In this document: one piece after another, positions 1-14,800 of the stretch | How positions within the stretch are numbered: the first letter of the stretch is position 1 | How the letters are laid out: the number at the start of each line of letters is the position of its first letter | IMG/VR virus record: IMGVR_UViG_2617271085_000020 | Coordinates: 1-14,800 of that record | DNA from: a virus | Lineage: Duplodnaviria > Heunggongvirae > Uroviricota > Caudoviricetes | Strand: one strand, 5' to 3' | DNA length: 14,800 nucleotides | Notes under the pieces: model-generated | What the model saw: only the letters and a program-made list of their open reading frames with translations | The model's database searches: none | Told to the model about the DNA's origin: nothing | Made by a program: the position numbers and the translations under genes

Positions 1-275
1 GTTAAGCGAGATTTTGTGCCTGGCAGGCCATTGGGTTGAGAATATTAGAGTATTGGAAGCGCATTATAAGTTCATTCCTGCTCACAGTGAAATCAGATGT
101 GTACGAAATCACATTTTTTGCCTTTGGCTTGAGTGTAGACCTTAAGCGAGGAGCAGGATCTTCTTTCAGACTTATGGCATAATGCGCGGTTTGTCATATC
201 TCTTTTCAGGATACGCCTGTGTTAGTTTCCAGTAACGTCACAATATAGTTTCAAAGCAACTAATTTTGCTGTGAA

Positions 276-306
276 TTTAGAGTTGGTTTGAAAGTGATGG
301 TATTAT
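276..306 (+). promoter_or_regulatory. Putative sigma70-type promoter for the plus-strand cassette: -35-like TTTAGA (276-281), extended -10 TGgTATTAT (298-306)
   Basis: Read directly from the sequence. The 19-nt spacer is longer than optimal, but the extended -10 TG motif could compensate. It lies about 60 nt upstream of the AAAGGAG ribosome-binding site at 368-374. Not verified. Confidence 0.3.
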
Positions 307-380
307 GTTGATAAGACGAATATAAGGTTAGATCCTTCGATTAATTAGCTACAATTTTGAATATACGAAAGGAGCATTTC

Positions 381-827
381 GTGGTTTTTGGGAATAGGCA
401 TCAACCTGATACGGAACCAGAAGAGCCTGTAAGTGTGGGGATACCAACAGCTGTTCCCAAGGGGAATTCTGGACGCAAATCATTCTCAAATCTTCGCAGA
501 GAGCTAACTGATGAGGAGCTTAGCTCTGCTGCGGTACAACGAATGTTGCTTGATGAGATTGAAAGATTAGATGGTGAATGCAATGATTTGCGTGTGATTC
601 GCGATAAGTTTCATACATCCGATAAACTTGTAGGAGTATTAGAAGAAAAATTCAAAACAAAAATTGCTTTGGAAATAATGCATGTGACATGTTTTCTAAT
701 TTCAGGCTCTGCCTTTGGATATGCCACTTCAAACTGGTCAACTCAGCCGACTGCCGCTGTGCTCGCGTTAGCTTTTGGTAGTGTGCTCACTGTCGGGGGG
801 ATAGCTGCAAAGGTGGTCAAGCCATGA
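381..827 (+). CDS. Hypothetical protein with a coiled-coil-like N-terminal part and two C-terminal hydrophobic (transmembrane-like) segments
   Basis: The ORF track gives 357..827 from a TTG. GTG at 381 is in the same frame and is preceded by AAAGGAG (368-374) at 6-nt spacing, so it is the more likely start. The C-terminus (IALEIMHVTCFLISGSAFGYA ... TAAVLALAFGSVLTVGGIAAKVV) is hydrophobic. The stop overlaps the next start (ATGA at 824-827). No family recognised. Confidence 0.45.
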   Translation: MVFGNRHQPDTEPEEPVSVGIPTAVPKGNSGRKSFSNLRRELTDEELSSAAVQRMLLDEIERLDGECNDLRVIRDKFHTSDKLVGVLEEKFKTKIALEIMHVTCFLISGSAFGYATSNWSTQPTAAVLALAFGSVLTVGGIAAKVVKP

Positions 828-1180
828 AAGTTAATATTACAGCAATTCGCGAACCTGGAAACTTAGATAAGGAACGAATTGTCATTCGAGTTGACAGTTC
901 ATGCAATATTGGAGAGTTTATACTGCTACAAACGGGATTTGAGAATGAGTCGGTAAACACTGGTATTTACGAAACATTTTGGTTTCCGGATAAACCTGTT
1001 CGCGCTGGCGATCTTGTTGTCGTATATACAAAAGCAGGAAAAAGTAGTGAAAAGAAAAGTAATGATGCAACATCACATTTTTTCTATATAGGGAAAGCGA
1101 TTCCTATTTGGAATAGAAATGAACAAAGCGCGGTACTTATGCATGCACCTGAGTGGCAAAGTTTTCAGGCTGTGCTTTAG
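824..1180 (+). CDS. Hypothetical 118-aa soluble protein, translationally coupled to the upstream ORF
   Basis: ATG at 824 overlaps the upstream TGA (ATGA). The ORF is complete and ends with TAG at 1178-1180. No recognisable motif. Confidence 0.45.
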   Translation: MKVNITAIREPGNLDKERIVIRVDSSCNIGEFILLQTGFENESVNTGIYETFWFPDKPVRAGDLVVVYTKAGKSSEKKSNDATSHFFYIGKAIPIWNRNEQSAVLMHAPEWQSFQAVL

Positions 1181-1203
1181 TTTTTAAAAAGAAAATAATT
1201 AAT

Positions 1204-1221
1204 GGGCGATTTTAATCGCCC
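1204..1221 (-). terminator. Intrinsic terminator hairpin between the convergent transcription units (GGGCGA-loop-TCGCCC)
   Basis: Perfect GC-rich inverted repeat at 1204-1221. On the minus-strand RNA it is followed by a U-rich tract (AUUAAUUAUUUUCUUUUU) and sits 30 nt downstream of the tape measure stop at 1251. On the plus strand the downstream flank is not U-rich, so it mainly serves the minus-strand operon. Confidence 0.45.
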
Positions 1222-1250
1222 GTATTGCCTGTGAATAACTTGAAGATTAT

Positions 1251-3596
1251 TTACATTTTGCGTCTGTTTCCTGATTGAACAATTGATGTGATAATCTTTT
1301 CTTGCTTCTTGAGTTGTTCAGCAAACCAACGCTGATCAGTCACGTTTCCTTGTACGATTACACGAGCATCAATAGGCTGAGTCTTAGACTCGCTTTGATT
1401 ATTCAAGAAGTCTTTCAAATCTCCGTTAGTTCTCTGATCAACGACTCTTTCACCACCATCAAGCAGCCATGTTCCTTCTCTTGGAATTTCAGAAATGCCA
1501 TCGTGAGCCATACCAGTCATATTCACAGATTTCATGGACATAACTTGTCCTAAAACTTGCGCATAACTTGATGCGGCTAATGCGTATCCCAAAGGACCAG
1601 GATAAGTTGCCATTGCTTTAGTTGCAGATTGATATGCGTTTAACATACCATTTGCGATAGCTGTTCCTTTAGCTACTGCAAACGCAGCTTGAGCGGCTTT
1701 AGAGTTTTCACCCGAAATACCGGAAATAACACCAGCCATGCCTTGAGCAAAACCGTTATACATTCCCATTTTCGTTTGAATTTCCATCATAGCAATATTT
1801 TCAGACTGAACAGAATAAGCCTTGTCTAGTCGTCTTTTTTGCTCTAAAAATTGTTCATGCGACAAAAGTCCAGATTCGTACATTTTCTGATTCTGTTCTC
1901 TGAACCTTTCGAACTGTTGATTTAATGCTTCTTGCTCTAATGCCATTCTTTCTTCATCAGTTGCGAAACCAATTGAATTCAAGTTCTGCATATTCACCTG
2001 ATTAGCATCAATCTCTTTAATTGCTTTCATCTTCTCTTGATGTGCAATTTGGAGATTCTCTAACTGTTCGTTGTATTGCTGTTCTGAAATCAAGTTCTGT
2101 TGACGTTTAATATCCAGTTCTTGCTTTTGAATATCGAACATTTGATTCATCGACTGAGTGATAATGCCAATGTCAGCAGGATTAGCCTTAAGACTGTCGG
2201 AGAATTCTTTTGACGAGTTAATCAATAGAGAATTACGACGTTCTAGGAATTGCTCCTGTGAGATTATCCCTTTGTCTCTTAGTTCTTGAAGCTTTGTTAG
2301 TGCTTGCTGAGTCTGATTAATCTGAGAAGCATATGAACGTCCTTCTTGAGCAATAACCGCAACGTCTAACTGTTTCAGAGATTCAACTGCCTGAGCACGA
2401 TCAGCCATCATTTTGTCATAATCAGCTTTGGCTTTAGCCATTGCAGCTTTACGTTCCCTTTCGGCTTTATCAGCAGCAGATTTTCTTTCACGTTCAGCTT
2501 TATCAGCAGCGTCTTTTTCTTTCTTCGCTTTTTCTTCTAAGACTTTCTGGCGAGCCTTATTTGCCATCGTTTCTTGTTCAGCTAAACGAACTAGCTGATT
2601 AACTTGTTTTTTAAGCAACTTGGCATTTTCTGCAATAAACGCCTGACGCTTTTCAATTTCGATTGCTTCAACAGACTTTCCGATATTCTGCACTTGACCA
2701 GAGGACATACCAGAAGGAGTTATACCCTTTTTGTTATTCTCTCTTAGCCATTTCGCAAAAGACGTTTCACTCCAATCAATACCATCCATCCACTCATAAA
2801 GATTGTTAAATTCACGAACTAATGGACTAGCAGCTTCGACCGTGAATTCATTAGTTGCTTTCTTCAAAGAATTCATGTTTCTTTCATATTCTTTGAATTC
2901 GTCGGCAACGTCTTGAGTAATTGAAACTGTTTGACCTTGAATTGCGTTTAATGCGTCTTGGGTATTAGAAAAATTCTGTAATGTTGAAATCAAATGAGAA
3001 CCATCAGACGCCATTGATTCCATTGCGTTAGTAATTTCAGCAGATGATTTACCAGCGGCTCTTAATTGATAGAACGTGTCGATTAATGCTTTAATACCAC
3101 CTTCGGCATCACCAGCATATTTTGCATAATCTTCAAGTTTTAAACCCCATTCTTCTAAGTCGTCGGCAATACCACCACCGCCAGCTCTCAAAGAATCACC
3201 GAGTTTATCCATTGCGTCTTTGTTTAAATCACCGAATTTCTCAACGTCCATTCCGGTAGCTTTGAACGTTGATTGCAACTGTTGAAGCATTTCAATAGAA
3301 ACGCCAGTTGTTGTGTTAACCTGATTTAATACGTTAACAGTTTCAGCAGCTTTATTAATTGCAGCAAAACCAGCACCTGCAACTAACCCCGCTGCACCCA
3401 ATGCGCGTAACGCAGGGGACATACTTTGAATCGTGCTGAGACCATCGCTGAGACCATTTAGTGGACCTGTGAAATTACTAAAAAGACCCTGAGCGGCTGA
3501 ATCAAGTTTATTCAGTTCGTCCATAGAGTCTTTTACAGCAGTAGACAGTCCTTTATTATCTCCGCGAATCTCAACATCATAACGAGAATTCGCCAT
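1251..3596 (-). CDS. Tail tape measure protein (781 aa)
   Basis: Large, strongly coiled-coil protein (e.g. KAKKEKDAADKAERERKSAADKAERERKAAMAKAK) with Gly/Ala-rich hydrophobic segments near both ends (LRALGAAGLVAGAGFAAI; AFAVAKGTAIANGMLNAYQ ... PGPLGYALAASSYAQVLG). It lies immediately downstream of a G/T chaperone-like ORF pair, with its ATG embedded in TAATAATG at the end of the T ORF. The assignment rests on architecture and context, not on a database hit. Confidence 0.6.
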   Translation of the reverse strand: MANSRYDVEIRGDNKGLSTAVKDSMDELNKLDSAAQGLFSNFTGPLNGLSDGLSTIQSMSPALRALGAAGLVAGAGFAAINKAAETVNVLNQVNTTTGVSIEMLQQLQSTFKATGMDVEKFGDLNKDAMDKLGDSLRAGGGGIADDLEEWGLKLEDYAKYAGDAEGGIKALIDTFYQLRAAGKSSAEITNAMESMASDGSHLISTLQNFSNTQDALNAIQGQTVSITQDVADEFKEYERNMNSLKKATNEFTVEAASPLVREFNNLYEWMDGIDWSETSFAKWLRENNKKGITPSGMSSGQVQNIGKSVEAIEIEKRQAFIAENAKLLKKQVNQLVRLAEQETMANKARQKVLEEKAKKEKDAADKAERERKSAADKAERERKAAMAKAKADYDKMMADRAQAVESLKQLDVAVIAQEGRSYASQINQTQQALTKLQELRDKGIISQEQFLERRNSLLINSSKEFSDSLKANPADIGIITQSMNQMFDIQKQELDIKRQQNLISEQQYNEQLENLQIAHQEKMKAIKEIDANQVNMQNLNSIGFATDEERMALEQEALNQQFERFREQNQKMYESGLLSHEQFLEQKRRLDKAYSVQSENIAMMEIQTKMGMYNGFAQGMAGVISGISGENSKAAQAAFAVAKGTAIANGMLNAYQSATKAMATYPGPLGYALAASSYAQVLGQVMSMKSVNMTGMAHDGISEIPREGTWLLDGGERVVDQRTNGDLKDFLNNQSESKTQPIDARVIVQGNVTDQRWFAEQLKKQEKIITSIVQSGNRRKM
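2448..2510 (-). repeat. Near-tandem 30-nt repeat (two copies, 33-nt period) inside the tape measure gene, encoding AADKAERERK twice
   Basis: Plus-strand copies at 2448-2477 and 2481-2510. The peptide is identical in both copies but three codons differ synonymously (gcc/gct, agg/cgt, cgt/aga). Confidence 0.6.
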
Positions 3597-3598
3597 TA

Positions 3599-3946
3599 TT
3601 ATTTCCTATTTTTAGCTTTTGCTTTCGCAAGAAGTTTCGGGTCGAACATAGATTCCATTTTCTTTCTGTTGGCTTCTGCGGCTTTTTTCTGTTCTTCTTC
3701 CAGTTCTTCAGGAGATTTAAAAACTTTATCCTTGATGAACATGAAATCTTTCAGTTTTAATTTCTTCGAACCTTCTTTTGTAATATTTGGATTATTAGCA
3801 AAAACAGAAAATGCTATATGCGCTTGATGTAAGTCATTTACAGCAGGACCTTGAGGTTCAATGAAAGTTTCATATATCCACAGTTCATAGAAATCCTTAA
3901 TACTCATATCCAGAATTTCACGTTCGGTAAAACCTCTACGCAACAT
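3599..3946 (-). CDS. Tail assembly chaperone T-like ORF, probably expressed as a G-T fusion by -1 frameshift
   Basis: The ORF is in the -1 frame relative to the upstream 98-aa ORF. Its reading frame is open upstream of its own ATG as far as 4093, overlapping the last ~37 codons of the G-like ORF. There is no Shine-Dalgarno sequence in front of its ATG (aaattcagaaccATG). It sits immediately upstream of the tape measure gene and has a basic, Lys-rich C-terminus. Confidence 0.45.
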   Translation of the reverse strand: MLRRGFTEREILDMSIKDFYELWIYETFIEPQGPAVNDLHQAHIAFSVFANNPNITKEGSKKLKLKDFMFIKDKVFKSPEELEEEQKKAAEANRKKMESMFDPKLLAKAKAKNRK

Positions 3947-3981
3947 GGTTCTGAATTTGAATATTTTATAAGGATTCTGCC

Positions 3982-4278
3982 TTAATTCTTTTCCACAGCG
4001 TGAGTTTCTTCTTTCATAACAGAAGCAGCAGAAACAGCAGCAGAAAGTTGAGCGCGAACGGTGGTATAAAGTTGTTTGACTTGTTCGATATTTTCAAAAA
4101 CAGGGGATCCGTCTTCGTTCTCAATGCATTTCAGAATCATATTATCGGTCTGGTCTTCCATAAAAAAGAATTTACCAAATTCTTCAACGGTCATTGCGCG
4201 AACATAAAATTTAAAACCTTTGATTTCTACAACTTCTCGTTTTGCTCCGAGAGCGGCGATCATTTCTTCGAATTTCAT
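3982..4278 (-). CDS. Tail assembly chaperone G-like protein (98 aa)
   Basis: Small acidic ORF directly upstream of the T-like ORF and tape measure gene, preceded by an AGGA ribosome-binding site. This is the canonical G / GT / TMP arrangement of long-tailed phages. Confidence 0.45.
   Translation of the reverse strand: MKFEEMIAALGAKREVVEIKGFKFYVRAMTVEEFGKFFFMEDQTDNMILKCIENEDGSPVFENIEQVKQLYTTVRAQLSAAVSAASVMKEETHAVEKN
3988..3994 (-). promoter_or_regulatory. Candidate -1 ribosomal slip site G GAA AAG near the end of the G-like ORF
   Basis: mRNA reads ...gct gtg gaa aag aat taa. A -1 shift at GAA-AAG would read GGA-AAA and continue in the open T frame. The heptamer is not a canonical X XXY YYZ motif, so the exact site is uncertain; the shift could occur anywhere in 3985-4093. 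Confidence 0.2.
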
Positions 4279-4323
4279 TTCTTAATCCTATAGTTAATTT
4301 AAATGTTTACTTTATTTATGCCG

Positions 4324-4356
4324 AAAAAGGAGCTATCACGAAGATAACTCCTTTTG
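4324..4356 (-). terminator. Stem-loop (8-bp AAAAGGAG/CTCCTTTT stem with inner 4-bp TATC/GATA stem) between the 106-aa gene and the G-like gene; possible terminator or attenuator
   Basis: Inverted repeat read directly from the sequence. The U-run forms part of the stem, so terminator strength is uncertain. It is followed on the minus strand by cATAAATAaag, which resembles but does not match a T4 late promoter (TATAAATA). Confidence 0.3.
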
Positions 4357-4357
4357 A

Positions 4358-4678
4358 TTACTCGATGAATTGGAAGAAATATCCAATCATTCTGAATCCT
4401 TTATGAATATATTCTTGCTGAAAAATACAAACAGCATTTTGTTCAAAGAAAGGACCATTGATTTCTACGATTTCATTATTCTTGAAATGATAACGAGGTT
4501 TCTTTTTCTGAGTGCTAACAATAAAAACGTTTTGGTCGTTTTGAAGATTCCTTTTTATACGAGTTTCTTTCACCAGTTCAAAGCTATAAGGAATAGTCAT
4601 CGACTCTGGATTGTGCTCTTTGATAAAAATAGAATCGAGTTCGTCAACACGATATGTTTCAAAATCATTTAAGTTCAT
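4358..4678 (-). CDS. Hypothetical protein (106 aa from the ATG at 4678)
   Basis: The ORF track begins at 4711, but the ATG at 4678 is preceded by a strong ribosome-binding site (aaAAGGAGAcaaaATG) and avoids overlap with the upstream gene. No family recognised. Confidence 0.5.
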   Translation of the reverse strand: MNLNDFETYRVDELDSIFIKEHNPESMTIPYSFELVKETRIKRNLQNDQNVFIVSTQKKKPRYHFKNNEIVEINGPFFEQNAVCIFQQEYIHKGFRMIGYFFQFIE

Positions 4679-4694
4679 TTTGTCTCCTTTTCTT

Positions 4695-5234
4695 TTATTT
4701 AGTAGCAACACGACGAACCGTTTTTATGATGTCATTACCAATATCAGTCCAAGAACCAATAGATTTCTTACGAGTTTGATGACGTTTGAAAATAGCAATA
4801 ACTCTTTTGTTCTGTTTTTTAACATTTGTCTTAATCAGAATCGTTCTGTTAATACCATCTTTCTTTTGTTTGACTGCCTCTAGGTTTCTACGAGTTTTTA
4901 ATCCTGGAATGTTACCGAACTGGTTAGTCGAACCTCTTACCCCTGTTGGAACATATTTGTTAATCGGACTGTTATCATCTATCAAGTGTGAAAGATAATT
5001 CGCCTGAACGTCTTTGATAAAGATTCTGTTAGTTGTTCCTTCTTTATCAATCTTAAATCTGAACCCAACGGCGTTCTTGGTGAAATTCACAGGTCCTTCA
5101 ACACGTCGATTAATCTTTCGTTGTAACTCAACAGAAGCGAGTTTAGACGCTTTAGTTACTCTTTTAGAGAACTGATCAGATTCTTTTATTCGCCATTTGT
5201 CTAAGTCTTTTTTAACTCCACCAAGTTTCGCCAT
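4695..5234 (-). CDS. Hypothetical highly basic (Lys/Arg-rich) 179-aa protein without cysteine
   Basis: Complete ORF whose start overlaps the stop of the upstream 70-aa ORF at 5234. The composition suggests a nucleic-acid-binding or internal virion protein. No family recognised. Confidence 0.45.
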   Translation of the reverse strand: MAKLGGVKKDLDKWRIKESDQFSKRVTKASKLASVELQRKINRRVEGPVNFTKNAVGFRFKIDKEGTTNRIFIKDVQANYLSHLIDDNSPINKYVPTGVRGSTNQFGNIPGLKTRRNLEAVKQKKDGINRTILIKTNVKKQNKRVIAIFKRHQTRKKSIGSWTDIGNDIIKTVRRVATK

Positions 5235-5446
5235 TACATACTCCCAAATGAAACAATTGCAAAGATATATTTCATAGCTTCATCAAGAGGAACGATAGGA
5301 AGAACTATTCCGAAGAAACTCAATGCACACGGAACAACGATGTAATTATAAACAGCCATTGCAATCATCGCGTAAATGAATTTCTTTTTAAAGTCCCCTG
5401 TCATTGCTGGAAGTTTCTTGAATGCAGCTTTCATTTTTTCAATCAT
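5234..5446 (-). CDS. Small hydrophobic membrane protein (70 aa), holin-like in size and topology
   Basis: Basic N-terminus (MIEKMKAAFKKLPAMTGDFKKK) followed by two to three hydrophobic segments. It overlaps the end of the nuclease gene by 8 nt. It lacks the charged C-terminal tail typical of holins, so the holin call is tentative. Confidence 0.4.
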   Translation of the reverse strand: MIEKMKAAFKKLPAMTGDFKKKFIYAMIAMAVYNYIVVPCALSFFGIVLPIVPLDEAMKYIFAIVSFGSM

Positions 5447-5894
5447 ACTTCACCTTTAAATTTTGTTTGTACAAGTTAATGAGAGATTTTTTATCACCAA
5501 CTGGATTTATGTCCTCTGCTAATAAAGTCTCTTTCATTTGCTTTAACGTCATTTTCGAAAAGCGCTTTGATAGGTCTGTTACAAGTTGAGGATGAATAGG
5601 ATTTTTAGAATTATCTTTTTCGAGATAAGTTACCAATCTTTTTAAAAAATCAATATATTCGATGTGCTTCGCTAAACCTGAATACATGAATTGATGTTTT
5701 AATCTGCCCTCAAGGACGTTTGCCTGTGCGAGTAATAATCCTCGGCATCGTCCAGCTTGAGAACCATCAAGAGCGTGGTCATGGTCTAAATGGGCTTTAT
5801 TAACATCGGTAATTTCTATCCCAGTTAAAGCACATCTTTTATTTTGTTTATCAAAAAGGGTTTTCTTGTAATTATTTATTTCTTTTCGTTTCAC
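5439..5894 (-). CDS. Endonuclease VII-like (T4 gp49 family) junction-resolving nuclease, 151 aa, GTG start
   Basis: The motif KAHLDHDHALDGSQAGRCRGLLLAQANVLEGRLKHQF aligns with the T4 Endo VII catalytic core (ANHLDHDHELNGPKAGKVRGLLCNLCNAAEGQMKHKF, recalled from memory). The downstream ...VTYLEKDNSKNPIHPQLV matches ...LTYLKSDYTQNNIHPNFV. The catalytic Asp/His/His/Asn/Glu positions are conserved. Confidence 0.6.
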   Translation of the reverse strand: MKRKEINNYKKTLFDKQNKRCALTGIEITDVNKAHLDHDHALDGSQAGRCRGLLLAQANVLEGRLKHQFMYSGLAKHIEYIDFLKRLVTYLEKDNSKNPIHPQLVTDLSKRFSKMTLKQMKETLLAEDINPVGDKKSLINLYKQNLKVKYD

Positions 5895-6168
5895 TGTCTA
5901 TCACCGCTAATCGAATTTCGATTTCTCTAATTCGATTGTCTATACTTTTCATATCACCTTTAAACTCCTTAAACGAATCACGAACGTTGGTTAATTCAGT
6001 ATTTGCGTTTGAATCGGTCGCACTATTAAGAGCAACGCTTTTCTCGATTTCAGATAGTCTCTGTTCGATTTTTAAAGCGTCGGCTTCCATTGCGTTCTTT
6101 TGAGACCAAATCCATCCAAAGCCAGCGCATAGCAGTCCCGCGAAAGAAATGATGGCTTCAACACCCAT
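5872..6168 (-). CDS. Membrane-anchored coiled-coil protein (98 aa): one N-terminal transmembrane segment then a coiled coil; possible spanin, holin or antiholin-like protein
   Basis: N-terminus MGVEAIISFAGLLCAGFGWIW is hydrophobic; the remainder is heptad-like and charged (EADALKIEQRLSEIEKS ... IREIEIRLAVIDSE). Preceded by an AAGGAG ribosome-binding site. Function not established. Confidence 0.4.
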   Translation of the reverse strand: MGVEAIISFAGLLCAGFGWIWSQKNAMEADALKIEQRLSEIEKSVALNSATDSNANTELTNVRDSFKEFKGDMKSIDNRIREIEIRLAVIDSETKRNK

Positions 6169-6229
6169 TTTCTTTCTCCTTTTAAGACCTCCATGTCTTA
6201 TTTAGAAAAACGGATTTGGGGGAAAGAAA

Positions 6230-9200
6230 TCAAACTTTACTGATAAAATAAACTGCCCTTGAGGCTTCTGCTCGGTTTAATTCGACCGTATAAGTTAAAT
6301 CAACAGCTTGTCCCGCTTCGATGTATGCGACACCACCGTTTGAACCGTTTAGAGATTGAGATTGAACGTAAACAACTTCTTGGCCGTTTGAGAGTCTTAA
6401 CCACGCTTTGCCACCACCCCAACCAGTACCACCAGAATAAGTTCTTCCGGCGATTGCAACGTTAGGAATAGCAATCATTCTTCTCCAACCAACAGCAGGA
6501 ATATGAACAGATCCCCACGGATCGACAAATCCCATTTTGATAACGTCACCTTCGATTCTGTCAGCGTAAACAGTCCCTGTGAAATAACCAGAACCACCTC
6601 TGATTTCTCCTGAGAAATAACCAGAATCAGCTTGAATATTTCCTTTAACTGTAACGTTTTGGAATGAAGCCCAACCATCTTTTCTAATTGTCCATCCTTG
6701 AGTACCACCGGAAGGAACCCAGTTATCAGAGGATATTTCCCAGGCAATTTGTGCTGAACCGATTTGAGCATTACCAATTTTCGCTGTTGTAATAGCACCG
6801 TCTTGAATCTGCGCGTTATTAATTGCAGCATTAGCAATTTTGGCATTATCAATTGCAGCATTAGCAATTTGAGCATTACCGATCGAAGCATTGCGAATCA
6901 TCGCGCTTTGTAAATAAACTCTATCATCTGCGACCATGAACGGTGGAACAGCATTAGGAGCAGTGTTATTATTTGTTATAGCAATCTTATCAGCGTTAAA
7001 AATAATGCTTGAGGCTTTATTTCCCGCAGCGTCCTTAGATGCCAACATACTAATACCAGCTACGACACCATCGGCGTTTGTAGAAACAGCCCATTTACTG
7101 TTAACAGTTCCTGCTAAATCGTCAACGCTTGCTTTTGCTTCGGTAGAAACAGTCGCGACCATATCCGTAGTTTCAGCTTTTAATTGGCTGATTTGTGAAG
7201 CTGTTGCAGCACGATCATCCGCTTGGGTTTTCTCAACTTCGGTTATAGCAGAGTTTAACTTACCGTCAAAATCAGCCGTTTGAATCGTAATAGCCTGATT
7301 GATAGCGCCTTGCGTTTCATTCGTTATCTGAGTATGCAACGTTGTATTAGACGTGCTGATCTTCTGATCAATCTCGGTTGTTACTTCCTGCTTAGTTGAT
7401 GTTATCTGAGTATCGGTATAAGCATTTGCGAGTTCTAAAGCGTCCTCGATAGCACCATCAACTCGTTGGTCTAAATCAAGCAAGTCGTTTAACTGGTCTT
7501 TCATATCTTCTGTCCATGGAATATCCCATTTCATGTTGATATAAACTGATTCAGTCCAAACTAATTGGTCTTGTCCGAAAACGTCATACCATGCAGCTCG
7601 AACATAATATTCACCGTCAACTAACGGGAAGTTTTCAATGAACTGGCTAGAACTCAACTGAACTTGATTAATGTCAGTGAATTCAGGATTATTTGAAACT
7701 TGAATAACAGTTCCAGAATAATCAGGTGCAACACTCATTGGATCGTTCCAAGAACACATCAATAATCCAGGACCATTCGAAGCAGTAAAACCGATTATTG
7801 CAGGAGCTTGATTATTTCTTACGATTAATTCAGTAGGTTCAGATCTTAAACCTGAATAACCAACAGCAGTGATTTCAAATTTAATTTCACGACTGATACC
7901 GTTTTGCTGGTTCATTCGTAAATCATAAATGAAGCTCAAATCTTTAGTTCTGTATACAACAGGTCTTTGTCCAGTGATTTTGATTTCGTAATACTGAAAT
8001 ACTTGTTCGAAAGTCTGTTGAACGCCGTCAACTTCGAATTTCTCTGAACTCTGATTATCCCATGCAAATTCAAATTGCGTTTGTTGCGTAACGTTGTTAT
8101 TAAACTCAGAGTTAACAAGTCTTAGACCACGAACTTTAGGCAGATTATAAACGACATCAGGGTTAACATTCATTGAATAAACCCATTCAGACGTATAGAA
8201 AACACCAGAAGCACAAACACGAATATCATATTTCTGCAATGGGTCCATGTTCATAATCAAGTAAGAATTTCCTGATGTGAATCCTGCTTGAGTCCATTGG
8301 TTTGTTCCTGCAACTGCATATTGAATATAAAAACCTGAACGGTTAAAATCTTGCTCTGAATTCCATGAAACTTTAAAAGTTCTTCCTAAAGCTGTTTCTG
8401 AAACGCTTGAAACTTTAAGATTCGTAGGAGCAATCAAGTATCCTTTGTTTGGTACGTTTGAACCGTTGTTATTAGGATCTTTCGCATAGTCTAAATCGGT
8501 ATAAACTTCTTCAATATATTCAGTAGCTGTGATGTTAACGATACCAGCAACGCCCTTATTCATTGAACGACTAACGTTAGTAACGCGCCATAACGAATCT
8601 TGCAAATTTAATTCATCAAAGTTAACTCTGATAACATCCCAAACTTGAATAGTATAGGAATCAGGAGAACTAAAGCTGATAATCTGTTTTAACAGTGATT
8701 TGTTACGTTCGATTGAAGCAAGTTTGTCCAATTGGTCTTTAGATTTCACAAAACGATAATTAACATCTTTCGCGATAATACGTTTATCATATTGAATTGT
8801 TTTGTCGGTCGTCACGTCAGATGGATAACGAAGAACTTGCTCGGAATAATCGATTGCAGGATCTTGATATTTCACGTTCAGCGTATTGTAATATTCCTCT
8901 GAACCACCTGAATTCAACGAAACTGAACCAGCAGAAATATTTTCTTCATCGAAATCAAATGAAACAACATCAGGACCATCGATTTTGCAATAAACTTGTC
9001 CGAATGATTCGAAAATCATTCCGTTAAAAGCACCTGCAAGCTGAGTTAAGTTTTCTTTAAACGTTGCGTTAGGGTCTGTTGCACCATCGGAAAATAGTTG
9101 ATTGCTTAAAGCATAATTTGCAGCAGCTTTAAAACTATCAAGGTTAATTTTATCAAGTGAAACTCCTAATCCGTATCGTTCGTTCGTCAGATAATCGACA

Positions 9201-9910
9201 ATCTGACTTGCACCGTTGCGAGATGGAACGATTTGTCCCGTGTTTAAGTCAGTAATCAAACGTCCTCTAACATCAACAGCGACCTGACTGTTAGGTTGTA
9301 GGATATCAGCTTGGTTTTGTAAGTCTGAATTTCGTTTCTGCATTACGATACAGCAAGAAGCGACACCGTTACCTGTAGCAGAAACAGGCCAGCCACTTGG
9401 GTCATTTCCTAAGTATTGTTCAGCAAGTTTGAAATGATGACCTTGTTCTTTACCAACAGAGAATTCAACTTGCACATAGTCTTGATATTGAGAAACGATT
9501 GAACCTCTTGAAACAATTCCATCACGATAAACGGCATCATTCAGAATACGCTTGTTATCGATATAAAGGTTTTTAAAGCTATCAACTTCACCTTCGGCAA
9601 TTGCAAAAATTTGCACCAAATAAGTCGTATCATTTCCTACAGCATCCCAAACGTTAATTGTTCCTGTGCGTTGTTCACCGTAGATAATCGGTAATACAGT
9701 TGAAGGATCAGACGTTGTTCCTAATGTTGTTGCGGTATCACTTGTATTAAATCGAGGAACAGTTGGTTGCATAGCTGTTGACATTAAAGCGGAAACAGCA
9801 GCAACAGCAACACCAATACCGATTGAAATAGCTAATGCCATCCCAGCGGCATAAGCAGCAAGACCAGCAGAAGCACCAGCGATGATTGCACCAATTGCGA
9901 CAATAGCCAT
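6230..9910 (-). CDS. Central tail fibre / host specificity protein, lambda gpJ-like, with an N-terminal gpI C-domain-like segment (1226 aa)
   Basis: The N-terminal 90 aa (hydrophobic Gly/Ala-rich stretch then ...STVLPIIYGEQRTGTINVWDAV) resemble the lambda gpI C-terminus (...NVLPVLYGEMRVGSRVVSQ). The remainder has fibronectin-III-like segments and a C-terminal region like lambda J (PPFMVADDRVYLQSAMIRNASIGNAQI ... GEIRGG ... DRIEGDVIK versus PMFVAQGNQIFMNDVFL ... TLRAEKIVGDIV). Lambda sequences are recalled from memory. Confidence 0.75.
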   Translation of the reverse strand: MAIVAIGAIIAGASAGLAAYAAGMALAISIGIGVAVAAVSALMSTAMQPTVPRFNTSDTATTLGTTSDPSTVLPIIYGEQRTGTINVWDAVGNDTTYLVQIFAIAEGEVDSFKNLYIDNKRILNDAVYRDGIVSRGSIVSQYQDYVQVEFSVGKEQGHHFKLAEQYLGNDPSGWPVSATGNGVASCCIVMQKRNSDLQNQADILQPNSQVAVDVRGRLITDLNTGQIVPSRNGASQIVDYLTNERYGLGVSLDKINLDSFKAAANYALSNQLFSDGATDPNATFKENLTQLAGAFNGMIFESFGQVYCKIDGPDVVSFDFDEENISAGSVSLNSGGSEEYYNTLNVKYQDPAIDYSEQVLRYPSDVTTDKTIQYDKRIIAKDVNYRFVKSKDQLDKLASIERNKSLLKQIISFSSPDSYTIQVWDVIRVNFDELNLQDSLWRVTNVSRSMNKGVAGIVNITATEYIEEVYTDLDYAKDPNNNGSNVPNKGYLIAPTNLKVSSVSETALGRTFKVSWNSEQDFNRSGFYIQYAVAGTNQWTQAGFTSGNSYLIMNMDPLQKYDIRVCASGVFYTSEWVYSMNVNPDVVYNLPKVRGLRLVNSEFNNNVTQQTQFEFAWDNQSSEKFEVDGVQQTFEQVFQYYEIKITGQRPVVYRTKDLSFIYDLRMNQQNGISREIKFEITAVGYSGLRSEPTELIVRNNQAPAIIGFTASNGPGLLMCSWNDPMSVAPDYSGTVIQVSNNPEFTDINQVQLSSSQFIENFPLVDGEYYVRAAWYDVFGQDQLVWTESVYINMKWDIPWTEDMKDQLNDLLDLDQRVDGAIEDALELANAYTDTQITSTKQEVTTEIDQKISTSNTTLHTQITNETQGAINQAITIQTADFDGKLNSAITEVEKTQADDRAATASQISQLKAETTDMVATVSTEAKASVDDLAGTVNSKWAVSTNADGVVAGISMLASKDAAGNKASSIIFNADKIAITNNNTAPNAVPPFMVADDRVYLQSAMIRNASIGNAQIANAAIDNAKIANAAINNAQIQDGAITTAKIGNAQIGSAQIAWEISSDNWVPSGGTQGWTIRKDGWASFQNVTVKGNIQADSGYFSGEIRGGSGYFTGTVYADRIEGDVIKMGFVDPWGSVHIPAVGWRRMIAIPNVAIAGRTYSGGTGWGGGKAWLRLSNGQEVVYVQSQSLNGSNGGVAYIEAGQAVDLTYTVELNRAEASRAVYFISKV
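6816..6875 (-). repeat. Tandem 30-bp direct repeat (two copies, about 27/30 identical) in the J-like gene, encoding the N-A-x-I peptide repeat region
   Basis: The 20-mer aattgcagcattagcaattt occurs at 6821-6840 and again at 6851-6870 with similar flanks. The protein here reads IANAAIDNAKIANAAINNAQI. Confidence 0.6.
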
Positions 9911-10326
9911 TATTTTCTCCTGTTAAAAATTAATTCGTATTCAAAATCTTTTACGTTTATCAAAGCGTATTTGTTGTTGTGTTCAATAATTGCTTTGTCG
10001 TTAAAGACAATCGACGCAACGTAATAAACTCGGCGTCTGTATGTTTTTTTAATTAAGACAATTGACCCTGTTTCGATAATGTTTGATTTTTCGAAATGCT
10101 TTTCACAAGCTTCTAAAACGTTATTAAAACCTGTAAGTTCTTTGCAGTGTTTTAAACCCGATTGAACAGAGTCATATTTGGAAATAAGTTTGCTTGCGTA
10201 ATCTGTTCCGCAAGTCATATCGATATATTCAGCGACAAGGATATTACAGTCGTTTTGACCGTATTTGTGTTCTTTGTTGATATAACGATTTAATAATTTT
10301 GATAAGTCAGCTTGAAATTTAAACAT
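9910..10326 (-). CDS. Lambda gpK-like tail assembly protein, NlpC/P60 (papain-like) domain only
   Basis: The motif KYGQNDCNILVAEYID resembles the lambda K catalytic-Cys region (HGVTDCYTLFRDAY), with a downstream His (IIEHNN). The stop overlaps the J-like start (TAATG at 9908-9912). The likely start is the ATG at 10326 (ribosome-binding site GAGGTG); the ORF track starts at GTG 10338. There is no JAB/MPN half. Confidence 0.45.
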   Translation of the reverse strand: MFKFQADLSKLLNRYINKEHKYGQNDCNILVAEYIDMTCGTDYASKLISKYDSVQSGLKHCKELTGFNNVLEACEKHFEKSNIIETGSIVLIKKTYRRRVYYVASIVFNDKAIIEHNNKYALINVKDFEYELIFNRRK

Positions 10327-10360
10327 TTTAAGATTCACCTCTGACTTTATTTAGAGCCAA

Positions 10361-10386
10361 AAAAAGACCCCGTTAGGAGTCTTTTA
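10361..10386 (-). terminator. Rho-independent terminator on the minus strand (AAAAGACUCC-UAAC-GGGGUCUUUU followed by UUU)
   Basis: On the minus-strand RNA the stem includes one G-U wobble pair and is followed by a U7 run. On the plus strand the same stem has a C-A mismatch, so it is oriented for the minus strand. It sits 20 nt after the 162-aa gene stop and directly before the gpK-like ribosome-binding site. Confidence 0.6.
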
Positions 10387-10405
10387 AGATTGAACAATAA
10401 AACGA

Positions 10406-10894
10406 TTAGCCTTCTGGAGTTGGAGCAGTCAAATCAACCAAAGCTTCGGCAATTGGACCACCATCAACACTCAGAGTCATAGCCTGTGCAGCAACTTCTG
10501 ATTCACCACCGGAATAAGTAGCGCTTGACAGGAAACCGTTATACATTTTTGCAACACCGATTTCTTTAGAAGCATCCATCCAATAAACGATTTTGAACTG
10601 ACCACGTTTACCATCTTCCGCAAGCTTATAAAGCTGATCATGAATAGACCCAGGAATATAGTTAACAGTCAAATCGATATCAGGAACAGAACCACGACCA
10701 ACCAGTTTACGGCTGTATTTGTGAGTAAAGTTAGGAGCAACGATTACCTCACGTTCGATACCAGTCGTAGGAAATGCGCCAACTTCAGGAACTTCTACGA
10801 ATTTCTCTGAGTCGATATCTTTGTTCAATACGTCAGAGTTGAAAAATACACTGACGTAAGAGCCAGCGAAAATATCATATGCTTTATCAGCCAT
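10406..10894 (-). CDS. Probable abundant virion structural protein (162 aa), possibly a major tail / tube-like protein
   Basis: Complete ORF with an AGGA ribosome-binding site, flanked by a stable hairpin upstream and a strong terminator downstream, which suggests high expression relative to neighbours. A loose resemblance to small siphovirus tail tube proteins (...KLAEDGKRGQFKIVYW...) is from memory only. Confidence 0.3.
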   Translation of the reverse strand: MADKAYDIFAGSYVSVFFNSDVLNKDIDSEKFVEVPEVGAFPTTGIEREVIVAPNFTHKYSRKLVGRGSVPDIDLTVNYIPGSIHDQLYKLAEDGKRGQFKIVYWMDASKEIGVAKMYNGFLSSATYSGGESEVAAQAMTLSVDGGPIAEALVDLTAPTPEG

Positions 10895-10936
10895 TTTAAA
10901 TATCCTTTATTAAGTAATAACGTTATTATTTAGATG

Positions 10937-10956
10937 AAAGGGACTTTCGTCCCTTT
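10937..10956. other. Perfect 8-bp hairpin (AAAGGGAC / GTCCCTTT) in the fibre to 162-aa intergenic region; GAAA tetraloop on the minus-strand RNA
   Basis: Read directly from the sequence. On the plus strand it is followed by a T-rich tract (terminator-like for antisense transcription). On the minus strand it lies upstream of the 162-aa gene and could be an mRNA processing or stability element. Confidence 0.3.
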
Positions 10957-10959
10957 TTA

Positions 10960-13815
10960 TTATTTAGCAAGTTCTAAAGCATCAAGACGCGCTTTTGTTT
11001 CTTTCAAATCAGCACTTAATTCCTTGATAGCATTAACAAGCAACGCGTTTACAGCAGCAGAGTTAACACCAAGAATTTCATCTTCGCCGAAAGAACTAAC
11101 AGCTTCTGGTAATACTTCTTTCAGTTCTTGAGCAATAATACCTGCTTCGCGAGTTACGAACGAATATTCAGTTTCTTTCAAATCTGATTTCTTATCGTAA
11201 ACGTAACCAGTTAACGTATTAACCTTATCAACTGCGTTTTCGATTTTTTCAAGATTTGATTTCAGACGTTTATCGGAAGTTGAAACCCAAGAAACAGCAT
11301 GGGCAGCACCATCAACGCTTCTAAATGTAAAGTTTGCACCTCTAACATGAAGCATGGCTTCATAAGCGCCGCCTGCTGGATTATAAATGTCCATTCCAGC
11401 AGACCATTCGGTTCCCCACTGAACAGATTTCCAAATGTTAATGCATTTATCAGTTGAACCCGCTTCTACGATCATTCCAGCAGGACGTTCACGCCATGCT
11501 CCCCAATCAGCCCAGCCATCAACTTGACCAACAATTAATGCGTTTGCGCTGCCTGTTCTGATATTATGAACATATACGCCACGAGAATCGTTTGGAGAAG
11601 AAACGCGCATAGTGGTTAATGAATTAATTCCCGCGTGGTCGAATGTTGCAACATGAACGCTATTTGCCAGAATTTCTAAGTTTCCATCAGTTCTTTGACG
11701 AATACCGGTGTCACCATCACCAAACGCAATTGAGTTTCCGCCTAGCACGTTAAGAGTATTAACACCGAAACTTGTTATCTGTCGGGTTTCAACTTTAGGA
11801 GTATCAACAATATTCGGTGATGCGAATCTTCCGTTTATATCAAATTCATAAATGGACTGATTTTTTCCGGCCATCGCAGCATGGTTCGGTTCAGAAACAC
11901 GTATTACACCTTTTCCGTACTGTGCACCGGCTCGAATTATTCCCATTTCAAAACGAGTATGATATCCATGCTGAGTTGACGTATTTTGCATTGCATATCC
12001 GGGATAATAATCGCTTTCGCCTGGAATAGACCCAAAGTCCAGTAAAACCGGAGGCGGCTGTTTCCATTGATCAGCCCAAGCGTGACTGTTTGTTGCTGCC
12101 CACTGAACACCACTAATTTCAACTCGGTTATCAAGAACTGCCATCGTGTTAATACCATTGGCATTAAGTTGAAGATGATTCTGTTTCAAAATAACAGCAG
12201 ATGATTGACCGGTGACCATGTTATTCTGGAAAAGAATGTCTGTATTCGCATCGGTCTTACCTAGCAACCAAGAGTTTTCTTTACCGTCGTTTTGTCCGCT
12301 AATATAAGAAGATCCGGCAGTTGCACTTATAAGCTTATACGCAGGACCGCCGCCATGTGCCTCAAATCTATTAGTTTTAAAGTTACCAGTTTCGTTCAGT
12401 GATGCAATCCAATTATCTGCACCAGTGCCATGCCACCATGTTAATGCTTGTGCGTATTTAGGATTATCGTGATGTGCCCATGCTAGTTCGTGCCACCATG
12501 AAGCTTCACCACATGCTCTAAAGTTTCGCATACGGTTAAAAGCTTGCGTAGATTGAGGCCAGTTGACCATGGAATAAATGTCATGCGTTCCGGGTGACTT
12601 ACCAGAAGTCACTATTCCCGCAAGAGGATGGGTCTGTCCACTTACTCTCAGACCATCAACTGAATCAATAAACGTAGCACCAGTTCCTCTCAGATAGTTA
12701 TGATATTTACCGGCATTTGACAATCCGAAATAAGTGTATCCGTCTCCGATTCCGTTTCCATCGGTCGTTGTATCGATTTTAAGCAAAGATGTGCCAGCAG
12801 GTGCCAGACCGTTAACGTTTCCTGCACCATCGCTTCTATATCTAATCGTAACTTGACGATTAAAAAAGTTTTGAGATCCTGCAACACTTGATACAACAAC
12901 ATTATTGGAATAAGTGTCTAACCAACCGTCTTCTCTCCATTTAAATCCTGTATCGGAATCTCCCATCATAATACTGTTAGCACCTAAACTATTAGGATTA
13001 GGACCCAAGTTAATATAATTTGCTTTGATACCGTCGGCATTCAATTTAGGAACAGTCAAGTCGCCAGTCATTGTGTCACCAGCTTTTGAAACCTTGGTAT
13101 TAATCATGTCGGTCAAAGTCTGATTATCAACAGTCAAACGATCATTAACAGCTTTAATCTTTGAATCTGCGTCGGCTTTGTTAGCGTCAACTTTCGTGTT
13201 AATAGTCGTATTGTTTAAATCAATCTTAGCGTTAAGACGATTGTCCAGCTCGGTGTTCGCTTCGGTCTGTTTCGTGTCGTTAGCGTTAACTTTATTCTCT
13301 AAAGCTGTCAGATTCGTTCCTGTTGCGTCGGAGACTTTCTTAATCTCTGAATCAACATAGTCTTTACGCGTTGCGTTATCAGCTTCAATTGGTGCAACTG
13401 GTAAACGTAAACGACCATTAACGAAATCATAAGTTGAATAACCTGTTGAAGCGTTTTTACCGTTCGAAACAACAACTTTCAAAGAGCCTTCGGAATCAGT
13501 TTGCTTTTCAGATTTCAATTCGACTTTTGCTTTACCGTGTTCATCTTCAAAAACGATAGAACTTTTCTCGGAATTTTTCAGAGAAATATCAGTGTCAGAT
13601 TTTAATTTATTTGCTTGAACGTCACCGATAAAAGTCTGTCCACCTTCGACGACAGAATCAGCACCATTACCGATATTAACGATTTCAGTTCCACGTTTCG
13701 TGAAAATGCTTTTATCGGTCATGTTAATAGCAATTTCACCTTCAAGCATTTTTGAAGCATCAGGTTTACGTCCTGCGACATCAGTCCTATAGTGTTTGAC
13801 TTTGTTATTAGCCAT
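10960..13815 (-). CDS. Long tail fibre protein (951 aa) with T4 gp37/gp36-like N-terminal region and C-terminal S74-type intramolecular chaperone domain
   Basis: N-terminus MANNKVKHYRTDVAGRKPDASKMLEGEIAINMTDKSIFTK resembles T4 gp37 ([41 protein letters not shown]). Internal TRKDYVD and GDTMTGDLTVP motifs are fibre-typical. The C-terminus (...TSDKRLKSNLEKIENAVDKVNTLTGYVYDKK ... GIIAQELKEVLPEAV ... LVNAIKELSADLKETKARLDALE) matches the autoproteolytic chaperone of T5 pb1 and K1F endosialidase-type fibres. T4 sequences are recalled from memory. Confidence 0.8.
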   Translation of the reverse strand: MANNKVKHYRTDVAGRKPDASKMLEGEIAINMTDKSIFTKRGTEIVNIGNGADSVVEGGQTFIGDVQANKLKSDTDISLKNSEKSSIVFEDEHGKAKVELKSEKQTDSEGSLKVVVSNGKNASTGYSTYDFVNGRLRLPVAPIEADNATRKDYVDSEIKKVSDATGTNLTALENKVNANDTKQTEANTELDNRLNAKIDLNNTTINTKVDANKADADSKIKAVNDRLTVDNQTLTDMINTKVSKAGDTMTGDLTVPKLNADGIKANYINLGPNPNSLGANSIMMGDSDTGFKWREDGWLDTYSNNVVVSSVAGSQNFFNRQVTIRYRSDGAGNVNGLAPAGTSLLKIDTTTDGNGIGDGYTYFGLSNAGKYHNYLRGTGATFIDSVDGLRVSGQTHPLAGIVTSGKSPGTHDIYSMVNWPQSTQAFNRMRNFRACGEASWWHELAWAHHDNPKYAQALTWWHGTGADNWIASLNETGNFKTNRFEAHGGGPAYKLISATAGSSYISGQNDGKENSWLLGKTDANTDILFQNNMVTGQSSAVILKQNHLQLNANGINTMAVLDNRVEISGVQWAATNSHAWADQWKQPPPVLLDFGSIPGESDYYPGYAMQNTSTQHGYHTRFEMGIIRAGAQYGKGVIRVSEPNHAAMAGKNQSIYEFDINGRFASPNIVDTPKVETRQITSFGVNTLNVLGGNSIAFGDGDTGIRQRTDGNLEILANSVHVATFDHAGINSLTTMRVSSPNDSRGVYVHNIRTGSANALIVGQVDGWADWGAWRERPAGMIVEAGSTDKCINIWKSVQWGTEWSAGMDIYNPAGGAYEAMLHVRGANFTFRSVDGAAHAVSWVSTSDKRLKSNLEKIENAVDKVNTLTGYVYDKKSDLKETEYSFVTREAGIIAQELKEVLPEAVSSFGEDEILGVNSAAVNALLVNAIKELSADLKETKARLDALELAK
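10963..11277 (-). other. Peptidase S74-like intramolecular chaperone domain (C-terminal ~105 aa of the fibre), predicted self-cleavage at the Ser preceding DKRLK
   Basis: Conserved S-D-x-R-x-K motif and the downstream amphipathic helices characteristic of the family. Confidence 0.6.
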
Positions 13816-13867
13816 TTCATTCTCCTGTTGAAAAATAACATCCTTGTTATTTAATTAATCAAATTTT

Positions 13868-14800
13868 TTAGAATGTTCCGGCGTCTAACGTTTCACCTTG
13901 AGCTACTGCGTTAACATCAACAGGAGTTGGTTTATTCGTAGGAGAATAAACTTCTTGACCTTTGACTTTCACCGAATCAGATTGAATTTCTTTAGTATTT
14001 AGATTGTCGATTTCAACAAGCGGGGCGTTTATCTTTTTGCGTACAGTCAAATAATCCTGAATCGTCAGTGAACCTTGTAACGTTCCTCCCGTAATAGGAA
14101 GCGCTCCAATGTCTTCTGTTGTAGGACGTTCAAGTTCTGTATAGACCTTAACCCAATTCGATTCATTGATTGTCCCGTCGGGATTCATCTGCTTGTTACG
14201 AATACGTATGCTAGGATTACCGATACTTGCTCCAATCAGTTCCCATCCTTGACCACTTGGATGCTGAATTGCCATAGCAGACGTGCCAGAGTTATATGGA
14301 TTATCAGTGTTAACCCCATCAACAGTTATCCATCTGTTACCAGTCAAAAGACCTAAATCTTTTACACCTTCGATTTCTTCTGTTCCTGCACCAACACCAT
14401 AATCGCCAACGTTTAACGGAGTTGAATACTCAGCGTAACCTGAAAATAATTTACCGTCTGGACTTAAAGTATAGTTGTTAATTACAGCGGAACTCTCAGA
14501 CCCGTTTGTTTCTTTCTTCGTAACATAAGCATCAAAGATATGATAAAGACCGGATTGTCTTTCTCTTGTATGTTCTGAATCGACAACATAAAGATTTCTA
14601 AATCGAAGTTTTTTCTTATTCATTAACGCATTGTCTAACAATTCGGAAACTTCATCATCAGATTCAAATATGCTTAAAACAGTGTTATCAATTGTTTGAT
14701 CACCTGATAATTTAACTTCAAAATCTTCTCGATAATCTTCGAGTGATTGAACTTGATTTGAAAATCCTATTACCGGAAAAGCAGCAACATTTTCAGTTTC
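13868..14800 (-). CDS. Tail fibre protein, 5'-truncated by the window edge (C-terminal 310 codons present)
   Basis: The frame is open from the stop at 13868 to position 14800 with no stop codon, so the ORF-track start (TTG at 14641) is only an internal codon. The C-terminal motif TEDIGALPITGGTLQGSLTIQDYL resembles T4 proximal-fibre (gp34) C-terminal motifs (SDIGALPSDNATMGNLTIRDFL, from memory). Confidence 0.6.
   Translation of the reverse strand, partial: ETENVAAFPVIGFSNQVQSLEDYREDFEVKLSGDQTIDNTVLSIFESDDEVSELLDNALMNKKKLRFRNLYVVDSEHTRERQSGLYHIFDAYVTKKETNGSESSAVINNYTLSPDGKLFSGYAEYSTPLNVGDYGVGAGTEEIEGVKDLGLLTGNRWITVDGVNTDNPYNSGTSAMAIQHPSGQGWELIGASIGNPSIRIRNKQMNPDGTINESNWVKVYTELERPTTEDIGALPITGGTLQGSLTIQDYLTVRKKINAPLVEIDNLNTKEIQSDSVKVKGQEVYSPTNKPTPVDVNAVAQGETLDAGTF

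Follow-up and report, generated by a model that had tools for sequence, protein, structure and literature searches.

An uncharacterised mobile gene pair at the edge of an E. coli prophage, a candidate for a new phage-defence system

Introduction

What is the role of two small genes that lie at the very edge of a prophage and run against its late operon? The question is raised by the window analysed here, a stretch of 14,800 nucleotides (positions 1 to 14,800 of the IMG/VR record IMGVR_UViG_2617271085_000020, a virus of the Caudoviricetes), in which two genes, called A and B in the text, face the tail tape measure gene. A reading of the letters without database searches (the sequence-only reading) had proposed that they form an accessory module, perhaps for defence or exclusion, and that comparison with related phages would tell whether the cassette is variably present. 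In the present work, the locus was compared with related prophages, with sequence and profile databases and with predicted structures. On this basis, we consider the A-B pair an uncharacterised mobile module and a good candidate for a new phage-defence system.

Results

Layout and limits of the cassette

The arrangement first described for this locus, a two-gene plus-strand cassette convergent with the tape measure gene, was recovered in full (Table 1). The remaining plus-strand open reading frames of at least 40 amino acids are all nested in minus-strand genes, so that A and B are, as had been stated, the only credible plus-strand genes in the window. The convergent gene encodes a tape measure protein, as it matched PHROG 13674 over its full length (E 9e-62) and further tape-measure PHROGs as well.

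The cassette had been placed at the end of the tail operon. It does adjoin the tape measure gene, but its other side is the junction between prophage and chromosome, at 256/257. Positions 1-256 recur at 99.6% identity in 5423 of the 5426 complete E. coli genomes, the match stops at 256/257, and ldtB ends immediately to the left of this chromosomal stretch. Furthermore, in the alignment with cassette-free sibling prophages, homology is lost from about position 257. Since the first 256 nucleotides belong to the core chromosome, the cassette fills the entire gap from the prophage/chromosome junction to the last late gene. It occupies a cargo slot, on the ldtB side, of a prophage that is AT-rich and uses a serine recombinase for integration. 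The chromosomal origin of positions 1-256 had been overlooked in the sequence-only reading.

Table 1. Features of the cassette and of its two borders (positions in the window)
Feature	Position	Strand	Remark
E. coli core chromosome, intergenic region upstream of ldtB (ybiS)	1-256		outer prophage limit; context only
Cassette leader, AT-rich (31% GC)	257-380	+	starts at the prophage/chromosome junction; contains the candidate extended -10 and the Shine-Dalgarno
Gene A, 148 aa	381-827	+	start at 381 supported by PGAP and homolog alignment
ATGA stop/start overlap of A and B	824-827	+	read in the sequence; overlap kept in 17 of 20 loci
Gene B, 118 aa	824-1180	+	beta-sandwich with predicted LTD fold
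G+C-rich hairpin between the convergent genes	1204-1221	-	T-run on the minus strand
Tail tape measure gene, last of the late operon	1251-3596	-	PHROG 13674; inner cassette limit, context only

Expression signals

Gene A starts with GTG, 6 nt past a Shine-Dalgarno motif, AAGGAG, at 369-374. An upstream TTG at 357 figures in the open-reading-frame list as an alternative start; PGAP and the homolog alignment favour the GTG. When the region upstream of A was scanned with the sigma-70 consensus, no promoter was found. An extended -10, TGGTATTAT, was read by eye at 298-306 and is conserved in the L3Cip3 allele. In the comparison of upstream regions it was not conserved in other genera, and these regions do not align across genera; the idea of a conserved cassette promoter was dropped. 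A promoter proper to the cassette, with TGGTATTAT as its candidate -10, is plausible from the sequence.

Between the convergent genes, GGGCGATT and AATCGCCC form a hairpin that had been taken for a terminator. The hairpin is real, but its T-run lies on the minus strand. It would therefore terminate the tail operon primarily, and be weak at best, or an insulator, for the cassette. In the cassette-free siblings, the tape-measure stop codon is directly followed by a hairpin other than this one.

The ATGA overlap of A and B was also found as described. Among 20 distinct loci from several phyla, 17 have an ATGA or GTGA overlap and three a gap of 4-7 nt, a pattern indicating that A and B are translationally coupled.

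Variable presence and mosaicism in E. coli prophages

In MS 115-1 and PSS-15, prophages occupying the same chromosomal site lack the cassette, and their tape-measure stop codon lies about 45-80 nt from the core chromosome. The prophage of 2021CK-01361, at the same site, lacks it too, as judged by coordinates. The cassette is thus variably present at this locus, being absent from the closest same-site siblings, and only 4 of the 5426 complete E. coli genomes carry it.

The cassettes of the window and of L3Cip3 share 90% identity, whereas the adjoining tape-measure genes share 70% at the nucleotide level and 51% at the amino acid level. In addition, the closest backbone relative of each cassette-bearing prophage is a cassette-free prophage (83% and 91% over the tail module). 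In these alignments, the similarity of the cassette does not track that of the prophage backbone. Absent in siblings, discordant with the backbone and present in unrelated elements (see below), the pair deserves the name of accessory module that it had been given. Positions 257-1250 hold a two-gene accessory cassette that is autonomous and moves horizontally, and Hendrix's term "moron" applies to it.

A compositional anomaly of the cassette was considered and dropped, its GC content (39.3%) not differing from that of the prophage (38.4 ± 2.6%). The exact alleles of the window occurred in a single genomic context and are for this reason uninformative on recent mobility.

Protein A is a predicted membrane hairpin protein

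A had been described as a protein with a coiled-coil-like part and a C-terminal transmembrane hairpin, and both the helices of the AlphaFold2 model and the hydropathy profile agree with this description. The model comprises a disordered region at 1-33, a helix at 50-117 and a second helix at 123-146, for which the Kyte-Doolittle mean over 19 residues is 2.07. The protein can be divided into a variable acidic N-terminus, a long helix whose coiled coil (50-95) runs into a first transmembrane segment (TM1, 96-117, only moderately hydrophobic), a short loop and a second segment (TM2, 123-146). A conserved linear motif extends approximately from K27 to L47, with R32, R40, L42 and L47 near-invariant. 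On the model, A is predicted to be a tail-anchored membrane hairpin of N-in/C-in topology, with only about 5 residues exposed to the periplasm.

The polar face E98-x-x-H101-x-x-C104 of TM1 was examined as a functional motif and rejected. It is invariant in close relatives and not conserved in the wider A family, which leaves a pore mechanism without residue-level support.

No Pfam model matched A at E ≤ 1, the SLATT models included, and nothing exceeded the threshold in PHROGs and NCBIfam. A profile search against PDB sequences returned noise only. Two matches were dismissed as hydrophobic/coiled-coil noise, one of NF041044 ("GIVxVP") to the membrane region (20 bits for a cut-off of 35) and a spurious one of a PADLOC cyclase (E 0.064).

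Protein B is predicted to adopt the lamin tail fold

B had been called small and soluble. It is indeed devoid of any hydrophobic segment, and the description has to be corrected in that a fold can be recognised. The model is all-beta (pLDDT 95.7), and in superpositions its Ig-like beta-sandwich fits the lamin tail more closely than it does other Ig-like folds. With this model and no signal peptide, B is best described as a cytoplasmic protein that consists of a lone beta-sandwich of the lamin-tail-domain (LTD) type.

At the sequence level, the identity with lamins is 12-18%. B itself did not match PF00932 even at E ≤ 1, while 19 of 34 relatives of B did so weakly (best E 1.7e-4). No match above threshold was obtained in PHROGs, PADLOC or NCBIfam, a profile search against PDB sequences yielded nothing, and no viral relative was convincing in a Foldseek search of BFVD.

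Relative to the 90%-identical L3Cip3 allele, dN/dS values of 0.11 for A and 0.047 for B point to purifying selection. The A family contains 858 clusters at 50% identity and the B family 428 clusters at 90% identity. Selection and family size together signify that neither gene is a chance open reading frame.

Distribution and genomic neighbourhoods

A followed by B on the same strand was observed at 30 of 30 loci, which span at least five phyla. Among the relatives listed with the best scores, 150 of A and 120 of B, no fusion was seen and the proteins of both families were uniformly small. Megablast of the cassette region against phages gave no match. No description of the pair came up in the literature searched on lamin tail domains in phage defence and in prophages, or under the RefSeq accessions.

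The cargo sites of four unrelated prophage types hold the pair. It was found at the end of a lambdoid prophage, adjoining umuDC; in a lambdoid prophage bearing Abi_alpha, MrcB_N and PIN genes as well, between the antiterminator Q gene and the methylase/holin genes; at the integrase end of a P2/186-like prophage, adjoining a DUF4062 gene; and in the gpS-gpV interval of a P2-like prophage. Other copies adjoin the integrase of a P4-like (satellite-like) element or lie in integrase-associated islands, and in Achromobacter the pair adjoins Fic/VbhA.

In two distant phyla, the pair directly adjoins complete CBASS and PADLOC candidate (PDC) systems. In Algoriphagus (Bacteroidota), PDC-M29A/B (E 1e-182 and 7e-65) come after A-B, and a complete type III CBASS comes next. 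In a member of the Latescibacterota, the pair is flanked by PDC-S01 (E 2e-108) and a type IIG/PglX-like methyltransferase; a sister genome has a type II CBASS inserted beside the pair. At some other loci, the neighbours are ordinary metabolic genes; in Stutzerimonas, A-B lies between a dehydrogenase and a methyltransferase, with no obvious defence or mobile context. This neighbourhood evidence is qualitative. It covers about 25 independent loci, and the PADLOC models include generic domains.

Discussion

Proposed function

The best explanation of these observations is a mobile accessory cassette that is most likely anti-phage, acting by abortive infection or exclusion, and we give this reading a probability of about one half. 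The pair is a genuine autonomous accessory cassette and probably an anti-phage module made of a membrane effector and an LTD partner. The case for this putative role in defence or exclusion is strengthened by the adjoining CBASS, PDC-S01 and PDC-M29 and by the cargo sites that the pair occupies in prophages. Neither protein matched a system of PADLOC-DB v2.0.0, and no homology to a validated defence protein was found.

A more detailed proposal, which we hold tentatively and put somewhat below even, is that A-B is an unrecognised, widespread anti-phage system in which a tail-anchored coiled-coil membrane effector is under the control of the cytoplasmic LTD protein, acting as its sensor or gatekeeper. 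Under the best explanation, transcription in the lysogen would probably start in the cassette's leader and run opposite to the late operon, and translational coupling would supply A and B in fixed proportion. A would be held in the inner membrane by its C-terminal two-helix hairpin, with the coiled coil and the N-terminal motif in the cytoplasm, where the lamin-tail (Ig-like) domain of B is the most plausible partner of the linear motif. B may sense or gate A through this contact. An incoming phage that disturbed the A-B complex would be the trigger; A would then oligomerise through its coiled coil and the glycine-containing hairpin, and either the membrane would be compromised or entry blocked.

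Alternative explanations

Among the alternatives, the one that survives best, although it is unlikely, is a toxin-antitoxin or addiction module. A would be a small membrane toxin and B its proteic antidote, and the pair would stabilise the carrier element without any phage sensing. Two small, translationally coupled genes that are always together, a membrane hairpin protein among the products, and residence on many mobile elements, in one case beside Fic/VbhA, are what such a module might present. However, no toxin or antitoxin family of Pfam or NCBIfam was matched, the Ig-like B is unlike the folds typical of DNA-binding antitoxins, and tblastn of A and B against 72,556 plasmids, a frequent home of addiction modules, found no copy. 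Moreover, a toxin gene in first position is an atypical order for type II systems, and the putative toxin gene A precedes B. Since many toxin-antitoxin pairs also serve in phage defence, this explanation overlaps the anti-phage reading.

Non-lethal superinfection exclusion, which we rank second among the alternatives and hold to be improbable, supposes that a membrane A-B complex works much as Sie or Imm proteins do, stopping incoming phages at the inner membrane, at genome entry or in an early step, and that the cell survives. The prophage-borne position at the edge of the element and against the late genes agrees with it, as do the recurrence in temperate phages and a satellite-like element and the prediction that A is an inner-membrane protein with its bulk in the cytoplasm. 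On the other hand, A shows the periplasm only a few residues, and the pair is also found in chromosomal defence islands without a prophage. Exclusion proteins usually cover a narrow range of hosts and phages, whereas A-B spans at least five phyla with very different envelopes and phages.

A role outside defence is more doubtful still. The pair might be, for example, a membrane-tethered, split-lamin-like scaffold concerned with envelope or stress physiology, DNA tethering or regulation, and be mere cargo on the elements that carry it. A coiled-coil protein goes here with an LTD protein, as the rod goes with the tail in lamins, and both the metabolic genes around some loci and the lack of defence homology in PADLOC fit such a role. 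Against it stand the repeated capture in prophage cargo slots, the complete defence systems next door, the rarity within E. coli and the absence from sibling prophages, this patchiness being typical of conflict genes and not of housekeeping scaffolds.

Finally, a core phage function encoded on the opposite strand (tail assembly, holin/antiholin lysis or replication), which the adjoining tail module and a superficial likeness of the two C-terminal helices of A to class II holins could suggest, is effectively refuted: the nearest siblings keep intact tail modules without the cassette, chromosomal loci without phage genes carry A-B, no PHROG or Pfam holin model was matched, tblastn of A and B found nothing in 50,697 phage records (IMG/VR gave one match), and in the prophage family the cassette does not adjoin lysis genes, the glycoside hydrolase of a sibling prophage being about 30 kb away. 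The Pfam, PHROG and NCBIfam scans and the tblastn search of phages agree with the initial impression that neither protein resembles one for structure, replication or lysis.

Significance

If the anti-phage reading is true, a compact (about 0.9 kb) two-gene system with new parts joins the anti-phage repertoire. It would bring the first defence role for the LTD fold and the first function for a bacterial cytoplasmic lamin-tail fold, a coiled-coil rod paired with an LTD in bacteria and not only in the eukaryotic lamins, and a simple model of the silencing and later triggering of a tail-anchored membrane hairpin. Near-isogenic E. coli prophages with and without the cassette are available at the same ldtB/ybiT site, so that their lysogens can be compared directly. 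Should the pair not be for defence, it would still be strictly linked, strongly conserved and highly mobile, from Enterobacteria to Bacteroidota and Latescibacterota, a family worth annotating.

Comparison with known systems

Temperate phages reportedly possess morons and cargo slots such as lambda bor/lom and the b region beside attP, or P2 orf30, Z/fun and tin-old, which are said to have been described by Hendrix and colleagues and by Nilsson and Haggard-Ljungquist. As in these cases, A-B is inserted as a self-contained unit, and the features on either side of it are direct neighbours in related phages (MS 115-1, PSS-15). It lies antiparallel to the late operon, with a hairpin downstream, adjoins the attachment junction, and also uses the P2-like gpS-gpV slot and the lambdoid Q-to-holin region. 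It differs from them in a gene content unrelated to any described moron, in a base composition that does not differ from that of the host phage, where many morons stand apart, and in its signals, the promoter being a candidate only (seen by eye where the scan was blank) and the hairpin having its T-run on the opposite strand.

Defence hotspots of P2 and P4 were described by Rousset et al. (10.1101/2021.01.21.427644), who validated in the P4 hotspot a two-protein system given as "unknown protein plus transmembrane effector". By description, this system and A-B both have two proteins, one of them embedded in the membrane, and both belong to mobile-element hotspots of Enterobacteria. A and B match no model of PADLOC, a database that presumably includes the Rousset systems.

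The short, hairpin-type membrane proteins that serve as 2-TM effectors of CBASS, Pycsar, Thoeris and retrons (SLATT-type) resemble A in form and in their defence context, and A-B adjoins CBASS operons in two phyla. In contrast to the SLATT-type effectors, A has neither a SLATT match in Pfam nor a nucleotide-binding domain, and the cassette includes no signal-producing enzyme. That A-B could be the effector of the neighbouring CBASS operons was considered and rejected: the pair and the CBASS operons lie on opposite strands or have other genes between them, and the pair also occurs alone elsewhere, so that it is a neighbour and not an effector.

With nuclear lamins and PF00932, the likeness consists in the weak matches of B relatives and in the rod-plus-tail echoed by A and B, but here two different polypeptides carry the coiled coil and the LTD, and the one with the coiled coil is predicted to be anchored in the membrane. 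In the part of the literature consulted, bacterial LTDs are described mostly in secreted or surface proteins, for example the nuclease ExeM (PMC6085458); compared with those, B is predicted to be stand-alone and cytoplasmic and has no signal peptide.

Lambda RexAB and the two-component Abi systems complete the comparison. A and B have no sequence or profile similarity to RexAB in PADLOC, and their parts differ: RexB is a polytopic protein with four transmembrane segments, whereas A is predicted to be anchored at its tail by a hairpin, its long coiled coil lying in the cytoplasm, and B to have an Ig-like LTD fold. Like these systems, the pair is prophage-encoded and combines one soluble with one inner-membrane protein, and the logic of RexAB, a sensor and a membrane effector, is the one that we propose for A-B.

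Organization of the A-B cassette at the prophage/chromosome junction

The sequence-only reading had taken A and B, the coupled genes of the cassette, for the only plus-strand genes of the window. The ORF listing of the window is in agreement with this: all the remaining plus-strand ORFs of at least 40 aa lie inside minus-strand genes. The ATGA coupling and the convergence with the tape measure gene were also recovered (see table). Of the terminator claimed between the convergent genes, the G+C-rich hairpin was found, but its T-run is on the minus strand; its orientation thus makes it chiefly a tail-operon terminator and, seen from the cassette, at best a weak terminator or insulator. A promoter belonging to the cassette, likewise claimed, is only plausible: the extended -10 read by eye upstream of A is kept in the 90%-identical allele of L3Cip3, a cassette-bearing sibling prophage of E. 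coli, but a consensus scan of this region gave no sigma-70 promoter, and the -10 is not conserved in the cassettes of other genera.

Features of the window and of related loci, with their coordinates
Feature	Record	Position	Strand	Remarks
Core-chromosome match	window	1-256		intergenic region directly upstream of ldtB (ybiS)
Extended -10 TGGTATTAT	window	298-306		upstream of A; candidate, read by eye
AAGGAG	window	369-374		6 nt before the GTG start of A
ORF A	window	381-827	+	GTG start, 148 aa
ATGA stop/start overlap A/B	window	824-827	+	
ORF B	window	824-1180	+	118 aa
G+C-rich hairpin	window	1204-1221	-	between the stop codons of B and the tape measure gene
Tape measure gene	window	1251-3596	-	PHROG 13674, E 9e-62; converges on the cassette
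Endonuclease VII gene	window	5439-5894	-	inside the tail module; PHROG 423, E 4e-35
J-like tip protein	window	6230-9910	-	
Tail fibre	window	10960-13815	-	951 aa; C-terminal part like T4-type long tail fibre distal subunit, PHROG 1699, E 5e-101
TIR-domain gene and small upstream gene	L034 (L3Cip3)	9381-10564		near a glycoside hydrolase gene
Defence island with A-B	L027 (Algoriphagus aquaeductus)	5119-16983		
258-aa ORF	L050 (Zoogloeaceae)	8353-9129		11-nt overlap with the end of B
A homolog	L049 (metagenomic contig)	7643-8305		called at 220 aa, N-terminally extended

The window spans the prophage/chromosome junction: positions 1-256 are shared, at 99.6% identity, with 5423 of the 5426 complete E. 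coli genomes and belong to the core chromosome. This match stops at 256/257 and the remainder is prophage. The L3Cip3 prophage, of about 36 kb, carries a large serine recombinase at its end, adjoining ybiT. From the end of the core match and the prophage layout, it follows that the cassette occupies the whole space between the junction and the last late gene, a slot analogous to the attP-adjacent cargo region of other temperate phages. In other E. coli strains, the ldtB/ybiT site holds a different island (hypothetical gene, DNA methyltransferase and recombinase) and is thus an integration hotspot.

The late operon runs along the minus strand in an unusual order: tail fibre, J-like tip protein, small tail/chaperone genes and, last, the tape measure. 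The endonuclease VII gene was not called in a contig of otherwise equal gene layout (L036), and may therefore be a mobile or disrupted element. The prophage part of the window is AT-rich throughout (38% GC), and the sole full-length relative of the tape-measure protein among GenBank phages is that of Escherichia phage DCP80 (38% identity).

Presence of the cassette in sibling prophages

Related prophages were found at the ldtB/ybiT site in seven complete E. coli genomes. In MS 115-1 and PSS-15, the tape-measure stop codon and the core sequence are separated by about 45-80 nt, a spacer with no cassette and only a small hairpin, unlike that of the window; the coordinates of 2021CK-01361 give the same spacing as in MS 115-1. 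The cassette is present in only 4 of the 5426 complete E. coli genomes. Between the window and L3Cip3, which both carry it, the cassettes are 90% identical in nucleotides over 98% of their length, the tape-measure genes 70% (51% in amino acids) and the tail modules 71%. The tail module of the window is 83% identical to that of cassette-free PSS-15, and that of L3Cip3 91% to that of cassette-free MS 115-1. Cassette similarity is therefore discordant with the prophage backbone, the nearest backbone relative of each carrier being devoid of the cassette. The latter must thus have been acquired, lost or exchanged on its own, apart from the phage backbone. The comparison of relatives proposed by the sequence-only reading thus supported its accessory module, and we consider it almost certain that the cassette is an autonomous mobile accessory element.

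At the place of the tail fibre, the annotation of L3Cip3 and PSS-15 shows only a short 'tail fiber domain' fragment and, after it, some 2.3 kb with no annotated gene, which suggests a pseudogene or a divergent receptor-binding region. The L3Cip3 prophage also contains two IS3 copies and a TIR-domain gene with a small upstream gene; the TIR pair represents another candidate for defence cargo within this phage family.

Properties of the A and B proteins

Residues 1-33 of A are predicted to be disordered, followed by a long predicted helix (50-117) and a second one (123-146). The latter is strongly hydrophobic (Kyte-Doolittle 2.07) and the end of the first moderately so; lysines at both ends of this hairpin suggest an N-in/C-in topology with a periplasmic loop of about 5 residues. 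Across 174 aligned members of the A family, which have a median of 37% identity with the window protein, conservation was strongest at P13, R32, R40, L42, L47 and L56, in or adjoining the N-terminal 'disordered' segment, and, within the hairpin, at G113, G133 and L136. This pattern suggests that A may combine a short linear binding motif with a helix-packing hairpin. No SLATT or holin signature was found in A with Pfam and PHROGs.

For B, AlphaFold2 gave a confident all-beta model (pLDDT 95.7), for which the top 12 Foldseek matches in the PDB were the Ig-like tails of lamin A/C or B1 (probability 1.00). Although structurally a lamin tail domain (LTD), B itself fails the Pfam PF00932 sequence test; weak PF00932 matches were obtained for 19 of 34 relatives. 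Neither a hydrophobic segment nor a signal peptide was found in B, in keeping with the small soluble protein first proposed, and B is thus a cytoplasmic stand-alone LTD, by which it differs from the bacterial LTD proteins described. As had been said of their lack of likeness to structural, replication or lysis proteins, neither A nor B had an above-threshold match in Pfam, PHROGs, PADLOC or NCBIfam, nor any among PDB sequences, profiles included.

In all 30 loci examined, B comes directly after A and shares its strand; of 20 distinct loci, 17 have preserved an ATGA or GTGA overlap. The A family comprises 858 clusters at 50% identity with E <= 1e-3 (647 with E <= 1e-10), and the B family 428 clusters at 90% identity. 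Among the matches listed, nearly all A proteins have 135-150 aa, almost all of 120 B proteins have 117-130 aa, and domain fusions were absent. Comparison of the two E. coli alleles gave dN/dS values of 0.11 (A) and 0.047 (B). Among the hosts are Escherichia, Citrobacter, Enterobacter, Pantoea, Symbiopectobacterium, Aeromonas, Pseudomonas, Stutzerimonas, Lysobacter, Methylomonas, Achromobacter, Zoogloeaceae, Desulfuromonas, Algoriphagus (Bacteroidota), Verrucomicrobiota, Acidobacteriota and Latescibacterota. A-B is a strict, ancient and mobile pair. The ORF overlapping B in Zoogloeaceae may represent a three-gene variant.

Genomic contexts of A-B

In lambdoid prophages, A-B lies at the end, preceded by tail fibre, invertase and umuDC genes (Enterobacter), or between antiterminator Q and methylase/holin genes (Symbiopectobacterium, whose prophage additionally has Abi_alpha, MrcB_N and PIN genes). 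A Pantoea P2/186-like prophage has it at its integrase end, adjoining a DUF4062 gene, and in a P2-like prophage of Aeromonas it separates gpS from gpV, which is the P2 orf30 slot. It also adjoins the integrase of a P4-like element (Toprim primase, Ogr/Delta), of which it may be a part. Islands carry it with integrase and DUF6414 (Desulfuromonas), with integrase and transposase (Zoogloeaceae) or next to Fic/VbhA (Achromobacter).

The dense Algoriphagus defence island comprises, in this order, a protein of 1425 aa whose N-terminus is LmuA-like, A-B, the PADLOC candidate system PDC-M29A/B (E 1e-182 and 7e-65) and a complete type III CBASS (NucC, TRIP13, HORMA and cyclase). Two sister genomes of Latescibacterota have A-B flanked by the candidate system PDC-S01 (E 2e-108) on one side and the operon of a type IIG/PglX-like methyltransferase on the other. 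One of the two has, in addition, a type II CBASS of about 5 kb (phospholipase, cyclase and E2) inserted between PDC-S01 and A-B, right next to the pair (L026 6080-8734 versus L028), which clearly illustrates how slots in a defence island turn over. Elsewhere, mad3-like or kinase genes adjoin the pair, and in Stutzerimonas it is flanked by ordinary genes. RHS repeats were detected in the pooled neighbour proteins. The survey, a qualitative one of about 25 independent loci made without background control, gives a distribution such as conflict or defence cargo typically has.

Proposed function and relation to known systems

A-B is a real, conserved and widespread two-gene module, apparently undescribed; the cassette is mobile and two-component, of a cargo or defence-like kind, and assembled from new parts. 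Its genomic context points to an anti-phage function; to this reading, taken in its entirety, we give a probability of about 50%. According to this scheme, the cassette would be expressed in the lysogen, opposing the late operon, and coupled translation would yield an A-B complex at the inner membrane, in which the conserved N-terminal motif of A would be bound by the Ig-like sandwich of B. A phage cue would disturb this complex, and A would then oligomerise via its coiled coil and glycine-containing hairpin, leading either to membrane damage (abortive infection) or to the block of an early step (exclusion).

The best of the other explanations, a toxin-antitoxin or addiction pair, is unlikely and overlaps with defence; tblastn with A and B gave zero matches in 50,697 phage records and 72,556 plasmids, and the lack of plasmid copies is a weak argument against it. 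Non-lethal superinfection exclusion is a little less probable; with a narrow function of this kind, the spread of A-B across phyla and its occurrence in non-prophage islands fit poorly. A non-defence scaffold or physiological function is more doubtful still. A core phage function is effectively refuted, the cassette being missing from siblings and found outside phages.

In the literature, of which coverage was incomplete, no description of an LTD and membrane protein pair was found in a phage-defence or prophage context, and A-B belongs to no family of PADLOC-DB v2. An 'unknown protein plus transmembrane effector' pair has been validated from the P4 hotspot (Rousset et al., 10.1101/2021.01.21.427644); the absence of PADLOC matches for A-B suggests that the two systems are distinct. 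In its behaviour, the cassette resembles morons and cargo modules, and an anti-phage A-B would possibly be akin to the RexAB-type systems, made of a sensor and a membrane effector.

Follow-up and report, generated by a model that had tools for sequence, protein, structure and literature searches.

Tail genes in permuted blocks at the right end of a temperate Escherichia coli prophage

The window analysed here, a 14,800-nt stretch of an IMG/VR virus record, is the right arm of a temperate, siphovirus-type E. coli prophage of approximately 33-35 kb. We consider it likely that the element encodes an ordinary tail set of the lambda/RcGTA/T5 kind (tube, G/GT, tape measure protein (TMP), pb9-like distal tail protein (Dit), DUF2163 hub, DUF6950 protein, J, a 179/106-aa pair and T4-like fibres), whose blocks are permuted in what we call the E-type and are led by a short spacer motif. 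The order in the window is the standard one of a whole sub-lineage, the nearest relatives of which keep the textbook order.

Results

Setting of the window

Positions 1-256 are shared, at 99.6% identity, with over 5,400 complete E. coli genomes; the match to genomes with an empty site ends at position 256. Integration in E. coli is between ybiT and ldtB, with ldtB, ybiR and mntR as flanking genes in the source contigs, in which the terminase, portal and protease-capsid fusion genes are located upstream. Because the first 256 nt are core DNA beside ldtB, TMP is nearly the last gene of the prophage. The two cargo genes beyond it gave no match in Pfam, PHROG or PADLOC; they are found in loci L008-L013 and are missing from the annotated relative PSS-15, a prophage which spans ybiT to ldtB, encodes a 499-aa serine recombinase and has its TMP gene abutting ldtB. 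The element carries a large serine recombinase, its TerS gene is apart from TerL, and no replication module was recognisable in it. Its head genes reach only about 26% identity with those of any isolate. IS elements are present in some copies of the prophage.

Features of the window. Strand is relative to the sequence as analysed; E values are those of the Pfam and PHROG matches.
Feature	Position	Strand	Basis
E. coli core chromosome, intergenic beside ldtB/ybiS, outside the element	1..256	.	genome comparison
Prophage right end, attR region (position deduced)	257..356	.	empty-site homology ends at 256
Two convergent cargo genes, 156/148 aa (C-terminal hydrophobic stretch) and 118 aa	357..1180	+	ORFs
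Hairpin GGGCGATTAAAATCGCCC, late-operon terminator between convergent TMP and cargo genes	1204..1221	.	terminator scan; fold
TMP, 781 aa	1251..3596	-	phrog_13674
T part of tail assembly chaperone, 115-aa ORF	3599..3946	-	Pfam Phage_tail_T E 2e-4; phrog_337 E 1e-8
G-type tail assembly chaperone, 98 aa	3982..4278	-	Pfam Phage_TAC_13 E 0.003; phrog_344 E 2e-6
106/G border spacer: terminator-like hairpin and U-run (4325-4355), then CATAAATAAAG motif (TAAATAA at 4312-4318)	4279..4357	-	
106-aa protein (117 aa from GTG at 4711), small beta-barrel; neck or tail-terminator candidate	4358..4678	-	
179-aa protein; HK97-gp10-like tail-completion or neck candidate	4695..5234	-	
70-aa hydrophobic protein, two predicted membrane-spanning stretches	5234..5446	-	sequence; phrog_2024 (unknown function) E 4e-10
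T4-type recombination endonuclease VII, 151 aa	5439..5894	-	Pfam Endonuclease_7 E 8e-11, Endonuc-dimeris E 5e-6; phrog_423 E 4e-35
98-aa protein, N-terminal hydrophobic segment and coiled coil	5872..6168	-	sequence; Pfam matches only sub-threshold coiled-coil
J/98 spacer with TCTAAATAAGA (6198-6204)	6169..6229	-	
J-like central tail tip/fibre protein, 1226 aa, hydrophobic N-terminus	6230..9910	-	phrog_31
DUF6950 protein, 142 aa (138 aa from ATG at 10326)	9910..10338	-	Pfam DUF6950 E 1e-12
Derived tube/DUF6950 junction spacer: intrinsic-terminator-like hairpin and U7 (10362-10385), then CTCTAAATAAAG (10347-10353)	10339..10405	-	
Tail tube (major tail) protein, 162 aa	10406..10894	-	phrog_158 E 1e-12; Pfam Phage_TTP_12 E 0.016
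Fibre 2/tube spacer: hairpin (10937-10956), then ATCTAAATAAT (10926-10932)	10895..10959	-	
Long tail fibre (fibre 2), 951 aa, T4 gp37-like region and C-terminal S74 intramolecular chaperone	10960..13815	-	phrog_1699
Fibre 1/fibre 2 spacer with TTAAATAAC (13847-13853)	13816..13867	-	
Fibre 1, C-terminal 310 of 342 aa; gene start outside the window	13868..14800	-	

Tail genes in the window

Between 14800 and 1251 every gene is on the minus strand, and the order is that of a preliminary description of this DNA: fibre 1, fibre 2, the 162-aa tube protein, DUF6950, the J-like tip, the 98-aa protein, endonuclease VII, the 70-, 179- and 106-aa proteins, G, T, TMP and a terminator, the last being a hairpin just after TMP as had been proposed. 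The 781-aa protein is indeed a tape measure, matching profile phrog_13674 from end to end (residues 7-780 of 781, E 9e-62). The matches of the 98-aa and 115-aa proteins to chaperone families are weak; the T frame, -1 relative to G, is open over 112 nt spanning the G stop (compare lambda G/GT), and a search turned up no canonical XXXYYYZ slippery site. The 162-aa protein is the tail tube protein; its orthologues stand directly upstream of G-T-TMP in the canonical relatives described below.

The protein first described as gpI/J-like is J-like (phrog_31 E 2.5e-68, Pfam Phage_Tail_Tip 2e-23), with further matches to Phage-tail_3 (3e-5) and fn3. Its neighbour had been called gpK-like, a label which holds for its position, that of lambda gpK and RcGTA g14, but only for its position, as the protein itself belongs to Pfam DUF6950. 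It has an invariant G-x-N-D-C-N motif and no sequence relative in the PDB. The genes between J and G are not a five-gene insert as first supposed, since the 179-aa and 106-aa proteins are a conserved family pair found after J in canonical relatives too, and are candidates for conserved neck or tail-completion proteins.

The T4-type motifs and autochaperone reported for the fibres were found again in the 951-aa protein, which matches T4 long-tail-fibre PHROGs (phrog_1699 E 5e-101) and Pfam Peptidase_S74 (E 1.3e-13); its gp37_trimer match, at 21.5 bits, is near-threshold (cut-off 21.7). The complete gene for fibre 1 is at 8920-9948 of locus L005. An hhalign comparison of the tube family with fibre 1 N-termini gave 98.5% and E 2.8e-15 over 142 columns, and residues 217-335 have weak fibre PHROG matches. 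Fibre 1 consists of a tube-protein paralogue domain at the N-terminus, joined to a short C-terminal part that is fibre-like.

Distal tail protein and hub

No M-like or L-like genes had been recognised at the outset. A Dit and a DUF2163 hub are nevertheless present in all rearranged relatives examined, outside the window and at the other prophage end, and judging from these relatives the pair would lie there in the prophage of the window too. The closest relative used for the left arm is 91-96% identical over 2.3 kb of comparable left-arm DNA. In close relatives Dit and hub are on the opposite strand, divergent from a lysozyme gene and adjoining the large serine recombinase gene, and this far-end layout was seen in more than 20 loci. 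The 186-aa and 217-aa genes of PSS-15 are 46-53% identical to genes in the TMP-to-DUF6950 interval of canonical relatives. Against distal tail proteins in the PDB the Dit profile matched 8hqz_H (E 0.005) and T5 pb9 (E 0.06); the hub is Pfam PF09931 (DUF2163), and resembles the N-terminus of T5 pb3 weakly.

Canonical relatives and permutations

The order tube-G-T-TMP-Dit-hub-DUF6950-J-179-106 is found in about 45 of 57 related IMG/VR loci, in Proteus and Serratia prophages, in a Logan contig and in DCP80. The order of the window recurs in L002/L003 and in L043-48, L053 and L058 (IMG/VR), in seven complete E. coli genomes and, at a different integration site, in a Pantoea prophage, and diverged copies keep it. 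Besides these there are the K-type (Klebsiella L039/L042; IMG/VR L049-52 and L067), S' (L054/55) and E2 (L065/66) arrangements, and the blocks are thus known in at least five orders. In a neighbour-joining tree, which carries no support values, the rearranged genomes form one clade and the canonical genomes are basal. Since K and E types interleave in that tree, recombination among them is inseparable from repeated rearrangement.

The preliminary description was therefore right that the tail order is non-canonical, with G-T-TMP 3' of the tip genes. In a widespread prophage sub-lineage, as yet without a name, this order is the rule; no named phage family has it, and it is the standard of no described one.

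Spacer motif

The block borders are spacers containing CTAAATAA(A/G), often 3' of a terminator hairpin. On the window, nine of the ten copies of TAAATAA are on the coding strand, and five of these sit within the set of five spacers that exceed 50 nt. Together with the G/T spacer of 35 nt, these spacers amount to 359 nt, where about 0.1 copies would be expected by chance, by our own estimate from the rate in coding DNA. The raw count is inflated because the motif overlaps several TAA stop codons. In the PSS-15 prophage 14 of 23 copies fall within the 12% of the DNA that is intergenic; 13 of the 14, from both strands and including both sides of the Dit/lysozyme spacer, are oriented towards a phage gene downstream, and the 14th is before an IS2 insertion. 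A canonical Proteus locus has nine of ten copies intergenic, at tube/G, TMP/Dit and hub/DUF6950.

The motif, which precedes most late genes by 17-69 nt whichever strand they are on, is probably a phage-specific (late) promoter. For the T4-like phage Aeh1, the published consensus of the putative late promoters is CTAAATA (PMC1524935). A search of the element for a gp55-like sigma factor or dedicated polymerase factor found none, and the promoter reading is therefore putative. A phage promoter at each block would make each block self-sufficient.

Discussion

How the order may have arisen

The ancestral order would be tube-G-T-TMP-Dit-hub-DUF6950-J-...-179-106, surviving in most relatives. In the E-type the genes would have been cut into self-contained, permuted blocks, [fibres][tube][DUF6950-J-...-179-106][G-T-TMP], followed by the att site. 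Such permutations may be tolerated because nearly every block stands behind its own oriented CTAAATAA(A/G), often after a terminator-like hairpin, and block expression would be independent of neighbours, as for the late genes of T4. The repeated spacers could also be the sites of breaks and joins.

The cluster had originally been read as a recombinant of modules from different tail lineages, with T4-type fibres, a lambda-type tip and G-T-TMP from elsewhere. The fibres are clearly modular, fibre 2 combining T4 long-tail-fibre PHROGs with an S74 chaperone, and fibre 2 varies among relatives much more than the remainder does (64% identity to PSS-15, with L002 giving only patchy matches); of the core genes TMP is the most diverged, with 58-62% identity to its PSS-15 counterpart and dN/dS of 0.27. 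Tube, G, T, TMP, DUF6950, J, 179 and 106 are, however, all orthologous to genes of canonical-order relatives at comparable divergence, from which it follows that the scrambling is rearrangement within one lineage. The identity tables point to a common set of relatives for G-T-TMP and for tube, J and 179, the same blocks occur in five or more orders within one family, the rearranged genomes are a single clade, and neither T4 nor lambda itself matched at the DNA level or closely at the protein level. An origin by recombination between lineages is, on this evidence, very improbable.

It is also unlikely, if slightly less so, that the window belongs to a decaying, non-inducible remnant whose order was scrambled without selection for a working tail. 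The phage collection has no isolate of the family, bar the one chimeric record, no replication genes were recognised, and insertions of IS2 or IS5 occur, as does a 9.5-kb remnant in Klebsiella. Yet the structural ORFs are all intact in many diverged copies, and the tail genes, G, T and TMP included, are under purifying selection (dN/dS 0.09-0.27). The same order in different genera and sites, as in Pantoea, implies transfer after rearrangement, and one contig from a metagenome, of the sister K-type, is continuous across the attP region, which suggests a non-integrated form. There is almost no chance that the order is an artefact of assembly or of window construction. DCP80, the sole related phage record in GenBank, is itself a chimeric assembly, but the same proteins, identical and in the same order, are on chromosomal contigs of many (hundreds of) independent assemblies, among them the closed chromosomes CP101082.1, AP027709.1 and CP146665.1, and the exact TMP is indexed in 213 blocks.

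Comparison with known systems

The late genes of T4 are scattered, in many short units, behind many TATAAATA-type promoters. The present element resembles that late organisation in having an oriented motif before most late genes, as with CTAAATA in Aeh1, in its structural genes scattered in both orientations with TerS apart from TerL, and in its T4-type endonuclease VII and fibre domains. It differs in being a small, temperate, siphovirus-type phage with putative promoters, and no gp55, gp33 or gp45 homologue was detected in the element. As for the T5 tip (pb9 Dit, pb3 hub), the Dit profile matches pb9 and another solved distal tail protein and the hub N-terminus is weakly pb3-like, but the tube protein of 162 aa is not of the duplicated pb6 type, and the genome is temperate and of about 33 kb.

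With lambda the cluster shares the tube, the G/T pair with T in the -1 frame, TMP, a J-type tip protein containing tail-tip and fn3 domains, a small protein that takes the K position immediately ahead of J, and a hub set equivalent to M/L. Against the lambda series Z-U-V-G-T-H-M-L-K-I-J, the cluster reads V-[K-like]-J-...-[179-106]-G-T-H. On the prophage map the counterparts of M and L are encoded on the other strand, some 30 kb off, the DUF6950 protein in the K position has no recognisable MPN or NlpC/P60 domain, and the Z/U-like candidates come after J and not before V, in canonical relatives also. The RcGTA series attributed to Bardy et al. in 2020 reportedly runs tube g9, chaperones, TMP g11, Dit g12, DUF2163 hub g13, peptidase g14 and megatron g15. 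Canonical relatives have exactly the same order as this RcGTA/phiJL001-type tip and the same hub family, PF09931 Phage_phiJL001_Gp84_N. In the window's lineage, however, the series is split into three separately placed blocks, and the element, which encodes terminase, portal and recombinase, is a mobile prophage rather than a domesticated GTA.

Gene order in the window

The order tube, chaperones, tape measure, distal tail protein, hub and tip varies so little that annotators rely on it when naming tail genes that are otherwise unrecognisable. The gene order first described for the window proved correct: between positions 14800 and 1251 all the open reading frames of note are on the minus strand, with fibre 1 (fib1) first and the tape measure gene (TMP) last. 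The tape-measure profile covers the whole of the 781-aa protein, so that assignment holds. A contiguous series tube-G/GT-TMP-Dit/M-L-K-(I)-J, as found in relatives of the canonical type, is absent from the window, which has tube-DUF6950-J-...-179-106-G-T-TMP. Here G and T are the chaperone pair, Dit is the distal tail protein, and numbers denote proteins by length in aa.

Features of the window, in order of transcription, followed by features outside the tail genes
Feature	Position	Strand	Remarks
Fibre 1 (fib1), partial, 342 aa	13868-14800	-	Tube-paralogue N-domain; gene also in retrieved locus L005, 8920-9948
951-aa fibre (fib2)	10960-13815	-	phrog_1699 E 5e-101; Peptidase_S74 E 1.3e-13; near-threshold gp37_trimer
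162-aa tube protein	10406-10894	-	phrog_158 major tail protein E 1e-12; sub-threshold Phage_TTP_12
DUF6950 protein	9910-10338	-	Pfam E 1e-12
1226-aa J-type protein	6230-9910	-	phrog_31 E 2.5e-68; Phage_Tail_Tip, Phage-tail_3, fn3
98-aa membrane/coiled-coil protein	5872-6168	-	Hydrophobic N-terminus and coiled coil
T4-type endonuclease VII (endoVII)	5439-5894	-	PF02945 E 8e-11; PF09124 (T4 dimerisation domain) E 5e-6
70-aa hydrophobic protein	5234-5446	-	Two-helix membrane protein
179-aa protein	4695-5234	-	phrog_1924 minor tail, E 2.4e-7
106-aa protein	4358-4678	-	No family match
G	3982-4278	-	Weak TAC profile matches
T	3599-3946	-	Weak T profile matches; -1 frame relative to G
781-aa TMP	1251-3596	-	phrog_13674 E 9e-62, full length
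Hairpin	1204-1221		Follows TMP
Two overlapping cargo genes (156/148 aa, hydrophobic C-terminus; 118 aa)	357-1180	+	Between TMP and host junction, convergent with TMP
CTAAATAA(A/G) motif	4312-4318, 6198-6204, 10347-10353, 10926-10932, 13847-13853	-	Also in the annotated E. coli relative PSS-15 (L014/L015) and in retrieved locus L016

The series tube-DUF6950-J-98-endoVII-70-179-106-G-T-TMP was present in all the exact-match assemblies, in seven complete E. coli genomes, in eight IMG/VR contigs at 45-84% protein identity and in a Pantoea prophage integrated elsewhere in the chromosome, so the order is not peculiar to a single genome. When the window was compared with PSS-15, dN/dS was 0.09-0.27 for the tail genes, including G, T and TMP, with the exception of the 106-aa gene, for which saturated synonymous sites allowed no estimate.

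The window as a prophage arm

More than 5,400 complete E. coli chromosomes match positions 1-256 at 99.6% identity, and chromosomal contigs with exact copies of the window proteins run on into ldtB, ybiR, mntR, mntS, opgE and ompX. The PSS-15 element (about 83% nucleotide identity, about 34.5 kb including IS2) occupies the gap between ybiT and ldtB, with a 499-aa large serine recombinase adjoining ybiT. The host DNA, the ldtB-side contigs and this layout identify the window as the right-hand arm of a prophage in which TMP is the last structural gene, beside attR. The other side of the window genes carries 132-aa and 100-aa proteins, a protease-capsid fusion, the portal, a 160-aa protein and a GpA-type large terminase (TerL). 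The small terminase (TerS; 181 aa, phrog_57 E 6.5e-18; 6447-6992 in left-arm locus L023, 3353915-3354460 in the PSS-15 record) is about 6.5 kb from TerL on the other strand, with oppositely oriented genes between them; the packaging genes are thus divided too.

Canonical relatives and the displaced Dit and hub genes

Relatives were sought with the 179-aa and hub proteins as anchors. In the canonical (S) type, genes orthologous to those of the window are arranged as in the tails of lambda and of the RcGTA/phiJL001 type, from which the module in the window departs in contiguity and order. About 45 of 57 IMG/VR loci have the canonical series. The content of the window's module is that of a lambda/RcGTA/T5-like siphovirus tail carrying T4-like fibres. 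The module had been described as a scrambled mosaic of different lineages; it is scrambled, but orthologues of its parts occur in the canonical relatives and it is not built from foreign ones.

The 186-aa gene after TMP in S-type relatives encodes Dit, judged by profile matches to 8hqz_H (E 0.005) and T5 pb9 (E 0.06) and a weak match to Pfam DTP-pb9_B-dom. The product of the 215-aa gene is a 'baseplate hub' protein (DUF2163/PF09931) that weakly matches the N-terminus of T5 pb3. Neither gene is in the window, and the preliminary description had recognised no M-like or L-like genes. In every relative examined of the window's own (E) type, both genes are displaced to the other end of the prophage. 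In PSS-15 they are intact (186 and 217 aa, 46-53% identical to those of canonical relatives), and its left end reads attL, recombinase, a 58-aa gene, then hub and Dit reading leftwards, and a lysozyme gene reading rightwards, so that Dit and hub lie at the opposite end of the prophage from TMP and on the other strand. More than 20 additional loci, from E. coli, Citrobacter and metagenomes, have the same layout beside ybiT. Of the left arms retrieved, the closest to the genome of the window share 91-96% identity with it over the 2.3 kb that can be compared, and we strongly infer that Dit and hub are displaced in that genome too. Since these M and L equivalents exist elsewhere in relatives, the 179-aa and 106-aa proteins are not cryptic M and L proteins, a possibility that had been raised for checking. 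Integration merely permuting the map was rejected: cutting a circle at attP preserves the cyclic order and cannot change strand, and Dit-hub is on the opposite strand, so the layout is a true rearrangement.

Permutations of the tail module and their history

Arrangements of the tail module among the relatives
Type	Carriers	Order
S (canonical)	Proteus and Serratia prophages; another enterobacterial prophage (Logan contig); prophage-like part of the GenBank phage record DCP80; about 43 IMG/VR loci	tube-G-T-TMP-Dit-hub-DUF6950-J-(small genes)-179-106-lysin-recombinase
S'	Two IMG/VR contigs	Canonical series, 179-106-lysozyme block inverted
K	Klebsiella prophages, several IMG/VR contigs	tube-DUF6950-J-endoVII-179-106, recombinase and attP, hub and Dit inverted, lysozyme-G-T-TMP
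E	Sub-lineage of the window	tube-DUF6950-J-...-179-106-G-T-TMP-att; Dit-hub at far end, other strand
E2	Two IMG/VR contigs, otherwise E type	Lysozyme/Dit-hub cassette flipped

The same orthologous tail genes thus occur within one family in at least five orders or orientations, apparently all under purifying selection. Types E and K have in common the derived tube|DUF6950 junction (a bar denotes the border or spacer between two genes) and the divergent Dit/lysozyme pair; one metagenomic contig of K type is continuous across the attP region. In a neighbour-joining tree of J, 179 and DUF6950 (1,011 columns, without support values) all the E and K genomes formed one clade, with the canonical genomes basal and Serratia as sister. 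The canonical order is the predicted ancestral one and that of the window derived, because of this tree and because siphoviruses in general have the canonical tail order. Types S and E would be separated by at least a transposition and an inversion, with no shorter path found, and E and K by a further move of G-T-TMP. The integration modules differ between types (39-66% identity).

Such a permuted family offers matched natural comparators for what fixes the order elsewhere. It also illustrates how annotation by synteny and the calling of prophage boundaries can mislead, with Dit and hub at the opposite end and TMP abutting the attachment site.

Two further loci of K-type gene content were encountered. 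A remnant of about 9.5 kb in Klebsiella pneumoniae (L042; UJNE01000001.1, 3237-12114) consists only of lysozyme-G-T-TMP and divergent Dit-hub beside an IS transposase, at the chromosomal site that holds a full K-type prophage in another strain (L039). A 10-kb contig in a Sphingobacterium metagenome-assembled genome (L059; JBEBQJ010000175.1) has K-type TMP-T-G-lysozyme/Dit-hub, 68% identical to the enterobacterial proteins, and is probably a binning error. Among the GTDB species-representative genomes this contig was the only match to the hub profile, and the 179-aa profile had none.

A spacer motif resembling a late promoter

The borders of the blocks are spacers of a common architecture. TAAATAA occurs ten times in the window, nine times on the coding strand, and five copies are in the five spacers longer than 50 nt (fib1|fib2, fib2|tube, tube|DUF6950, J|98 and 106|G). 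The five long spacers and the 35-nt G|T spacer add up to 359 nt, a length in which about 0.1 copies are expected. In three of the five long spacers the motif follows a terminator-like hairpin, two of these hairpins having a U-run. In the PSS-15 prophage 14 of 23 copies are in the intergenic 12% of the DNA; 13 of the 14 precede a phage gene by 17-69 nt and are oriented towards it, on both strands, and the fourteenth precedes IS2. The 49-bp Dit/lysozyme spacer of PSS-15 contains a back-to-back pair. At the canonical Proteus locus nine of ten copies are intergenic, exactly at the tube|G, TMP|Dit and hub|DUF6950 borders.

The T4-like phage Aeh1 has a putative late-promoter motif, CTAAATA, which is a variant of the T4 motif TATAAATA (PMC1524935). 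The consensus CTAAATAA(A/G) is identical to it. No gp55-like sigma factor was found among the ten left-arm proteins scanned. The most economical reading of these observations would make the motif a phage-specific promoter ahead of each cassette. With one promoter per cassette, expression would be independent of neighbouring genes and shuffling might be tolerated. We offer as a tentative and rather doubtful proposal that this widespread family of Enterobacterales prophages may express its late genes from many T4/Aeh1-like CTAAATA promoters, that its tail genes, and even TerS and TerL, may thereby have been freed from the near-universal siphovirus order, and that the cassettes (tube; G-T-TMP; Dit-hub; DUF6950-J-...-179-106) may have been repeatedly transposed and inverted, with breakpoints at the promoter/terminator spacers. 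If true, the family would be a natural experiment indicating that tail synteny is upheld by co-transcription and not by the requirements of assembly. Were CTAAATAA confirmed as a promoter, it would show that a small temperate siphovirus runs its late programme from many promoters, in the manner of T4. The value of the system is in the natural permutations of one tail module and the candidate multi-promoter programme, both of which can be tested experimentally.

Individual tail proteins

The 162-aa protein is the tail tube protein, by its phrog_158 match and its position just before the chaperones in S-type relatives. Its Pfam TTP_12 match was below threshold, and against the PDB its profile matched only a fimbrial subunit (E 0.018). 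The N-terminal 150 or so residues of fib1 are a paralogue of this protein (hhalign 98.5%, E 2.8e-15), which suggests that they form a ring to anchor the fibres; a short fibre-like tail follows. In relatives, proteins of 406-699 aa begin with the same domain. The 951-aa protein is a T4-type fibre with an intramolecular chaperone, as described, from its phrog_1699 match and C-terminal Peptidase_S74 domain; gp37_trimer scored 21.5 bits, 0.2 below the cut-off. The J-like protein has all the Phage-tail_3, fn3 and tail-tip (DUF1983) domains that are features of lambda gpJ and central tail fibres.

The label 'gpK-like' stands for position only: the protein precedes J, but no MPN or NlpC/P60 domain was recognisable in it and Pfam DUF6950 was the sole match. 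An invariant G-x-NDCN motif hints at a Cys peptidase, but there is no invariant His. When the PDB was searched with sequence profiles of the 179-aa, 106-aa and DUF6950 families, no meaningful match emerged, and a Pfam search of the 179-aa, 106-aa, 156-aa and 118-aa proteins gave none. The T reading frame, in the -1 frame of G, is open for 112 nt across the G stop. This overlap (3982-4093) contains no canonical XXXYYYZ slippery heptamer, and GAAAAG just before the G stop is the sole candidate. The endoVII gene is complete and lies inside the tail operon, overlapping the 98-aa gene on one side and the 70-aa gene on the other; it is not present in the Proteus and Serratia relatives. Because the lysozyme gene is far off in the left arm, the 98-aa and 70-aa proteins may be holin/spanin-like.

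Cargo genes and taxonomy

The gene pair at 357-1180 had no Pfam, PHROG or PADLOC match and is missing from the PSS-15 prophage; it looks like prophage-end cargo, either a moron or a candidate defence pair. Variable cargo was also found amid the conserved genes of the retrieved left arms (L021-L038), including a TIR protein (CAP12/PCTIR) paired with a YuaX-like protein, a reverse transcriptase of 584 aa, adhesins with a YadA anchor (191-658 aa) and genes resembling GIY-YIG or NUMOD3 homing endonucleases. None of the genes in these arms was recognisable as a replication gene.

By sequence similarity, genome size and lifestyle the element, an integrated prophage of about 33 kb, is not a member of the Demerecviridae, the Drexlerviridae or the named lambda-like genera. 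Literature searches covering displaced tape measure genes, DUF6950, DCP80 and the ybiT prophage turned up no description of the family or the arrangement. TMP matched the tape measures of other phages over only 23-30% of its length. Megablast with the whole window and tblastn with tube and hub against 50,697 phage records found DCP80 only, and the capsid protein otherwise matched only isolates at 30% identity or less. DCP80 (L001/L004, PQ671644.1) is filed under Straboviridae/Gaprivervirus. Its first 28 kb or so are a relative of this prophage family and are joined to T4-like genes, with rIIA duplicated in opposite orientation and two copies of spackle, so that the record looks like a chimeric assembly of a T4-like phage and a prophage.

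What the first reader, a model, noticed from the sequence alone, without database searches (positions are those of the whole stretch)
3599..4278. G / GT-type tail chaperone pair with programmed -1 frameshift geometry but no canonical slippery heptamer
The T ORF is in the -1 frame, is open for ~37 codons overlapping the 3' end of G, and has no ribosome-binding site of its own. This argues it is made only as a G-T fusion. Yet no X XXY YYZ heptamer exists in the overlap. The best candidate is G GAA AAG at 3988-3994, two codons before the G stop. This could be a non-standard shift site.
Basis: partly seen in the sequence, partly recalled or inferred. Interest (0 to 1): 0.45.

Follow-up and report, generated by a model that had tools for sequence, protein, structure and literature searches.

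The report
Tail chaperone frameshift, non-standard slip site
An E. coli prophage very likely makes its second tail-assembly chaperone by letting a few ribosomes slip back one base at G GAA AAG; only the lysine codon of this site fits the textbook rule, and the site recurs in all relatives found, so it is a real but modest variation on a well-known phage trick.

Summary
All genes are on the minus strand.

- **Gene pair.** G (4278..3982, 98 aa) and T (-1 frame, to 3599) lie directly upstream of the tape-measure gene. They match phage tail-chaperone families.
- **No canonical site.** G contains no in-frame X_XXY_YYZ heptamer. The only credible slip site is G_GAA_AAG (3994..3988).
- **Conservation.** 45 distinct related G-T sequences were tabulated, and each has exactly one in-frame A_AAG, 0-10 codons before the G stop. 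The preceding codon varies (GAA, GUA, AAA, UUA). The lysine codon is AAG in 13 of 13 lineages, against 24% AAG among other lysine codons.
- **Fusion is the conserved product.** Predicted fusion proteins align without gaps across the junction. The peptide between the slip site and the window's ATG 3946 is conserved. That Met is Ile in several relatives, has no ribosome-binding site, and sits inside a predicted stem.
- **Mechanism (inferred).** E. coli's single tRNA-Lys slips from AAG to AAA, giving a 226-aa GT fusion.
- **Hairpin.** An 87-nt hairpin (3977..3891) starts 10 nt downstream. It is the most stable GC-adjusted structure in the window. It is lineage-specific, so its role as a stimulator is plausible but unproven.

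The mechanism class is known (IS1222, IS3-family tetramer sites). This is a new member of a known kind.

The parts
3982..4278 (-). Gene G, tail assembly chaperone, 98 aa (ATG 4278, stop TAA 3984..3982)
   Evidence: ORF. phrog_344 'tail assembly chaperone' E=2.4e-6. Pfam Phage_TAC_13 at 18.4 bits is below the 28.8 cut-off, but 11 of 13 relatives match it at E<=0.01, best 8e-7. RBS AGGA, dG -4.0.
3988..3994 (-). Proposed -1 shift site G_GAA_AAG. The invariant core A_AAG is 3991..3988. Zero-frame context is GTG GAA AAG AAT TAA.
   Evidence: It is the only usable in-frame slippery tetramer in the overlap. Exactly one in-frame A_AAG is present in each of 45 distinct related G-T sequences, and also in L067-69, L104 and L109. 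The slip lysine is AAG in 13 of 13 lineages, against 24% AAG elsewhere.
3599..3991 (-). T portion read in the -1 frame after the slip: AAA 3991..3989, then GAA 3988..3986, through to stop TAA 3601..3599. GT fusion = join(4278..3988, 3988..3602), 226 aa, junction ...HAVEK|ELRQNPYK...
   Evidence: phrog_337 'tail protein' E=1.2e-8. Pfam Phage_tail_T at 21.9 bits is below the 25.9 cut-off, and 7 of 13 relatives match at E<=0.01. Fusions align without gaps through the junction. The 13 codons after the slip are open and 52% identical in the -1 frame in 8 of 8 lineages, while the other two frames carry stops.
3944..3946 (-). ATG that opens the mechanical 'T ORF'. Interpreted as an internal Met codon, not a start.
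   Evidence: No SD (dG +0.2). Base-paired in stem 4 of the hairpin. The homologous residue is Ile in L002, L004, L014, DCP80 and L109. The first ATG after the slip falls at codon 5 to 78 depending on lineage. Gene callers disagree on the start on identical DNA: 115 aa versus 102 aa.
3891..3977 (-). Predicted 87-nt extended RNA hairpin (35 bp in five stems), starting 10 nt 3' of the heptamer. The G stop codon lies in the spacer. Candidate frameshift stimulator.
   Evidence: MFE -31.1 kcal/mol; z=-6.7 for the element and -4.9 in a 108-nt context, with 0 of 200 shuffles as stable. Lowest GC-adjusted MFE of 2942 windows on the minus strand. Synonymous recoding null -12.8 +/- 3.0, z=-6.0, 0 of 2000. 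Not conserved as a consensus structure.
1251..3596 (-). Tape measure protein gene, 781 aa, immediately downstream of T
   Evidence: phrog_13674 'tail length tape measure protein' E=9e-62. tblastn hits to annotated tape-measure genes.

Best explanation
This is a lambda-type G/GT tail assembly chaperone pair in an Escherichia coli prophage.

Most ribosomes translate G (98 aa) and stop at TAA 3984..3982. A minority shift -1 at G_GAA_AAG (3994..3988). E. coli's only lysine tRNA (anticodon mnm5s2UUU) detaches from AAG and re-pairs with the overlapping AAA. Translation then continues with GAA UUA AGG CAG... and yields a 226-aa GT fusion (...HAVEK-ELRQNPYK...).

The tRNA-Glu on the preceding GAA cannot re-pair properly on GGA (second-position G:U). 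The event is therefore essentially single-tRNA slippage of the known NNA_AAG 'hexanucleotide' or Z_ZZN 'tetramer' type, not tandem slippage.

Because such sites are weak on their own, the 87-nt hairpin that begins 10 nt downstream probably raises the yield by stalling the ribosome near the site.

By analogy with lambda, G and the G part of GT coat the tape-measure protein, and the T part recruits the major tail protein.

Shown here: geometry, conservation of the site, conservation of the fusion peptide, absence of a start signal, and the predicted hairpin.
Inferred: that slippage occurs, which tRNA moves, the role of the hairpin, and the protein function.
For: 1. **Family and position.** phrog_344 and phrog_337 hits, with TMP immediately downstream. 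Pfam TAC_13 and Phage_tail_T hits recur across relatives.
2. **Frame.** T is in the -1 frame in every relative, including the distant phage DCP80.
3. **One site each.** Each of 45 distinct G-T sequences has exactly one in-frame A_AAG in the overlap. The overlap is often only 3-8 codons, which pins the site. Heptamers are GGAAAAG, AGAAAAG, GGTAAAG, AAAAAAG and TTTAAAG.
4. **Synonymous constraint.** The slip lysine is AAG in 13 of 13 lineages, against 24% of 287 other lysine codons. The product of per-lineage frequencies is 2e-9, although the lineages are not fully independent.
5. **Fusion conserved.** Fusions align without gaps. The slip lysine sits at alignment column 109, 110 or 112. The linker E-[LIV]-[KR]-x-N-P is thus encoded in the T frame here but in the G frame in the E. 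coli GGTAAAG clade. That only makes sense if the fusion is the selected product.
6. **Frame-specific conservation.** The -1 frame is open and conserved right after the site, and closed by stops just before it, in relatives.
7. **No independent start.** ATG 3946 has no SD, is not conserved and is base-paired.
8. **Host.** The window is 100% identical over 10,278 nt to a locus whose flank is 100% identical to E. coli ldtB-ybiR. E. coli has a single tRNA-Lys, which makes A_AAG shift-prone (PMC5009743).
9. **Hairpin.**. In E. coli, tetramer sites are near background alone, but A_AAG reaches up to 5.6% with a 3' stimulator (PMC4066793).
Against: - No direct evidence of the fusion protein exists.
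- The exact sequence AUG GAA AAG was used in a reconstituted E. coli system as the 'unfavourable' control and gave mainly 0-frame product without a stimulator (PMC6924986).
- The hairpin is not conserved. RNAalifold finds no consensus on 9 or 6 sequences.
- Several lineages with the same non-canonical heptamers show no excess structure: L011, L013, L067 and L018.
- The 80%-identical E. coli PSS-15 prophage has a different fold.
- The 9-10 nt spacer is longer than the usual 5-8 nt (PMC4066793).
- Pfam hits for the window's own G and T are below the curated thresholds.
- hhalign against lambda T and G is weak or null.
Confidence: 0.82

Rival explanations
1. T is made on its own, by initiation at ATG 3946 (or ATG 3907). 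No frameshift is needed, and the overlap is an accident.
For: An ATG exists, and gene callers use it or the next ATG. A Met at this position is present in several lineages: L011, L013, L015 and the GGTAAAG clade.
Against: - No SD (dG +0.2), and the ATG is buried in a stem.
- The position is Ile in L002, L004, L014, DCP80 and L109.
- In L004 the first ATG is 78 codons downstream of the slip.
- The 13 residues upstream of this Met are conserved in the -1 frame in 8 of 8 lineages.
- The A_AAG site and its AAG codon are under synonymous constraint.
Confidence: 0.06
2. T is expressed by termination-reinitiation. Ribosomes that finish G at TAA 3984..3982 resume at a nearby downstream start without an SD.
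For: The G stop and ATG 3946 are only 36 nt apart. Coupled restart without an SD is known in bacteria (general knowledge).
Against: As for independent initiation, the start is not conserved and the upstream peptide is conserved. This model also does not explain the invariant in-frame A_AAG.
Confidence: 0.04
3. The shift happens elsewhere in the 37-codon overlap, for example at A_AAT (4093..4090).
For: A_AAT is an in-frame Z_ZZN tetramer just inside the open -1 frame.
Against: - The resulting 35 residues (KYRTSQTTLYHRSRSTFCCCFCCFCYERRNSRCG...) are not conserved.
- The -1 frame there carries stops in 7 of 8 related lineages.
- A_AAT is not among the six tetramers that rose at least fourfold above background in E. 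coli, even with a pseudoknot (PMC4066793).
Confidence: 0.02
4. The frameshift is real, but the hairpin 3977..3891 is not a stimulator. It may instead hide the internal ATGs 3946 and 3907 so that free T is not made, or act on mRNA stability or processing. The shift then runs at the low intrinsic level of the site.
For: - The hairpin is lineage-specific and has no consensus structure.
- The spacer is 9-10 nt rather than 5-8 nt.
- Lambda-type G-T shifting is reported to need no stimulator (PMC5009743).
- Both internal ATGs lie inside stems.
Against: - It is the most stable GC-adjusted structure among 2942 windows and lies right after the shift site.
- Codon choice is tuned to it (z=-6.0).
- Tetramer-type sites are near background without a stimulator in E. 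coli.
- Non-canonical lineages tend to negative z while the three canonical-heptamer lineages sit near 0, although n is small.
Confidence: 0.35

Closest known systems
Phage lambda gpG / gpGT tail assembly chaperones (-1 frameshift at G_GGA_AAG)
   Same: - Two small ORFs directly upstream of the tape-measure gene, with the second in the -1 frame.
- The shift occurs at a Lys AAG codon a few codons before the G stop. Lambda has GCG GGA AAG five codons before the stop; the window has GTG GAA AAG, with AAG two codons before the stop.
- The T part gives weak Pfam Phage_tail_T hits.
- The lambda heptamer differs from the window's by one base.
   Different: - The P-site codon is GAA, not GGA, so tRNA-Glu cannot re-pair cognately and the site is not X_XXY_YYZ.
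- A large hairpin follows the site, whereas lambda-type shifting is described as stimulator-free.
- Sequence similarity to lambda G and T is marginal or absent.
- The gene just upstream is not the major tail protein gene.
Hexanucleotide/tetranucleotide -1 sites: IS1222 G_CGA_AAG, Bacillus subtilis cdd A_CGA_AAG, A_AAG tetramer sites in IS1/IS3 families
   Same: - Only the A-site tRNA-Lys can re-pair (AAG to AAA), and the 5' codon merely ends in A.
- The host is E. coli, with a single tRNA-Lys.
- Such sites depend on a 3' stimulator for useful yield (PMC5009743; PMC4066793).
   Different: - The 5' codons are different (GAA, GUA).
- The gene class is different: a phage tail chaperone rather than a transposase.
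- The putative stimulator is a long imperfect hairpin with a 9-10 nt spacer, and it has not been tested.
E. coli dnaX A_AAA_AAG frameshift
   Same: tRNA-Lys slippage on AAG in E. coli, with a downstream stem-loop.
   Different: dnaX has a fully slippery heptamer, an upstream SD-like stimulator, a 6-nt spacer (my recollection) and about 50% efficiency (PMC5009743; the reference title states 50%). Here no SD-like element was seen upstream, and a low yield is expected.
The in-vitro 'less slippery' control mRNA AUG GAA AAG (Peng et al. 2019)
   Same: It has the identical heptamer G_GAA_AAG, translated by E. coli ribosomes (PMC6924986).
   Different: There it lacked any structure and gave mainly 0-frame product. 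Here it is a conserved natural site followed by a hairpin.

Membership tests
Lambda-type G/GT tail assembly chaperone pair | Two small co-oriented ORFs immediately upstream of the tape-measure protein gene | tested here: met
   G is 4278..3982, T runs to 3599, and TMP starts at 3596. TMP matches phrog_13674 at E=9e-62.
Lambda-type G/GT tail assembly chaperone pair | The second ORF is in the -1 frame, overlaps the 3' end of the first, and has no start signal of its own | tested here: met
   Frame and overlap. SD dG is +0.2. The ATG is not conserved.
Lambda-type G/GT tail assembly chaperone pair | Sequence membership in tail assembly chaperone families | tested here: met
   phrog_344 'tail assembly chaperone' E=2.4e-6 and phrog_337 'tail protein' E=1.2e-8.
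Lambda-type G/GT tail assembly chaperone pair | Pfam Phage_TAC_13 / Phage_tail_T above the curated threshold | tested here: inconclusive
   The window proteins score 18.4 bits (cut-off 28.8) and 21.9 bits (cut-off 25.9). 11 of 13 G and 7 of 13 T relatives hit at E<=0.01. hhalign against lambda T gives E=0.029 and against lambda G gives nothing.
Lambda-type G/GT tail assembly chaperone pair | Canonical X_XXY_YYZ slippery heptamer in the overlap | tested here: not met
   There is none in the overlap or in the whole of G. Relatives L015, L048 and L104 (A_AAA_AAG) and DCP80 (T_TTA_AAG) do have one at or near the same position.
Lambda-type G/GT tail assembly chaperone pair | Pair located between the major tail protein gene and the tape-measure gene | tested here: not met
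   The ORF upstream of G is an unassigned 117-aa ORF. The only major-tail-like gene (10406..10894, phrog_158 E=1e-12) lies about 6 kb upstream, beyond a J-like tail tip gene.
Lambda-type G/GT tail assembly chaperone pair | A G-T fusion protein is made at a few per cent of G and is needed for tail assembly | not testable with these tools
   This needs a reporter assay, mass spectrometry or phage genetics.
NNA_AAG / Z_ZZN single-tRNA -1 frameshift sites (IS1222 type) | In-frame A_AAG whose Lys tRNA can re-pair on AAA, conserved among homologues | tested here: met
   A_AAG is at 3991..3988. Exactly one is present in each of 45 distinct sequences. The codon is AAG in 13 of 13 lineages, against 24% background.
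NNA_AAG / Z_ZZN single-tRNA -1 frameshift sites (IS1222 type) | Host decodes AAA and AAG with a single tRNA-Lys (mnm5s2UUU) | tested here: met
   The host was identified as E. coli. The window is 100% identical to L052, whose flank is 100% identical to E. coli ldtB-ybiR. The tRNA property comes from the literature (PMC5009743).
NNA_AAG / Z_ZZN single-tRNA -1 frameshift sites (IS1222 type) | 3' stimulatory RNA structure starting about 5-8 nt after the motif | tested here: inconclusive
   A strong predicted hairpin is present. Its spacer is 9-10 nt, and it is not conserved across lineages.

The most novel reading that the evidence does not exclude
A small family of enterobacterial prophage tail chaperones runs its essential G-GT frameshift on the A_AAG tetramer alone, by single tRNA-Lys slippage, with the upstream codon free to drift (GAA, GUA, AAA, UUA) and the site free to migrate by whole codons along a conserved linker. 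Each lineage then makes up for the weak site with a different local pausing device: a stop codon immediately after AAG in some, and a newly evolved hairpin in others. In the window the 10-nt spacer would place the hairpin so that it acts when AAG is in the P site. If so, the heptamer that ribosome biochemists use as a 'non-slippery' control is a natural programmed site.
Probability: 0.3. Interest if true: 0.55.

Novelty: new member of a known kind. Interest (0 to 1): 0.38.

Why it matters
**Annotation.** In every annotated record examined, G and T are annotated separately. They are called 'hypothetical protein', and in one case G is called 'cytochrome'. T is truncated at an arbitrary ATG. Tools that look only for X_XXY_YYZ will miss this site, as they will miss the GGTAAAG clade found in 50 of 5426 complete E. 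coli genomes.

**Biology.** The family is a compact natural series in a tractable host (E. coli). Within one homologous gene pair it spans canonical sites (A_AAA_AAG, U_UUA_AAG) and non-canonical sites (G_GAA_AAG, A_GAA_AAG, G_GUA_AAG), with and without downstream structure or an adjacent stop codon. That makes questions about P-site re-pairing and stimulators in low-level -1 frameshifting directly testable. It does not change the known picture of tail assembly.

Tried and rejected
- **blastn of the G-T region against phage genomes:** no match.
- **Word-indexed protein search with the fusion:** no hit.
- **Exact-peptide scan of viral contigs with T:** nothing. Relatives were reached only through alignments.
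- **Genome-contig scans:** both found nothing.
- **RNAalifold on 9 and on 6 sequences:** I therefore do not claim a family-wide stimulator.
- **Rfam on 3700..4450:** no frameshift element.
- **'Adjacent stop or hairpin' as alternative stimulators:** the trend exists, but L013 and L067 are exceptions and the lineages are few and related. It is kept only as the novel reading.
- **Upstream SD-like stimulator:** none seen by eye in the window. The GAGGT in the L018 clade is not conserved in L016 or L041.
- **Transcriptional slippage:** rejected for the window, because four A's is too short a run (general knowledge).
- **Structure prediction:** single-sequence AlphaFold2 of G gave pLDDT 62.6, and Foldseek against the PDB gave no hit with E<=0.001.
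- **PDB sequence search with G and T profiles:** nothing meaningful.
- **hhalign against lambda G and T:** null and weak respectively.
- **Exhaustive phmmer search with T:** only 20 representatives, all 40-130 aa, so no natural in-frame G-T fusion supports the join.
- **Literature search for GGAAAAG:** no phage precedent, but it did find the in-vitro control mRNA.
Full report
**1. What is in the sequence**

All relevant genes are on the minus strand. G runs from ATG 4278 to TAA 3984..3982 (98 aa). A second ORF runs from ATG 3946 to TAA 3601..3599 (115 aa). A 781-aa ORF starts at 3596.

The second ORF is in the -1 frame relative to G. That frame is open back to 4093, giving 37 codons of overlap.

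A scan of every in-frame position found no X_XXY_YYZ heptamer in the overlap or anywhere in G. Three in-frame Z_ZZN tetramers lie in the overlap:
- T_TTT at 4099, which is useless because the -1 frame hits TGA at 4096..4094.
- A_AAT at 4093.
- A_AAG at 3991..3988, inside GGAAAAG (3994..3988). The zero-frame context is GTG GAA AAG AAT TAA.

ATG 3946 has no Shine-Dalgarno. Its best anti-SD duplex is +0.2 kcal/mol, against -4.0 to -8.7 for the other ATG-initiated genes in the window.

**2. What the genes are**

- G matches PHROG 344 'tail assembly chaperone' (E=2.4e-6).
- T matches PHROG 337 'tail protein' (E=1.2e-8).
- The downstream ORF matches tape-measure families (E=9e-62).
- Pfam gives sub-threshold hits to Phage_TAC_13 for G and Phage_tail_T (lambda gpT) for T.
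- Those Pfam hits recur in 11 of 13 G relatives and 7 of 13 T relatives.
- Direct profile comparison with lambda T is weak (E=0.029) and with lambda G is null.
- A single-sequence structure model of G was too poor to use.

The pair is therefore a G/T chaperone pair by family match and by position upstream of the tape-measure gene. It is only distantly related to lambda's.

**3. Host**

The G protein occurs unchanged in many assemblies (index entries in 532 blocks). The window is 100% identical over 10,278 nt to one of them, L052. The flank of L052 is 100% identical to E. coli ldtB-ybiR.

The same prophage also sits next to ldtB in another enterobacterium whose flank is about 80% identical to E. 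coli. The element has about 38% GC and its host flank about 53%.

Experimental data from E. coli therefore apply directly.

**4. Comparative test of the shift site**

Relatives were collected from these sources:
- phage DCP80;
- viral and metagenome contigs;
- one complete E. coli genome.

T is in the -1 frame in all of them. In 45 distinct G-T DNA sequences there is exactly one in-frame A_AAG in the overlap, 0-10 codons before the G stop. The overlap is often only 3-8 codons, which leaves no other candidate.

| Zero-frame context | Lineages |
|---|---|
| GTG/TCG/CTG/ACG GAA AAG | window, L006, L002, L011/12, L014, L067-69, L109 |
| ACA/ATA GAA AAG | L004/5/7, L013 |
| GAG/TCG GTA AAG | a clade found in 50 of 5426 complete E. 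coli genomes |
| GAA AAA AAG | L015, L048, L104; canonical A_AAA_AAG |
| AGT TTA AAG | DCP80; canonical U_UUA_AAG |

The invariant is A_AAG, not the heptamer. The base before the P-site codon is G or A, and the P-site codon is GAA, GUA, AAA or UUA.

The slip lysine is AAG in 13 of 13 lineages, although AAG is only 24% of the other 287 lysine codons in these genes. The product of per-lineage frequencies is 2e-9, and the lineages are not fully independent. In-frame A_AAG occurs at only 4 of 1300 other G codons.

**5. Evidence that the fusion is the selected product**

Conceptual fusions made at A_AAG align end to end without gaps at the junction.

The slip lysine falls at alignment column 109 (window type), 110 (L015) or 112 (GGTAAAG clade, DCP80). 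The conserved linker E-[LIV]-[KR]-x-N-P is therefore read in the T frame in the window but in the G frame in the E. coli clade. This is hard to explain unless the joined protein is what selection sees.

In the 13 codons after the site, the -1 frame is open and 52% identical on average in 8 of 8 lineages, while the other two frames carry stops. In the 13 codons before the site, the -1 frame carries stops in 7 of 8 lineages. The window's 37-codon overlap is therefore incidental.

The Met encoded by ATG 3946 occupies a conserved hydrophobic position. It is Ile in L002, L004, L014, DCP80 and the 80%-identical E. coli PSS-15 prophage. The first ATG after the site lies anywhere from codon 5 to codon 78. 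Gene callers disagree on the T start on identical DNA.

An exhaustive search found only 20 representative T homologues, all 40-130 aa. There is no natural in-frame fusion to add support.

**6. Mechanism**

The established background is as follows.
- The minimal -1 motif is Z_ZZN.
- A_AAG is the best tetramer in E. coli, because the sole tRNA-Lys pairs weakly with AAG and better with AAA.
- NNA_AAG 'hexanucleotide' sites are used by IS1222 (G_CGA_AAG), and A_AAG tetramers are common in IS1/IS3 elements.
- P-site variants G_GA and G_GU are known intermediates (PMC5009743; PMC4066793).

In E. coli reporters, tetramers without a stimulator are at background (0.147% versus 0.112%). With a strong 3' pseudoknot, A_AAG reaches up to 5.6%.

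The very heptamer G_GAA_AAG has been used in a reconstituted E. coli system as the unfavourable control. tRNA-Glu would face a second-position mismatch on GGA, and the mRNA gave mainly 0-frame product (PMC6924986).

I infer single tRNA-Lys slippage at 3991..3988. The shift could occur with AAG in the A site, during its translocation, or in the P site. The protein product is the same in each case: 97 residues of G joined to 129 residues of T, 226 aa in all.

**7. The hairpin**

Downstream of the site the window has a striking predicted structure. Residues 3977..3891 fold into an 87-nt hairpin of five stacked stems (35 bp).
- MFE is -31.1 kcal/mol. The z-score is -6.7 for the element and -4.9 in a 108-nt context, and 0 of 200 shuffles fold as well.
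- It has the lowest GC-adjusted folding energy of 2942 windows across the whole minus strand.
- It is far more stable than 2000 synonymous recodings of the same peptide (-12.8 +/- 3.0, z=-6.0).
- It begins 10 nt after the heptamer, with the G stop codon in the spacer, and it buries ATG 3946 and ATG 3907.

Arguments against a family-wide stimulator:
- RNAalifold finds no consensus structure.
- The variant L006 keeps only the lower stems, with z=-4.0.
- Sister lineages show weaker and differently built folds: L002 -2.45, L014 -2.4, L109 -2.4, L004 -1.7.
- L011, L013, L067 and L018 show none.

The three canonical-heptamer lineages all sit near z=0, while most non-canonical ones are negative. Lineages with a stop codon right after AAG tend to lack structure. 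The sample is small and has exceptions, so this remains a hypothesis.

The 9-10 nt spacer is longer than the usual 5-8 nt. It would suit a ribosome with AAG in the P site, which is an inference.

**8. Comparison with what is known, and novelty**

Functionally and positionally this is a lambda-type G/GT system. Lambda's site, GCG GGA AAG five codons before the stop, differs from the window's by one base.

It fails the 'canonical heptamer' feature. It fits the IS1222-type single-tRNA class instead.

Non-canonical motifs in tail chaperone overlaps have also been catalogued computationally, for example PRFect's 'twofour' class (PMC10885494). My reading of that class name is that it would cover GGAAAA.

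I rate this a new member of a known kind. The site is real and conserved, and the mechanism class is already described. The useful outcomes are corrected annotation and an experimentally convenient natural series in E. coli.

**9. Verdict**

| Item | Assessment |
|---|---|
| Observation | confirmed |
| Confidence in a programmed -1 shift at G_GAA_AAG producing a GT fusion | about 0.8 |
| Confidence that the hairpin stimulates the shift | about 0.5-0.6 |
| Interest | modest |

Noticed in passing
window 4321..4357 (minus strand), between the 117-aa ORF and G: There is a terminator-like hairpin, AAAAGGAGUUAUC-UUCG-UGAUAGCUCCUUUUU, followed by CGG. It lies just after the stop of the upstream ORF and about 45 nt before the G start. 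It ranks among the lowest GC-adjusted folding energies in the window, but the simple terminator scan did not flag it. L002 has a different GC-rich hairpin plus U-run at the equivalent place, so a transcription stop or attenuator ahead of G-T-TMP may be conserved.
   Followed up: partly
window 1251..14641 (minus strand): The tail gene order is unusual. It runs: fibre genes, a major-tail-like gene (10406..10894), DUF6950, and a 1226-aa J-like tail tip protein (6230..9910). Small ORFs including an endonuclease VII gene come next, and only then G, T and the tape-measure gene. The tape-measure gene is the last tail gene before the prophage end near ldtB. In lambda-like phages J follows the tape-measure gene.
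   Followed up: no
window 5439..5894 (minus strand): A T4 endonuclease VII-like gene (Pfam Endonuclease_7 E=8e-11, plus the dimerisation domain) sits inside the tail module and overlaps its neighbours. It was not called in one otherwise identical locus, L052.
   Followed up: no
window 357..1180 (plus strand): Two overlapping ORFs (156 and 118 aa) lie on the opposite strand between the tape-measure gene and the host ldtB junction, a position typical of prophage-end cargo genes. They have no Pfam or PADLOC match.
   Followed up: partly
L103 1480..1500 versus L104: Two near-identical metagenomic relatives differ by one base at the shift region. L104 has TTC GAA AAA AAG (canonical A_AAA_AAG). L103 has TTC TAA AAA AAG, so G stops before the slippery run. 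This could be a defective copy, a sequencing error, or a different way of reaching the T frame.
   Followed up: no
L109 (NZ_AP027709.1, 3378206..3378900): In the E. coli PSS-15 chromosome, RefSeq names the G homologue 'cytochrome'. It starts the T homologue at a downstream ATG, which removes about 25 conserved residues. The GGTAAAG-clade genes in 50 complete E. coli genomes are all 'hypothetical protein'.
   Followed up: partly
L018-type loci, e.g. L018 2984..3001; L033 about 2990..3005: In the E. coli GGTAAAG clade, the codon pair homologous to the window's GAA AAG is GAA AAC (in L033, GAA AAA), three codons upstream of the GTA AAG site and still inside the open overlap. This looks like a relic or second weak site and suggests how the shift site moved. 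L016 and L041 have GAA GAA there.
   Followed up: no
It carries a siphovirus-style G/T/tape-measure cassette with a canonical T_TTA_AAG site, and all of these genes are annotated 'hypothetical protein'.
   Followed up: no

What the first reader, a model, noticed from the sequence alone, without database searches (positions are those of the whole stretch)
4358..6168. Five-gene insert between the tail-tip and tape measure genes: membrane proteins flanking a nuclease, plus basic and unknown proteins
The genes are tightly overlapping (23-, 8- and 1-nt overlaps), implying co-translation as a unit. The 98-aa protein has an N-terminal transmembrane anchor plus coiled coil (spanin, antiholin or holin-like topology). 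The 70-aa protein is a two-transmembrane holin-sized protein. The 179-aa protein is extremely Lys/Arg-rich. No endolysin is recognisable, so this is not an ordinary lysis cassette. Candidates are a lysis-timing, exclusion or DNA-ejection-associated module, or a mobile insertion carrying the nuclease. The block is bounded by intergenic hairpins at 6190-6215 and 4324-4356.
Basis: inference. Interest (0 to 1): 0.55.

Follow-up and report, generated by a model that had tools for sequence, protein, structure and literature searches.

The report
Phage late genes, not an insert
These five small genes are ordinary late genes of a dormant virus in the E. coli chromosome, including a tail-completion protein and a DNA-branch-cutting enzyme, and are neither a foreign insert nor a new lysis or exclusion system.

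Summary
The five minus-strand ORFs are real and under purifying selection (dN/dS 0.09-0.19). The 23-, 8- and 1-nt overlaps are correct. The last gene is 106 aa, not 117 (ATG at 4678, AAGGAG ribosome-binding site). Only the downstream hairpin is significant.

The window is the end of a temperate siphovirus prophage beside E. coli ldtB. In about 25 related loci the run J, TM-coiled-coil, (endoVII), small TM protein, 179-aa, 106-aa is conserved. What moved in this lineage is chaperone/tape-measure (and Dit/hub), so the block is not an insert.

The nuclease is a full-length T4 gp49-type endonuclease VII. It is the only facultative gene of the block and has lost three of four zinc cysteines.

The 106-aa protein is a confident small beta-barrel that always follows the 179-aa gene; its role is unresolved.

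The two membrane proteins have no assignable family. In relatives an endolysin follows the 106-aa gene, so a holin-type role is plausible but untested.

Verdict: mostly ordinary, low interest.

The parts
5872..6168 (-). 98-aa protein: N-terminal transmembrane segment (residues 2-21) plus coiled coil. It always follows the J gene directly.
   Evidence: ORF. Hydropathy. Only weak coiled-coil-type matches: DUF1664 at 5.8e-5, below the Pfam cutoff, and phrog_736 at 1e-4. A homologue sits after J in all architectures, including L017 where the rest of the block lies elsewhere. dN/dS 0.15.
5439..5894 (-). 151-aa T4 gp49-type recombination endonuclease VII (GTG start, 23-nt overlap with the upstream gene).
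   Evidence: Pfam Endonuclease_7 42.2 bits and Endonuc-dimeris 26.9 bits, both above their cutoffs. phrog_423 at 4e-35. E = 1.3e-27 over the full length to T4 endoVII PDB 1E7D/1EN7/2QNC. In the alignment with RB32 gp49 the HLDHDH, Asn and Glu positions are kept, but only 1 of 4 zinc cysteines.
5234..5446 (-). 70-aa small membrane protein (phrog_2024, unknown function). Its stop overlaps the start of the 179-aa gene by 1 nt.
   Evidence: phrog_2024 at 4.4e-10. Hydrophobic stretch 23-65. Family alignment with invariant Y33, N34, P39, F45, P50. It lies directly upstream of the 179-aa homologue in the loci read gene by gene (L002, L004, L013, L017, L026, L028 and PSS-15) and was detected there in most other loci, but not in DCP80. 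dN/dS 0.09.
4695..5234 (-). 179-aa basic protein: lambda gpZ / Neck1-type tail completion protein (phrog_1924 subfamily).
4358..4678 (-). 106-aa acidic small beta-barrel protein, the obligate downstream partner of the 179-aa gene (true start ATG 4678).
4324..4356 (-). Intrinsic-terminator-like hairpin plus T-run after the 106-aa gene.
   Evidence: -17.8 kcal/mol, z -4.6, 0 of 200 shuffles as good. Hairpins at the same position with different stems in PSS-15, L002, L008 and L009.
6230..9910 (-). Context: J-type central tail fibre / tail tip protein, 1226 aa.
   Evidence: Pfam Phage_Tail_Tip 2e-23, Phage-tail_3, fn3. phrog_31 'central tail fiber J' 2.5e-68.
1251..4278 (-). Context: tail assembly chaperone (3982-4278), T-like protein (3599-3946) and tape measure protein (1251-3596). 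This is the segment that was relocated in this lineage.
   Evidence: phrog_344 and phrog_337, weak Phage_TAC_13 and Phage_tail_T. phrog_13674 'tape measure' 9e-62. Different position in L001, L004, L013, L017 and L026.

Best explanation
The block is the distal end of the late (tail) operon of a temperate siphovirus prophage with a lambda-J / gene-transfer-agent-type tail tip, integrated beside E. coli ldtB. It is a string of separate late functions packed for coupled translation, not one module and not an insert.

1. The 179-aa Lys/Arg-rich protein is a gpZ-type tail completion protein. This rests on remote homology and predicted fold. By analogy with 80alpha gp51 (inferred), one or a few copies would sit in the lumen at the head-proximal end of the finished tail. 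There they would grip the N-termini of the tape measure protein and present a positive face to the end of the packaged DNA. This would make tails competent to join heads and to route DNA correctly at infection.

2. The 106-aa beta-barrel protein encoded directly after it in every relative is most likely its structural partner: a ring or terminator-like neck protein, or a dedicated chaperone. This is inferred from gene linkage and a tube/stopper-like fold and is not resolved.

3. The 151-aa protein is a T4 gp49-type endonuclease VII. It would be made late to cut branched or Holliday-junction DNA so that genomes can be packaged. Homology is shown; the role is inferred from T4. It is the only facultative gene of the block, wedged between the two membrane-protein genes in this lineage.

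4. The 98-aa TM-coiled-coil protein and the 70-aa membrane protein are small inner-membrane proteins of unknown family. In relatives that keep the ancestral order the run is J, TMcc, TM, TCP, 106-aa, soluble endolysin. I saw no other small membrane-protein gene close to the endolysin in the loci I read (not searched systematically). A holin or lysis-control role is therefore the most likely one (inference, about 40-50%).

In the window's lineage the endolysin and the Dit/hub genes ended up at the other prophage end, and TAC-T-TMP was placed after the 106-aa gene behind a terminator-like hairpin.
For: Prophage setting: window 1-256 matches more than 5,400 E. coli chromosomes at up to 99.6%, and the PSS-15 relative is flanked by ldtB and ybiT.

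Synteny: about 25 related loci in five arrangements all keep J-TMcc and TM-179-106.
- Canonical-order relatives place an M15 peptidase or T4-type lysozyme directly after the 106-aa gene.
- In L017/L018 the unit TM-179-106-lysozyme lies on the opposite strand to the tail genes.

The 179-aa protein as a tail completion protein:
- phrog_1924 hit.
- The model has a long N-terminal helix, a beta domain and a C-terminal helix. This is the lambda gpZ layout described in bioRxiv 10.1101/2024.12.10.627806.
- 27 of 100 family members hit phrog_27 'tail completion or Neck1' and 12 of 100 hit Pfam Minor_tail_Z. Three of those tested score above the curated cutoff, one over nearly the full length.
- The basic charge is family-wide and shared with lambda gpZ.
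- It is the only family member in the PSS-15 prophage, whose head-to-tail cluster holds only two other small genes.

EndoVII.

Real genes: dN/dS 0.09-0.19.

Terminator after the 106-aa gene.
Against: - The 179-aa protein itself has no direct Pfam hit. hhalign of the family against the single lambda gpZ sequence gives only 26% probability, over the N-terminal helix.
- Its gene is not in the canonical position of a tail completion gene, directly upstream of the terminator and tube genes (PMC11099176, PMC11784142).
- Family members in isolated phages also lie outside the neck cluster. RcRhea gp45 is the last gene before the cos end and terS. phiNP_029 lies between the lysis genes and terS. The subfamily could therefore have a role other than classical tail completion.
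- The location of tail completion proteins is itself disputed. T5 p143 sits at the tail tip (PMC11784142).
- Nothing ties either membrane protein to a known holin, antiholin or spanin family.
- The endoVII has lost three of four zinc ligands and may be impaired.
Confidence: 0.62

Rival explanations
1. The whole block is a lysis cassette whose endolysin was displaced. The 98-aa and 70-aa proteins would be holin/antiholin. The cationic 179-aa protein and its 106-aa partner would be lysis accessories, for example an outer-membrane disruptor replacing spanins.
For: In relatives the order is TMcc-TM-179-106-endolysin with almost no intergenic space. In L017/L018 TM-179-106-lysozyme moves as one unit away from the tail genes. 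The endolysin sequences read (PSS-15, L004, L013, L017, L026, L028) show no N-terminal hydrophobic signal or anchor by eye, so a holin is needed. No spanin pair was seen next to the endolysin. The 179-aa protein is strongly cationic.
Against: The 179-aa protein belongs to a family that overlaps gpZ/Neck1 profiles, and its best structural match is a solved tail completion protein. It is a folded 179-aa protein with no signal peptide or TM segment. Its relatives in RcRhea and L022 are not next to an endolysin. The 106-aa protein is acidic and cytoplasmic by sequence.
Confidence: 0.12
2. The 179-aa protein is a gpZ-fold paralogue that works outside the virion, as a DNA-end or packaging accessory acting with terminase. 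It would not be a structural tail completion protein.
For: Family members are repeatedly encoded next to packaging genes or genome ends rather than in the neck cluster. RcRhea gp45 lies directly before cos and terS. phiNP_029 lies directly before terS. The L022 homologue follows replication genes and a small HTH protein at the contig end. In the window it shares an operon segment with a packaging-related resolvase. The strong positive charge suits DNA binding.
Against: The RcRhea record calls gp45 a 'minor tail protein'. Profile overlap is with Neck1/gpZ families only. The PSS-15 prophage has no other candidate tail completion gene. In 80alpha the solved homologous fold is inside the tail (bioRxiv 10.1101/2024.12.10.627806).
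Confidence: 0.13
3. The 98-aa membrane-anchored coiled-coil protein, with or without the 70-aa protein, is a superinfection-exclusion or receptor/entry-blocking moron carried at the end of the tail operon. This would resemble other small membrane proteins encoded beside receptor-binding genes.
For: It stays glued to the 3' end of the J gene in every arrangement. It diverges much faster than its neighbours: 21-35% identity in loci where J is about 60-73% identical. It is an inner-membrane protein with no enzymatic signature.
Against: No match to any PADLOC defence or exclusion model beyond coiled-coil noise. It sits inside the late operon with a 23-nt overlap to the next gene and no promoter or terminator of its own. 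That arrangement suits late expression rather than lysogenic expression. Coiled coils evolve fast in general.
Confidence: 0.1
4. The five genes are a horizontally acquired mobile cassette driven by the nuclease acting as a homing endonuclease.
For: The nuclease gene is patchy among relatives and sits at another place, inverted, in L017/L018. The G+C content of the block (0.32-0.36) is slightly below that of the large tail genes.
Against: The other four genes are present in the great majority of the relatives (a few TMcc or TM copies escaped tblastn; no TM gene was seen in DCP80). There are no flanking direct or inverted repeats. The nuclease is a full-length orthologue of T4 gp49, a structure-specific resolvase with its dimerisation domain, not a homing enzyme. 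Its reading frame overlaps both neighbours.
Confidence: 0.03

Closest known systems
Lambda gpZ / HK97 gp10 / SPP1 gp16.1 / 80alpha gp51 tail completion proteins (TCP, 'Neck1'; Pfam PF06763 and PF04883, PHROG 27 and 5)
   Different: No direct profile hit for this protein. The gene is encoded after the tail-tip gene, behind a small membrane-protein gene, instead of between the head-completion and terminator genes. It is followed by a 106-aa beta-barrel gene rather than a gpU-type terminator.
phrog_1924 'minor tail protein', e.g. Rhodobacter phage RcRhea/RcCronus gp45 and Citrobacter phage phiNP_029
   Same: Same sequence family: the narrow window-clade profile A1 matches them at E about 7e-7 and 3e-7, and the broad family profile A5 at E = 7e-59 and 4e-50. 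RcRhea shares the overall virion plan: gpW-like gene between terminase and portal, protease-capsid fusion, and a Dit-hub-peptidase-megatron/J tail tip. The gene lies outside the neck cluster there too.
   Different: In RcRhea it is the last gene before the cos end. In phiNP it lies between the lysis genes and terS. Neither has homologues of the 70-aa, 98-aa or 106-aa proteins. No experimental function is known for any member.
Phage T4 gp49, recombination endonuclease VII (PDB 1EN7, 1E7D, 2QNC)
   Same: 36% identity to the RB32 (T4-type) gp49 in the multiple alignment and about 39% in tblastn, over the whole length including the dimerisation domain. The positions equivalent to T4 D40, H41, H43, N62 and E65 are conserved (their role as active-site residues is from my own knowledge of T4 endoVII). 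It is encoded among late genes, as gene 49 is expressed late in T4 (own knowledge).
   Different: Only the first of the four zinc-binding cysteines is kept (Cys23, Cys26, Cys58, Cys61 in T4; the numbering is from my own knowledge of the T4 structure papers). A new Cys appears at the position of T4 Val53. The host is a small temperate siphovirus rather than a large lytic myovirus.
Holin-endolysin lysis cassettes with an accessory membrane-anchored coiled-coil protein (e.g. B. subtilis PBSX xhlA-xhlB-xlyA; lambda S-R-Rz/Rz1); comparison from own knowledge
   Same: A coiled-coil membrane protein is followed by a very small membrane protein upstream of a soluble endolysin in the canonical-order relatives. 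There is a weak partial hit of the 98-aa protein to phrog_1193 'hemolysin' (XhlA-type; that reading is mine) and to an Rz-like spanin PHROG.
   Different: Two soluble genes (179 aa and 106 aa) separate the membrane proteins from the endolysin. No Pfam or NCBIfam holin or spanin model matches. I saw no lipobox in the overlapping ORF 6072-6194, which I translated by eye, and no separate o-spanin gene nearby. In the window itself the endolysin is absent.

Membership tests
Tail completion protein (lambda gpZ / Neck1) | Direct match of the protein to a curated TCP profile (Pfam PF06763/PF04883, PHROG 27/5) | tested here: not met
   No Pfam family at E <= 0.1. The only PHROG hit is phrog_1924 'minor tail protein' at 2.4e-7.
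Tail completion protein (lambda gpZ / Neck1) | Transitive homology: the protein's own family overlaps TCP profiles | tested here: met
   180 representatives at E <= 1e-3. Of 100 members, 27 hit phrog_27 'tail completion or Neck1' (best 6.6e-10), 3 hit phrog_5 and 12 hit Pfam Minor_tail_Z. P0113 scores 24.3 bits over profile positions 9-177 of 190, P0195 24.1 and P0199 31.2, against a cutoff of 23.9.
Tail completion protein (lambda gpZ / Neck1) | Fold: long N-terminal helix, beta-hairpin or beta domain, C-terminal helix, as in the solved 80alpha gp51 | tested here: met
Tail completion protein (lambda gpZ / Neck1) | Gene directly upstream of the terminator (THJP) and tube genes, after the head-completion genes | tested here: not met
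   The gene lies downstream of J and of a membrane-protein gene. The tube-like gene is about 5 kb upstream. The same holds in all relatives. Criterion taken from PMC11099176 Table 1.
Tail completion protein (lambda gpZ / Neck1) | Present in tails or virions and required for infectious particles | not testable with these tools
   Needs virion mass spectrometry and a knockout.
T4 endonuclease VII (gp49) | Endonuclease_7 catalytic domain plus endoVII dimerisation domain | tested here: met
   PF02945 42.2 bits (cutoff 23.6) and PF09124 26.9 bits (cutoff 22). E = 1.3e-27 to PDB 1E7D over residues 9-147.
T4 endonuclease VII (gp49) | Catalytic Asp40/His41/(His43)/Asn62/Glu65 (residue list from own knowledge) | tested here: met
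   D40, H41, H43, N62 and E65 are invariant columns in alignment A6 with RB32 gp49.
T4 endonuclease VII (gp49) | Structural zinc site of four cysteines (C23, C26, C58, C61; from own knowledge) | tested here: not met
   The window protein has C, T, L and A at these columns. The same holds for PSS-15; L002 (C, S, I, A) and L013 (C, T, L, G) likewise keep only the first cysteine. DCP80 and L017 keep all four.
Holin (70-aa protein) | Small membrane protein with at least one TM domain encoded beside the endolysin, matching a known holin family | tested here: inconclusive
   One clear hydrophobic stretch. No holin family in Pfam or NCBIfam; phrog_2024 has unknown function. There is no endolysin in the window. 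In relatives it lies two genes downstream.
i-spanin (98-aa protein) | N-terminal TM plus periplasmic coiled coil, with an adjacent or embedded o-spanin lipoprotein gene | tested here: not met
   The topology fits. The only overlapping ORF (6072-6194, 40 aa) showed no lipobox when I translated it by eye, and the next gene is the nuclease. The Rz-like PHROG hit is only 5.9e-3.
PilZ c-di-GMP receptor (106-aa protein) | PilZ beta-barrel with RxxxR and D/NxSxxG motifs | tested here: not met
Tail terminator / tail-to-head joining protein (106-aa protein) | Gene directly after the TCP gene; gpU-type or tube-type ring-forming fold | tested here: inconclusive
Mobile or homing cassette; anti-phage defence or exclusion system | Terminal repeats or target duplication, patchy presence of the whole unit, match to a defence model | tested here: not met
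   Only short chance repeats. Four of the five genes recur in the great majority of the relatives. PADLOC gives no meaningful hit.

The most novel reading that the evidence does not exclude
The phrog_1924 branch of gpZ-like proteins may be a functionally distinct class of 'tail completion' protein.
- It is habitually encoded outside the neck cluster. Here it is translationally coupled to a small membrane protein and a private beta-barrel partner and, ancestrally, lies next to the endolysin. In other phages it lies next to terS or the cos end.
- It could act somewhere other than the neck lumen, for example at the tail tip as proposed for T5 p143, or on the DNA end during packaging.
- The conserved unit TM protein, TCP, beta-barrel, endolysin could reflect a real functional link between finishing tails and lysis.
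Probability: 0.15. Interest if true: 0.55.

Novelty: new member of a known kind. Interest (0 to 1): 0.25.

Why it matters
It matters little for the original claim. The 'insert' dissolves into normal late phage genes, and the odd-looking basic protein turns out to share a hallmark of gpZ-type tail completion proteins.

Three by-products have modest value:
1. This is a well-conserved, uncharacterised subfamily of tail completion proteins that sits outside the neck gene cluster. The location and role of these proteins are still debated (PMC11784142; bioRxiv 10.1101/2024.12.10.627806).
2. This enterobacterial prophage group breaks the normally rigid siphovirus tail gene order in several different ways while staying under purifying selection.
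3. A clade of T4-type endonuclease VII has lost its zinc site.

Tried and rejected
- DNA-level searches of the block against 50,697 phage records found nothing. The whole window matched only a 188-bp stretch of phage DCP80.
- tblastn with the 70-aa protein against phages found nothing.
- Profile searches of the 179-aa and 106-aa families against PDB sequences gave only noise.
- hhalign of the 106-aa family against lambda gpU and gpFII was negative.
- hhalign of the 179-aa family against the single lambda gpZ sequence was weak: 26% probability, N-terminal helix only.
- Foldseek of the 106-aa model against BFVD found nothing at E <= 0.001.
- PHROG scan of all 32 members of the 106-aa family found no family.
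- PADLOC and NCBIfam scans of all five proteins gave nothing meaningful.
- A genome-contig scan with the 179-aa family alignment gave no confirmed locus.
- A literature search for the endoVII zinc ligands returned nothing relevant, so that point rests on my own knowledge.
- The repeat search around the block found only short chance matches in AT-rich DNA.
- Considered and rejected: PilZ receptor for the 106-aa protein (motifs absent); i-spanin for the 98-aa protein (no o-spanin partner); homing cassette (nuclease is gp49-type, frames overlap both neighbours); the upstream 'hairpin' (z = +0.66).
Full report
**What is in the window.**
- Positions 1-256 match more than 5,400 complete E. coli chromosomes at up to 99.6% identity. 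The rest is low-G+C prophage DNA.
- The closest complete-genome relative is E. coli PSS-15 (82.7% nucleotide identity, same gene order). It shows a roughly 34-kb prophage between ldtB and ybiT.
- All relevant window genes are on the minus strand. Read in the direction of transcription they are:
  - a fibre-like gene that runs off the window (13868 to beyond 14800);
  - an S74-chaperone tail fibre (10960-13815);
  - a 162-aa tube-like protein (10406-10894);
  - a DUF6950 protein (9910-10338);
  - a 1226-aa J-type central fibre (6230-9910);
  - the five ORFs of the finding;
  - a tail assembly chaperone (3982-4278) and a T-like protein (3599-3946);
  - a 781-aa tape measure protein (1251-3596).

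**Check of the observation.**
- The five ORFs exist, and the 23-, 8- and 1-nt overlaps are exactly as described.
- Against the PSS-15 orthologues they are 73-93% identical in protein. dN/dS is 0.09-0.19, the same range as the flanking tail genes. They are real genes.
- Three details need correction:
  1. The last gene starts at ATG 4678 behind an AAGGAG ribosome-binding site and encodes 106 aa. A 100% identical 106-aa database protein and the PGAP call in PSS-15 agree.
  2. The upstream 'hairpin' at 6190-6215 folds no better than shuffled sequence (z = +0.66).
  3. The downstream hairpin at 4324-4356 is strong: 13 bp, -17.8 kcal/mol, z = -4.6, followed by a T-run. Hairpins with different stems sit at the same place in four other relatives of the same gene order.
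- The 70-aa protein has one convincing membrane segment, not clearly two.

**Is it an insert? No.**
- I mapped a panel of proteins onto about 25 related loci: IMG/VR contigs, E. coli PSS-15, phage record DCP80, and prophages of Proteus and others.
- Five different arrangements of the tail region occur. Two sub-runs are constant:
  - J is always followed by the TM-coiled-coil gene.
  - The small TM gene, the 179-aa gene and the 106-aa gene always stay together.
- In relatives with the canonical siphovirus order (L004/L005, L026, L028) the operon ends with J, TMcc, TM, 179, 106 and then an endolysin (M15 peptidase or T4-type lysozyme). DCP80 has the same layout but with endoVII after J and no TMcc or small TM gene detected. 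The order upstream is TAC-T-TMP-Dit-hub-DUF6950-J.
- In L017/L018 the unit TM-179-106-lysozyme lies on the opposite strand, convergent with the tail genes.
- In the window's lineage the TAC-T-TMP segment sits behind the 106-aa gene. Dit, hub and the lysozyme lie at the other prophage end beside a large serine recombinase, with Dit and hub on the other strand.
- The canonical order occurs in three divergent lineages, so the window's order is the derived one. The tape measure segment moved, not the block.
- The block has no flanking repeats.

**The 179-aa Lys/Arg-rich protein.**
- It hits phrog_1924 'minor tail protein' at 2.4e-7 and nothing in Pfam.
- An AlphaFold2 model from 31 homologues has pLDDT 80. 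It shows a long N-terminal helix, a beta domain and a C-terminal helix.
- Chain P's name fits the paper's tail completion protein gp51. [quoted passage not shown] It notes that lambda gpZ has an extra beta domain at the apex. That matches this model.
- A profile search of 1.84 billion cluster representatives found 180 family members.
- Of 100 members scanned, 84 hit phrog_1924, 27 hit phrog_27 'tail completion or Neck1 protein', 3 hit phrog_5 (same name) and 12 hit Pfam Minor_tail_Z.
- Three of ten members tested pass Pfam's curated cutoff, one over almost the whole profile.
- The 'extreme' basic charge is a family trait. All 100 members have pI above 9. Lambda gpZ itself is 24% Lys+Arg with pI 12.
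- The broad family profile finds exactly one member in the PSS-15 prophage. Its head-to-tail cluster otherwise has only a gpW-like gene and two small genes of 100 and 132 aa.
- I conclude the protein is the phage's gpZ-type tail completion protein.
- Caveats:
  - The link to gpZ is remote. hhalign against the single lambda sequence gives 26% probability.
  - The gene is not in the canonical position upstream of the terminator and tube genes (PMC11099176).
  - The same subfamily is displaced in isolated phages too. RcRhea gp45 is the last gene before the cos end and terS. phiNP_029 lies between the lysis genes and terS. Both are clear members of the same family by the profiles built here.

**How it most likely works (inferred from homologues).**
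- 80alpha gp51 is a monomer in the neck lumen. It caps the DNA end with a positive surface and forms a sheet with the N-termini of three tape measure chains.
- SPP1 gp16.1 helps build the head-binding interface of the tail and is needed to route DNA into the cell.
- The same is expected here.
- T5 p143, however, has been placed at the tail tip, and the authors question whether the family is uniform.

**The 106-aa protein.**
- It follows the 179-aa gene directly in every locus of this prophage group. It has no homologue in RcRhea, phiNP or L022.
- The model is very confident (pLDDT 91.7) and is an all-beta barrel.
- The PilZ c-di-GMP motifs are absent.
- BFVD, PHROGs, Pfam and hhalign against lambda U and FII give nothing.

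**The nuclease.**
- It is a full-length relative of T4 gp49: both Pfam domains score above their cutoffs, E is 1.3e-27 to PDB 1E7D, and 1,550 phage records match, mostly T4-like phages.
- The catalytic HLDHDH, Asn and Glu positions are invariant. The window clade keeps only the first of the four zinc cysteines and has a new Cys elsewhere. DCP80 and L017 keep all four. The ligand numbering is from my own knowledge of the T4 structure.
- The gene is absent from L004/L005, L020, L026 and L028, where the two membrane-protein genes are adjacent. It is displaced and inverted in L017/L018.
- It is therefore the one facultative gene of the block.
- By analogy with T4, it would clear branched DNA before packaging.

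**The two membrane proteins.**
- Neither matches a holin, antiholin, spanin or defence family beyond coiled-coil noise.
- The 98-aa protein has i-spanin-like topology but no partner lipoprotein gene.
- It diverges much faster than its neighbours: 21-35% identity in loci where J is about 60-73% identical.
- The 70-aa family (phrog_2024) has a conserved membrane-embedded Tyr-Asn and Pro.
- The endolysins read show no signal peptide or membrane anchor by eye, and I saw no other small membrane-protein gene in the conserved run that ends with the endolysin. A holin or lysis-control role is therefore the most likely one. Superinfection exclusion is an alternative for the 98-aa protein. Both are inferences.

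**Verdict.**
The interpretation as a special five-gene insert is not.
- The block is the tail end of a late operon. It holds a tail completion protein, its private partner, a packaging-type resolvase and two uncharacterised membrane proteins.
- Novelty is at the level of new members of known kinds.
- The most interesting residue is the displaced, membrane-protein-coupled gpZ subfamily and the shuffled tail gene order of this prophage group.

Noticed in passing
window 1-256 (and boundary about 256-350): The left edge of the window is E. coli core chromosome (up to 99.6% identity to more than 5,400 genomes). The prophage therefore ends here, next to ldtB, and the tape measure gene is almost the last prophage gene.
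   Followed up: partly
window 357-827 (+) and 824-1180 (+): Two overlapping plus-strand cargo genes lie between the attachment site and the tape measure gene: 156 aa with C-terminal hydrophobic segments, and 118 aa. They are absent from the PSS-15 relative, while the 118-aa protein is 95% identical in L011. There is no PHROG or PADLOC hit, no Pfam hit, and only sub-threshold NCBIfam matches. This may be a moron or a defence pair.
   Followed up: partly
window 1251-10894; L006/L007 (PSS-15), L013, L017, L004, L026: The tail module of this prophage family is shuffled in at least five ways. In the window type, TAC-T-TMP follows the J block, and the Dit and hub genes lie about 30 kb away at the other prophage end. 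There they sit on the other strand beside a large serine recombinase and the lysozyme. All tail genes remain under purifying selection. This is unusual for siphoviruses, whose tail gene order is normally rigid.
   Followed up: partly
window 5439-5894: The endonuclease VII clade of the window, PSS-15, L002 and L013 has replaced three of the four zinc-binding cysteines. In the window, C-A-L-T replaces CxxC and L..A replaces CxxC. The catalytic residues are all kept. Sister versions in DCP80 and L017 keep all four cysteines.
   Followed up: partly
window 13868 to beyond 14800 (-): The fibre-like gene runs off the window end. The 257-aa ORF in the mechanical list is only its 3' part. Its 342-aa homologue in PSS-15 has an N-terminal domain about 22% identical to the 162-aa tube-like protein, followed by a fibre-like C-terminal part. 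The phage therefore has two tube-fold genes.
   Followed up: partly
window 9770-9910 (N-terminus of the J-type protein): The J-type protein begins with a Gly/Ala-rich hydrophobic segment of about 45 residues (MAIVAIGAIIAGASAGLAAYAAGMALAISIGIGVAVAAVSALMS). The same segment is present in the J homologues of L002, L004, L013 and L017.
   Followed up: no
window 1251-3596: The tape measure protein carries a SHOCT motif match (PF09851, 4e-10, residues 432-458). The homologue in L028 has a weak one too.
   Followed up: no
window 5432-5446: The 70-aa gene has two in-frame ATG codons (Met1 and Met5). Homologues in other lineages start at the Met5-Lys6 position. With Met5 the gene would start 4 nt after the nuclease stop codon instead of overlapping it by 8 nt. 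This could be a dual start or a mis-set start.
   Followed up: no
L001 (PQ671644.1, Escherichia phage DCP80): This 141-kb record is classified as a T4-like Gaprivervirus. It nevertheless contains a complete siphovirus tail region of the window's prophage family (tube, chaperones, tape measure, Dit, hub, DUF6950, J, endoVII, 179-aa and 106-aa homologues, endolysin) next to T4-type genes (motA, rIIA). The record looks like a chimeric assembly.
   Followed up: no

Follow-up and report, generated by a model that had tools for sequence, protein, structure and literature searches.

A T4-type Endonuclease VII Homologue of an Escherichia coli Prophage That Retains Its Catalytic Residues and One of Four Zinc Ligands

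The window (the whole 14,800-nucleotide stretch of DNA analysed here) contains, within a block of late phage genes, a gene for a homologue of T4 endonuclease VII (gp49) in which the catalytic residues are conserved and the structural zinc site has three of its four cysteines replaced. The best explanation for this combination, to which we assign a probability of about 0.6, is that the protein is an active junction-resolving nuclease of the T4 type that lacks the zinc site and is expressed together with the late genes. The enzyme would comprise a ββα-metal (His-Me finger) nuclease domain followed by a C-terminal dimerisation domain in the style of the T4 protein, and by homology it is predicted to be a dimeric, Mg2+-dependent, structure-specific nuclease. 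Its likely substrates would be Holliday junctions and other branches in concatemeric phage DNA that has been replicated or recombined, and this debranching would allow a GpA-type terminase to fill heads. With Thr24, Leu55, and Ala58 at three of the thiolate positions, the protein would have no canonical Zn(Cys)4 treble-clef site, and the junction between the knuckle and the helix is therefore presumably held by the packing of side chains and not by a metal.

Identification as a T4-type Endonuclease VII

The features of the gene and its product that are relevant to this assignment are as follows.

5900..5905, minus strand: Shine-Dalgarno sequence GGTGAT, 5 nucleotides upstream of the GTG, lying within the last part of the upstream gene
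5439..5894, minus strand: endonuclease VII homologue gene, 151 amino acids, GTG start, stop codon included
5616..5873, minus strand: nuclease domain, Pfam Endonuclease_7 (PF02945), residues 8–93; 42.2 bits, cut-off 23.6
5823..5834, minus strand: zinc-knuckle remnant C21-A-L-T24 (T4 C23-L-I-C26); codons TGT (C21) and ACT (T24)
5775..5792, minus strand: catalytic motif H35-L-D37-H38-D-H40, identical to T4 H38-L-D40-H41-D-H43
5745..5747, minus strand: Cys50 in β-strand 2 (T4 V53), placed by alignment to T4 and to homologues
5709..5732, minus strand: start of the helix, L55-A-Q-A58-N59-V-L-E62 (T4 C58-N-L-C61-N62-A-A-E65); codons CTC (L55) and GCA (A58)
5454..5597, minus strand: C-terminal dimerisation domain, Endonuc-dimeris (PF09124), residues 100–147; 26.9 bits, cut-off 22

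Homologues start at the identical position with ATG. A phmmer search of the PDB identified T4 endonuclease VII (1e7d) with E = 1.3e-27; residues 9–147 of the query align with residues 11–153 of the T4 enzyme with three short gaps only. The identity to T4 gp49 is ~39% over 142 residues, and the protein also matches PHROG 423, "endonuclease VII," with E = 4e-35. The two endonuclease VII domains account for all 151 residues, and no extra domain is detectable. An earlier note on this DNA, made from the sequence alone, had proposed alignment to Pfam Endonuclease_7 and T4 gp49 as a check; both Pfam models are passed, and the protein is a true homologue of the T4 type and not a member of another HNH family. 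Like T4 endonuclease VII (PDB 1en7, 1e7l, and 2qnc), it is encoded by a phage and has the same length and the same two-domain layout, and the HLDHDH, R-G-L-L, N, and E-G motifs are identical in the two proteins. Enzymes of the T4 type are domain-swapped homodimers that use Mg2+ to cleave four-way junctions as well as DNA that is otherwise branched or mismatched. T4 gp49 cleaves T4 DNA before packaging (PMC5714182), and by analogy a packaging-linked role would be expected of the window protein. The genes differ in their setting, because T4 gp49 belongs to a T4-like myovirus whereas the window gene is located in a temperate, siphovirus-like prophage that has a lambda-type GpA terminase.

The conservation of the catalytic HLDHDH and N..E residues, as described in the note, is borne out both by the alignment with the T4 enzyme and by the codons in the DNA. 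Asp37, His38, His40, Arg51, Asn59, and Glu62 correspond to Asp40, His41, His43, Arg54, Asn62, and Glu65 of T4, and the Asp and the two His residues of the catalytic motif are invariant in all homologues. In the family pattern, the central DHDH is flanked by CX2-4C and CX2C sequences that bind one structural zinc (PMC6083498). In the window protein one ligand of the four is left. Cys21 (T4 Cys23) is the sole survivor, and T4 Cys26, Cys58, and Cys61 are replaced by Thr24, Leu55, and Ala58, residues that cannot bind zinc, so that the sequence speaks against a stoichiometric structural zinc. The helix of the ββα unit has thus lost both of its zinc ligands, and the metal-binding Asn and Glu on the same helix are retained. 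Because the flanking anchors, Q-N-G-x-C and R-G-L-L-x-x-x-N, are invariant, the alignment of the ligand positions is unambiguous and no shift rescues the cysteines. The strings reported in the note (C-A-L-T, LAQA, and GRCRG) are all present, and its statement that three of the four ligands are substituted holds. It had also pointed to a Cys appearing in GRCRG. This residue, Cys50, is indeed present at the position of T4 Val53, but it has not newly appeared, since Cys alternates with Val and Ile at this position in zinc-bearing full-length homologues and is found in 16 of 44 of them.

Mutagenesis of the T4 enzyme (Giraud-Panis 1995, as cited in PMC6083498) is described there as abolishing both activity and DNA binding in the C23S and C61S proteins and activity in the C26S/C58S double mutant. 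By that account, the combination found here (C26→T, C58→L, and C61→A) corresponds to an inactive protein, and the substitutions would kill the T4 enzyme unless they were compensated.

Location of the Gene in the Late Operon

The window represents the end of a prophage in an E. coli chromosome. Bases 1–256 are core chromosome, with 99.6% identity to more than 5,400 complete genomes, and the remainder is a block of late genes on the minus strand. A nucleotide search of phage and plasmid collections gave no close relative of the window. A related prophage adjoins ldtB in E. coli PSS-15; 77% of the window aligns with it, at 82.7% identity, and its genes are in the order GpA-type terminase, portal, protease-capsid fusion, fibres, and tail genes. 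The late operon of the window has the following order.

Slot 1, minus strand: fibre proteins of 257 and 951 amino acids, with gp37-trimer and S74 chaperone domains
Slot 2, minus strand: major tail protein, 162 amino acids
Slot 3, minus strand: DUF6950 protein
Slot 4, minus strand: J-like tail-tip protein, 1226 amino acids
Slot 5, 5872..6168, minus strand: 98-amino acid protein, hydrophobic at its N terminus, with a predicted coiled coil
Slot 6, 5439..5894, minus strand: endonuclease VII homologue
Slot 7, 5234..5446, minus strand: 70-amino acid protein, PHROG 2024, with two hydrophobic segments
Slot 8, minus strand: minor tail protein, 179 amino acids
Slot 9, minus strand: 117-amino acid protein
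Slot 10, minus strand: two tail-assembly-chaperone-like proteins
Slot 11, minus strand: tape measure protein, 781 amino acids

The endonuclease ORF overlaps the upstream gene by 23 nucleotides and, at its stop end, the downstream gene by 8 nucleotides. The location of the Shine-Dalgarno sequence within the end of the upstream gene, together with the overlap, is consistent with translational coupling. No promoter or terminator signal above chance was found in positions 4600–6400, and this result, the gene overlaps, and the Shine-Dalgarno sequence indicate that the ORF is read as part of the late operon; from its location there, the endonuclease would be translated with the late structural genes. 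The slot of the upstream neighbour is filled in all related loci by a gene for a protein of 89–105 amino acids (155 in L015), and homologues of the downstream neighbour are present in L004, L028, and L031. PADLOC gave no match to a defence system beyond noise for the endonuclease and its neighbours.

In all the chromosomal prophages of this type that were examined, in E. coli, K. aerogenes, Pantoea stewartii, and Enterobacter, the gene follows that of the J-like tail-tip protein. The same position was found in 15 of the 16 IMG/VR contigs that share the gene for the 179-residue minor tail protein; these relatives came from a scan of viral contigs, and a scan of genome contigs with the same protein gave no match. 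At this junction, 12 of the 16 contigs have a zinc-less endonuclease (including L027, with a C-T-C-H-V form) and three have a zinc-bearing one, which has the same orientation in L030 and the opposite orientation in L028 and L029. The gene is absent from one, L031, where the two small flanking genes abut and the endonuclease is precisely missing. In L015 the zinc-bearing protein P0052 is encoded in the same place, between the tail-tip gene and that of a 180-residue minor tail protein. In a Serratia prophage that shares the terminase, portal, and capsid genes, a zinc-bearing relative is encoded at a different site, directly upstream of the genes for a small zinc-ribbon protein and the GpA terminase, and this provides an association with packaging. 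The Serratia arrangement gave rise to the idea that a move to the tail module was coupled to the loss of zinc, which was rejected because L015 and L030 have zinc-bearing relatives there too. The position within a tail gene cluster, regarded as unusual in the note, is therefore real and conserved in this lineage, but it is not specific to zinc loss and amounts to placement in a late operon.

The endonuclease and the adjacent minor tail gene have not diverged in step (84% versus 57% identity in L017). This, the absence of the gene from L031, and its inversion in L028 and L029 suggest that it is an exchangeable accessory of the late region and not a fixed part of the core. Such behaviour is compatible with a debranching enzyme that is helpful and non-essential, and leaves some room for a selfish gene. 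We regard it as unlikely that the protein is a selfish or accessory nuclease lodged between the genes of the tail module, that is, a homing-type enzyme with the endonuclease VII motif or one directed against the DNA of the host or a competitor. The varying occupancy and orientation at the junction in the viral contigs and the lack of correlation with the minor tail gene would suit such an element, and in L016 a relative of the endonuclease adjoins a SegE-type GIY-YIG gene. Homing endonucleases with the endonuclease VII motif are also known; F-CphI (PMC6083498) has the DHHRN motif in common with the window protein, and both are products of free-standing genes between conserved phage genes. However, in F-CphI the motif is C-terminal, behind an extra N-terminal region, the CX2-4C and CX2C pairs are kept, and the enzyme is site-specific (PMC6083498), whereas the window protein has the complete T4 architecture, including the dimerisation domain, and no added DNA-recognition domain. 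Moreover, the chromosomal prophages of this type that were examined, from four genera, all have the gene in intact form, across saturated synonymous divergence. An optional junction resolvase is also what would be expected of a temperate phage that infects a RuvC-bearing host. The Rap protein of phage lambda is likewise non-essential.

The Zinc-less Clade and the Origin of Cys50

Two database searches gave 84 homologues, which were clustered at 90% identity. The window protein and 22 further clusters (about 23 in total) are all without the site and have the ligand pattern C-[T/S]...[L/I/V/T/H/C]..[A/V]; they come from genomes of Escherichia, Klebsiella, Enterobacter, and Pantoea and from further assemblies, and the clade is one of Enterobacteriaceae prophages. 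CCCC or CCHC is present in 44 of 44 of the remaining complete T4-type sequences, and the window clade is, as judged from the full-length T4-type sequences recovered, the sole lineage without a zinc site. The equivalents of T4 Asp40, His41, His43, Arg54, and Asn62 are invariant in every complete homologue, all 23 zinc-less clusters included, and the equivalent of Glu65 is Glu in 22 of these clusters and Asp in one. Cys21 is invariant (23/23), and Cys50 is present in 20 of the 23, the remaining three having Ile or Thr.

In a neighbour-joining tree constructed without the ligand columns, the zinc-less sequences are monophyletic in the best tree, with weak bootstrap values of 19–30 out of 100. The nearest zinc-bearing sequences, in a placement that is also weakly supported, are P0023 and P0024 (CCCHC) and P0025 and P0052 (CCCCC), and these have Cys at the Val53 position, suggesting that Cys50 was inherited from an ancestor of the five-Cys type. 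The zinc-bearing relatives from Serratia (P0023 and P0024), L015 (P0052), and L030 all have this Cys and are among those nearest in the tree, with a weak sister placement; unlike the window protein, they retain CCCC or CCHC ligand sets. The possibility that Cys50 is a novelty that compensates for the loss of zinc was rejected in view of the frequency of Cys at this position in zinc-bearing homologues. P0021, P0022, and P0026 are C-T-C-H-V forms and resemble intermediates. The codons are compatible with the successive changes C→H→L/I at position 58 and C→V→A at position 61, which may have taken place in this order.

With two cysteines retained, the fold might still be cross-linked, either by a Cys21-Cys50 disulfide or by a reduced metal site whose remaining ligands are supplied by water, other residues, or the partner subunit; we consider such a cross-link decidedly unlikely. 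Both residues are kept in the clade at the frequencies given above and through synonymous codon changes. Two Klebsiella aerogenes clusters have Ile at the Val53 position and Cys at the Cys58 position, the reverse of the Cys and Ile of their neighbours; the Cys has been relocated so that exactly two cysteines are kept. P0021, P0022, and P0026, with C..C..H, have three potential ligands. However, Cys is also present at the Val53 position in 16 of the 44 homologues with the full site, where its alternation with Val and Ile is that expected of a buried hydrophobic position, P0019 has Thr at the Val53 position and no second Cys nearby, and two thiolates alone do not form a stable structural zinc site. 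Reliance on a disulfide is unlikely in a cytoplasmic phage enzyme. A more elaborate version appears still more doubtful. Here hydrophobic residues would not be the whole replacement for the site: the conserved Cys21/Cys50 pair would join the knuckle to the β-hairpin and helix, in the form of a redox-sensitive disulfide or a new metal site between residues or subunits, and the series C-C-C-H-C, C-T-C-H-V, C-T-C-L-A would represent a hand-over via the spare fifth cysteine. If this were true, the hold provided by Cys21 and Cys50 would be a structurally new way to stabilise a His-Me finger, and the series would show how a junction resolvase can naturally become independent of zinc, perhaps with an advantage where host zinc is scarce.

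Predicted Structure

The AlphaFold model obtained with an alignment of 71 sequences, zinc-bearing homologues included, has a pLDDT of 95.9 and superposes on T4 endonuclease VII across the whole chain. In a Foldseek search with this model, T4 endonuclease VII (1e7l) was the first match, with a TM score of 0.89 and an rmsd of 1.8 Å over 150 columns, and nothing else was significant. When the shallow alignment of 21 zinc-less sequences only was used, the mean pLDDT was 70.6 and the ββα core (residues 32–59) was below 50. Both are monomer predictions in which the metal is not modelled. The confident model depends on the zinc-bearing sequences in the alignment and is therefore not independent evidence. 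The comparison of an AlphaFold model with the endonuclease VII structure, also proposed in the note, accordingly gives a close match with the mixed alignment but an unconfident core with the shallow, zinc-less one.

Besides the ligands, the columns that separate the clade are (in T4 numbering) Arg28, which becomes Leu or Ile, Trp87, which becomes Phe, Lys71, which becomes Gln, Tyr/Phe108, which becomes Leu, and position 59, which becomes Ala, Gly, or Pro. These are candidates for compensation of the loss of zinc. For an active nuclease that lacks the zinc site, the packing that would take the place of the metal may be provided by the Leu or Ile at the Cys58 position together with the changes of Arg28 to Leu or Ile, Trp87 to Phe, and Tyr/Phe108 to Leu.

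Selection and Copy Number

The dN/dS ratio between the window gene and its closest relative (L001, the PSS-15 orthologue) is 0.19, and it ranges from 0.09 to 0.22 in pairs with a finite dS. In more distant pairs, synonymous divergence is at or near saturation (pS of 0.66–0.88), with pN of 0.22–0.41. The clade shows purifying selection. TGT and TGC are exchanged synonymously at Cys21 and Cys50, of which the former is invariant and the latter nearly so, and every locus, in four genera, has an intact reading frame. The window has a single endonuclease VII-like sequence, as does the related prophage over 50 kb. Purifying selection, the invariant catalytic residues, the retained Cys codons, and the single copy thus disfavour a decaying or redundant paralogue. 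The note had left two alternatives for a protein with these substitutions; the results favour the first, that it is stabilised differently, and the selection, the single copy, and the invariant DHHRN count against the second, a diverged or inactive paralogue.

It is very improbable that the protein is catalytically dead or marginally folded, as a decaying copy or a derivative that only binds DNA: the equivalent Cys changes in T4 abolish DNA binding and activity according to the summary in PMC6083498, and AlphaFold is unconfident in the catalytic core when given the shallow alignment of zinc-less sequences only, but the purifying selection is clear, the metal-binding and general-base residues are invariant, the frame is intact in all loci from the four genera, the gene is the sole endonuclease VII copy and therefore not a redundant paralogue, and DHHRN is intact in 78 of the 79 other low-ligand representatives among the best 150 of 174 matches in the wider family.

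Zinc Loss in the Wider Family

These matches were obtained by searching 1.84 billion cluster representatives exhaustively, which gave 174, the best 150 of which were examined; the use of a zinc-less query biases the ranking of the family representatives somewhat. Among the best 150 of the 174 representatives, 63 have four Cys/His ligands, 3 have three, 79 have two or fewer, and 5 are truncated sequences. The one low-ligand representative in which DHHRN is incomplete has a gap at the second His. In cultured phages, zinc-less forms are confirmed solely for the jumbo phage Pectobacterium phage CBB, whose protein is annotated "DNA endonuclease VII," and for Vibrio phage 2.275.O; both have Asp at the Cys23 and Cys58 positions (D..D). 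The phiKMV-like cultured phages, which were matched by P0074 (CTHA), were also considered as zinc-less and were rejected, as Xylella phage Paz has CCHC. The proteins of CBB and Vibrio phage 2.275.O and the zinc-less members from metagenomes have the same intact DHHRN core as the window protein and incomplete ligands, and represent independent lineages (D..D, C..S, C..H, C..E, etc.) with ≤45% identity. The number of low-ligand forms among the best 150 of the 174 representatives, together with the D..D versions in cultured phages, suggests that loss of the zinc site is recurrent, and a zinc-free version of the nuclease fold is evidently viable on the strength of these sequences. A literature search gave no description of a zinc-less endonuclease VII or of the activity of such a member.

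Relationship to Known Systems and Implications

Endonuclease VII is classified among the zinc-knuckle His-Me fingers, and many His-Me fingers have no knuckle (PMC5714182). Structural zinc sites have been lost in other enzymes, and their loss is a familiar evolutionary event. In the Fpg/Nei glycosylases, the "zincless finger" of NEIL1 and mimivirus Nei is a metal-free version of a zinc-motif fold. The replacement in the window clade resembles this as an analogy only, because the fold and the chemistry are unrelated. The loss and gain of the zinc finger within the Fpg/Nei family has been discussed (PMC3188539).

Since loss of the zinc site is common in the wider family, the window protein is a real but modest variant. 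The finding refines a known enzyme family and corrects its description, and does not introduce a new system; the consequence for phage biology is probably small. The zinc motif, which about half of the nearest representatives (among the best 150 of 174) do not have, appears not to be diagnostic for the Endonuclease_7 family. The clade provides a natural experiment on the replacement of a treble-clef zinc knuckle in relatives of T4 endonuclease VII, the textbook case of a junction-resolving enzyme stabilised by zinc, and the protein is a candidate zinc-independent resolvase that may find application in biochemistry or diagnostics, such as in assays based on the cleavage of mismatches or junctions.

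Order of the tail module and the prophage end

On the minus strand of the window, positions 1251-14641 carry, in order, the fibres, major tail, DUF6950, J-like tip, endonuclease cassette, minor tail, chaperones, tape measure and prophage end, and this gene order is unusual. The following features lie at the end.

1-256: E. coli core chromosome, ldtB-ybiT region, with 99.6% identity to over 5,400 complete genomes
357-827, plus strand: ORF of 156 aa with a hydrophobic C terminus, overlapping the ORF at 824-1180
824-1180, plus strand: ORF of 118 aa, overlapping the ORF at 357-827
1251-3596, minus strand: tape measure gene, with a SHOCT motif at residues 432-458 of the protein (Pfam, E=4e-10)

The first segment marks the prophage/chromosome junction, which makes the tape measure gene the final phage structural gene before host DNA. 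Relatives also show the SHOCT motif faintly in their tape measure genes. The two plus-strand ORFs, placed between the junction and the tape measure gene, have no match in Pfam or PADLOC, and are absent from the related prophage of E. coli PSS-15 (L001), which has just ~330 bp at that place; they could be a cargo (“moron”) pair.

The relative L015 has the canonical order, running from tape measure to tip, endonuclease and lysozyme. In the relatives L008 and L009, a large serine recombinase comes after a gene of ~105 aa, and the chaperone and tape measure genes are not located at that end. The late region seems to be cut by integration at points that differ from one relative to another.

The endonuclease cassette and its relatives

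The endonuclease VII homologue is flanked on either side by a small protein.

5872-6168, minus strand: 98-aa protein with an N-terminal hydrophobic segment and a coiled coil
5234-5446, minus strand: 70-aa protein with two hydrophobic segments (PHROG 2024)

The hydrophobic segments of both are putatively membrane-spanning, and both proteins are kept in relatives, even in a viral contig (L031) that has no endonuclease at that junction.

The Klebsiella aerogenes endonucleases (L003 8001-8492, cluster P0015; cluster P0016; and that of L019) have Ile at the position of T4 gp49 Val53 and Cys at that of Cys58, whereas their nearest relatives have the reverse, Cys and Ile, an apparent swap that preserves exactly two cysteines. 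In L016, a metagenomic relative with the P0026 form, a SegE-type GIY-YIG gene on the opposite strand comes after the endonuclease VII gene, and an HNH_3 gene lies farther along (coordinates 7591-8346 and 13102-13581); free-standing nuclease genes are thus plentiful in this region.

Affinities of the prophage

No close cultured representative of this prophage type was found by nucleotide comparison in the phage collection searched, where the sole match to a cultured phage was a 188-bp stretch of the major tail gene (10575-10762; 76% identity to the 141-kb Escherichia phage DCP80). T4-type long-tail-fibre domains, comprising gp36/gp37 trimerisation domains and an S74 intramolecular chaperone, are encoded at 10960-13815 (minus strand), and a gp38 adhesin is found in an Enterobacter relative (L007 1-794). 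The prophage of the window has a lambda-J-like tip protein and a GpA-type terminase alongside these fibre domains. Judging from these homologies, it is a mosaic, in which a siphovirus-style tail bears myovirus-style fibres.

Follow-up and report, generated by a model that had tools for sequence, protein, structure and literature searches.

A prophage tail-tip hub protein whose N-terminal module probably corresponds in cis to the C-terminal half of lambda gpI

A 1226-aa gpJ-like protein encoded on the minus strand (positions 6230 to 9910) of a window of viral DNA, 14,800 nucleotides in all, belongs to the gpJ / baseplate hub-central tail fibre family. We conclude that the gene probably specifies a trimeric tail-tip hub plus central fibre whose N-terminal ~96 residues correspond, within the same chain, to the C-terminal half of lambda gpI. 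Phage T5 and gene transfer agents already provide structurally solved examples of such one-chain layouts, and the prophage hub protein reveals no new mechanism. The prophage family does link the solved tip architectures of lambda, T5, and RcGTA at the sequence level, and could help decide which came first, multi-gene or single-chain hubs.

The gene is a single open reading frame without an internal stop. Its ATG at 9910 shares bases with the TAA of the upstream gene (TAATG), an overlap that suggests translational coupling, and a Shine-Dalgarno sequence, AGGAG, is read 6 nt before it (9917 to 9921, minus strand). We regard the start codon as sound because the N-terminal sequence is kept in every full-length homologue inspected and among homologues that are 47 to 99% identical. 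The window is part of an Escherichia coli prophage of siphovirus type. We also considered, and rejected, an origin in a large lytic relative of DCP80 (141 kb), as close homologues lie in Mb-size chromosomal contigs and window positions 1 to 256 match the core chromosome of E. coli. A tRNA scan of the whole window found none, and megablast of the hub/fibre gene against phage genomes returned no match.

The first-pass annotation had described the J-like protein as opening with a hydrophobic Gly/Ala-rich stretch and a motif resembling the C-terminal part of gpI, and hydropathy, BLASTP, and profile searches of PDB sequences agree with it. Residues 1 to 45 (9776 to 9910, minus strand) comprise two uncharged, Gly/Ala-rich hydrophobic helices equivalent to lambda gpI helices H1/H2 (about residues 101 to 155). 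Their mean Kyte-Doolittle hydropathy is 1.92, with 49% Gly+Ala (1.47 and 45% for gpI 101 to 155), and neither segment has a charged residue. The helices are followed by a polar linker (..PTVPRFNTSDTATTLGTTSDPST) at residues 46 to 71 (9698 to 9775, minus strand), which contains the invariant residues P52, D58, G64, and T65 and whose position matches the gpI plug (159 to 175) and the loop after it. The strand region, residues 72 to 96 (9623 to 9697, minus strand), matches gpI 189 to 212 and T5 pb3 262 to 286 and begins with VLPIIYGEQRTG (residues 72 to 83), the counterpart of VLPVLYGEMRVG at lambda gpI 189 to 200. The C-terminal half of gpI, ~101 to 223 (PDB 8IYK, 8XCG, 9E7M), is likewise made of two uncharged hydrophobic helices, a polar plug, and VLPxxYGExRxG strands. 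In the lambda tip, gpI 134/135 to 223 forms the lumen plug, which touches gpH and augments the gpJ sheets, and helices H1/H2 vanish from density upon LamB binding (PMC10721106, PMC11101478, PMC12617516; for the role of H1/H2, PMC11101478).

BLASTP of residues 1 to 160 against gpI aligned query 29 to 84 with gpI 141 to 200 (E 3e-5, 27% identity). Three family profiles (A1, A2, A5) searched against 177,635 PDB sequences returned gpI chains only, at E 2e-5 to 4e-5, with the best gpI chain per profile at 2.1e-5 to 2.5e-5; the next-best PDB match in one N-terminal profile search stood at E 0.44. Profile positions 4 to 45 align to gpI 112 to 155. The hydrophobic part is unnecessary for the match, because the one of these three profiles that is built on the non-hydrophobic residues 44 to 96 alone found only gpI in PDB (gpI 158 to 212, E 2.4e-5, bias 0.2). 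In one search, a 511-position profile (A3) matched gpI 112 to 215 (E 2.2e-4), T5 pb3 262 to 314, and the T1 gpJ-like chain. A local hmmsearch of A3 against concatenated lambda gpI and gpJ was collinear, with positions 4 to 103 aligned to gpI 112 to 218 and then 233 to 293 to gpJ 269 to 331; this was used instead of hhalign of A3 against a gpI-C+gpJ concatenate, which recovered the J core only. Over ~100 residues the match to gpI runs in the order helices, P-x-[RK], D, gap, VLPxxYGExRxG, strand. Judged from these alignments, residues ~4 to 100 are homologous to gpI ~112 to 215.

When 1.84e9 representative proteins were searched with profile A2, the 18 matches were mostly to the first ~100 residues of long J-type proteins (about 1000 to 2300 aa). 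The only split gpI above threshold was P0143 (210 aa, matched at 110 to 208), a genuine gpI that sits in a canonical Phage_min_tail / Phage_tail_L / NLPC_P60 / I / J cluster (M-L-K-I-J), where the J gene begins without the plug module. E-values for gpI are moderate, about 1e-5 in PDB and 8.7e-4 in the 1.84e9-protein library. A tblastn search of phages with lambda gpI 133 to 222 hit 1034 records; the annotated matches listed (60) were all separate "tail assembly protein I" or "tail protein" genes, from which we conclude that the one-chain forms are too diverged for this search. With residues 1 to 92 as the query, tblastn against phage genomes, limited by the short query and the low-complexity filter, gave only DCP80 (E 0.3).

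The gpI N-terminal domain, which the first reading of the sequence had reported as absent from the window, is indeed missing there. Pfam gave no match to the ubiquitin-like domain of gpI (Lambda_tail_I, PF06805) in the N-terminus or in any open reading frame of the window, and the N-domains of lambda gpI and P0143, used as tblastn queries, found nothing in the window, in locus L005, or in L006, whose 48 kb cover a related prophage. The anticipated profile match of the N-terminus to the gpI family was obtained with our own family profiles but not with Pfam, for which scans of residues 1 to 92 and 1 to 160 at E<=10 gave no gpI match. The Pfam result is a false negative, since PF06805 models only gpI residues 14 to 97. 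The gap is thus one of the domain database: the Pfam gpI family is the ubiquitin-like half alone, and for this reason routine annotation misses the virion-incorporated half of gpI, whether it is separate or within J.

Downstream of the module, hub domains of HDII/III/IV type from the gpJ/pb3 family occupy residues 97 to 490 (8441 to 9622, minus strand), as indicated by Pfam (Phage-tail_3, 284 to 446), BLASTP to T5 pb3 (E 2e-15, query 73 to 488), and Foldseek. Fibronectin type III repeats follow at residues about 494 to 800 (7511 to 8431, minus strand; Pfam fn3 at 494 to 568), probably continuing past residue 637, where the match to phrog_31 "central tail fiber J" (2.5e-68) ends. Residues 926 to 1226 (6233 to 7135, minus strand) hold the tail tip fibre domain (DUF1983 / Phage_Tail_Tip; Pfam Phage_Tail_Tip 926 to 1024, E 2e-23) and a C-terminal putative receptor-binding region, with phrog_5269 at 1030 to 1214. 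In an AF2 model of residues 1 to 510, strands 79 to 83 and 85 to 91 come directly before the first hub-domain strands, 97 to 106 and 109 to 117. Mean pLDDT over 10-residue blocks is 80 to 85 in the strand region and 77 to 93 across residues 71 to 190; residues 1 to 70 are unplaced in this monomer model (pLDDT below 30). The strand motif and the hub domain are continuous in one polypeptide, as in T5 pb3. Foldseek matched the model to T5/DT57C pb3 (E 3e-22), lambda gpJ (1e-13), and RcGTA g15 (1.5e-11), and further to T1, Chi, and JBD30. BLASTP of query 92 to 156 against lambda gpJ 1 to 81 found nothing, and the equivalence of lambda gpJ ~23 to 53 with query ~97 to 124 is weak (Smith-Waterman shuffle p about 0.01).

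Lambda gpI (223 aa) is encoded apart from gpJ, bears a ubiquitin-like domain at its N-terminus, and joins gpJ by sheet augmentation in trans, whereas the prophage module has no such domain and is covalently continuous with the hub. There is no separate gene between K and J, as there is for lambda gpI; the module lies within the single open reading frame, whose start is probably coupled to the K-like gene. In gene order, gpI-C immediately precedes the J hub domains in lambda, as the module does here. For the hub, the closest match in both structure and sequence is T5/DT57C pb3 (PDB 7ZHJ, 7ZQB, 8HQZ): query 72 to 124 aligns with pb3 262 to 314, the alignment extends to pb3 744, and FN3 follows the hub in both. 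In T5 pb3, one chain carries the plug tip 233-LFGL-236, directly after it IPVVYGVQK (residue 264), and then the next hub domain (bioRxiv 10.1101/2022.09.20.507954). Unlike the prophage protein, pb3 includes within its single chain a gpL-type HDI (residues 1 to about 200), its residues 1 to 261 are without counterpart, and its plug is a beta-hairpin rather than two hydrophobic helices; in T5, separate proteins (pb4, pb5) supply the fibre and receptor-binding parts.

Directly upstream lies a gene for a 138-aa gpK-like protein (9910 to 10326, minus strand), the start of which is likely the ATG at 10326 rather than the GTG at 10338. It had been said to retain only the NlpC/P60 half of gpK, and this is confirmed: the protein is a stand-alone NlpC/P60 fold, classed by Pfam as DUF6950 rather than NLPC_P60, and lacks the JAB/MPN half, whereas lambda gpK has Prok-JAB and NLPC_P60 domains (Pfam). 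Lambda gpK is a C40 peptidase. In the prophage protein the canonical catalytic His position appears to be Tyr, and activity is doubtful because DUF6950 has an invariant YY on the strand where NlpC/P60 enzymes carry the catalytic His. Next comes a 162-aa tail-tube-fold protein (10406 to 10894, minus strand; phrog_158 "major tail protein," 1e-12; weak Pfam Phage_TTP_12), which could be the major tail protein or a gpL/Dit-type ring partner. Neither this protein nor a 179-aa protein matched PDB sequences, the 162-aa protein showed no BLASTP match to the Dit-like and gpL-like proteins of a Vibrio phage, and Pfam found no Phage_tail_L in the window, where a gpL-type HDI partner was not identified.

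The arrangement of tube-fold protein, small NlpC/P60-fold protein, and hydrophobic N-terminal module joined to J bears more resemblance to RcGTA g13-g14-g15 than to an isolated rearrangement of lambda K-I-J. In RcGTA g15 and the megatron of roseophage R4C, iris/penetration domains at residues 1 to 46 and 1 to 45 are in the same chain as the hub, and their hydrophobic helices have been suggested to act as a gate for the channel and to go into the outer membrane; the gene for RcGTA g14, a 150-aa peptidase, precedes the megatron (PMC7296036, PMC10276861). In-chain hydrophobic N-terminal helices and a small NlpC/P60-type gene directly upstream are both found in the prophage. The domains that follow differ from those of the g15 and R4C megatrons, being FN3 and Phage_Tail_Tip in the prophage protein, and the RcGTA hub partner g13 has an Fe-S cluster, which the 162-aa protein, with zero cysteines, is unable to hold. 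The likeness to the megatron iris domain is architectural rather than a demonstrated homology, because the N-terminal profiles found no g15 chain in PDB at E<=10.

If the module behaves like its homologue in the solved lambda tip, the strands of residues 72 to 96 would belong to the sheets of the first hub domain, residues 46 to 71 would be the plug that shuts the tail channel and props the coiled coil at the C-terminus of the tape measure, and the helices of residues 1 to 45 would be kept within the tip lumen. The tape measure protein (781 aa; 1251 to 3596, minus strand; phrog_13674 "tape measure," 9.1e-62) would rest its C-terminus on the plug by analogy with lambda gpH and T5 pb2 (PMC10721106, PMC12617516). 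Binding of the C-terminal fibre to its receptor would then swing the hub domains open, and the freed plug and helices would insert into the outer membrane, allowing the tape measure protein and DNA to exit.

The first-pass annotation had called this a fusion and a rearranged K/I/J set; the gpI-C-like module on J stands, but the implied direction is not established, as pb3 and the megatrons are one-chain proteins. Because they keep one chain, the separate lambda gpI with its added ubiquitin-like domain may be the derived, split state. We tentatively propose that the prophage family provides a bridge, visible at the sequence level, which shows lambda-type gpI to be a fission product of a J-type hub; the module would first have been the N-terminus of a J-type protein (or internal, as in T5 pb3) and would later have separated from it and become attached to a ubiquitin-like domain. 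If true, the module is a widespread protein family so far without any Pfam model, and it marks the element with which many siphovirus tails penetrate the outer membrane of Gram-negative hosts, an element that could then be annotated systematically. The opposite course, a recent lineage-specific fusion in which loss of the gpI N-domain together with the I/J intergenic region welded gpI-C onto gpJ, and gpK lost its JAB half at the same time, appears unlikely. It agrees with the order K-like, I-C, J, as in lambda K-I-J, and with the scores of a single profile, 22.8 bits for the module against lambda gpI and 1.5 bits for the hub against lambda gpJ. However, the hub is nearer T5 pb3 than lambda gpJ by Foldseek and by BLASTP (2e-15 for pb3 versus 3e-3 for the best hub-region pair with lambda gpJ), and the strand motif is already in cis in pb3. 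Moreover, one chain is found in many divergent J-like proteins (1000 to 2300 aa), in Vibrio phages, and, architecturally, in RcGTA and R4C, and the remaining tail module departs from lambda order, with the tape measure gene last.

That the module is made within J and then cleaved during assembly, releasing a separate gpI-C-like peptide of lambda-like function, is highly improbable. Tail-tip proteins are often processed, lambda gpH among them (PMC12617516), and an active protease encoded next door could in principle cut; yet strands 72 to 96 run straight into the following strands of the hub where the model is confident, solved structures of T5 pb3 keep the strand region within a single chain, we see no conserved cleavage motif, and the activity of the DUF6950 protein is in doubt. 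Least credible of all is a generic membrane anchor or signal-like stretch matching gpI through composition and a short common motif: Gly/Ala-rich hydrophobic segments do produce spurious matches, Pfam is silent on the segment, and identity to gpI is low, but this idea is largely refuted by the gpI-only match of residues 44 to 96, and the collinearity over about 100 residues, the recovery of a true gpI from the whole library, the extent of PF06805, the lack of a positively charged n-region or cleavage-site pattern, and the conservation of the N-terminus among homologues all stand against it.

The in-cis equivalent of gpI-C is common in enterobacterial prophages rather than a rare rearrangement. 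We found >300 homologues, from Klebsiella, Enterobacter, Citrobacter, E. coli, Serratia, Pantoea, and other hosts. A word-indexed homologue search succeeded with an 800-residue query; residues 1 to 222 gave only 7 fragmentary matches. Homologues are now labelled only "phage tail tip fiber protein," "DUF1983," or "hypothetical," and their first ~96 residues gain an annotation as a channel plug and putative outer-membrane-inserting helices.

The minus-strand open reading frame (ORF) at 6230-9910 encodes a gpJ-type hub/central fibre of 1226 aa. Its ATG shares bases with the stop codon of the preceding gene (TAATG) and has an AGGAG 6 nt to its 5' side. The product matched phrog_31, "central tail fiber J," at 2.5e-68, and Pfam placed Phage-tail_3 at residues 284-446, fn3 at 494-568, and Phage_Tail_Tip at 926-1024. 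We modeled residues 1-510 with AlphaFold2 from 18 homologues (mean pLDDT of 63 overall, with ten-residue block means of 77 to 93 at residues 71-190). Foldseek related this model to pb3 of T5/DT57C (E 3e-22), lambda gpJ (1e-13), and RcGTA g15 (1.5e-11), with further matches to JBD30, Chi, and T1.

The first-pass annotation had likened the N-terminus of this protein to the C-terminal part of lambda gpI, a resemblance that the alignments bear out. Residues 1-45 carry no charge and have 49% Gly+Ala and a mean hydropathy of 1.92, close in composition to gpI 101-155 (45%, 1.47, no charge). A polar segment follows, ..PTVPRFNTSDTATTLGTTSDPST, and then VLPIIYGEQRTG at 72-83; gpI 155-200 (from NC_001416) reads ..APKARTPRIQTTDNG..(insert)..VLPVLYGEMRVG. 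BLASTP of residues 1-160 against gpI gave E 3e-5, with query 29-84 aligned to gpI 141-200. When a six-sequence N-terminal profile was searched against 177,635 distinct PDB sequences at E<=10, only lambda gpI chains were returned, with 8iyk_I on top (E 2.1e-5, profile 6-95 on gpI 119-211). A 14-sequence profile again found gpI (E 2.2e-5), the following match having an E value of only 0.44. Composition is not the cause of the resemblance, since a profile of the nonhydrophobic residues 44-96 alone still matched only gpI (158-212, E 2.4e-5, bias 0.2). A single PDB search with a profile of residues 1-510 recovered gpI 112-215, T5 pb3 262-314 with further pb3 segments reaching 744, and a gpJ-like chain of T1; on an artificial concatenate of lambda gpI and gpJ, the matches to the two proteins occur in collinear order. 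The reading of the first ~96 residues as a gpI-C-like module at the N-terminus of J is thus supported, with caveats that concern the direction of the change and its rarity.

A Pfam scan of this N-terminus was empty. On lambda gpI, Pfam Lambda_tail_I (PF06805) covers residues 14-97 only, the ubiquitin-like domain, so the empty scan is uninformative about the C-terminal half, and for the same reason the Pfam-type test first proposed would have failed. The virion-resident half of gpI is without any domain model. As the first-pass annotation had it, the gpI N-terminal domain is absent: no ORF in the window had a Pfam match to it, and tblastn with two gpI N-domains found nothing in the window, in a near-identical 20-kb contig, or in a 48-kb E. 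coli PSS-15 region with a related prophage. Full-length gpI queries do pick up the N-terminus of J by tblastn. The analysis also improves the annotation of a prophage protein that is common.

A complete HMMER search with the N-terminal profile, over 1.84 billion representative proteins (E<=1e-3), matched 18 of them. Most are J-type proteins of about 1000 to 2300 aa in which the match spans the first ~100 residues. Also among the 18 was a true gpI of 210 aa (P0143; Logan SRR28201393 contig, 2055-2687), matched over residues 110-208 and encoded in a canonical M-L-K-I-J cluster (Phage_min_tail / Phage_tail_L / NLPC_P60 / I / J). The neighboring J begins with a Gly-rich tail, then VKVVDLIGEGEV, and is without the module. 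P0143 had no match to Lambda_tail_I at E<=0.001, so the N-domain model, too, misses diverged members; its N-terminal region is visibly like that of lambda gpI.

Module and hub do lie in one chain, as the proposal of a gpI-gpJ fusion had held, but the arrangement is not peculiar to this phage. In T5 pb3, IPVVYGVQK at residue 264 is in one chain with the hub strands that follow and stands directly behind the plug, with a membrane-inserting tip at 233-LFGL-236 (bioRxiv 10.1101/2022.09.20.507954). The authors of the lambda structure had proposed already that pb3 is equivalent to gpL plus gpI plus the N-terminal part of gpJ and had drawn a parallel between RcGTA genes 13-14-15 and lambda L-K-I-J (PMC10721106). 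The megatrons of RcGTA (g15) and R4C begin with hydrophobic "iris/penetration" domains that gate the channel (residues 1-46 and 1-45), and a 150-aa peptidase gene precedes each megatron gene (PMC7296036, PMC10276861). Our N-terminal profiles detected no sequence similarity to the g15 N-terminus among PDB sequences, so this link is architectural only. According to a 2026 paper, a hub subunit may consist of a single polypeptide (T5) or of as many as three (lambda) (PMC13243795). The hub part of the present protein is nearer to T5 pb3 than to lambda gpJ, which, together with the wide spread of one-chain forms, favors an old one-chain state; the change may have been a fission in lambda rather than a fusion here.

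In lambda, cryo-EM identifies gpI residues 134/135-223 as a structural "insertion" protein; within the lumen of the tip, its trimer closes the channel and gives support to the C-terminal coiled coil of the tape measure (PMC10721106, PMC11101478, PMC12617516). In the closed state gpI is visible from residue 101 and shows two hydrophobic helices, H1/H2, then a plug at 159-175 and strands; once LamB has bound, it is seen from residue 167 onward only, and outer membrane entry has been proposed for H1/H2 (PMC11101478). The same three elements occur in identical order in the J-like protein, where the hub follows directly. From this order we infer the gpI mechanism in cis: the N-terminal module would provide both the plug and the membrane-entering helices within the hub polypeptide.

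A search with an 800-residue query returned 300 homologues, the best 120 of which have 47 to 99% identity, are often on Mb-size contigs, and come from Klebsiella, Enterobacter, Citrobacter, E. coli, Raoultella, Serratia, and Pantoea under the names "phage tail tip fiber protein" or "DUF1983." Every full-length homologue inspected has the same N-terminus, in which P52, D58, G64, Y77, and R81 are among the conserved residues. Yersinia, Salmonella, and other assemblies have remoter one-chain forms, as do Escherichia phage DCP80 (45% identity) and Vibrio phages, the latter with a shorter single helix. In E. coli 2021CK-01361 (NZ_CP107720.1, 3269916-3281630; protein P0001) an IS5-family element splits the gene, leaving a truncated 339-aa product, and several database entries, P0003 and P0128 among them, are frameshifted or truncated copies. 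Among cultured phages, DCP80 (PQ671644.1) has the closest homologue. Its genome of 141 kb is assigned to Straboviridae/Gaprivervirus, and motA and endonuclease VII occur near the J-like gene; a siphovirus J-type hub in a T4-like record looks inconsistent and may reflect misclassification.

Positions 1-256 match 5423 of 5426 complete E. coli genomes (>=95% identity in nearly all; 99.6% among the matches listed) in the region flanking ldtB. This is E. coli core sequence, so the window spans a prophage/chromosome junction; a related prophage lies beside ldtB in seven complete E. coli genomes. By ORF calling, the window has a run of genes on the minus strand. The late operon starts with terminase, portal, protease/capsid, and small proteins, then a 342-aa protein and a fibre with an S74 chaperone domain; it continues with a 162-aa tube-fold protein (10406-10894), the K-like DUF6950 protein (9910-10326), and the J-like gene. 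Next come genes for a 98-aa protein, endonuclease VII, a 70-aa protein, a 179-aa minor tail protein, and a 117-aa protein, followed by G/T-like chaperones (3982-4278, 3599-3946) and, as the last gene at the very end of the prophage, the 781-aa tape measure (1251-3596). This order differs from that of lambda in that fibre, tube-fold, K-like, and J-like genes come first and chaperones and tape measure last. BLASTP of the 162-aa protein against Dit-like and gpL-like proteins of Vibrio phages, and PDB sequence searches with the 162-aa and 179-aa proteins, identified no gpL-type partner.

The tail operon includes a T4-type endonuclease VII gene (5439-5894, minus strand; Pfam Endonuclease_7 and its dimerisation domain), which follows J and precedes the tape measure. 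The 98-aa protein (5872-6168) has an N-terminal hydrophobic segment and weak Pfam matches to coiled-coil families, and the hydrophobic 70-aa protein (5234-5446; phrog_2024, function unknown) is probably a membrane protein. The stretch from the junction to the tape measure gene (257-1250) has two plus-strand ORFs, encoding 156 aa with a hydrophobic C-terminus (357-827) and 118 aa (824-1180). Neither has a Pfam or PHROG match; both are present in the near-identical contig and missing from the PSS-15 prophage, so they may be variable cargo. In the 951-aa side fibre (10960-13815, minus strand), a gp37-like trimerisation region is combined with an S74 intramolecular chaperone domain at the C-terminus. 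The preceding fibre-like ORF (13868-14641, minus strand) is listed as 257 aa rather than the 342 aa of related contigs, a difference due to truncation close to the edge of the window or to another start.
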